Origin: Puniceicoccales bacterium
Lineage (GTDB): Bacteria; Verrucomicrobiota; Verrucomicrobiia; Opitutales; JAIRLG01
Direction: 5' to 3'
DNA: 32,000 bases
NCBI GenBank assembly: GCA_031288595.1
Contig: JAITRB010000011.1
Coordinates: forward strand, 29,799-61,798
Part shown: positions 1 to 32,000 of the stretch, piece after piece
Layout: the number at the start of each line of letters is the position of its first letter
Numbering within the stretch: the stretch's first letter is position 1
The notes under the pieces: generated by a model
What the model was told of the DNA's origin: nothing
Seen by the model: only the letters and a program-made list of their open reading frames with translations
Database searches by the model: none
Made by a program: the position numbers and the translations under genes

Positions 1-503
1 CCTATCGCCTGGCCCGCAAGGATAAGCAATGCTTTGGGGATGCGATTGAGGCGGCCAACGACACTACGTGCGGCGCCAGTGGTGGAGTGCCCTTCTATAC
101 CAATTCCGTCCACGTGCCGGTCAATCATACGGATGATCTTTTTGGCCTTCTCGATCATCAGGATGATCTGCAGACGAAATTCACCGGTGGTACCGTCGTG
201 CATCTCTTTCTGGGTGAGCGCCTAGAAGATCCCGAGGTCGTAAAGGGATTGGTCCGAAAGGTCGCGGAGAACTACCATCTGCCCTATTTCTCCCTCACGC
301 CGACCTTTTCCGTCTGTCCGGACCACGGCTATCTCCCCGGAGAACAGCCCCGCTGCTCCCGCTGTGACAAAACGACGGAGGTCTATTCCCGCGTCGTCGG
401 TTACTTGAGGCCTGTTCAGCAATGGAATGATGGGAAACAGGCAGAATTTAACCTGAGGAAAGAGCTGAAGTTCGCACAAGCTGAAGTTGCAGATTGTTCG
501 TAA
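1..503 (+). CDS. nrdD: Anaerobic ribonucleoside-triphosphate reductase (class III RNR), C-terminal part; 5' end outside window
   Basis: Frame 3 is open from base 3 to TAA at 501-503. The translation (...GGVPFYTNSVHVP...FSVCPDHGYLPGEQPRCSRCDKTTEVYSRVVGYLRPVQQWNDGK) carries the C-terminal Cys cluster and the glycyl-radical RVxGY motif typical of NrdD. An intrinsic terminator follows. Confidence 0.85.
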   Translation, partial: YRLARKDKQCFGDAIEAANDTTCGASGGVPFYTNSVHVPVNHTDDLFGLLDHQDDLQTKFTGGTVVHLFLGERLEDPEVVKGLVRKVAENYHLPYFSLTPTFSVCPDHGYLPGEQPRCSRCDKTTEVYSRVVGYLRPVQQWNDGKQAEFNLRKELKFAQAEVADCS

Positions 504-525
504 ATTCTGCTTTTGCACGAAAAGG

Positions 526-557
526 AAAACGACTCTCTCGTAGAGTCGTTTTTTTTT
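526..557 (+). terminator. Rho-independent terminator downstream of nrdD
   Basis: Stem acgactct (529-536) pairs with agagtcgt (542-549) around loop ctcgt, followed by a T8 run (550-557) and preceded by an A-rich tract. It lies 23 nt after the nrdD stop. Confidence 0.8.
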
Positions 558-1271
558 AGGGCAGTAAAGAAGCTGAGAGGGAATCGGTATTCTCTAGGGC
601 ACAGTCCTGTTCTTCTCGAGTGAGAACAGGGCTGTCTTGGTTTAGGTCAAATCGTTAAAAGGCCCTACGGCAGAGAAGAATAGAGCATGAGCCCTTTCTT
701 TTTCAGACAAAGAGCTGTAAGAACCTACTCTCTGAGCCCGAGCATATGGGAATTGCCTGTATGGCGATCGAGGTTTAGGGAAAATGCCATTCACGCAAAG
801 TCGAAGGCTCCCAAGGGGCTACTGGTTTCTAGGGGCCTTATCCTATCTATCGCCTTGTCGCACTTGGCTGCCTCATATGCTGCGAGATATTGTGCAGGAT
901 TTAAAGCGCATGGGTGCAGGCGTTTGGGCACGCCAACTCTTAATGAGTTGCTTCCCTAGATGCTTAGGGTCCCCTTTCAAGTCCGTTTTCCCAGACCATT
1001 GCATGAACTTTACTCAGGAACTTTAGCTGGAAATTTTCCCAGAACTTACGCTAGAACTTTGAGCAGAAGAGAGGGAAGGAGGAAAGATTGGGATAGATCC
1101 ATTCCCTTGATCGCCAATCGCAGCGGTTTGGCAGCTTGGGAGGCGGAGGAAGGTGAGGACGTTCTTCGCGATGAATATTCTTCCGCGCTATTCGTTCATC
1201 TCCCAGATGACAGGGTTAAGGGCATAATCATGCTAGGTACAATTTCCCGTCCTAAAATTTCTGGTAGCCGA

Positions 1272-2048
1272 CTAGGGAAGCGTTCTGCTCTCCCCGTTCC
1301 GCTCTTCATCCCCATAAGCCACATATTCTAGGAACAATCCTTTAGCCGGAGCCGTTGGGATTTTCTCCATCTTCTCTTGACGAAAAAAGGCATTGAGAAC
1401 TTCTTCCGCACTCAGCTGTCCGAGGGCAATTTCCATCGCAGCGCCGGCGATGCGACGGGCCATTTTGTAGAGATACCCGCTGGACTCGATGATCATCTCG
1501 ACCCGTGGGTCCTCGCGGATGAACTCGAGACGTCGCAGCTGCTTGACAGGATTTTCCTGCCGGTCTGGGCGGGAGGCCCCGAAAGTCGAGAAGTCATGGA
1601 GACCGATGAGGGTGGAGCGGAAAGGCCCCAAAAGCCCCAGAGAGAGACGGCGTTCGCCGAGGCTGTGGACATAGCGCCACTGGAAGGGCGAAGGGAAGCC
1701 CTCGTAGAAGGAATAGGTATAGCGCTTCCAAAGGGTGGAGTAGCGTGCATGGAAACTGTCCTCGGTGGGCGAAAGGGAGAAAATCTGAATTTCCGCCGGC
1801 AGGCCAGAGCGCAATGCGCGGAGGAGGGCCAAAGGTCCATGGGGCCAGTCGGCATCGAAGTGAAAGACCTGATCGCGTGCATGAACACCGGCATCGGTGC
1901 GGCCACTGCCGTGGATGCGAATCGGTCGATGAAGGATTGCCGCCAGGTGGGCCTCGATGAAGTCCTGCACCGTATGGCCGCCGATTTGACTCTGCCAACC
2001 GTGGAAAGGAGTCCCATCGTAGGCGCAATGGGCGCACCAGCGCGTCAT
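1272..2048 (-). CDS. truA: tRNA pseudouridine(38-40) synthase TruA
   Basis: Translation from ATG 2048-2046 (MTRWCAHCAYDGTPFHGWQSQ...GSGRTDAGVHA...) shows the TruA N-terminus and catalytic RTDxGVH motif. The ORF-track start at 2132 is an ATT codon. The ATG overlaps the lepB stop as ATGA, suggesting translational coupling. Confidence 0.9.
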   Translation of the reverse strand: MTRWCAHCAYDGTPFHGWQSQIGGHTVQDFIEAHLAAILHRPIRIHGSGRTDAGVHARDQVFHFDADWPHGPLALLRALRSGLPAEIQIFSLSPTEDSFHARYSTLWKRYTYSFYEGFPSPFQWRYVHSLGERRLSLGLLGPFRSTLIGLHDFSTFGASRPDRQENPVKQLRRLEFIREDPRVEMIIESSGYLYKMARRIAGAAMEIALGQLSAEEVLNAFFRQEKMEKIPTAPAKGLFLEYVAYGDEERNGESRTLP

Positions 2049-3325
2049 TGGGCCAGGCCCCAGCGGGAAGTGAAGGGGTAGAAGATGAAAGAGGCTCGGC
2101 CTATGACCTCCTTCTGCGGCACCGGCCCCCAATAGCGACTGTCCCCGCTGTAAGGAGAATTATCCCCCATGGCGAAGAAATGCTCCTCCGGAACCCTTAC
2201 GTCATTACCCTTGACGAGCGAGCCTGAGGCGGTGTATCCCCGATAGGGTGGCAGCTGCGCATGATTCTTTCGAAAGGCGGAGCAGTTATCCAGGACCTTG
2301 CCGTTGCGGAGAAGTTTGGGCTCCTGCACCTCCAATTTATCCCCGCCTTGGCCGACGAGACGCTTGATGTAATATTTGTCGCTGCCCATGAGCTCGGGAA
2401 TATTGCGCGTCCGGAAGACGAAGGGATCACCGACCTGCGGTCGAGCGAAGTGGTAGCGCAGGCGGTTGACGAAGAGCATGTCTCCGCTCAGGATATCGAA
2501 GGTAAGCAGAGGTTCATCCTTCTTCTTCCTGATGGAAGTATTCAGATAGGTCTTGTATCCCTTGCGGGTGATGAAGCGGCGCACGTCACCCTGGAAAACC
2601 TGCGACCATGAGTCCTTGTCGGGATAGAAGGACTGTAGGACGACCTCATCGAGAGAAAACTCGAGCGGCACCCGCACGTCGACCGGTGAGTCGCGGATGT
2701 AGAAGCGGTAGGAGCGCAGTTTTGTCGGCAGGAGGCCGAAATACTTCCGCCCGTCGACGACCTGGTAGCTCAGGACTCCCCCATAGGGCGTCGGATGCTC
2801 GTCCCGCATCATCAGAGGGAGGAAGATCTCTCCCCGCACCGGACAGTGGGCACTATAGCGCACTGCACCGAGGCAGAGGAAGCGGAAAACCTTGCGCCAG
2901 GCCTTCGGGGCAGGATTTTTTTTGGAAAAGACCTCAAAGGTCATACCGGCATAGGTGGGGTACATGGAATTGGTCGGGATCTTAAAGGGCTGGAAGAAGA
3001 AGCAGCGGATGCTGAGGGCGACGATGGCCGCCACCAGGAAGACCTCGGCATTTTCCGTCCAGAATCCCTGGGGATAGACAGCGCCCCCATACTTTCTGGC
3101 CCGATTTTGAGCCACTTGGCAGGAGGACAGAATTTCCTCCTCGTCCGCGTCGGCCTTTTTCAAAAGCGCCTGTAGCGTTTTTGCCGACTCCCGCAGCTCT
3201 TGCAGACCTTCCTCCGGCAGACAATCCCGACGATAGGCCACGACCTTGCGCACTGCGTACAGCAGATTTTCGATGGATTTTCTCTGTCTCTGCAGGGGAG
3301 ATTTTTTGCGAAGAAAGCTGAACAT
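2045..3325 (-). CDS. lepB: Signal peptidase I (S26) with a long N-terminal cytoplasmic extension
   Basis: 426 aa with an ATG start. S26 boxes are present: IPTNSMYPT (Ser box), SGDMLFVNR, YIKRLVG (Lys box) and GDNSPYSGDSRYWGPVP. One hydrophobic segment (VFLVAAIVALSI) precedes the Ser box. Confidence 0.9.
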   Translation of the reverse strand: MFSFLRKKSPLQRQRKSIENLLYAVRKVVAYRRDCLPEEGLQELRESAKTLQALLKKADADEEEILSSCQVAQNRARKYGGAVYPQGFWTENAEVFLVAAIVALSIRCFFFQPFKIPTNSMYPTYAGMTFEVFSKKNPAPKAWRKVFRFLCLGAVRYSAHCPVRGEIFLPLMMRDEHPTPYGGVLSYQVVDGRKYFGLLPTKLRSYRFYIRDSPVDVRVPLEFSLDEVVLQSFYPDKDSWSQVFQGDVRRFITRKGYKTYLNTSIRKKKDEPLLTFDILSGDMLFVNRLRYHFARPQVGDPFVFRTRNIPELMGSDKYYIKRLVGQGGDKLEVQEPKLLRNGKVLDNCSAFRKNHAQLPPYRGYTASGSLVKGNDVRVPEEHFFAMGDNSPYSGDSRYWGPVPQKEVIGRASFIFYPFTSRWGLAQ

Positions 3326-3330
3326 TTAGC

Positions 3331-4464
3331 TCAGAGCACCCAGTCGTAGCTCCCTTCAGTGAGCTTCTCGCCGTCCTCTTCCCGGACGAGCAGGGTATCC
3401 TCGATGCGCACCCCGCCCTCCGGATAATAGAGCCCGGGTTCGACCGTAATGACCATGTTCTTGGCAAGCCGGCCGGCCCCATGCGCGAGCCGCGGCTCCT
3501 CGTGAATGTCCAGGCCGACCCCATGGCCAGTGTTGTGGATAAAGCCCGTACAGCCCTCTGGGGAAATGTGCATCGGCCAGCCCTCCGCTTCGAAAAAGGC
3601 GACATTGCGCTTGTGAATCTCGGCGGCGGAAGCACCCTCGCGTACCTGTGCCACACTCCGACGATGGGACTCCAAAACAGCATCGTAGAGCTTTTGCTGT
3701 TGCGCTGAAGGCTCGCCCCTGATGAAGGTGCGCGTCATGTCTCCCCAGTAGCCACTGGACTTCAGGCGCGGGAAGAGATCGACGACGATGGGCTGATGGG
3801 CACGGAGGATCCCCTGTCCTTCCTCATGCGGCTGGCCGCTCTGGGAACCGCAGGATGCGATGGTATTTTCGGCTAACGCCCCCTGCCGGAAGCAGAAGAG
3901 TTCGATCGACTCCTTTAAAAATTCGGAACGGAGGGGCTTCCCCTCGAATACAAGGCTTCCATCCGCCGCGATTTCGCTCCGGAGCAGGATTTCACGGGCC
4001 AAGGCCATGCCTCCGGATGTTATCGCCGCCGCCCGGCGAAGTTCTGCGACCTCCGCTTCTCCCTTAATCGCCCTTTCTGGCAGAAAAGGATCGGGCAAGA
4101 CATTGAAGGAAAGGCCTCGTTCCTGCAGGCGGAGGAGCGCTGCAGCTGGGAAATTGGACGGAAGTTGCCAGTGCGTGAAACCGTGATCTTTCTCCAGGCG
4201 CGACAGAATCGAGGCAATTTTTTGAAAGAGGGAGCAGCTGCGTTCTTCCGGAGCGAGGAAATCTTCCCAAAGCCAGACTTCATCGAAGCGGGAGTGCTGC
4301 CGGAGCCGGTCTCGCTCCAGGCTGTGGATAAAGGCCATGCGACGCCCCTCTCCCACAATGGCAAGAAAGGGATCTATGACCGAAATACCGGCCCAGTAGA
4401 GCAGATCGGTGTCGCGGCAGGTGTCGGAAAAAATGACTTTGGCGATACTTGCCATGAATGGCAT
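3331..4464 (-). CDS. M24-family Xaa-Pro aminopeptidase/dipeptidase
   Basis: 377 aa. Metal-ligand region VVDLFPR...GYWGDMTRTF and HNTGHGVGLDIHEEP...VITVEPGLY...GGVRIEDT match the M24B pita-bread fold. The stop lies 5 nt upstream of the lepB start, so an operon is likely. Confidence 0.85.
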   Translation of the reverse strand: MPFMASIAKVIFSDTCRDTDLLYWAGISVIDPFLAIVGEGRRMAFIHSLERDRLRQHSRFDEVWLWEDFLAPEERSCSLFQKIASILSRLEKDHGFTHWQLPSNFPAAALLRLQERGLSFNVLPDPFLPERAIKGEAEVAELRRAAAITSGGMALAREILLRSEIAADGSLVFEGKPLRSEFLKESIELFCFRQGALAENTIASCGSQSGQPHEEGQGILRAHQPIVVDLFPRLKSSGYWGDMTRTFIRGEPSAQQQKLYDAVLESHRRSVAQVREGASAAEIHKRNVAFFEAEGWPMHISPEGCTGFIHNTGHGVGLDIHEEPRLAHGAGRLAKNMVITVEPGLYYPEGGVRIEDTLLVREEDGEKLTEGSYDWVL

Positions 4465-4482
4465 GAGAAATGGACAGAAGTG

Positions 4483-5139
4483 CTAGAGTTCGAGCTGATA
4501 GTTCCTGGCCAGCTCCTTCGCCTGTTCTTGCCAGATTTCTCCGTAATCCCCGCCGACCAGGTAGCTGAGCGACTGCTTCGCCTTGTGCGGCTTTCCGCGC
4601 TCCATGGAGAGAATGGCCAAGAGGTAGAAGGCTTCGCCCCGAAGCGAGCGCGGGTAATGCATGTTCGTCGCCGCGGAGAGCAGCGCGATGCGCCCTTCCT
4701 CCGCCTCACCGCCGAGCAGAAGGCTCATCGCTTTGCCCAGCGCCGCCCGTCCACCCAAAATACCCCCCTTCAGGGCGGACTGGGCTCGGTCGTAGTGCTG
4801 AGCCGCTGGCGAATAGTTCTTCGCCCGATAGGCCTGGTCTGCCGCTTCCAAAAAACAAAGACCGGCCAGGGGATGAGAGCGATGTTTTTCGGCAAACGAG
4901 AGCCTATCCTCCGGAGTCTGAAGTGCTGCGAAGCGATGCTCTAGGCGCTTCCCATAAATATCCCTTAGCCACAGAGCCAGGGGCAATACGATTCCCACCG
5001 AGAGCAGCAGGTATAAGGCCCGGCGGACATGGTGCGCCCGTACCCTGAGAAGGTGCCAGCACTTCTCCTCGAAGGGTAGTTCCTTTTGGAAGGCAATATC
5101 GAGGACTTTGGAAGGCTCATCGGCACCCGGATGGCTCAT
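4483..5139 (-). CDS. Membrane-anchored TPR-like protein (YfgM-like architecture)
   Basis: 218 aa with an ATG start. It has one N-terminal TM helix (ALYLLLSVGIVLPLALWL) followed by an Ala/Leu-rich helical-repeat region. The family assignment is by architecture only. Confidence 0.55.
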   Translation of the reverse strand: MSHPGADEPSKVLDIAFQKELPFEEKCWHLLRVRAHHVRRALYLLLSVGIVLPLALWLRDIYGKRLEHRFAALQTPEDRLSFAEKHRSHPLAGLCFLEAADQAYRAKNYSPAAQHYDRAQSALKGGILGGRAALGKAMSLLLGGEAEEGRIALLSAATNMHYPRSLRGEAFYLLAILSMERGKPHKAKQSLSYLVGGDYGEIWQEQAKELARNYQLEL

Positions 5140-5244
5140 GGCTTACTTGTTCCAGCCGGAGCTAAGAGAAGTCATGGAGAAAGTCAAATGCTCTGTCCTT
5201 AAAAATATCCCATGCCTGTTAGGACCGGCCGTGAGAATGCCCAT

Positions 5245-6069
5245 TCATCCCTCTGCATTAGAAGAAATGGCTCTGCGCTGCCGCAGGGCCTCGTAGAGAA
5301 CGATGGCGGCCGCGGCGGAGACATTGAGCGAATCCGAAATTCCCCATTGCGGAATACGGGCAGGCGTTGCCAGCGGGTCTTGGAACCATGGAGACGAGAG
5401 ACCTTCCTTTTCCGAACCGAGGATGATAGCCGTGGGCCGCCGCAGATCCAGCGACCAAAAGGGAATCTCGGCCCGAGGGCTCAGGACAATCCACTGCCAA
5501 GCCCTATCCCGGCTGAAGGCTTCCCATTCCGAATAGGAGGGAAGAGCGATGGGGAGGGAGAAAATCGCCCCCTGGGAAGCCCGAATGCACTGGGGATTGC
5601 AGAGATCGCTGCGGGGACTCAGGACCACGAGCGCATCGACTCCGACCGCATCGGCGCTGCGGGCCAGTGCGCCTAGATTGCCGGGTTTCTCGATGCCCTC
5701 GACCCCCAGCAGTAGGGGATTTTCGGACCATGCAATTTGTTCCAGTTGCTTTTCAAAGGGTATTCCCAAGCCCAGTAGGCCATCGGGGCCCTCGCGCAGT
5801 GAGATTTTTTCGAACGCATAGGGCGAGACCTCATAGACGGGAATACTGGCCTCCGCCTCGAGCTTGTGCAGAAAGATCCCGTGTTCCGGCGAGGAGAAAT
5901 GGGAAGGGCAGCTGTAGAGCTCTCGCAGGCACTGCGCCCGATGGGCTCGCTGAAGCTCACGCAGGCCCTCGATGATATAAGTCCCGTGCGCGTCCCGTTC
6001 AGAGCGCTTTTTCAAGCTATCGAGGAACCGAATGCGCGGATTTTTCCGACTCGAGAGGAGGTCTTCCAT
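5245..6069 (-). CDS. SpoU/TrmH-family RNA 2'-O-methyltransferase
   Basis: 274 aa. SpoU motifs are present: GVEGIEKPGNLGALARSADAVG, IILGSEKEGLS and IPQWGISDSLNVSAAAAIVLYE. Confidence 0.85.
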   Translation of the reverse strand: MEDLLSSRKNPRIRFLDSLKKRSERDAHGTYIIEGLRELQRAHRAQCLRELYSCPSHFSSPEHGIFLHKLEAEASIPVYEVSPYAFEKISLREGPDGLLGLGIPFEKQLEQIAWSENPLLLGVEGIEKPGNLGALARSADAVGVDALVVLSPRSDLCNPQCIRASQGAIFSLPIALPSYSEWEAFSRDRAWQWIVLSPRAEIPFWSLDLRRPTAIILGSEKEGLSSPWFQDPLATPARIPQWGISDSLNVSAAAAIVLYEALRQRRAISSNAEG

Positions 6070-6129
6070 ACCATGGATTTAGGCATTTTACAGCTCGCGT
6101 CCAGCTCCATGCATGGTCTCATGTCGGTA

Positions 6130-6222
6130 CGCTGCCTTTGGAGCCCTCCGGGCTCCTGCCCGCTCCGCGGGCAGCCGCAGCGGAAGAAAAGGGCCCTTTT
6201 CTTCCGCTGCTCAAAGGCAGCG
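6130..6222 (-). repeat. Four-way-junction palindromic element, copy G (order short-short-long on + strand)
   Basis: Closing stem cgctgcctttg (6130-6140) pairs with caaaggcagcg (6212-6222). Inside are gagccc-tcc-gggctc (6141-6155), ctgcccgc-tcc-gcgggcag (6156-6174) and a perfect 34-nt palindrome gcagcggaagaaaaggg/cccttttcttccgctgc (6177-6210). It lies in the trmH-like/dprA spacer. Confidence 0.85.
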
Positions 6223-6317
6223 CGAACAACAGATTTTCCCAAGTTTCTCTTAACAAAGCTCCCTTTCCTCTACCTTTCCCGGCATGTGGGGGAAGCGGTG
6301 CAAAGTCCCAATGGCCA

Positions 6318-7463
6318 TCAGGCCAGGCACTCGTAGTGCCCCGAGGGAGATTGGGTGACGACCTGCTGGAGCTCCAGCATTTGCAGGCTGGAGATGATCT
6401 GCTGGGGCTGGTGTTCCAGTTTTTGGAGGATTCCATCAAGGCTGAGCCTGTCATGCTGGCCGATGAGCTCGTAGAGCGCCCTTTCCAGCTCGGTCTTCAG
6501 CATAGCGCCCATGTCCGACCTGTGCGGCTTCGCCGGTGGAATCGCTTCGGCCGCTTGCCTATTGGAAGAGTCCGCCTGGAGAAAGGGAAGCTCCTCGAAA
6601 ATATCCTCCACCCTGGAGAGCAGCGTGGCCCCTTCTCGTATGAGCGCCAGACAGCCCTGGCTCGTGGGCTGGTCAATGCGCCCCGGAACGGCAAAAACCT
6701 GCCGCCCTTGCTCGGCCGCCAGGCGGGCGGTGATCATGCTCCCGCCATGGCAGGTCGTCTCGATGACGATGATGGCCTGGGACAGCCCAGAGATGATCCG
6801 GTTTCGAATCGGGAAGTGATGCTTCTCCGCCGGATAGGCGAGCGGAAATTCGGACAGGACGCAGCTCCCGGGCGCCTGGATGATTTTCTGGTAAAGCGCC
6901 CGATGAATCCGGGGATAGATGACATCTACCCCCGTTCCCAAAACCGCCACCGTGCGTCCACCGACCGCCAAAGCACCCTCGTGAGCCGCTGCATCGATGC
7001 CCTGGGCCAGACCACTGACGATGCTGTAGTCCCTCTGGGCCAGATCACGGGCCAGTTGATGGGCGATCTTCAGCCCGTAGGGCGTGGCCTGCCGACTGCC
7101 CACGATGGCGATACATCGGGAATGGGCTTCCGGGGAACCTCTGCAGTAGAGTCCAATCGGCGGGTCGTAAATTTCCCGAAGCAGCGGTGGGTAGAGCACA
7201 TCATCGGACGGCAGGAAAGAAATGCCCTGGGCCTGCATTTTTTCCCATTCCTCCTGAAGGGAGAAATAGCGAGCGGGGTGCGAGATGACCTCTCGTGCCT
7301 CTTGGGATAGACCCGGAACCTTCCGCAGCTCCTCATCACTGGCTTCCAAGATGCGCGAGGGGTCGTGGTCGAAATGGGCCCAGAGTTTCCGGTAGCTCAC
7401 GGGGCCGATTTTCGGCAGTGCATTGAGTAGCAGGCAGGCCTGAACTCCGGATAGTCCTTTCAT
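6318..7463 (-). CDS. dprA: DNA-processing protein DprA (Smf)
   Basis: 381 aa with an ATG start. The DprA Rossmann-like core is present: IVSGLAQGIDAAAHEGAL...AVLGTGVDVIYP...FPIRNRIISGLS...VIETTCHGGSMITARLAAEQGRQVFAVPG. Confidence 0.9.
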   Translation of the reverse strand: MKGLSGVQACLLLNALPKIGPVSYRKLWAHFDHDPSRILEASDEELRKVPGLSQEAREVISHPARYFSLQEEWEKMQAQGISFLPSDDVLYPPLLREIYDPPIGLYCRGSPEAHSRCIAIVGSRQATPYGLKIAHQLARDLAQRDYSIVSGLAQGIDAAAHEGALAVGGRTVAVLGTGVDVIYPRIHRALYQKIIQAPGSCVLSEFPLAYPAEKHHFPIRNRIISGLSQAIIVIETTCHGGSMITARLAAEQGRQVFAVPGRIDQPTSQGCLALIREGATLLSRVEDIFEELPFLQADSSNRQAAEAIPPAKPHRSDMGAMLKTELERALYELIGQHDRLSLDGILQKLEHQPQQIISSLQMLELQQVVTQSPSGHYECLA

Positions 7464-7614
7464 GGATCCGTGGGTCTGTCACAGTTTCTTCCACCTGTCC
7501 AGACTAAAAACACGTGGTCCGCAGGCTATGGGGATTCGTTCTCCGATTTTGCTTCGTCGAGGGGAAGAAGGCTGTCGCCCATGGGACGATGGGGCTTATC
7601 CCATCGGGTCTCGC

Positions 7615-7705
7615 GCTGTCTTTGCAAGGATGAAAATAAAAATCCTTTTTATTTTCATCCTTGAGGCCCGCTCCGCGGGCGCTCCCGAAGGGAGCCAAAG
7701 ACAGC
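7615..7705 (+). repeat. Four-way-junction palindromic element, copy A (long-short-short)
   Basis: Closing stem gctgtctttg (7615-7624) pairs with caaagacagc (7696-7705). Inside are a perfect 18-bp AT-rich hairpin caaggatgaaaataaaaa-tcc-tttttattttcatccttg (7625-7663), gcccgc-tcc-gcgggc (7666-7680) and gctccc-gaa-gggagc (7681-7695). Confidence 0.9.
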
Positions 7706-7764
7706 CGGCAAAACAAAGCGGGGATATTCGAGAAGCGCCCCTCACTCGGACTATCACCTCCCAA

Positions 7765-8673
7765 CTAGGCCGTCAGAAAGACCTGAATCTTTTCCAGAAT
7801 CTCGGGGTTGGCATCTTCCAGAACCCAGTGACCTGCCTGGGGAAAACAGAGCGTCTGGGCATCGGGGAAGAACTCCTGCCACTTCTTCAAAAAAGCTCCA
7901 GTGAAACAGAAGTCCTTCATCCCCCAGGCGAGTAGAACCGGCTTCCCCCGTAGGATCGGAACCTGCTCCTCGATGGTCTGCAGCGTTTTCCAGCTCCGGT
8001 GGCGCCGCTTGAGAGGGATGTCCTTGACGAAGGCGTTGATGGCGATGCGATGGGCCCAGGAATCATAGGGGAAGAGATAGCCTCGGCGCACTTCTTCCGG
8101 CAGTTCCTTTCGAACGCAGAGGGAGGTGGCGGCCCAGGCGAACCCATTTAGGCCCCTCACGAGCAGGGTTCCCGGGAAACGGGTTTTGGCTAGGGCGATC
8201 GGCCAGGGGATGTTTTTCGACACAAAGGCCGCTCCATTCAGGATGACCAGACTCTGGACGCGCTCGGCGTAGAGCTCGGCGATGGCCAGTCCAATGGGGC
8301 AACCCCAATCGTGTAGGATGAGGTGAAAGGCCCTTGCCTGTACCTTTTCCACCAGGGCCGAGGCATTGGCGATATGGTTGTCCAGGGAATAGTGGTAATG
8401 CTTCGGCTTATCCGAAAGGCCACAACCGAGATGGTCAAGGGCGACGCAGCGAAACTGCTCGCGCAGCTGGGAAATCAGGTGGCGGTAATGGAAGGACCAG
8501 GTCGGATTGCCGTGGAATAGGAAGATGCATTCCCCATGACCTTCGTCGACGTAGGATAGGCGATGGCCCTCAGCCGTTCGCAGGACCTGCCGCTCAAAGG
8601 GATACTGAACCCTCAGCCATGTCGGTAAGTCCTCTTCCACTGGCCAGAGGAAAGACAAAACGCCTCTGGCCAC
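7765..8673 (-). CDS. Alpha/beta-fold hydrolase, haloalkane-dehalogenase-like
   Basis: 302 aa with a GTG start. Motifs FLFHGNPTWSFHYRH, LDHLGCGLSDKP, nucleophile elbow ILHDWGCPIG and a C-terminal GHWVLED (His of the triad). Confidence 0.8.
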   Translation of the reverse strand: MARGVLSFLWPVEEDLPTWLRVQYPFERQVLRTAEGHRLSYVDEGHGECIFLFHGNPTWSFHYRHLISQLREQFRCVALDHLGCGLSDKPKHYHYSLDNHIANASALVEKVQARAFHLILHDWGCPIGLAIAELYAERVQSLVILNGAAFVSKNIPWPIALAKTRFPGTLLVRGLNGFAWAATSLCVRKELPEEVRRGYLFPYDSWAHRIAINAFVKDIPLKRRHRSWKTLQTIEEQVPILRGKPVLLAWGMKDFCFTGAFLKKWQEFFPDAQTLCFPQAGHWVLEDANPEILEKIQVFLTA

Positions 8674-8826
8674 AAGAACAGATTCTTCGGAGAAAGAGCA
8701 TCGCTTCTCTGCTTACCGCTGCAGGCTCTGATCCCTAGATAGCATTCCCTTTACTGCTAGCTCCATCTCCTGGAGCCTGTCCATCTTCCGTGTTTTCATC
8801 TGGGCGAAAAACCTTCTTATCGCCGG

Positions 8827-9939
8827 ATGTTCTCCATTGCCGACCGCCATGTCCTGGGCAGGTGGTGGCGCTATTTCCTGCTCTGCCTGGCCCTCACCCT
8901 CGGCATTCTGCTGCTGGAGAACCTGTACAACCATCTCCATGAACTGCTCCGCCAAGGCATCTCCCTGACGAAGATCGCCTGCTATTACTTCTTGTTCTGT
9001 CCTCAACTCTTCCCCCTCGTCGTCCCCGTTGCCTTTTTTCTGTCCCTCCTACTCGCCTTAGGCGAACTGGATCGGCATGGCGAGATCATCGCCTTTCAGG
9101 CAGCTGGCATACCCCGGATCTCCCTCACCCGTTCGCTGGCTGCTGTTGGCCTTCTGCTCTCGCTCCTGCTCAGCTATTTTCAGGATGAGCCCGCAGTGCG
9201 GGCACGAAAACTTTTAGGGGACTACCAGGCCCAGATGGGAGTTTTCTCGGCTGCCCTAGCGGGAAGCATCCTCCATCATGTCGGCTGGAATGATGAGCCA
9301 CAGGGTCGGCTCTGGTATATGAGGAGCCTCGAGCCTTCAAAGGGCATCGCCACGGCGGTCCATCTCCACGAGAGGGATGCCGGGGGGCATGAGTGGAGGC
9401 GCATCTCCGCTGCCCAGGCCACCTTCGATCTCTCCACAAGACGCTGGATATTTTCCCAGGGACGCCTCACCATCTTCGATCTCCAGAGCCATTATCCCCA
9501 GTCCAGTATCCTCTTCGAGCGCTATGAGCTCGAGGACCTCCGCTGTTCCCCGTCGCTTTTGGCCCTCCATCACAAAAAGCCCGGAGAGCTGACATTCCAC
9601 GAGCTGCGGACACTGGTCCGGCAGGAGCGGGATGGAGCGGGCATTTTTTCGGAAAGCAGGCGGAGAGCCCAGTACCTCTTTTACTGGAACCGCCTCCTTG
9701 AGCCCTGGGCCTGCCTCCTGATCTTCTTCATCACCCTACCCTGTGCCACCGGTGGTCACCGCAGCGATGCCATGGCCAGCTTTGGCAGGGCGACGGGCCT
9801 TCTCTTCGCCTTCTATCTCCTCTCCCATGTCTGCCGTGCCCTTGGCCTCCATGGAACCCTCGGTGCCCCATTGGCAGCCCTGGGCCCCTATCTACTCCTG
9901 ATCCTCTGCGCCCTCCCCAGTTACCGCTCCCCATCTTAG
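8827..9939 (+). CDS. LptF/LptG-family (YjgP/YjgQ) LPS export permease
   Basis: 370 aa with an ATG start. The N-terminus (ADRHVLGRWWRYFLLCLALTLGILLL...) is typical of the family. Three TM segments are followed by a periplasmic domain and then three more TM segments. Confidence 0.8.
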   Translation: MFSIADRHVLGRWWRYFLLCLALTLGILLLENLYNHLHELLRQGISLTKIACYYFLFCPQLFPLVVPVAFFLSLLLALGELDRHGEIIAFQAAGIPRISLTRSLAAVGLLLSLLLSYFQDEPAVRARKLLGDYQAQMGVFSAALAGSILHHVGWNDEPQGRLWYMRSLEPSKGIATAVHLHERDAGGHEWRRISAAQATFDLSTRRWIFSQGRLTIFDLQSHYPQSSILFERYELEDLRCSPSLLALHHKKPGELTFHELRTLVRQERDGAGIFSESRRRAQYLFYWNRLLEPWACLLIFFITLPCATGGHRSDAMASFGRATGLLFAFYLLSHVCRALGLHGTLGAPLAALGPYLLLILCALPSYRSPS

Positions 9940-10073
9940 GGCTGTATGACTTTATTCGTATCGACAAAACGGCCAATGTCGCTAAAAACTAAGCCCCATT
10001 GCCGATTCATATGAAGAGCGGACAACACTCACCCTCCCTCTTGAGTCCACCAGGTCGTGGGGAGCGGGTCTGG

Positions 10074-10163
10074 GCTGTCTTTGCAGGTAGGGAATGGCCT
10101 TTTAGGCCATTCCCTACCTGGGGCTCGCAGAGCGAGCCGAGCCCTATGGGCTCCAAAGACAGC
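10074..10163 (+). repeat. Four-way-junction palindromic element, copy B (long-short-short); homology with copy C extends to about 10061-10177
   Basis: Closing stem gctgtctttg (10074-10083) pairs with caaagacagc (10154-10163). Inside are caggtagggaatggcct-ttt-aggccattccctacctg (10084-10120), ggctcgc-aga-gcgagcc (10122-10138) and gagccc-tat-gggctc (10139-10153). Confidence 0.9.
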
Positions 10164-10199
10164 GCAGCGGAAGTAGGAGGAAATTTCCAATCTTCGGCC

Positions 10200-12782
10200 A
10201 TGGCTACCGCTGGGCATCTGGCCCGAGAGGGGCTGCGGCCATCGGGATCCAAGCAGGTTTTGACTCTCCGTTTGTTCCTCTGTTTTTACCTGACCTGTTT
10301 CCAGGTCTGTGGCGAGAAGGATTCCCTCTCTTCCTCATTTCAGGACACTTCAGACGCTCCCAGATCCCTTTCTCAGGCTCCGGTCCAACTGGAGCTCAAT
10401 GCAGGCATTCCGGAATCGATCGAGCCATGTCCCTGGCCACCGCTGCGGCCCTCGCCGAACATGAGGGAAGAAACCCTTGCCATGAAGCGCTGTCTCGAGG
10501 AATTTCATTACGCCAAAAAGCCCCTCTATCAAATACCAGCGGAAGAAATTCTGAAGAACTACTTCGCGAGTATGGACAGTTCTCGCGTGCTTTTCCTCGA
10601 ACCGGAAATCCAGCAGATCACCCAGGAATTGGCGCCCAAACTTCATCTCTTTCTACAGAGGGGGGATCTCACGAAGGCCTTCGAGATCTTCGATCTTTAC
10701 CGCCGGCATCTGTGGGAGTGCAGCACTCGGATTCTCCGCGACATTCCCACACTGGATATCCAATCCCTCTCAGCGGAACATTATTGCCCTTATCGGAAAG
10801 AACCGCCTTGGCCGCAGGACGGAGCCACAGCGGAACACCTGTGGAGGCAGCGCCTCATTTACGAAATCCAGAGCGAAGTTCTATCGCTGGAAGGTGAATT
10901 TATCCCCAAACCCTCCCTTTGGGGAAGTCCATCGAGAAAAGCACCTCAACTGCATTCGAAGGAGGAGCCTGGTCCCAGGATTTCTCTCTTCTGGGAAGCG
11001 CTGATCCATGAAAAGGAATTGCCGGCAGCGACCTGGCTCACCCGTCCCGACCGCCTGATACCGCCGCGAAGACCTCCATGGCTGGACATTTTGCGCAAAA
11101 CCCTGCAGGATTTACCGGAGGAATGCTCGCCTCCGCCGGCCATCGTCGCCAAGGCGAAGGAATGCATCGCCAGGCACTACAAGAGTTTCCTCAATTTCTA
11201 TTCCGGCATCGAGCCCTGCTTCGTCCAGGAACTCTTCCTCAACAGCCTAGCCCAGCTTTACGATCCCCATTCGAGCTTTCTCTCGAAGGATACTTTTGAG
11301 GAATTCAATACCCTCCTGCGCAATACTCTGGTCGGTATCGGGGCCTGGCTCCACTACCACAACGGCTGCACCATCGAGGGGCTCACCCCTGGGGGCCCTG
11401 CCGCCCGCAGCGGGCTGCTGCACCCAGGCGATCGCATCGTAGCAGTCGGCGAAGAGGGGCAAGAGGCCATCGAGATCACCAATATGCCCTCCTACCGCAG
11501 CGTTCGGCTCATCCGCGGAGCCAAGGGCAGCCGCGTGCATCTGACCATCGAACCGGCTGAGGGGGATGCAGCCGACCGAAGAATCATCACGCTCATACGC
11601 GATACGATCCCCATCGAAAGCGCCCGTGCCAGCGCGAAACTTCTCACCCTGTCCGACGACCCGGCTGCCCCCCTCTGCATCGGCTACATCTGCTTGCCTT
11701 CCTTCTACGGCCCGGAAGAAGAGGACAAGGCCTCATCGGGCTCGAGCGATGATGTGCGGCAATTGCTGAAGGAGCTTAAGACCCAAGGGGCGAGAGGATT
11801 GATCCTCGACCTCCGCGGCAACAGCGGTGGGCTTTTGGAAGAGGCCATCGTGCTGGCAGGACTGTTCATTCCGGAGGGCCCCATCGTGCAGGTGCGGGAT
11901 CCGGAAGGCCAAACGCAGGTTTGGCACAGCCATACGGCGACGCCGCTATGGGATAGGCCGACGATCACGCTCATCTCCAAGCAAAGCGTATCGGCCTCCG
12001 AAATTCTGGCTGGAGCCCTGCAGGATCATTGCCGCAGCCTCATCGTCGGGGATAAGTGCACCCATGGCAAGGGCAGTGTGCAGGCCCTGATTCCCCTCGA
12101 ACGTATCCTGGGTAACTGGTTCAGCTTCAAAAAGGAAATCATGGGAGCCACCCGGATTACGGTCAACAAATGGTACCGACCCAGCGGAAAGTCTATCCAG
12201 CTCCGCGGGGTCGTCTCCGACATTCCTCTCCCGTCCTTCGACGAGTGGCTCCCCATTGGTGAATCGGACTTGCCTCATGCGCTTGCCTGGGATGCCATCG
12301 TCCCCCCGAAGTCGGGGAAGGCCCTCGTGTCCGCCGAGCGCGGGCAACCCTTCGAGCAGCTTCTCCAGCGCTTGCGCCGGCAGAGCGAGTCGCGCCAGCA
12401 GACCCTGCCGGAGTTTGCAGTGCTGGACACCCGCATTCGGCTCTTTCGCCGCAAGCTTGATCAGGAAGAAGTCTCCCTCGACCTGTCTCAGCGCCTTCGG
12501 GAGCGGCGGGAAGAGGCCCGTCTCCAACGCGAGATTCAGTCCCAAATCGACGGCATTTCCGCCCAACCCTTCTTCAGGTCCATTCCCATCACGCTCTCCT
12601 CCCTGAGCTCTTCGGCTGCTTCCAAAAAAACATACGGGGAAGAGGAGGTGATCCGGGCAAGCCCCTCTTCGAAAAAGGAAAAAAGTCCTGGCGAGGAATA
12701 TGACACGCATCTGCGGGAAGCCCTGCGCCTGATGCGGGACTGGATTGAGGGACAAAATACTGCTCTCGCGACAGCGGCCTAG
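10200..12782 (+). CDS. prc: Tail-specific / C-terminal processing protease (S41, PDZ-containing)
   Basis: S41 features are present: a PDZ-like region (GIGAWLHYHNG...GGPAARSGLLHPGDRIVAVG), LILDLRGNSGGLLEEA and SASEILAGALQD...GDKCTHGKGSVQ. I moved the start to ATG 10200 (MATAG...LTLRLFLCFYLTCFQVCG, signal-like) because the track's 9999 start reads through repeat copy B. Confidence 0.85.
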   Translation: MATAGHLAREGLRPSGSKQVLTLRLFLCFYLTCFQVCGEKDSLSSSFQDTSDAPRSLSQAPVQLELNAGIPESIEPCPWPPLRPSPNMREETLAMKRCLEEFHYAKKPLYQIPAEEILKNYFASMDSSRVLFLEPEIQQITQELAPKLHLFLQRGDLTKAFEIFDLYRRHLWECSTRILRDIPTLDIQSLSAEHYCPYRKEPPWPQDGATAEHLWRQRLIYEIQSEVLSLEGEFIPKPSLWGSPSRKAPQLHSKEEPGPRISLFWEALIHEKELPAATWLTRPDRLIPPRRPPWLDILRKTLQDLPEECSPPPAIVAKAKECIARHYKSFLNFYSGIEPCFVQELFLNSLAQLYDPHSSFLSKDTFEEFNTLLRNTLVGIGAWLHYHNGCTIEGLTPGGPAARSGLLHPGDRIVAVGEEGQEAIEITNMPSYRSVRLIRGAKGSRVHLTIEPAEGDAADRRIITLIRDTIPIESARASAKLLTLSDDPAAPLCIGYICLPSFYGPEEEDKASSGSSDDVRQLLKELKTQGARGLILDLRGNSGGLLEEAIVLAGLFIPEGPIVQVRDPEGQTQVWHSHTATPLWDRPTITLISKQSVSASEILAGALQDHCRSLIVGDKCTHGKGSVQALIPLERILGNWFSFKKEIMGATRITVNKWYRPSGKSIQLRGVVSDIPLPSFDEWLPIGESDLPHALAWDAIVPPKSGKALVSAERGQPFEQLLQRLRRQSESRQQTLPEFAVLDTRIRLFRRKLDQEEVSLDLSQRLRERREEARLQREIQSQIDGISAQPFFRSIPITLSSLSSSAASKKTYGEEEVIRASPSSKKEKSPGEEYDTHLREALRLMRDWIEGQNTALATAA

Positions 12783-12810
12783 TCCCGGGTGCTGGATGCC
12801 TGCCTCCGCT

Positions 12811-12905
12811 GTGCTGTCTTTGGAGCCCATAGGGCTCGGCTCGCTTTGCGAGCCCCAGGCAGGGCATGGCCTTCACAGCCCATGCCCTGCCTGCAAAGAC
12901 AGCAC
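12811..12905 (-). repeat. Four-way-junction palindromic element, copy C (short-short-long), an inverted near-copy of B; homology extends to about 12799-12917
   Basis: Closing stem gtgctgtctttg (12811-12822) pairs with caaagacagcac (12894-12905). Inside are gagccc-ata-gggctc (12823-12837), ggctcgc-ttt-gcgagcc (12838-12854) and a long arm caggcagggcatgg...ccatgccctgcctg (12856-12893). Confidence 0.9.
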
Positions 12906-12970
12906 AGCACCCGCTCCTGCCTCTTAGATCTAAGAAAATCACTCCCGAACGCTGCGGGGAATTCCGGTCT

Positions 12971-13735
12971 TCACTCGGCCGAGGGGAGAAGCAGGCGTTG
13001 ACCGACGCGAACTTGGTTGGGTTGCGACAGCTGATCCCGATTGATCTCGAAAATCGCCGGCCAGCGGCTCGCATCGCCCAAGACCTTTTGGCTGATGATC
13101 GACAGTGTATCGCCCTCCTGCACGAGATAGGTCTTCTCGCGCGCCAGGGCGCGTTCCTCCAGTCCTTGCTCCAGCCGCCCCCTCGCCCCTCTCGCAATAG
13201 ATGCTTCGGGGCCTGGCTCCAAGTGCCGCTCCAGATCGACCACCCGCTGCTTCAGCTGGGCATTTTCCTTCCGCAGCTCCCGCAGTAGAAGCGGAAAATC
13301 ATTGGCGTATTTTTTGTAGAGGGAACTTTGATAGCACTGTTTCATGAACAGCTTTTGGAGTGAATCGATCCATTGAGGCACCCATTCGCGCTCCTTGGCC
13401 TCCTCCGCTGCGCAGATCAGGAATTGACGGAAGTGGTAGATAGCGAAAATCGGGTCCTCCAGCGTCTCCCAGTAAATTTTCCCGCAGAAGAGGTGTGACT
13501 GCGGCGTTGGATGATGTTGGCGGATGAGCGCCGAGAACTTTTCCAAAGCCTCGGTCGCCCGACCTTCCCGAAGCAATTGCTGGCCCCGGCGGTAGAGGCC
13601 ATCTTCTTCCTCCGACCACTCCTCCGCCGTCGGCTGGCAGGCCGTCAGGAAACAGAACACGAGCAGCAGCGCCGGAAGCCAAGTGCTCCGCCTCGGCGGA
13701 AGGGAGGAGAAAATACCTGTGCTGGAAATCCGCAT
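12971..13735 (-). CDS. Lipoprotein with helical/TPR-like region, coiled coil and C-terminal LysM domain
   Basis: 254 aa with an ATG start. It has a signal peptide with lipobox (LLLVFCFLTAC) and a C-terminal LysM signature: YLVQEGDTLSIISQKVLGDASRWPAIFEINRDQLSQPNQVRVGQRLLLP. Confidence 0.8.
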   Translation of the reverse strand: MRISSTGIFSSLPPRRSTWLPALLLVFCFLTACQPTAEEWSEEEDGLYRRGQQLLREGRATEALEKFSALIRQHHPTPQSHLFCGKIYWETLEDPIFAIYHFRQFLICAAEEAKEREWVPQWIDSLQKLFMKQCYQSSLYKKYANDFPLLLRELRKENAQLKQRVVDLERHLEPGPEASIARGARGRLEQGLEERALAREKTYLVQEGDTLSIISQKVLGDASRWPAIFEINRDQLSQPNQVRVGQRLLLPSAE

Positions 13736-14055
13736 GGCAGGAGTTTTTCGACTGAAAAAATTGAAACTGCCTCACTCTCTTTGGCCAGAAAATAACACAG
13801 AGCTCATCGGCGGCGACTTGCCGACTCTCCCTCACTGCCATCCGGTTTTGCCATTTGCGATGATTTTTGCCGTTTGTGATGATTCACAGAACGGAGCGGA
13901 GAAGACGCACTTGCCAAAAGCACGGAGGAGCTCTATAAAACCCGTTCCGGAAATTCGGCAGGTCCAAGGCGATGAGATGCAAGATTTCAGCTTTTTTTGT
14001 TGACAGGACTCACAGACTAGCTCTCGGCAGAGTCTCTGCGTAATCGAAATCGCCC

Positions 14056-15933
14056 GTGCCCATTATTTCCCGAGAGTCGATTGAGAATATCCGGAAAAAT
14101 GTGGATATTTGCGATGTCGTTTCCACTTATGTGCAGCTCAAGCGCATCGGTTCCCGTTGGCGTGGCCTGAGTCCCTTCAACCAGGAAAAAACGCCCTCCT
14201 TCTTCATCCTTCCCGAAAAGGGGATTTTCAAGTGCTTCAGCTCCGGCCATGCGGGAGATATCTTTCGATTCCTCCAGCTGAAGGAGAATTTCAGCTTTAC
14301 TGAAGCCGTTGAATGGCTCGCAGAGCGCTATCATTTCTCACTCCGCTACGAGGAAAATGGCCGTGCGGTCCGCACAGGCGAAAGCCACACCAAGGCGCTG
14401 CTCGAAATCCACAGGGTGGCCGAGGGATTTTTCCGAGAATGCTGGAGATCCTCCAGCACTTTGGCCGAACAGGTACGGAGGTACTGGGAAAAAGACCGCG
14501 GATTCAGCCAGGAACTAGCCGAATGCTACGGTGTCGGCTTCGCTCCTCCGGAGGATAACGGAGAGCTCTTTCACCGGCTGCGCAAGGGGTTTCCCCAGGA
14601 AGTGATGGCGCATTCCGGGCTTTTCTACGCTTCGCGCAGCGGCACCTCCCCCACTCCGCGCTTCCGCGGAAGGCTGATGGTCCCGATTCGGGACATTCAT
14701 GGCCGGGCGATCGCCTTTGCTGGCCGCCAGCTGGAGGGCATCACGCCGCCGCAGGATCCCGCCTACGAATCCAAGTACATCAACTCGCCTCAGACCCCGC
14801 TTTTCAGCAAAGGTGAGCTTCTCTTCGGCCTCGACCAAGCTCGGCAGCAGATTCAGCACGAGGAGGTATTTCTCCTCGTCGAGGGACAGCTCGACGCGCT
14901 GCGCTGCCACTCGGTCGGACTCCGAAGCGCCGTCGCGCCCCAGGGAACCGGGGTCACCGAAGGGCAGCTCCACCAGCTGAGGCGCTACAGTCCTCGACTT
15001 TGGTGCTTCCTGGATAGCGATGAAGCGGGCCAAAAGGCGGCCTTGCGCGTCCTAGAAATGGCTCTCAAGGAAGAGATGGAAGTTCGCTTCATCCTCCTCC
15101 CCGAGGGGCAGGATCCCGACACCTATCTCCGCGGGAAGGGGCAGGTGACGCTGCGAGAATTGGAAGCCTTGACCTGCTCGGCCATCGGCTTTGCCATACG
15201 CCGCTGGCTCCCACAGGGAATGGCGGCGGATGTCCATGAGAAGGAACGGACGCTGCGAAGTATTTTCGCTCTCATCCGCCCAGTCTCCTCCTCTGTCATC
15301 CGCGAAGCCTATATTCGGGAAGCTTCCCAGCTCATGGGCATCGATGTCCGCTCTGTCCTCAGCGACTTCGAGCATTTCTGCGATCGGACGAAGATGCAGG
15401 GAGGCAGCAGTGCTCCGGAAAGCAGTGGGGCGAACCCTCTCTGCAAAACGGCAGAGCCAGGGGCCAAGATCCACTCCGTCACCTACGACCTCCTTTCCCT
15501 TCTGGTCCACCACGAGAATCTGGGAGCAGCTCTGGCCCGCCTCATCGAAAAGGTCTGGCTCGACGAACGGGATCCTGACCACGCGCTGCTGAGGCATCTG
15601 CTGGAGAGCTTCCGCGAAAATCTCTGGAATGGCTGGGAGCACGTGGATGAAAATTTTGCTCCCCAAGAGTGCGATCGTCTCTATACTGTGTTGGCGACGG
15701 GGGATTTTTTTGAAGATCCGTTAGAAACGGCCAACATGTGTCTTCGCAAATTGCATCGGGATCATATCCAGAGAGTGATTCGGGAGATCATGGCCCCTGA
15801 GCACTCCTCTTCTGAGGAGGCGGAAAAAATGCCCCTTGGGGAAGAGGATTGGAAGGATCGCGTTCGTCAAAAGATGCAGTGGCAGCGCTTGCTCCAGCGT
15901 CCGCCCCAGTTAACTCCACAGGATATTTCATGA
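14056..15933 (+). CDS. dnaG: DNA primase DnaG (zinc-ribbon ligands degenerate)
   Basis: 625 aa with a GTG start. The N-terminus (ISRESIENIRKNVDICDVVSTYVQLKR), the RNA-polymerase domain and the TOPRIM region (EVFLLVEGQLDALRCHSVG...FLDSDEAGQKAA) are present. rpoD follows immediately, giving dnaG-rpoD synteny. Confidence 0.9.
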   Translation: MPIISRESIENIRKNVDICDVVSTYVQLKRIGSRWRGLSPFNQEKTPSFFILPEKGIFKCFSSGHAGDIFRFLQLKENFSFTEAVEWLAERYHFSLRYEENGRAVRTGESHTKALLEIHRVAEGFFRECWRSSSTLAEQVRRYWEKDRGFSQELAECYGVGFAPPEDNGELFHRLRKGFPQEVMAHSGLFYASRSGTSPTPRFRGRLMVPIRDIHGRAIAFAGRQLEGITPPQDPAYESKYINSPQTPLFSKGELLFGLDQARQQIQHEEVFLLVEGQLDALRCHSVGLRSAVAPQGTGVTEGQLHQLRRYSPRLWCFLDSDEAGQKAALRVLEMALKEEMEVRFILLPEGQDPDTYLRGKGQVTLRELEALTCSAIGFAIRRWLPQGMAADVHEKERTLRSIFALIRPVSSSVIREAYIREASQLMGIDVRSVLSDFEHFCDRTKMQGGSSAPESSGANPLCKTAEPGAKIHSVTYDLLSLLVHHENLGAALARLIEKVWLDERDPDHALLRHLLESFRENLWNGWEHVDENFAPQECDRLYTVLATGDFFEDPLETANMCLRKLHRDHIQRVIREIMAPEHSSSEEAEKMPLGEEDWKDRVRQKMQWQRLLQRPPQLTPQDIS

Positions 15934-15956
15934 GATAGGCCCTAGGAATCCGCCAT

Positions 15957-17729
15957 ATGGACACAAAATCACCCGAAACCCACGCCGAGAATCCCGAAAT
16001 CAATGAACGCGTGCGCCTGCTCATACGGCAGGCGAAGGAACAGGGATACCTGACCCTGGCGGACATCAGCGACCAGCTGCCGGAAATGTCCGACACTCCG
16101 GAAGAGATCGAGAACATCATCAACATCCTCGACCATCTCGAGATCGAGATTCTCGATGGCGATGAGGTGGAGGCCTATCAACAGCGCCTGGAGGAGGAAA
16201 GCCTCTCCTCCTTTTCTCCGGAGGAAATCGCGGAAGATCCGGTACGCATGTACCTGCGCCAGATGGGACAAGTACCCCTGCTGACCCGCAACGAAGAGGT
16301 GTCCATCTCCAAGCGCATCGAAAATGCCGAGCTCCAGGCCCAGGATGAATTATTTTCCATTCACCTCACCGCAGAATTCCAGATCGATCTGGCTGAACGC
16401 CTCCTGCAGCGGGAAGAGCGCTTCGACCAGATCGTCCTGGATAAGAAGATCGAGAGCCGCGAGGTTTATTACCGCATCGTCACCCGCTCGCTGGAGGAGA
16501 GCCGCATGCTCCTGCAGTGCATCCGCGATGCCTGGAAAGAACAGCGCCAGCTCGGCGAGGAAGCGGCCAAACGCAAGCGGATCGGGATGCGCCTGCGGCA
16601 ATTCCAGCTGCAACTCCGAACGGTGCTGAAGCGTTTCTGCTTCAAGATGAAGGTCTTTGAGGATCTGCTCGAGAAATACCGGCCCGACCTGCGCCAGATC
16701 GAACAGCTTATGCAGGAGCGGCAGCGCGCGGAAAAGCTGTCTGCCCAGAACGGCAAGCCCGACAAGGCGTACCAGGAGCATATCCGCAAGGCCGTCGAAA
16801 AGCTGGAGACCAAGCTGGAAAGCGACCCATTCCTCTTCCTGGAGATCGTCAAAAAATTTCGGGAACACATGAGCGAGTCCCACATCGCCAAGCGGGAAAT
16901 GGTGGCGGCCAATCTTCGCCTCGTGGTCAGCATCGCGAAGAAATACACGAACCGCGGCCTTACCTTTTTGGACCTGATCCAGGAGGGCAATATGGGCTTG
17001 ATGAAGGCCGTTGAGAAGTTCGAGTACCGCCGCGGCTATAAATTCTCCACCTATGCGACCTGGTGGATCCGGCAGGCCATCACGCGGGCGATCGCCGACC
17101 AGGCCCGGACCATCCGGATTCCCGTCCACATGATCGAGGTGCTGAACCGCATCACCCAGATCCAGAAGCAGCTGTTCCAAGAGCTGGGGCGCGAGGCGAC
17201 GGCTGAGGAGGTGACCGCCGAGACCGACATGCCCCTGGAACGCGTCCAGGCGGTCATGAAAATGGCCCAACAGTCCATCTCGCTCCAGACGCCAGTGGGC
17301 GATGGGGATGATGCCTGCTTTGGGGATTTTCTCGAGGACAATAGTGCCGAAAATCCCTATGACATGACGGCCTATAGCCTGCTGCGGGAGAAGATCGACC
17401 ACGTTCTCACGACCCTCAACGAGCGGGAACGCGAGGTTCTGACCCTGCGCTTCGGCCTGCGGGATGGCTACAGCCGTACATTGGAAGAGGTCGGCAAGAT
17501 GTTCCGGGTCACTCGGGAACGCATCCGTCAAATCGAGGCCAAGGCCCTGAGGAAGATGCGCCACCCGACCCGCATCCGCCAGCTGAACGGATTTTTCGAG
17601 GGGGATTTCAACCTGGAAGGGCCTAGCTTCGAGGAATTTGTGGGAGAACAGCACCTGAGTTCGGAGCTCCTGCCTCAGTCGGCCGAAGGGGAAGAGGTCC
17701 CGGGTGCTCTTTCCGCCCTTGCCATCTGA
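15957..17729 (+). CDS. rpoD: Primary RNA polymerase sigma factor (sigma-70 family, group 1)
   Basis: 590 aa with an ATG start. Regions 1.2 to 4.2 are recognisable: [92 protein letters not shown] and [30 protein letters not shown]. Confidence 0.97.
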
Positions 17730-17755
17730 GCATCGAGCTATTCCTCCTCTTCTTC

Positions 17756-17846
17756 GCGCCATGGCCTGTCTGCCCCGCTAGCGGGGCAGACCCGCTGCGT
17801 CCCCGTAAGGGGACGCAGCCTTTGCTCCGCAAAGAGGCCATGGCGC
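17756..17846. repeat. Four-way-junction palindromic element, copy E (variant closing stem; medium-medium-short arms)
   Basis: Closing stem gcgccatggcct (17756-17767) pairs with aggccatggcgc (17835-17846). Inside are gtctgccccgc-ta-gcggggcagac (17768-17791), gctgcgtcccc-gtaa-ggggacgcagc (17794-17819) and ctttgc-tcc-gcaaag (17820-17834). It lies between the convergent rpoD and RluA-family genes. Confidence 0.85.
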
Positions 17847-17871
17847 ACGGGAACAGACAAAAACACATCCC

Positions 17872-18630
17872 CTAGGGCCCAAAATCCCAAAAGCCAGGTG
17901 GCTTTTGCTCGGCAAAGAAGTGAAAGATCTTTCCTCGCCAGCGATAATCCAGCTCGATGCTCTCCGAGTGGAGGAAGAGATTTCTGCGGCCCACGTATCC
18001 GGCCAGAGCGCGGTTCCAGCGAAAATTCCCGTAGGTCTTATCGCCCAGAATGGGACAGCCCCTTAGGGCGCACTGTACGCGCAGCTGATGGGTCCGTCCG
18101 GTATGGGGGTACAGGCGAAGCCTCCGGAGGGAATGCTCCCCTAGCCTCGCCATGGCCATTTCCTCATAATAGGTCTCGGCCAGCAGGCCCCGAGGGTCGG
18201 GGCGTACACGCAGGCCAGCCTGGCTCTGCACCTCACTCAAATGGTCACGCCACAGACCCGATGCCCCTAGGGTTGCCCTTCCCTTCACCCAGGCCTGGTA
18301 GGCCTTTCGACAGCGCCGTTCCCGAAAGGCAGACCGGACTGCCTCCGCCACCGATGCGTTTAGGGTCACGAGCATGAGACCGGACGTAGGTGCGTCGAGA
18401 CGGTGGAGGAGAAAGAGCCACTTCCCGTCAGGCAGGCGATAAGCCTCTTTCTCAAAATCGTAGGTCCCGGGAGCGATGGCCCTTGCGGAAATCGCATCCG
18501 CTTTATTGGGATGGGATATTCGACCCGAAGGTTTGATGATGGCGGCCAGACCATTCTCATCCTCCTGCCATAGCTCTACCGCCGGCGAGAGGTAGCTTTG
18601 GATCCCGGAATTTCGAATTTTCGCCCTCAC
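17872..18630 (-). CDS. RluA-family pseudouridine synthase
   Basis: 252 aa with a GTG start. The catalytic motif HRLDAPTSGLMLV and a downstream HTGRTHQLRVQCA box are present. Confidence 0.85.
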   Translation of the reverse strand: MRAKIRNSGIQSYLSPAVELWQEDENGLAAIIKPSGRISHPNKADAISARAIAPGTYDFEKEAYRLPDGKWLFLLHRLDAPTSGLMLVTLNASVAEAVRSAFRERRCRKAYQAWVKGRATLGASGLWRDHLSEVQSQAGLRVRPDPRGLLAETYYEEMAMARLGEHSLRRLRLYPHTGRTHQLRVQCALRGCPILGDKTYGNFRWNRALAGYVGRRNLFLHSESIELDYRWRGKIFHFFAEQKPPGFWDFGP

Positions 18631-18761
18631 GCTCTTGGCTTAAAAAAACATTTTCCCCAAAAATTTTTCAAGTCTTATCCACCAGTCTTCGGCCTCCGCT
18701 GGTCTTTTCCCCTTGCCAAGCATAACTCCCATTGCAGCATGCAAAGGGCCTCCCGAGCATC

Positions 18762-18837
<76 letters not shown>

Positions 18838-18996
18838 GGACTTCTCTCCCCACCGAGAATCCTTTCTCGTCGAAGGAGTGGCGGGGCGAAATGCGATGCA
18901 GGAGTGGTCATTCCCTCCGGTTTAGGGGCTCTTTTGCCTCTACTATCCTTAGGCCCTTGGCTTGAATTTCTGGACCTTCTCCCTAAAAATATCCCC

Positions 18997-19986
18997 ATGA
19001 AAGTCCTCGTTACCGGTGGCAACGGATTTTTGGGACAACACCTCTTGCCGCTCCTGTTGAAACGCGGCCTGCACGTCCGCGTCCTGGGCCGGCAGGAGCG
19101 GGGCGCGACCAACCTTCCCGTTGAATATCGCCGTGGGGATATTCAAAATTTCTCCGATGTTCTGGAGGCGACGTGCGGGATGGAGGCAGTTTTTCACCTC
19201 GCCTCCAGGGCCGGCATCGAGTCCAATCCCCAGCTCTACGACCTGGTCAATGTAAAGGGCACGCAGCATGTCCTCGAGGCCTGCCGGCAGAACCGTGTCG
19301 CGTACTGCATCTACACCAGTTCTCCCTGTGTCGTCTTCCATGGCCAGGATATCCGCGACGGCGATGAATCCCTGCCCTACTCCCCGCACCCACTCTGCGA
19401 CTACGCACGGACGAAAATCCAGGCTGAGCAGCTCGTGCTGGCGGCCAATACACCGAGCCTGAGGACGATGGCGCTGCGCCCGCACCTTCTCTTCGGCCGC
19501 GGAGACCGGCAACTCATCCCCCGCCTCCTCCAGCGCTTGCAAAGTGGCCAATTGGCACAAATCGGGGCGGGGAAAAATCGCGTCGACATGACGCACATCG
19601 ACAACGCTGCCCAGGCTCATGAGCTGGCCTTTCTTGCCCTGTTGCGAGGCCACGTGGGCGGGAAGGCGTATTTCATCGGACAGGAACATCCCCTGTCCCT
19701 CTGGGAAACTGTCGACGAAATCCTGCGACGTCTAGGGCATCCTCCGGTGACGCGGCGGATTCCGTACTCCCTTGCCTATGCGAGCGGATATGTTTTGGAA
19801 AAGCTTTCCCGCTTACGCCGAGATCATCCCGAGCCCGCCATGACCCGTTTCCTGGCCTTGGCTTTGGGCAAGGACCACTACTTCTCGCACCGCGCTGCCC
19901 GGGCAGAGCTGGGTTATATCCCCAAAATCTCCATCGAGGAGGCGCTGAAGGATTACGATGTTCCTGAGGCACATCCTCCCAGCTAA
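18997..19986 (+). CDS. NAD(P)-dependent epimerase/dehydratase, 3-beta-hydroxysteroid-dehydrogenase-like SDR
   Basis: Start moved to ATG 18997 (MKVLVTGGNGFLGQHLLPLLL, a Rossmann GxxGxxG). The catalytic YxxxK is present as YARTK. About 329 aa. Confidence 0.8.
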   Translation: MKVLVTGGNGFLGQHLLPLLLKRGLHVRVLGRQERGATNLPVEYRRGDIQNFSDVLEATCGMEAVFHLASRAGIESNPQLYDLVNVKGTQHVLEACRQNRVAYCIYTSSPCVVFHGQDIRDGDESLPYSPHPLCDYARTKIQAEQLVLAANTPSLRTMALRPHLLFGRGDRQLIPRLLQRLQSGQLAQIGAGKNRVDMTHIDNAAQAHELAFLALLRGHVGGKAYFIGQEHPLSLWETVDEILRRLGHPPVTRRIPYSLAYASGYVLEKLSRLRRDHPEPAMTRFLALALGKDHYFSHRAARAELGYIPKISIEEALKDYDVPEAHPPS

Positions 19987-20047
19987 AGGCCGCACTTTCC
20001 TTCTACTTGCCCCGTAGAAATTTTTCTACAAAATGTCTTCTCTTCAC

Positions 20048-20124
20048 TGGTCGGGCTGAAGAGATTCGAACTCTTGACCCCTTGCACCCCATGCAAGTGC
20101 GCTACCAGACTGCGCCACAGCCCG
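20048..20124 (-). tRNA. tRNA-Pro (anticodon GGG)
   Basis: The reverse complement folds as a 77-nt cloverleaf. Acceptor cgggctg/cagcccg, D arm gcgc-agtctggta-gcgc, anticodon arm cttgc-atggggt-gcaag and T arm aagag-ttcgaat-ctctt. ACCA is encoded. Confidence 0.92.
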
Positions 20125-20158
20125 CCAAGGCCAGGATCCTGGACCTAGCAGGAAAAAG

Positions 20159-21697
20159 TCAATGGCGCAATCCCTGCCTCTGCCTTCGCAGGAGAATTCG
20201 CAGCCAACGGAAATTCCAGAGCGAGAGCAGCGCGCAATAGACGAGTATGCCGATGAGGATGAGCGAGAACAACCGGCCGGCATGCTGCATCCGGGACAGG
20301 TTATCGGCGAAAAGTCCATTGCGCTGGAAGAACAGCAACAGGCCCCCCATGCCGGCGGAGGAGAGCAGGATACCCCCAATCGGTCGTGCGAGCCTTTGGG
20401 GAGGAAAGCCAAGCGGTCGCAGGTGTGAAGCGAGATAGCCGGTCTGGAAGAAAACCGCCAACACGTGGGCCCAGGCCATGCCTCGCACCTGAAAGGAATT
20501 CAGGAGCAAGAGGCTCAGGGACAGGTTGATCCCGAAGGCACAGGCGGAAGCCCGTAGCGGAACGCGCATATCTTTCTTCGCGTGGTGGATGCGTGTCAGA
20601 AAGCTGGACAGCGCGCAGAAGGGCAGCGCCAGCGAGAAAATTCTCAGTACCGGCAGCGCGGACAGAGCATCCCCTGCCTGGAACTGTCCCCAGACGAAGA
20701 GCGTTTGGATGATCTCGCGGCCCAGAAGGCCCAGCCCCAGCGCTGCCGGTACACTGATGAGCAGGACTCCTATCAGACCACATCGAGCCGCCTGCCAAAA
20801 GTCCTCGTCGCAACGGGTGGCGGAACTGCGGGCCATCTGTGGAAAGAAGAGGCTCGTGAGCGCGATGACGAAAATCCCGAGCGGCAGGTCGATCAGGCGT
20901 TCCGCGAGGTAGAGCAGCGCAATGCTATTCGCCTGAAGCGAAAAGGCCAGGAAGCGGGAAGCGGCCAAGTTCAGCTGCACGACGGCCGCCCCCAGCAGTC
21001 CGGGCAGGAACAAGCTCTTCAGTTCCGCCAGGGCCAGGGATGGGCGGAAATCCCAGCGCCATCGCCAACCCTGTTGCCTCAACTGACCCATCAGCAGGAG
21101 CAGGGGTATCAGGCCGCCCAGCAGGACGGCAGCTGATAGGACATAGACCTTGGTATGCGCTTTCCATCCGAAGGCGTTGGAGACCAAGAGGCTGCTGATC
21201 AGAGAGAGGTTGAGCCAGATGGCCGGTGTGGCCGCCAGGAAAAAGTGGCCCAGCACATTGAGGGCTGCCGTCACCAGCGCCGTCAGGCAGATGAAGAGGG
21301 CGAAGGGGAGCAGCAGCATGGCCAGCCTAAAACCAAGGGCCTGGTGTTCCTCCAGACTGGGGATGTGGCCCAGTCCCCAGAACAGAGCCGCACCGAGCAG
21401 GAGGAGGCCTGTCAAGATGAGTGTCGCCCAGGAAAATACCTGCTGAAGGAGGCGGAAAGCGGACTTGCGACCCTCCCGATGCATTTCCTGGGAAAAAATC
21501 GGGATGAGGGCCGAGGCCAGCGCCCCTTCGCCCAGGAGCCTGCGCAAGAGGTGGGGCAGTGTGAAGGCGAAGAGAAAAGCAGCACTGGCGGTAGAGGTGC
21601 CCAGAGTTCCGAATAGGACGATATCCCGCCCAAAGCCTGACACTCGCGACAAGGCCGTCGCCAGCGAAAGGCCGAAAAACCGATGCGGCAGACCCAT
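20159..21697 (-). CDS. murJ: Lipid II flippase MurJ (MviN)
   Basis: 512 aa with an ATG start. The N-terminus (LATALSRVSGFGRDIVLFGTLGTSTASAAFLFAFTLPHLLRRLLGEGALASALIP) is characteristic of MurJ, and the protein is polytopic (about 14 hydrophobic segments). Confidence 0.9.
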   Translation of the reverse strand: MGLPHRFFGLSLATALSRVSGFGRDIVLFGTLGTSTASAAFLFAFTLPHLLRRLLGEGALASALIPIFSQEMHREGRKSAFRLLQQVFSWATLILTGLLLLGAALFWGLGHIPSLEEHQALGFRLAMLLLPFALFICLTALVTAALNVLGHFFLAATPAIWLNLSLISSLLVSNAFGWKAHTKVYVLSAAVLLGGLIPLLLLMGQLRQQGWRWRWDFRPSLALAELKSLFLPGLLGAAVVQLNLAASRFLAFSLQANSIALLYLAERLIDLPLGIFVIALTSLFFPQMARSSATRCDEDFWQAARCGLIGVLLISVPAALGLGLLGREIIQTLFVWGQFQAGDALSALPVLRIFSLALPFCALSSFLTRIHHAKKDMRVPLRASACAFGINLSLSLLLLNSFQVRGMAWAHVLAVFFQTGYLASHLRPLGFPPQRLARPIGGILLSSAGMGGLLLFFQRNGLFADNLSRMQHAGRLFSLILIGILVYCALLSLWNFRWLRILLRRQRQGLRH

Positions 21698-21839
21698 GAG
21701 CTTGAGTATCTCTCAAGCTATGGAGCTGTGAGCAGCTCGTCGATATCGAATAGGTATTCTCCGAAACAATCTCTGCATTCATTTCGATCCTGGGCTTGCC
21801 CCTTCCATCGACGGGCTGGGCCATCATGCTGGTAGTGTG

Positions 21840-21932
21840 CGTGCTGTCTTTGCAGCGATGAAGCGAAATGCTTTCGCTTCATCGCTGTGGCCTGCATAGC
21901 AGGCGATCCCGAAGGGATCCAAAGACAGCACG
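21840..21932 (+). repeat. Four-way-junction palindromic element, copy D (long-short-short)
   Basis: Closing stem cgtgctgtctttg (21840-21852) pairs with caaagacagcacg (21920-21932). Inside are cagcgatgaagcgaaa-tgc-tttcgcttcatcgctg (21853-21887), gcctgc-ata-gcaggc (21890-21904) and gatccc-gaa-gggatc (21905-21919). It lies in the divergent murJ/rplY spacer. Confidence 0.9.
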
Positions 21933-22053
21933 GCAATAGGAAGCATGGGCCCGATATTCGCAGTTGAGGAGAGGACCGAAAGCGGAGCAGGGCCCTGCTC
22001 TTTCGAGATCTAGGGATTCTGGCGTTGCCTCTGCAAAAAAGATTTCCATTGTT

Positions 22054-22083
22054 TTGTGCGAAGATTCGGGTCAGATAGATAAT
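22054..22083 (+). promoter_or_regulatory. Candidate sigma-70 promoter for the rplY-pth-rpsF-ssb-rplI cluster
   Basis: TTGTGC (22054-22059), an 18-nt spacer, then GATAAT (22078-22083), about 38 nt upstream of the rplY ATG. This is a motif match only. Confidence 0.3.
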
Positions 22084-22120
22084 CGCTGCTCGATGGAATA
22101 TATAGCAGGGCTTAGTTTTT

Positions 22121-22750
22121 ATGAAATCATTCAATCTATCGGTGGTCTCGCGGGAGACAAAGGGGCGCCACGCCGTCAATCGCCTTCGCGCCCAGGGCAT
22201 CATTCCGGCGGTGATCTACGGACGTTCGGGCACCCGTTCTCTGAGCGTGAAGGATAAGGATTTCCGCGCGCTGCTGAAGGCGAAAGGTAGCGGAGCAGTG
22301 ATCGTGGAGGTGGAGGACGAAAGGAGGGAAAAGACGCTGGCGACCATCGCTCAGATCCAGAAGGACGCCATCTCCGATGGGATGATGCACGTCGATTTCA
22401 AGGAGATTTCTCAGGATGAGCCGGAGTTTTTTGCAATTCCGGTCGCTGTCCGTGGCGAGGCCGTGGGCGTGAAGTCGGAGGACGGAGTCTTGGAAATTCT
22501 AAAACATGAGATTTCCATCCGCTGCCTGCTGCGCGATGTCGTCGATGCCATCGAGGTCGATATTTCCAACCTGCACGCCGGCGAAAGGATTCACGTGAAG
22601 AATCTGCCCGTTCTGCCGGGCATCACCTATCTAGGGGATCCGGAGGTGGTGGTCCTGAGCTGCTCGAAGCAGAGCGAAGAAGAGGCGGCGGGGACGAAGG
22701 GAGCGGCGGCGGCAGCCGAAGCGGCAGTGTCGGCGACCAGCGCGGGATGA
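22121..22750 (+). CDS. rplY: 50S ribosomal protein L25 / general stress protein Ctc (long form)
   Basis: 209 aa with an ATG start. RETKGRHAVNRLRAQGIIPAVIYG... is the typical L25/Ctc N-terminus, and the C-terminal tail is Ala/Glu-rich. Confidence 0.9.
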   Translation: MKSFNLSVVSRETKGRHAVNRLRAQGIIPAVIYGRSGTRSLSVKDKDFRALLKAKGSGAVIVEVEDERREKTLATIAQIQKDAISDGMMHVDFKEISQDEPEFFAIPVAVRGEAVGVKSEDGVLEILKHEISIRCLLRDVVDAIEVDISNLHAGERIHVKNLPVLPGITYLGDPEVVVLSCSKQSEEEAAGTKGAAAAAEAAVSATSAG

Positions 22751-22757
22751 GCCCTGC

Positions 22758-23333
22758 ATGGTACGAGACGTCGTCGTCGGCCTGGGCAACAGGGGTTCGG
22801 CGTATCGCCACACGCGGCACAATCTGGGGGCCTATTTCGTCGAATACTGCGTCAATCCCTCACTTCCCGAAAGCCTCCTGTGGCAGCAGGTGGATGAGGG
22901 CCTGGGTTGCTGCTGGACGCGGACGGAGTGTGGTGCTCAGAGCACTTATTTCCTCCGTCCGATGAGCTTCATGAACGAGTCAGGCATTGGGCTGCGGCGC
23001 TGGCTGTCGTTTTTCAAGAAAAGCGCCGAGGAGCTCATCCTCTGCTGCGACGACATCACGCTTCCCCTGGGAGCGCTGAAGATCAGCCTCCGGCCGGGCA
23101 CAGCTGGGCATCACGGCGTGGAGAGCGTATGGGGACAGGTCGGGCCTGGTTTCGTGCGCTTCCGCCTGGGTATCGGGCCCAAGCGCCATCCGGAGATGGA
23201 CCTTAAGGATCACGTCCTGGGGCATTTTTCCGAGGAAGAGCAGGCCTGTGTGGATGCCCATTTGCTCTTGTGGCGGCAGGAACTAGAGCTCCTGCTTGAC
23301 AAGGGAAGGAATCCTCCCATGAAAATCTCCTGA
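22758..23333 (+). CDS. pth: Peptidyl-tRNA hydrolase
   Basis: 191 aa with an ATG start. Motifs VVGLGNRGSAYRHTRHNLG, FMNESG and GHHGVES are present. Confidence 0.92.
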   Translation: MVRDVVVGLGNRGSAYRHTRHNLGAYFVEYCVNPSLPESLLWQQVDEGLGCCWTRTECGAQSTYFLRPMSFMNESGIGLRRWLSFFKKSAEELILCCDDITLPLGALKISLRPGTAGHHGVESVWGQVGPGFVRFRLGIGPKRHPEMDLKDHVLGHFSEEEQACVDAHLLLWRQELELLLDKGRNPPMKIS

Positions 23334-23349
23334 ATTCCCGAAGCGGAGT

Positions 23350-23640
23350 ATGAGAAAGCATTCTTACCGAGCGAACTTTATTCTGGATACGCGGCGCGAG
23401 ACGGAGCCGCTGGAAAGCCTGATCGAGAAGATACGTCGGACACTGGCGGAGCTGGGTGCTTCCATTGCCCAGGTCAATAACGAGGGGCAGAAAAATTTTG
23501 AACGGGCGGTGAATCGCCACTTCGCTGCTGGTCTCTATCTGGAGATCATTTTTGAAGGCATGTCCTCCCTACCGGCAGCGATCCGGTCGAAGTTCCAGCT
23601 CGATAAGACAGTCGATCGCATATTGATCGAGCGCTGCTGA
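23350..23640 (+). CDS. rpsF: 30S ribosomal protein S6
   Basis: 96 aa with an ATG start. The size, the position upstream of ssb and rplI, and an S6-like beta-alpha pattern (YRANFILD...GLYLEIIFEG) support the call. Confidence 0.75.
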   Translation: MRKHSYRANFILDTRRETEPLESLIEKIRRTLAELGASIAQVNNEGQKNFERAVNRHFAAGLYLEIIFEGMSSLPAAIRSKFQLDKTVDRILIERC

Positions 23641-23663
23641 AGGATTTGGAGCGAAAAATTGCT

Positions 23664-24149
23664 ATGGCTTCCTTCAATCGAGTAATCCTGATGGGGAACA
23701 TGACCCGGGATCCGGAGCTGCGCACGACGGAGGCTGGGATGGCGATCACCAAGTTCGGATTGGCGATGAGCCGCAGTTTCAAGTCCCAGAACGGCGAGAG
23801 CCACGAGGAGACGACTTTTGTGGATGTCGATTCCTTTGGCCGGCAGGCGGAGGTGATCGCGAAGTTCTTCTCCAAGGGCAAACCGATCTTGGTGGAGGGA
23901 CGTCTGCGCCTCGACCAGTGGGAATCTCCCAGTGGGGAAAGGCGGAACCGCCTGGTCGTGGTGCTGGAAAATTTCCAATTCGTCGGTACGCGGGGTGAAG
24001 AAGCGGCGGTGCAGGAAAATGCTCCGCTAGAGGCGAGAGCCTCTTCTTCCTTCAACCCTCTATCGGCTGCCAGGGAAAAACTGGGCGGCGATCGGGAGCT
24101 CAAGGTACCAGCCCCTTCTCAGGACTTGGATGATGATATTCCGTTTTAA
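23664..24149 (+). CDS. ssb: Single-stranded DNA-binding protein
   Basis: Start moved to ATG 23664 (MASFNRVILMGNMTRDPELR...). An OB-fold core (FVDVDSFGRQAEVIAKFFSKGKPILVEGRLRLDQWE) and the acidic C-terminal tip DDDIPF are present. Confidence 0.93.
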   Translation: MASFNRVILMGNMTRDPELRTTEAGMAITKFGLAMSRSFKSQNGESHEETTFVDVDSFGRQAEVIAKFFSKGKPILVEGRLRLDQWESPSGERRNRLVVVLENFQFVGTRGEEAAVQENAPLEARASSSFNPLSAAREKLGGDRELKVPAPSQDLDDDIPF

Positions 24150-24168
24150 TTTCAAAAACTAGAAAACC

Positions 24169-24639
24169 ATGGCTACGTCGGAAATTTTGCTCTTGGAAAA
24201 GGTCGAAGGCCTGGGGGCTGAAGGGGCCCAAGTGAGCGTACGGGCAGGCTATGCCCGCAACTTCCTATTTCCGAAGAAAAAGGCAATTCCGGTCACCCGA
24301 GCCAATCGCCGCCAGATCGAGGCCCTGGCGAAGCGCCGAGAAATGCGCGAGAATGCAGAACTGGCCACTGCGAAGGACTTGAGGGAACGCATCCTGGCCC
24401 TATCGATCGTCTTTTCGGTAAAGACGGGCATCAAGGGCAAGCTGTTCGGTGCGGTGACTCAGGCAGATCTGCTGGAACGCCTGCGGGAGGCCGGTTTGGA
24501 AATCGATCGCAAGAAGCTCCATCTGGAAGCGGTGAAGGAACTGGGGCAGCATCGAGCTGAGCTGCAGCTCCATCCCGAGGTCGTGTTCGAGCTTCCCTTT
24601 GAGATCGTCTCCGAGAATCCCATCGATCACGGCGAATAG
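24169..24639 (+). CDS. rplI: 50S ribosomal protein L9
   Basis: 156 aa with an ATG start. ILLEKVEGLGAEGAQVSVRAGYARNFLFPKKKA is the canonical L9 N-terminal domain. Confidence 0.93.
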   Translation: MATSEILLLEKVEGLGAEGAQVSVRAGYARNFLFPKKKAIPVTRANRRQIEALAKRREMRENAELATAKDLRERILALSIVFSVKTGIKGKLFGAVTQADLLERLREAGLEIDRKKLHLEAVKELGQHRAELQLHPEVVFELPFEIVSENPIDHGE

Positions 24640-24705
24640 GAACCTCGGCTTCTCTCTCTTTGGGGAACTCCGAGGGAGTTGTGGAGAAATGGACGTTTTT
24701 GTGTA

Positions 24706-24802
24706 GGGGCTGGCTCTACCCCGATGAGGAGGGCTATGCCCTCACCTCATCGGGGCGGCCCGCACAGCGGGCCCGATTCCGGAGGAATCGAAAGCCAGCC
24801 CC
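24706..24802 (+). repeat. Four-way-junction palindromic element, copy F (variant closing stem; long-short-short)
   Basis: Closing stem ggggctggct (24706-24715) pairs with agccagcccc (24793-24802). Inside are ccccgatgaggagggc-tat-gccctc(ac)ctcatcgggg (24719-24755, 2-nt bulge), ggcccgc-aca-gcgggcc (24757-24773) and cgattcc-gga-ggaatcg (24774-24790). It lies between the convergent rplI and dehydrogenase genes. Confidence 0.85.
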
Positions 24803-24830
24803 ATTCCCAGCCCTTCTTCGCTCCTTGGGC

Positions 24831-25871
24831 TCATGAAATGGCATTGACGAGGACCTTGCCCTCTTCGTAGCAGCGGATGTTCTCCAGAGTTGTCGAGGCG
24901 ATGCGCTCCAGGGCTTCTTGGGTGAAAAAGGCCTGATGGGACGTGAGGATCACATTATTAAAGGAAATCAGGCGTGCCAGCGTGTCATCGGCGAGAGGTT
25001 CATTGGAGAGATCTTGAAAGAAATAATCATTTTCATTCTCGTAGACATCCAGACCGGCAGCACCGATAGGGCCCCTCTTGAGGCCTTCGATGAGCGCCTC
25101 GGCGTCGATGAGCCCGCCGCGGCTTGTGTTGATGAGGATCACCCCGGTCTTCATCTGCGCGATGCTCTCTCGATGGATCATGTGCCGATTTTCCGGTGTC
25201 AATGGGCAGTGAAGGGAAATAATGTCGGCTTCCCGGTAGATCTCATACGGAGAGCGATAGTGGGTATTGACGAGCTTTTCGACTTCCGGATTCGGGTAGG
25301 GATCCGAAACGAGGATCTTTCCCTGAAATCCCTGGAGCAGCTGGCAGAAGATATGACCAATTTTCCCAGTCCCAATCACGCCAAAGGTCTTGCCGTGCAG
25401 GTCCATCCCCATCAGTCCCTCGAGGGAAAAATTATGCTCCCGTGTCCTCATCCAGGCCCGATGGATCCTGCGGTTAAGGGCCATGAGAAGGCTCAGGGCA
25501 TGTTCCGCCACAGCGTGGGGCGAATAGGCCGGCACGCGCACCAGGGTTATTTTCCCCCGGGCATACTCGAGATCGATGTTGTTGAAGCCCGCACAGCGCA
25601 TGGCGAGAAGCTCGACGCCACGGTCGACCAGGCCCTGCAGGGTTCTAGGGCCCAAATCGTCGTTCACGAAAGCGCAGACGACATTGGCCTCTCCCAGGAG
25701 TTCGAGGTTTTTTTCCGATAGCCGCTGGGGATGGTAGCTCATCCTGTAGCCGAAATCCCGATTTTTGAGGTCGAAAAAAGTCCGGTCGTAATCCTTGGTT
25801 CCGAAAAACGCGATTCCCCGAATGGAATGAATAGAATGCTGCTGCCCATTATCCATATCCCCTAGCCTCAT
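24831..25871 (-). CDS. D-isomer-specific 2-hydroxyacid dehydrogenase (D-lactate dehydrogenase-like)
   Basis: 346 aa with an ATG start (an alternative ATG lies 5 codons in). The NAD-binding motif GVIGTGKIGHIF and the catalytic region SLHCPLTPENRHM...NTSRGGLID...LTSHQAFFT are present. Confidence 0.88.
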   Translation of the reverse strand: MRLGDMDNGQQHSIHSIRGIAFFGTKDYDRTFFDLKNRDFGYRMSYHPQRLSEKNLELLGEANVVCAFVNDDLGPRTLQGLVDRGVELLAMRCAGFNNIDLEYARGKITLVRVPAYSPHAVAEHALSLLMALNRRIHRAWMRTREHNFSLEGLMGMDLHGKTFGVIGTGKIGHIFCQLLQGFQGKILVSDPYPNPEVEKLVNTHYRSPYEIYREADIISLHCPLTPENRHMIHRESIAQMKTGVILINTSRGGLIDAEALIEGLKRGPIGAAGLDVYENENDYFFQDLSNEPLADDTLARLISFNNVILTSHQAFFTQEALERIASTTLENIRCYEEGKVLVNAIS

Positions 25872-25905
25872 TGAGGCCTATAGTCTATGTCTTCGAACCT
25901 TATTT

Positions 25906-26391
25906 TCAATCCGGAAATGCTCCTTTCGATGATTTCCAGGTCTCGACGGTGATCACCGCTTGGGCAAGAAATTCTCTGGCCAGTTCATCCCGATAATCCT
26001 CTTCGTAGAGGATCCGGCAAACTTTGGCCGAGAGCAGGGATTTGACGCAGTGGGAGCAGGGGAAATGGGTGCAGTAGAGCGTAGCTCCCTCGGTCGACAG
26101 GCCAAAGCGGGCACATTGTAAAAGCGCATTCTGTTCCGCGTGAACCGCTCGGCACAGTTCACTGCGCTCACCGGAAGGAATTCTCCTCTGCTGCCGCAAG
26201 CATCCCACGTCCAGGCAGTGAGGAAGTCCGCTTGGGGCGCCGTTATAGCCGGTTGCGAGGAGGCGATGTTCCCTGACCAGCAGCGCTCCGACCTGGCGGC
26301 GCAGGCAGGTCGAGCGGCTGGCCACGAACCTCGTCAGTTTCATGAAGTAGTCATCCCAGCTCTCACGGGTATTGTCCAAAGCTGAAGTCAT
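25906..26391 (-). CDS. dCMP deaminase (ComEB-type cytidine/deoxycytidylate deaminase)
   Basis: 161 aa with an ATG start. Zinc motifs VHAEQNAL and THFPCSHCVK are present, and the N-terminus (WDDYFMKLTRFVASRSTC) is typical. Confidence 0.9.
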   Translation of the reverse strand: MTSALDNTRESWDDYFMKLTRFVASRSTCLRRQVGALLVREHRLLATGYNGAPSGLPHCLDVGCLRQQRRIPSGERSELCRAVHAEQNALLQCARFGLSTEGATLYCTHFPCSHCVKSLLSAKVCRILYEEDYRDELAREFLAQAVITVETWKSSKGAFPD

Positions 26392-26720
26392 GAATTCTGT
26401 GCCCTAAAAGTATCTCTCATGGGCTTCCCTTATTCTTGAAAATCCTCTCCGAAAGGAAATCTTTTTAAGGAGAAAAATGGCTGATGGAAGAGCGGCATCG
26501 GTTTGGGAATTGAGCAGATTTTGGGAGAAGCAGGCCGTTCCCGCCGTCGAGAAAAAGCTCCGAACAGGCATAAAAACTTGCTAAGGGAGAGGATAGTTCG
26601 CGGGACAAAATCTGTCTTACTAAACTAGGGCAGTCCAGGCTATTCCATTCTGAGATCAAGCTTGGGTTTAGGTGGGGAGGAACTCTGGGTTTGGACAAGG
26701 TCATGGACCCGTCTTCGACA

Positions 26721-27157
26721 TCAGGGAGCATTTCTGCCTATCCAGGGCGATTCTGGGAGGATAATGAGGATCTGGTAGGCTACTGCTGAAAAAAGGGAGC
26801 CTGGCATCAATGCTTTGGGGGACAAGCGGTGGATGGCTCTGCATGCAGCGATCGGGCGAGGAAATGGGGAAATCATGCACTAGTGCTGAATGCGGAAGAT
26901 GTGCTTCGATGCCATGGATGACCAGGGGAAACAGCTCTAACACCTCTGCATGAGGCGGTTAGAACTGACGATCCCAACTGCATCTATCTCCTGCTGGAGA
27001 AGGATTTCGCTGTAGTGCTTCAAATCGAGGCGAGGATTTGTCCCTCTGCATCGTGCGGTTTTGCTGCTACCTCAACCTCGATATCCGTGCCTCCCGCGGC
27101 GTACAGCTTCAAAATGAAAATAGCCAGCACGATTTTGGCCAAGCCGCGGGGACGCTG
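26721..27157 (-). pseudogene. Probable decayed Gfo/Idh/MocA-type oxidoreductase remnant (N-terminal NAD-binding domain); boundaries approximate
   Basis: Minus-strand reading gives ...RGLAKIVLAIFILKLYAAGGTDIEVEVAAKPHDAEGQILASI* (27157-27020). After a frameshift it gives LKHYSEILLQQEIDAVGIVSSNRLMQRC* SCFPWSSMASKHIFRIQH* CMISPF...KALMPGSLFSAVAYQILIILPESPWIGRNAP* (27023-26721). The order Y.E.L....IDAV.I...N.L, then A.KH.F, then LM.G..F...YQ......IG mirrors the family's N-terminal motifs, but with one frameshift and two in-frame stops. Recognised from memory only. Confidence 0.4.
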
Positions 27158-27633
27158 AATGTCTGTTCAGGGTATTTTTGGCTCTACTGACAAATGACAG
27201 CTTGGGTTAGAATTGGGCCGGAAGAACGTTCAGGTGTGGGAAAGTATGTTCAGGAAGATACAAACACCTGCTGGCAAAATTTGCTGCGGAAGAGGAATGT
27301 CGATGGCGACACGCTGCTCACAACCCTCACTCTGGCCTCAGCGGATACGGCAACGTCTCCGGCTGAAACTCCTGATCTCGCTATTTCTGAAACGCTAAAT
27401 CCGCTCCTCCTGCTCCAAATGGGACTAAGGGCCAGAAGAAGAAGATGAGTCTGAATTTTCATTCAGCCAGACCCTGACAGTGCTTCTCGACTGCGGAAAA
27501 TTTCCTCAGGAAAAGGATCGGTGAAAACCCTCTACAGAGCTAAGATCACTGAGATCAATTCGCATCGCTTAAGAATAGAGATAACCTCTCCCCCAGGGGA
27601 TTGAGGAGAGGGAAATTTACCGATCAATGGGAC

Positions 27634-28041
27634 TCAGAAGCCGCCGCGGTTGCGGGAGCCGCCCGAGCGATCGCCGAAGCGATGGCCATTCCCCCGATAG
27701 CGGTCATTGAATCCACCGGAACGACGGGGACCGCTCTGGTAATCCCTCTGGAATCCTCCTCCCCCTCCTTCGCGGCGAAAATCGCGGGCCGGCCGGTCTT
27801 CCCTTGGCCTAGCCTCGTTGACAGTGAGAACCATCCCGTCGAGCTCGCTACCGTTGAGGGCCTCGATGGCCCGTGTGGCCTCCTGAGCGTCCGGCATCTC
27901 CACAAAGCCGAATCCGCGAGAACGGCCGGAAATTTTATCGGTGACGACCCGAGCCTTCGCAACTATTCCATGCACCTCGAAGGCTGTGCGGAGCGAGAGC
28001 TCGCTCGTGTCATAGGAAAGATTTCCTACATAGATATCCAT
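27634..28041 (-). CDS. RRM-type RNA-binding protein with Arg/Gly-rich C-terminal tail
   Basis: Start moved to ATG 28041 (MDIYVGNLSYDTSE...). RNP2 (IYVGNL) and RNP1 (RGFGFVEM) are present, and the tail is ...RREGGGGGFQRDYQSGPRRSGGFNDRYRGNG...SRNRGGF. The 73 codons further upstream in the track ORF look non-coding. Confidence 0.9.
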   Translation of the reverse strand: MDIYVGNLSYDTSELSLRTAFEVHGIVAKARVVTDKISGRSRGFGFVEMPDAQEATRAIEALNGSELDGMVLTVNEARPREDRPARDFRREGGGGGFQRDYQSGPRRSGGFNDRYRGNGHRFGDRSGGSRNRGGF

Positions 28042-28231
28042 AATGTCTCTCAGTGATACTCTTCTCGCCAAGTTGGGAAATCGATAAGGGGCCTCGGCGA
28101 ACAAAGACACTTCTCGACGGCTCACCGGGAACCGGCACGCCTTAGCTGAGAGACAAACGAGAAAGAAGGAATTGCAAGCTCTTAAAAGCTTCTTTAGATA
28201 AAACGCCTTTCGGCACTTTTGCGAAGAATTG

Positions 28232-28705
28232 ATGGAAATGGATCTGAAGACGGAGGTCAATGAGCTATTGGGCCGGCTGAGCCATTCCCTGCATCTGAAG
28301 CGCTTGGCCCTGGACGAAGAGGATCACTGTATCCTCCTCTTCGATGACAAAGTTATTTTGAACATGGAGTTGGATGGCGAACGTTCCCAGCTCATCGTCT
28401 ATGCCTATCTGGGCATGGTGCCGATCGAGCACAAGGAACGGATCTATGAATGGCTGCTACAGGCGAATTACTTCTGGCACGAGACCCAGGGCTCGACCCT
28501 GGCCCTCGACCGTCAGACCCAAACTCTGGTCATCCTCCGTGCCTTCACCCTGCCGCTCCGGCATCCGGAAAATTTCGAGGATGAACTGGGAGTTTTTGTG
28601 GAATCGGCCGAGCATTGGATCCAGCAATTGGAGGATTGCCTGGCTCGGGCCGAAGAAGCCGCTCGCTACGACCGCGAACATGGACCCAGTAGGGAAGAAG
28701 TTTAA
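28232..28705 (+). CDS. Type III secretion chaperone, CesT/SycE-like (class I)
   Basis: About 157 aa, acidic. The pattern LGRLSHSLHLKRLALDEEDHCILLFDDKVILNMELDGERSQLIVYAYLG...YEWLLQANYFWHETQGSTLALDRQTQTLVILRAF...FEDELGVFVESAEHWIQQL matches the alpha-beta-beta-beta-alpha-beta-beta-alpha layout and conserved positions of CesT-family chaperones such as chlamydial Slc1/Scc-type, as I remember them. The track start at 28229 is TTG; the first ATG is at 28232. Confidence 0.7.
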   Translation: MEMDLKTEVNELLGRLSHSLHLKRLALDEEDHCILLFDDKVILNMELDGERSQLIVYAYLGMVPIEHKERIYEWLLQANYFWHETQGSTLALDRQTQTLVILRAFTLPLRHPENFEDELGVFVESAEHWIQQLEDCLARAEEAARYDREHGPSREEV

Positions 28706-28717
28706 GAGGCAGTCAAT

Positions 28718-28987
28718 ATGGATGGGCCCAGCATTTCATCCCTGAGAAATCCCATGATCGGGACCATTCGATCTCCAGCTGCCGGGGTGACTTCATCTGC
28801 GCTGGCGAAGCGCTCAGTGATCCAGGCTTCCTCCGGTGGCGGCCAGGTGACGACACTGCGCCAGGTGCGCCAATCCGCAACGGCGGCATTCGCCGGCCGC
28901 CCTTCTCCCTTGGGGGGACATCGGGCTAAGTTGTTATCGGCAAGAGAAGTTCCCGCCATGCTGGAACGGCTCTTCGGCCGGAACTAA
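28718..28987 (+). CDS. Hypothetical small Ser/Ala/Gly/Arg-rich protein immediately downstream of the T3S chaperone (coding status uncertain)
   Basis: 89 aa. The ATG lies 12 nt after the chaperone stop, with agagg 7 nt upstream. There is no TM segment and the composition looks disordered. An overlapping minus-strand ORF (28702-28959) is an equally unrecognisable alternative. Confidence 0.3.
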   Translation: MDGPSISSLRNPMIGTIRSPAAGVTSSALAKRSVIQASSGGGQVTTLRQVRQSATAAFAGRPSPLGGHRAKLLSAREVPAMLERLFGRN

Positions 28988-29063
28988 AACCCCTCCTGAG
29001 CGCAGGCGATTTTCCTCAAATTTCGGATTTCCCCAAGTTGCCAAGCCCGAGTGCAGGGGAAAC

Positions 29064-29453
29064 TCAGTTTCCCGTCTGCCGCTCTTCCTGCGACAGTGGC
29101 TGCAGCCACTCCACAAAGGACTGAAATTCCCTATGGATCCATTCCCATTGAGCCGGAATATCCCGACGTGCCACCCAGAGCAGGTCGATTCCGGAGGGCA
29201 GTTCGTGCTGATGCTGGCGAAAGGCCTCCCGCATGAGGCGCTTCAATCGATGCCGAAAACAGGACGGTCCTATCTTCTTGCCCACCACCATGGCGATGCG
29301 GGCAAGCGGAGGGGCCTGATCCTCCCGTGCTAAAAAGCCGTACTTCAGGAATGAGTGAATGCCATCTACCCGCGCGCGCGTTCCCCTCAGGGAAGCGAAG
29401 TCTTCTGCCCGATGCAGGCGTTGTTGTCGACAGAATTTCAGTGAGAGAGCCAA
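29064..29453 (-). CDS. rnpA: Ribonuclease P protein component
   Basis: 129 aa with a TTG start 5 nt after the rpmH stop. RLHRAEDFASLRG...MVVGKKIGPSCFRHRLKRLMREAFR contains the RNR-like basic motif. rpmH-rnpA synteny supports the call. Confidence 0.88.
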   Translation of the reverse strand: MALSLKFCRQQRLHRAEDFASLRGTRARVDGIHSFLKYGFLAREDQAPPLARIAMVVGKKIGPSCFRHRLKRLMREAFRQHQHELPSGIDLLWVARRDIPAQWEWIHREFQSFVEWLQPLSQEERQTGN

Positions 29454-29457
29454 GGGC

Positions 29458-29610
29458 TCAAGCCTTGACCCGTGTCGGAACCGCGAGCAAGCGGCGGCCC
29501 TTCCGGCGCCGATTGGCCAACACTTTCCGCCCAGAGGCCGTTGCCAGGCGTGCGCGAAAGCCGAAATTTCTGGCCCGTCGGATTTTGGAAGGATGATAGG
29601 TGGGCTTCAT
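29458..29610 (-). CDS. rpmH: 50S ribosomal protein L34
   Basis: Start moved to ATG 29610. [44 protein letters not shown]... is a canonical L34 sequence. Confidence 0.95.
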
Positions 29611-29693
29611 GGGATTCGAATATGTAGGGAGCTGAAGCAAAGAGGCTCTTCCTCCCTGTCAAGTCCGGAGCATGAGCTACCTGTATCCTTCCG

Positions 29694-29793
29694 CGCGCGA
29701 CGGCCCTTTTTCAAAGAAAAAGGGACATTCCTCCGGAATGTCCTCGTCTGTTTTGCGGCGCACCGCGCCGCAAAACAGACGGGCCTTCGCGCG
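29694..29793 (-). repeat. Four-way-junction palindromic element, copy H (variant closing stem; short-short-long)
   Basis: Closing stem cgcgcgacggcc (29694-29705) pairs with ggccttcgcgcg (29782-29793), with one mismatch. Inside are ctttttc-aaa-gaaaaag (29706-29722), ggacattcc-tcc-ggaatgtcc (29723-29743) and cgtctgttttgcggcgc-acc-gcgccgcaaaacagacg (29745-29781). It lies between hldC-like and rpmH. Confidence 0.85.
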
Positions 29794-29817
29794 ACAGAGC
29801 TACCTTTCTCGACCTCC

Positions 29818-30306
29818 CTAAGGTCCTCGGCGCAGGCGTTCGATGAGACCGGTCGTGCTGTAGCCCTCCCAAAAAGGGACGAAGCAGATGCGGCAAGCGA
29901 TGCGCTCCAGAGCCAAACGTTCCGCGGGATGGAGCTTCTCTAGCGAATAATCTCCGGATTTGACATAGATATCCGGACGGAACTGCTCCAGCTCCTCCGC
30001 CAGCTGCTTCCCGTGAAAGGCGAATACTCCGTGAACACAGGCCAGAGCGCCGAGCATAAGAGCTCTCTCCTTCAAACTCTGGATGGGCCGTCCAGAGCCC
30101 TTCAGCTGCCGAACGCTCTCATCATCATTGATGGCCACCCAGAGCTGATCGCCTAACTGCGAAGCCGCCTGCAGGGCAGCGACATGGCCCACGTGGAGCA
30201 GGTCGAAGCAGCCATTGGTGAGGACGATGCTCTGTCCCGAGCACCGGTGGCGCAGGGCGAGGGCCTCGGCCCACGGGTAGTACTTGTCGCTACTGGGCGT
30301 TTCCAC
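29818..30306 (-). CDS. D-beta-D-heptose 1-phosphate adenylyltransferase (RfaE domain II / HldC-like cytidylyltransferase)
   Basis: 162 aa with a GTG start that overlaps the nusB 3' end by 17 nt. The nucleotidyltransferase motif TNGCFDLLHVGH, VAINDDESV and a C-terminal YSTTGLIERL are present. Confidence 0.85.
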   Translation of the reverse strand: METPSSDKYYPWAEALALRHRCSGQSIVLTNGCFDLLHVGHVAALQAASQLGDQLWVAINDDESVRQLKGSGRPIQSLKERALMLGALACVHGVFAFHGKQLAEELEQFRPDIYVKSGDYSLEKLHPAERLALERIACRICFVPFWEGYSTTGLIERLRRGP

Positions 30307-30793
30307 AGGGCAGGACGAGGCGAATGGATGCTTTGGCTGGAACCTGGCGCAGTGGGCGTTCCACCCTATCCTTCAGGCGATCCAGCAGGCCGTTGATGAA
30401 GCACCCGCTTTCGGAGGAGGAAAGGGCCTTGGCAATCTCGATGGCCTCATCGATGATGACAAGGGTTGGGATATTCTCGCTGAAAAACAGCTCGTAGAGT
30501 GCCAGTCGCAGGATGCAGAGGTCGACCTTCGCCATGCGCGACAGCTTCCAATGTATTGCCTGGGAAGCAATCTGCCCATCGATGAAGGGGATTTGCCCTA
30601 AAACCCCCTGGATCAACTCCCGAGCGAAGGGGAAATTTGCCGGAGCATAGGCGAGCATTTGGCAAAAGTCCGAAAAAAGTTCCGGGGAAAATGCCTTCTC
30701 TTCGCGCTGAACACATAGATAGAGGAACTGCACAGCGGCGATGCGATTGGCATGACGGGCAGAAGCTCCTCTTTCCCGAATTTCGGCATGCAT
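30290..30793 (-). CDS. nusB: Transcription antitermination factor NusB
   Basis: 167 aa with an ATG start. RHANRIAAVQFLY...LSRMAKVDLCILRLALYEL...IPTLVIIDEAIEIAKALSSSESGCFINGLLD matches the NusB helical fold signature. Confidence 0.88.
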   Translation of the reverse strand: MHAEIRERGASARHANRIAAVQFLYLCVQREEKAFSPELFSDFCQMLAYAPANFPFARELIQGVLGQIPFIDGQIASQAIHWKLSRMAKVDLCILRLALYELFFSENIPTLVIIDEAIEIAKALSSSESGCFINGLLDRLKDRVERPLRQVPAKASIRLVLPCGNAQ

Positions 30794-30952
30794 GAGATGA
30801 TCTCAGGGTGAAGCCGCCATGTAATCCCGATTGGAGACGAGGTCAATGCCGAAGACATGTTCAGGCAAGGGACGATCGGGCAAGTGCAGCGATTCTTGCC
30901 AGGAGGGAGATCCTGCTGCCCTCTGCGCAACTGCGGAGGTGCCTCATAAGGA

Positions 30953-30980
30953 TTGACCCAGGCGATTCTTTTTAAAGAAT
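30953..30980 (+). promoter_or_regulatory. Candidate sigma-70 promoter for the Inc-like gene
   Basis: TTGACC (30953-30958), a 16-nt spacer, then AAGAAT (30975-30980). GGGAGG (31003-31008) sits 8 nt before ATG 31017. This is a motif match only. Confidence 0.3.
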
Positions 30981-31016
30981 AGGAGGAGCGATTGGGGATT
31001 TCGGGAGGCACGGATC

Positions 31017-32000
31017 ATGGATGAGTTCAGGGTGAGAAATACGGCCGCTCTGGCGGCGGCAATCGGCGCCGATATTATAGATATCCATGGGGCCATTCAA
31101 CTCTTCCATTCCTCGCTTGGCTCCCAGACCCTTGCCCGATCGATGGCATCGGGCATCGATGATGCTCTTCACCAAACACTCAGGGACAAGATCGCTCTTA
31201 AAGTTCAATCGATCAAAGAGTCTATCGAGAGCATTTCAAAGGGAACTCCCGAAAGGGGCATTGCGCTATTAAATGTCTTGCGCAATGCAGAAACGCCCGT
31301 CATGACCCTTCTGGACGAGCTGCAGAACGCACCCAGTTCACCAGATCCCGTAACCTGGCTGCTGCAGGCGCGCAAATTGGATAAATATTTCTTAAAAGCC
31401 TTGGGATTGCGCGAGGGCATGGCCAGGGCCGAATGCCGAGAAATCCTGAGCCGGCGCCTCGAGTCCGTCCTAAAGGAACTAGGTATCGATTCAGGGATTC
31501 GCAGTCTCTGCAAGCTGGCCATATGGGGAGAAGATCACTACCGCGAGCTCTCTTCAAGGCTCAAGCTTGTCTCCACCATTGCCGATGGTATAGCGAACTT
31601 AGAGGCAACACTGATCCAGAAAACAGCCGACCTTCTGGGGAAAGACATCCGTCCCGACAGGAGAACTAAGAGCCTCTTGGGCGCTGCTGCCCTGCTGGTC
31701 GTCGTAGGCTGCGCCTGCTGTCCTCCTCTTGCCGTGGCCATCGGAATCCTGATAGGAATATGTCTTCTAAGCAAGGCCGTCAGTTTTCTGGTCGAAAAGA
31801 TCGACGAGAATCTCGTCCAAAGTATCCTGAAGGGACAGGACCCTTCCTGGAAGCAGTTTTTTTCCGATGTGTTTCAGGAGGCCGATGCAAGGCTGGCCGA
31901 TATGGCGGAGCTAGCCGGTCGGGCAGCCCTTCCTCTCATGCCTGCTTCCTTCGGAGAGGCCATGCGCAAGGACGCAAGCGACGAAATGCCTTCTCCTTCA
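31017..32000 (+). CDS. Hypothetical membrane protein with a bilobed hydrophobic domain (Inc-like candidate T3S substrate); 3' end outside window
   Basis: The frame is open from ATG 31017 (the first start after TGA 30954-30956) to the window end, at least 328 codons. It is not in the ORF track because no stop falls inside the window. The protein is helical and soluble-looking up to about residue 218, then SLLGAAALLVVVGCACC-PP-LAVAIGILIGICLLSKAVSFLV (about nt 31671-31790). There is no N-terminal signal peptide. Confidence 0.7.
   Translation, partial: MDEFRVRNTAALAAAIGADIIDIHGAIQLFHSSLGSQTLARSMASGIDDALHQTLRDKIALKVQSIKESIESISKGTPERGIALLNVLRNAETPVMTLLDELQNAPSSPDPVTWLLQARKLDKYFLKALGLREGMARAECREILSRRLESVLKELGIDSGIRSLCKLAIWGEDHYRELSSRLKLVSTIADGIANLEATLIQKTADLLGKDIRPDRRTKSLLGAAALLVVVGCACCPPLAVAIGILIGICLLSKAVSFLVEKIDENLVQSILKGQDPSWKQFFSDVFQEADARLADMAELAGRAALPLMPASFGEAMRKDASDEMPSPS

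Follow-up and report, generated by a model that had tools for sequence, protein, structure and literature searches.

What are the eight intergenic elements of 90–100 bases, each a stem with three hairpins, that recur across a 32,000-nucleotide stretch of a Puniceicoccales contig (the window analysed here), and do they act as RNA or as DNA? The initial annotation had described a closing stem and three abutting hairpins in every copy, and this was borne out by folding with RNA and DNA parameters, by a structure scan and by a covariance model. With RNA parameters, all eight copies formed the closing stem and three hairpins with linkers of 0–3 nt (minimum free energy −56 to −77 kcal/mol; z = −7.9 to −12.2), and 0 of 200 shuffles folded as well as the real copies. 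DNA parameters gave an identical structure in all eight (z = −8 to −14 across both parameter sets), and when the opposite strand of copies A and D was folded too, the four-way fold was kept on both strands. A structure scan limited to 70–125-nt spans that have three branches, neither more nor fewer, a closing stem of 7 bp or longer and pairing of 75% or more of their bases recovered these eight copies from the window and nothing else; elsewhere, it gave 75 matches in 221 kb of related MAG DNA versus five weak ones in 548 kb of unrelated DNA. The covariance model, run with filters off over the whole window, likewise found no copy beyond the known eight. In an independent Logan assembly of run SRR14710895, D and E recur unchanged, F shows 2 differences and C falls at the end of a contig; the copies are therefore no artefact of assembly.

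Table 1. Positions, strands and supporting scores of the element copies in the window (CM, covariance model).
Copy	Family	Position	Strand	Support
G	family 1	6130..6222	-	fold z -8.2; CM 75.4 bits, - strand
A	family 1	7615..7705	+	fold z -9.8; CM 84.8 bits
B	family 1	10074..10163	+	fold z -10.7; CM 84.8 bits
C	family 1	12808..12908	-	structure scan; CM 88.5 bits, - strand
E	minor sequence family	17756..17846		fold z -10.0; CM 21 bits, E 0.009
D	family 1	21840..21932	+	fold z -12.2; CM 90.6 bits
F	family 1 (GCTGGC subfamily)	24706..24802	+	fold z -7.9; CM 82.1 bits
H		29694..29793	-	fold z -11.5; CM 25 bits, E 0.001, - strand

Six copies (G, A, B, C, D and F) belong to one family, whose unit is a set of nested palindromes. 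Inverted ~10-mers, GCYGNCTTTG ... CAAAGNCRGC, extended by 3–8 variable but complementary bases, enclose one long variable palindrome of 14–20 bp (P2) and two constant mini-palindromes of 6–7 bp with 3-nt centres (P3, GCCCGC-NNN-GCGGGC; P4, GAKYCC-NNN-GGRMTC). Either strand, when single-stranded or extruded from supercoiled DNA, is predicted to fold to a hairpin-capped four-way junction. The search for further copies that the annotation had suggested, made with covariance model R1, covered 256 kb, namely the window and DNA of three related Puniceicoccales MAGs, and yielded 96 distinct copies; outside the window this density is biased upward because those loci were picked for containing an element. 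The same model found zero copies in ~1.5 Mb of other sequence (548 kb of unrelated loci and 958 kb of distant Verrucomicrobia), and the P3 seed, present 64 times in related DNA, turned up a single time in 1.5 Mb from other loci. A 44-nt constant core with fixed arm order is common to about a hundred copies and is kept across species while P2 varies; several unrelated sequence families have this one shape. No match to the family was found in Rfam, phages, plasmids or viral contigs. It is an abundant, undescribed family limited to a few uncultured Puniceicoccales (Verrucomicrobiota) genomes. The annotation had also set aside other element classes, and these are ruled out: a tRNA (ARAGORN and Rfam find only two real tRNAs), a CRISPR repeat (there is no array) and an intrinsic terminator (on both strands the 3′ flanks are rich in A rather than T).

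Only E and H are divergent in sequence by the covariance model, E representing a minor family of identical shape and H a singleton. The annotation had credited E, F and H with unrelated closing stems, which stands for E and H; F is a full family member at 82 bits, with a closing stem GCTGGCT(C/T)T...GAAAGCCAGC. Copy C is a real element whose limits, formerly 12811–12905, are better extended to accommodate a 15-bp closing stem, and H has the expected architecture (arms of 7, 9 and 17 bp) with its closing stem corrected to 7 + 5 bp with a bulge. By blastn-short, H has no sequence relative in the related MAG loci; E, with arms of 11, 11 and 6 bp in the four-way architecture, has partial relatives in MAG JAITKE01 (L033 3616–3643 and L037 78–99) and a similar layout at L037 6024–6147. 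On the + strand, copy G runs closing stem, P4, P3 and long arm P2, and the long arm of A is an AT-rich helix of 18 bp. Copy B, upstream of prc, is an inverted near-copy of C (92% complementary over 74 nt), which lies between the convergent prc and a LysM gene, and the differences between their long arms are compensated changes. Copy D, in the spacer from which murJ and the L25 gene diverge, lies at one end of a 4.7-kb inversion relative to JAITKE01, and F separates the L9 and 2-hydroxyacid dehydrogenase genes, which converge.

Pairing in the family is close to complete, with 95.1% of cells paired versus 75.2% in shuffles and 38–55% for pairs shifted out of register. The compensatory changes first noted in G (T-A to C-G) and D (gcccgc to gcctgc) are real and generalise to double changes in 31 of 36 pairs among 66 copies; covariation in pairing is seen at orthologous loci too. 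The closing stem and P3 show no one-sided changes except in one column, which reflects an alignment shift in one subfamily. This covariation is a poorer sign of selected structure than it first seems, since quasi-palindromes corrected from a template can come to show the same pattern in the absence of selection: E. coli is known to undergo quasi-palindrome template-switch mutation (PMC7202029), and hairpins with apparent compensatory changes have been shown to arise and persist through template switching (PMC8794818). The pairs are almost exclusively of Watson-Crick type (3947 versus 51 G-T pairs; G-U 1.3% of pairs), and the sense and antisense strands of the upstream gene are equivalent (27 versus 32 G-T pairs; summed MFE −4297 versus −4317). 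The loops sort into complement pairs R-N-A and T-N-Y, one subfamily having either ATGCAAAGCGGGAGCTTTCAT or its exact reverse complement (flip/flop).

The distribution described earlier was confirmed: of the window's 18 spacers with 100 nt or more, 8 hold a copy; no CDS contains one, and copies occur facing either way. Convergent, divergent and tandem spacers were occupied alike (13/26, 10/26 and 42/106, respectively), and in tandem spacers 25 copies had the same orientation as transcription and 24 the opposite. Spacing is roughly regular, with one element per 1–4 genes in all spacer types, and copies are often paired, 28–150 nt apart.

Comparison of orthologous spacers, which the annotation had also suggested, revealed presence and absence of elements: one lies at L084 793–896, and the orthologous window site (26391–26413) is empty. 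No target-site duplication was found at this single clean empty/filled site, where insertion and deletion look alike. In the spacer of MAG JAITKE01 (L063) orthologous to that of G, a G-like copy has a different P2, the apex of which carries a nested F-like copy; extra copies adjoin orthologous genes in L100, and near-identical subfamily copies, P2 included, occur at many loci of MAG JAIRRP01. No strain-level polymorphism in occupancy was seen in the one other assembly of the organism, which is collinear; copy F has a strain variant (L111) with 2 nt different. Taken together, the presence/absence, the nested insertion, the near-identical subfamilies, the lack of orientation bias, the near-exclusive Watson-Crick pairing and the flip/flop loops fit mobile folded DNA best. 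On our best reading, the elements behave as REP/MITE-type mobile DNA rather than as a strand-specific RNA gene, and we think it somewhat probable that they are lineage-specific interspersed palindromic DNA repeats, REP/REPIN- or MITE-like in behaviour, with a hairpin-capped four-way junction fold. Of the three roles the annotation had offered, the folded mobile element is thus the best fit, its HUH/RAYT-type or tyrosine recombinase being still conjectural. Copies would be propagated as DNA, and an enzyme acting in trans (for example HUH/Y1, RAYT-like, or junction-specific) that recognises the folded constant core of inner closing stem, P3 and P4 would most likely move them. What keeps the arms near-perfect may be hairpin-templated correction (quasi-palindrome template switching), selection or a combination of the two, and the host may tolerate long-lived copies or draw a mild benefit from them, as has been suggested for REPINs. 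The ten short ORFs adjoining elements are ordinary housekeeping genes, with no transposase or recombinase among them.

At least one gene 3′ end adjoins 65 of the 75 placed copies, often within 20–100 nt, and operon-like gene groups are punctuated by elements (for example L25-pth-S6-ssb-L9 between D and F). These features, together with the very stable RNA folds and the conservation of orthologous copies above the neutral level, would suit cis-acting RNA modules at gene or operon ends that stop 3′ exonucleases, mark processing sites or act as terminators lacking a U-tract, as would the finding that canonical hairpin and U-tract terminators in the window are neither enriched (28 versus 20.8 ± 5.0 expected) nor placed at gene ends. 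We nevertheless consider this role unlikely. It is weakened by the lack of any sense/antisense asymmetry, orientation bias or preference for convergent over divergent spacers, by the scarcity of G-U pairs, the freely flipping loops and the absence of an Rfam match, and by flanks that on both strands have T-rich sequence upstream and A-rich sequence downstream, opposite to the layout of a terminator.

Orthologous copies are 95–97% identical versus 75% identity at 4-fold degenerate sites. The ortholog of A (L063 593–689) is ~97% identical apart from its long-arm loop, flipped from TCC to GGA, in a flanking spacer that is barely alignable; that of D (L084 5779–5871) is 95% identical; and that of F (L084 2684–2779) carries a compensated P4 change (GATTCC/GGAATC to GATTTC/GAAATC) and several P2 changes. 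The conservation of A and D, far above neutral and including their unique long arms, is unlike decaying selfish DNA and points to some constraint at individual loci. Such constraint would also suit domesticated DNA sites at which a host protein (HU/IHF-like, gyrase or junction-binding) binds a cruciform, four-way junction or duplex core, an explanation that we find doubtful, and slightly more so than an RNA role; a contribution to nucleoid organisation or supercoil buffering, as proposed for BIMEs, is to be doubted to the same degree. The strand symmetry, Watson-Crick-only pairing, roughly regular spacing across every spacer type and cross-species core with variable P2 agree with it, as do the R-N-A triloops closed by C-G, which match the very stable d(C-GNA-G) DNA mini-hairpin type. 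Neither a binding protein nor a motif was identified, however; gain and loss between close relatives and nesting are not required of a purely structural host site, and unrelated sequence families of one shape argue against a single sequence-specific binding site. Very improbable is the proposal that the elements are immobile palindromes made and reshaped in place by replication template switching, with gene conversion among old copies accounting for the shared core: hairpins can form and become perfect through template switching (PMC7202029, PMC8794818), and loop flips and wholesale P2 replacement at orthologous sites fit local remodelling, but ~100 copies with a 44-nt core and fixed arm order cannot arise independently at each site, and a spacer filled in one genome and empty in the other, a complete copy nested within another and near-identical copies, P2 included, at many loci of one MAG all speak against it.

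In behaviour, the elements most resemble known palindromic repeats. REP, REPIN and BIME sequences are RAYT-associated repetitive extragenic palindromes of Proteobacteria, and GTAG repeats have been reported in Opitutus terrae too (PMC3733652). The family shares with them short, GC-rich, intergenic, high-copy units in both orientations that are often paired or clustered, near-perfect palindromes, no obvious target duplication, restriction to one lineage and persistence at orthologous sites, which is reported to be long for REPINs (bioRxiv 10.1101/2021.07.10.451892). As the annotation held, it is not a simple REP hairpin: the unit has 90–100 nt and four helices at a junction, compared with a single 20–40-bp or two-REP hairpin, it lacks a conserved GTAG or CGTC tag, one of its arms is hypervariable, its copies fill divergent spacers as often as other types, and an E. 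coli RayT query identified no RAYT in the 256 kb, which represent only a minor portion of each genome. Bacterial MITEs with folded transcripts include Correia/NEMIS of Neisseria, ERIC/IRU, RUP, BOX and Rickettsia RPE (PMC10969869, PMC3184786). Like these, the elements are ~100 nt long, non-coding and dispersed, with sequence subfamilies, presence/absence between relatives and a closing stem equivalent to terminal inverted repeats. They differ in having no target-site duplication at the one resolvable site, no known parent IS, an interior of three perfect hairpins rather than one long imperfect one, and outer 3–8 bp of the ‘TIR’ that vary yet stay complementary.

Two other kinds of folded DNA also bear comparison. 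Integron attC sites, which like some other recombination sites are used as folded single strands, have R/L boxes (GTTRRRY) and extrahelical bases and lie in one orientation behind promoterless cassettes near an intI gene. The likeness lies in imperfect palindromes of 60–140 nt whose ends are conserved and whose centre varies, and which are recognised by their shape and not their sequence, but the present family flanks housekeeping genes in both orientations and is without R/L boxes. Parvovirus/AAV ITRs are T-shaped hairpins with flip and flop forms, located at genome termini and having two internal arms, a Rep-binding element and a nicking site; the family is chromosomal, internal and three-armed, with no Rep-type gene known. 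The resemblance to ITRs is one of shape and flip/flop only: a closing stem holds small internal palindromes with 3-nt centres, which occur in both inverted configurations.

All eight stretches folded as the initial annotation had described, with a closing stem around three hairpins and 0–3 unpaired bases at the junction. Under RNA parameters these copies (designated G, A, B, C, E, D, F and H) had MFE values of −56 to −77 kcal/mol (z −7.9 to −12.2), which none of 200 shuffles matched, and DNA parameters gave identical structures; for A and D the opposite strand was also folded, equally well. Across the copies surveyed, arms measured 6–20 bp and loops 3 nt. A scan for structure accepted any span of 70–125 nt with three branches, no more and no fewer, a closing stem of 7 bp or longer, no more than 8 unpaired bases at the junction and 75% or more of all bases paired; it returned exactly the eight copies from the window, 75 from 221 kb of related DNA and five weak matches from 548 kb of unrelated sequence. 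When 235-nt regions around seeds for P3, one of the two constant short arms, were folded blind, the exact junction came out in only 30 of 64, because adjacent repeats compete for pairing. The extents first assigned to the copies stood overall, with corrected limits for C (Table), and H retained the architecture without the uninterrupted closing stem ascribed to it, since a bulge breaks that stem. Together, the eight copies occupy ~2.4% of the window, a segment of Gram-negative chromosome with housekeeping genes (dprA, lptF/G, prc, dnaG-rpoD, murJ and L25-pth-S6-ssb-L9; gene calls scored by codon usage).

The consensus of family 1, to which G, A, B, C, D and F belong, was derived from 66 copies and reads, long arm first, ext-GCYGNCTTTG-C[P2, variable, 14–20 bp]G-(G/T)G-GCCCGC-NNN-GCGGGC-(C)-GAKYCC-NNN-GGRMTC-(C/G)AAAGNCRGC-ext', where P2 is the long arm and P3 and P4 are the short arms inside the closing stem. 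A covariance model (CM) built from this alignment and run with filters off found no further copy elsewhere in the window. It scored G, A, B, C, D and F at 75–91 bits, so that F, which had been set apart with E and H by its closing stem, is a regular family member; E (21 bits) and H (25 bits) are indeed outliers. As the initial annotation had anticipated, copies also occur beyond the window: 96 distinct copies, all intergenic, were found in 256 kb (window plus related loci), and they occupy ~40% of sampled intergenic spacers, a density biased upward outside the window, where loci were chosen for containing an element. The CM found no copy in 548 kb of unrelated loci, although these bear closing-stem words by chance, or in 958 kb of distant Verrucomicrobia. 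Scanning metagenomes with DnaG returned distant relatives only (24–37% identity, one short 50% fragment); these were used as negative-control sequence for the CM and yielded no orthologous spacers. When species-representative genomes were scanned for the closing-stem pair, hits came to about the chance number expected for 20 specified bases, with a strong excess in three Puniceicoccales (Verrucomicrobiota) MAGs, JAITKE01, JAITIW01 and JAIRRP01. The constant core is kept across all four genomes; between the window and JAITKE01, coding DNA is ~87% identical and 4-fold degenerate sites 75%.

An independent Logan assembly of SRR14710895, the only further assembly of the organism found by exact-protein look-up, contains D and E unchanged, F with two differences and C at the end of a contig, which shows that the elements do not stem from assembly error. 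Strain-level insertion polymorphism was not visible in this comparison, because the sole other assembly is collinear with the window. The elements do interrupt short-read assembly: several contigs, from MAGs and from Logan alike, end within a copy. No Rfam family matched them: in gathering mode only two tRNAs passed in the window, and in E-value mode three element-rich loci gave sub-threshold hairpin noise only. A scan of IMG/VR for the P3–P4 core pattern gave 0 matches, as did blastn of copy D against plasmids and phages. Family 1 appears to be undescribed so far.

Standard pairs occupied 95.1% of cells in the 66-copy alignment, a percentage inflated by the partial choice of copies by fold, against 75.2% in column shuffles (0/500 reached 95.1%) and 38–55% for partners shifted out of register. 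Both sides had changed in 31 of 36 pairs, one closing-stem pair being found as T-A, G-C and C-G, and such multiple pair types are not inflated by the choice of copies; the compensatory covariation claimed at the outset was thus borne out. Pairing is also maintained at single loci through time. Between F and its JAITKE01 ortholog, P4 changed from GATTCC/GGAATC to GATTTC/GAAATC alongside several P2 pair changes, and in an orthologous copy of two other MAGs the closing-stem extension changed from TCC/GGA to TTC/GAA. Quasi-palindrome template switching, an established mutational route that perfects inverted repeats and can invert the segment between them (PMC7202029; PMC8794818), offers a selection-free account of part of this pattern. 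A base-to-apex gradient of divergence in P2 was tested, with no clear gradient found.

Tests sensitive to strand were symmetric throughout. The predicted stems hold 3947 Watson-Crick and 51 G-T pairs (1.3%), and one-sided changes of the G-U type were absent from the closing stem and P3, bar one column, explained by shifted alignment of one subfamily. Where the upstream gene was single and unambiguous (59 copies), the sense strand had 27 G-T pairs and a summed MFE of −4297, the antisense strand 32 and −4317. In tandem spacers the element ran with transcription in 25 cases and against it in 24; occupancy was 13/26 for convergent, 10/26 for divergent and 42/106 for tandem spacers, family-1 copies lay in + orientation 42 times and in − orientation 54 times, and canonical terminators were not enriched in the window. 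The flanks tend to be T-rich upstream and A-rich downstream and often lengthen the closing stem, family-1 copies frequently having T-runs before and A-runs after them; on both strands this is opposite to the layout of a terminator. A strand-specific RNA function is therefore unsupported, and a structural RNA role indifferent to strand stays conceivable. For RNA-motif discovery the case is cautionary: covariation is as strong as in a real structured RNA, yet the strand-sensitive tests point to a DNA palindrome, and covariation by itself can be deceptive, since mutation templated by a hairpin may mimic selection. In all family-1 copies the long hairpin has a purine-rich 5' arm (median 73% purines, T only 8% of bases), on both strands because the arm is palindromic; the two short arms show the opposite bias.

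The centres of the short arms are nearly always 3 nt and read R-N-A or its complement T-N-Y (GCA/TGC, GGA/TCC, GAA/TTC, AAA/TTT). Orthologous A copies are identical at 36/36 long-arm stem positions and have TCC versus GGA as the loop, and in a subfamily common in JAIRRP01 the P2 tip is ATGCAAAGCGGGAGCTTTCAT or its exact reverse complement, asymmetric bulge included. These reversals of loop and tip indicate that hairpin tips invert as DNA. In JAITKE01, the spacer orthologous to that of G holds a G-like copy that shares closing stem, P3 and P4 with G but has an unrelated P2, at the apex of which a whole F-like copy is nested. The P2 tip also appears to take in foreign short sequences. Some copies have a motif of G-quadruplex type, GGGAGGGTGGGTGGG or the complementary CCCACCCACCC, in the apical loop of the long arm, and this motif also adjoins the nested insertion.

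Upstream of a deaminase gene, JAITKE01 carries a family-1 copy where the window has 22 nt and no copy. At this single empty/filled pair, with junctions blurred by 25% neutral divergence, no direct repeat of at least 2 nt was found as a target-site duplication (TSD); the flanks are inverted, not direct. The T-run at this site arrived together with the element. Extra copies in JAITKE01 adjoin orthologs of window genes; near-identical copies, P2 included, recur at many loci, and copies are often paired, 28–150 nt apart. The search for a mobilising enzyme gave only housekeeping proteins when ten short ORFs with elements on either side were scanned against Pfam, nothing by tblastn with E. coli RayT in ~256 kb of clade DNA (a small part of each genome), and no transposase gene between inverted copies in the loci examined. 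A REP/REPIN system would have a cognate RAYT (Y1/HUH) gene, usually single-copy, lying between the repeats, and a MITE a full-length IS with matching ends in its own or a related genome. Orthologous A and D copies are 97% and 95% identical, against 75% for synonymous sites, and the surrounding spacer barely aligns; such conservation exceeds the expectation for decaying selfish DNA. It could stem from gene conversion among copies (for the core), from selection at individual loci, or from both. REPINs have been reported to persist likewise (bioRxiv 10.1101/2021.07.10.451892).

Within the same genomes, this shape recurs in groups unrelated in sequence, namely family 1, E-type, GGGGCCCCGGGAC-type and H. 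Partial relatives of E are present in JAITKE01. Copies of the GGGGCCCCGGGAC-type family are 75–79 nt long and follow the layout GGGGCCCCGGGAC-[AGCCCTC GAA GAGGGCT]-[AGCGGC CAA GCCGCT]-[GCTCGC GAA GCGAGC]-GTCCCGGGGCCCC, with three short arms inside a closing stem; the last arm is similar to the P3 found in B and C of the window. From the E relatives and this family it follows that one architecture is common to several sequence families.

On balance, family 1 is probably a lineage-specific palindromic DNA repeat of REP/REPIN- or MITE-like character, with a hairpin-capped four-way junction as its folded form. A constant recognition core with a variable arm would spread as DNA, its arms being kept perfect through templated correction and/or selection; a mobilising enzyme and any host role are inferred. 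Family 1 shares with REP/REPIN sequences a high copy number, extragenic location, both orientations, clustering and lineage restriction. REPs, however, are single hairpins, 20–40-bp imperfect palindromes tagged GTAG or CGTC at one end, whereas the element here is a four-helix structure of 90–100 nt, the 66-copy consensus of which has neither tag; GTAG occurs in family 1 only where the P3 loop chances to be GTA. The terminal inverted repeats of IS-derived MITEs are matched by the closing stem, an inverted 10-mer core with 3–8 further complementary bases. Family 1 is filed within the interspersed palindromic repeats as a member of neither the REP nor the MITE family, because it has no GTAG/CGTC tag, is not a single hairpin and shows no TSD at the one checkable site, with its blurred junctions. 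If mobile, it would add to the REP/REPIN/MITE repertoire a multi-branched architecture with independently flipping arms, and would extend that repertoire to the poorly studied phylum Verrucomicrobiota.

It is also possible, if improbable, that the four-way junction itself is the functional unit of a novel type of DNA element, a putative hairpin-capped Holliday-junction mimic that an enzyme specific for junctions or hairpins would recognise and then cut or copy, so that shape, not sequence, would be propagated or selected. Consistent with this, arms invert, swap and take insertions at their tips, and several sequence-unrelated families are alike in shape; the conserved TTT|G at the closing-stem branch point, a candidate cleavage site, presumably fits the RuvC-type (A/T)TT|(G/C) preference.

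Known elements of other kinds were rejected, and the initial dismissal of terminators, tRNAs and CRISPR repeats was upheld. Intrinsic (Rho-independent) terminators, in which a GC-rich hairpin runs straight into a U-tract on the transcribed strand, are rejected, since on either strand the sequence 3' of the element is A-rich and that 5' of it T-rich, and a terminator scan misses the elements. ARAGORN and Rfam called only tRNA-Met and tRNA-Pro in the window, and the cloverleaf, with its 7-bp acceptor stem and 7-nt anticodon and T loops, is unlike the elements' 6–20-bp arms and 3-nt loops. Integron attC sites lie in uniform orientation downstream of cassettes, with R'/R'' boxes and intI nearby, whereas the elements are of mixed orientation, have no GTTRRRY in the consensus and are flanked by housekeeping genes, among them rpoD, dnaG and those for ribosomal proteins. 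CRISPR arrays consist of direct repeats at regular intervals, parted by unique spacers, but here no tandem array turned up, copies lying 1.4–9 kb apart in both orientations; a DNA uptake sequence is rejected by the too variable core 10-mer and a replication-oriented priming signal by mixed orientation within the window.

Table. Positions of elements and other features in the window and in loci from related MAGs.
Feature	Window	Related loci
Copy B; B-like copies (JAITKE01)	10074-10163	L022 133-230; L031 3353-3450; L089 6576-6673
Copy C, corrected limits	12808-12908	
Purine-rich 5' arm of long hairpin (example)	7625-7663	
T-runs before, A-runs after copies (examples)	24694-24705	L058 6660-6790; L044 4970-5100
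GGGAGGGTGGGTGGG/CCCACCCACCC motif in long-arm loop		L031 355-442; L070 3553-3677; L063 ~2100-2130; L089 ~183-200
GGGGCCCCGGGAC-type family		L027 1144-1218, 3586-3662; L037 3067-3145; L063 ~3620-3700
Copy upstream of deaminase gene; empty site in window	26391-26413	L084 793-896
Inverted 4.7-kb segment	21838-26487	L084 596-5871
Other inversion breakpoint	~26488-26580	
Stretch of 1.2 kb	26392-27600	
Conserved 75 nt	26413-26487	
Tandem repeat of TTTTGCCATTTGCGATGAT	13846-13884	
Array of ATCATGAGGGCGAATTTTAGGAGAAA-like units		L084 600-790
GTCGTCAAACTAAAATGAG at lysS-like gene end; recurrence		L100 1-30; L063 ~3690-3720

B and C, inverted near-copies of each other (92% over 74 nt), flank a single gene, prc, and the long arms of B-like copies carry compensated differences (CAGGTAGGG, CAGGCAGGG, CAGGAAGGG). 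Relative to murJ, a segment with element D, L25-pth-S6-ssb-L9, element F, a dehydrogenase and the deaminase gene is inverted in JAITKE01; D lies exactly at one boundary, and at the second breakpoint the window carries none. In a 1.2-kb stretch of the window no ORF is convincing, the longest having 88 aa, and Rfam gives nothing even at E 0.1; conservation with JAITKE01 is 83% over the first 75 nt of this stretch but does not extend to the neighbouring spacer. The divergent spacer that separates a LysM gene from dnaG contains 2.1 tandem copies of a 19-nt unit, TTTTGCCATTTGCGATGAT, and a short array of ~25-nt units lies upstream of the extra element of JAITKE01, the window having only one unit there. 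The last 20–25 nt of a lysS-like gene end (GTCGTCAAACTAAAATGAG) recur straight after a G-like element located where another JAITKE01 contig ends, which may reflect repeat-mediated rearrangement or an assembly join at repeats.
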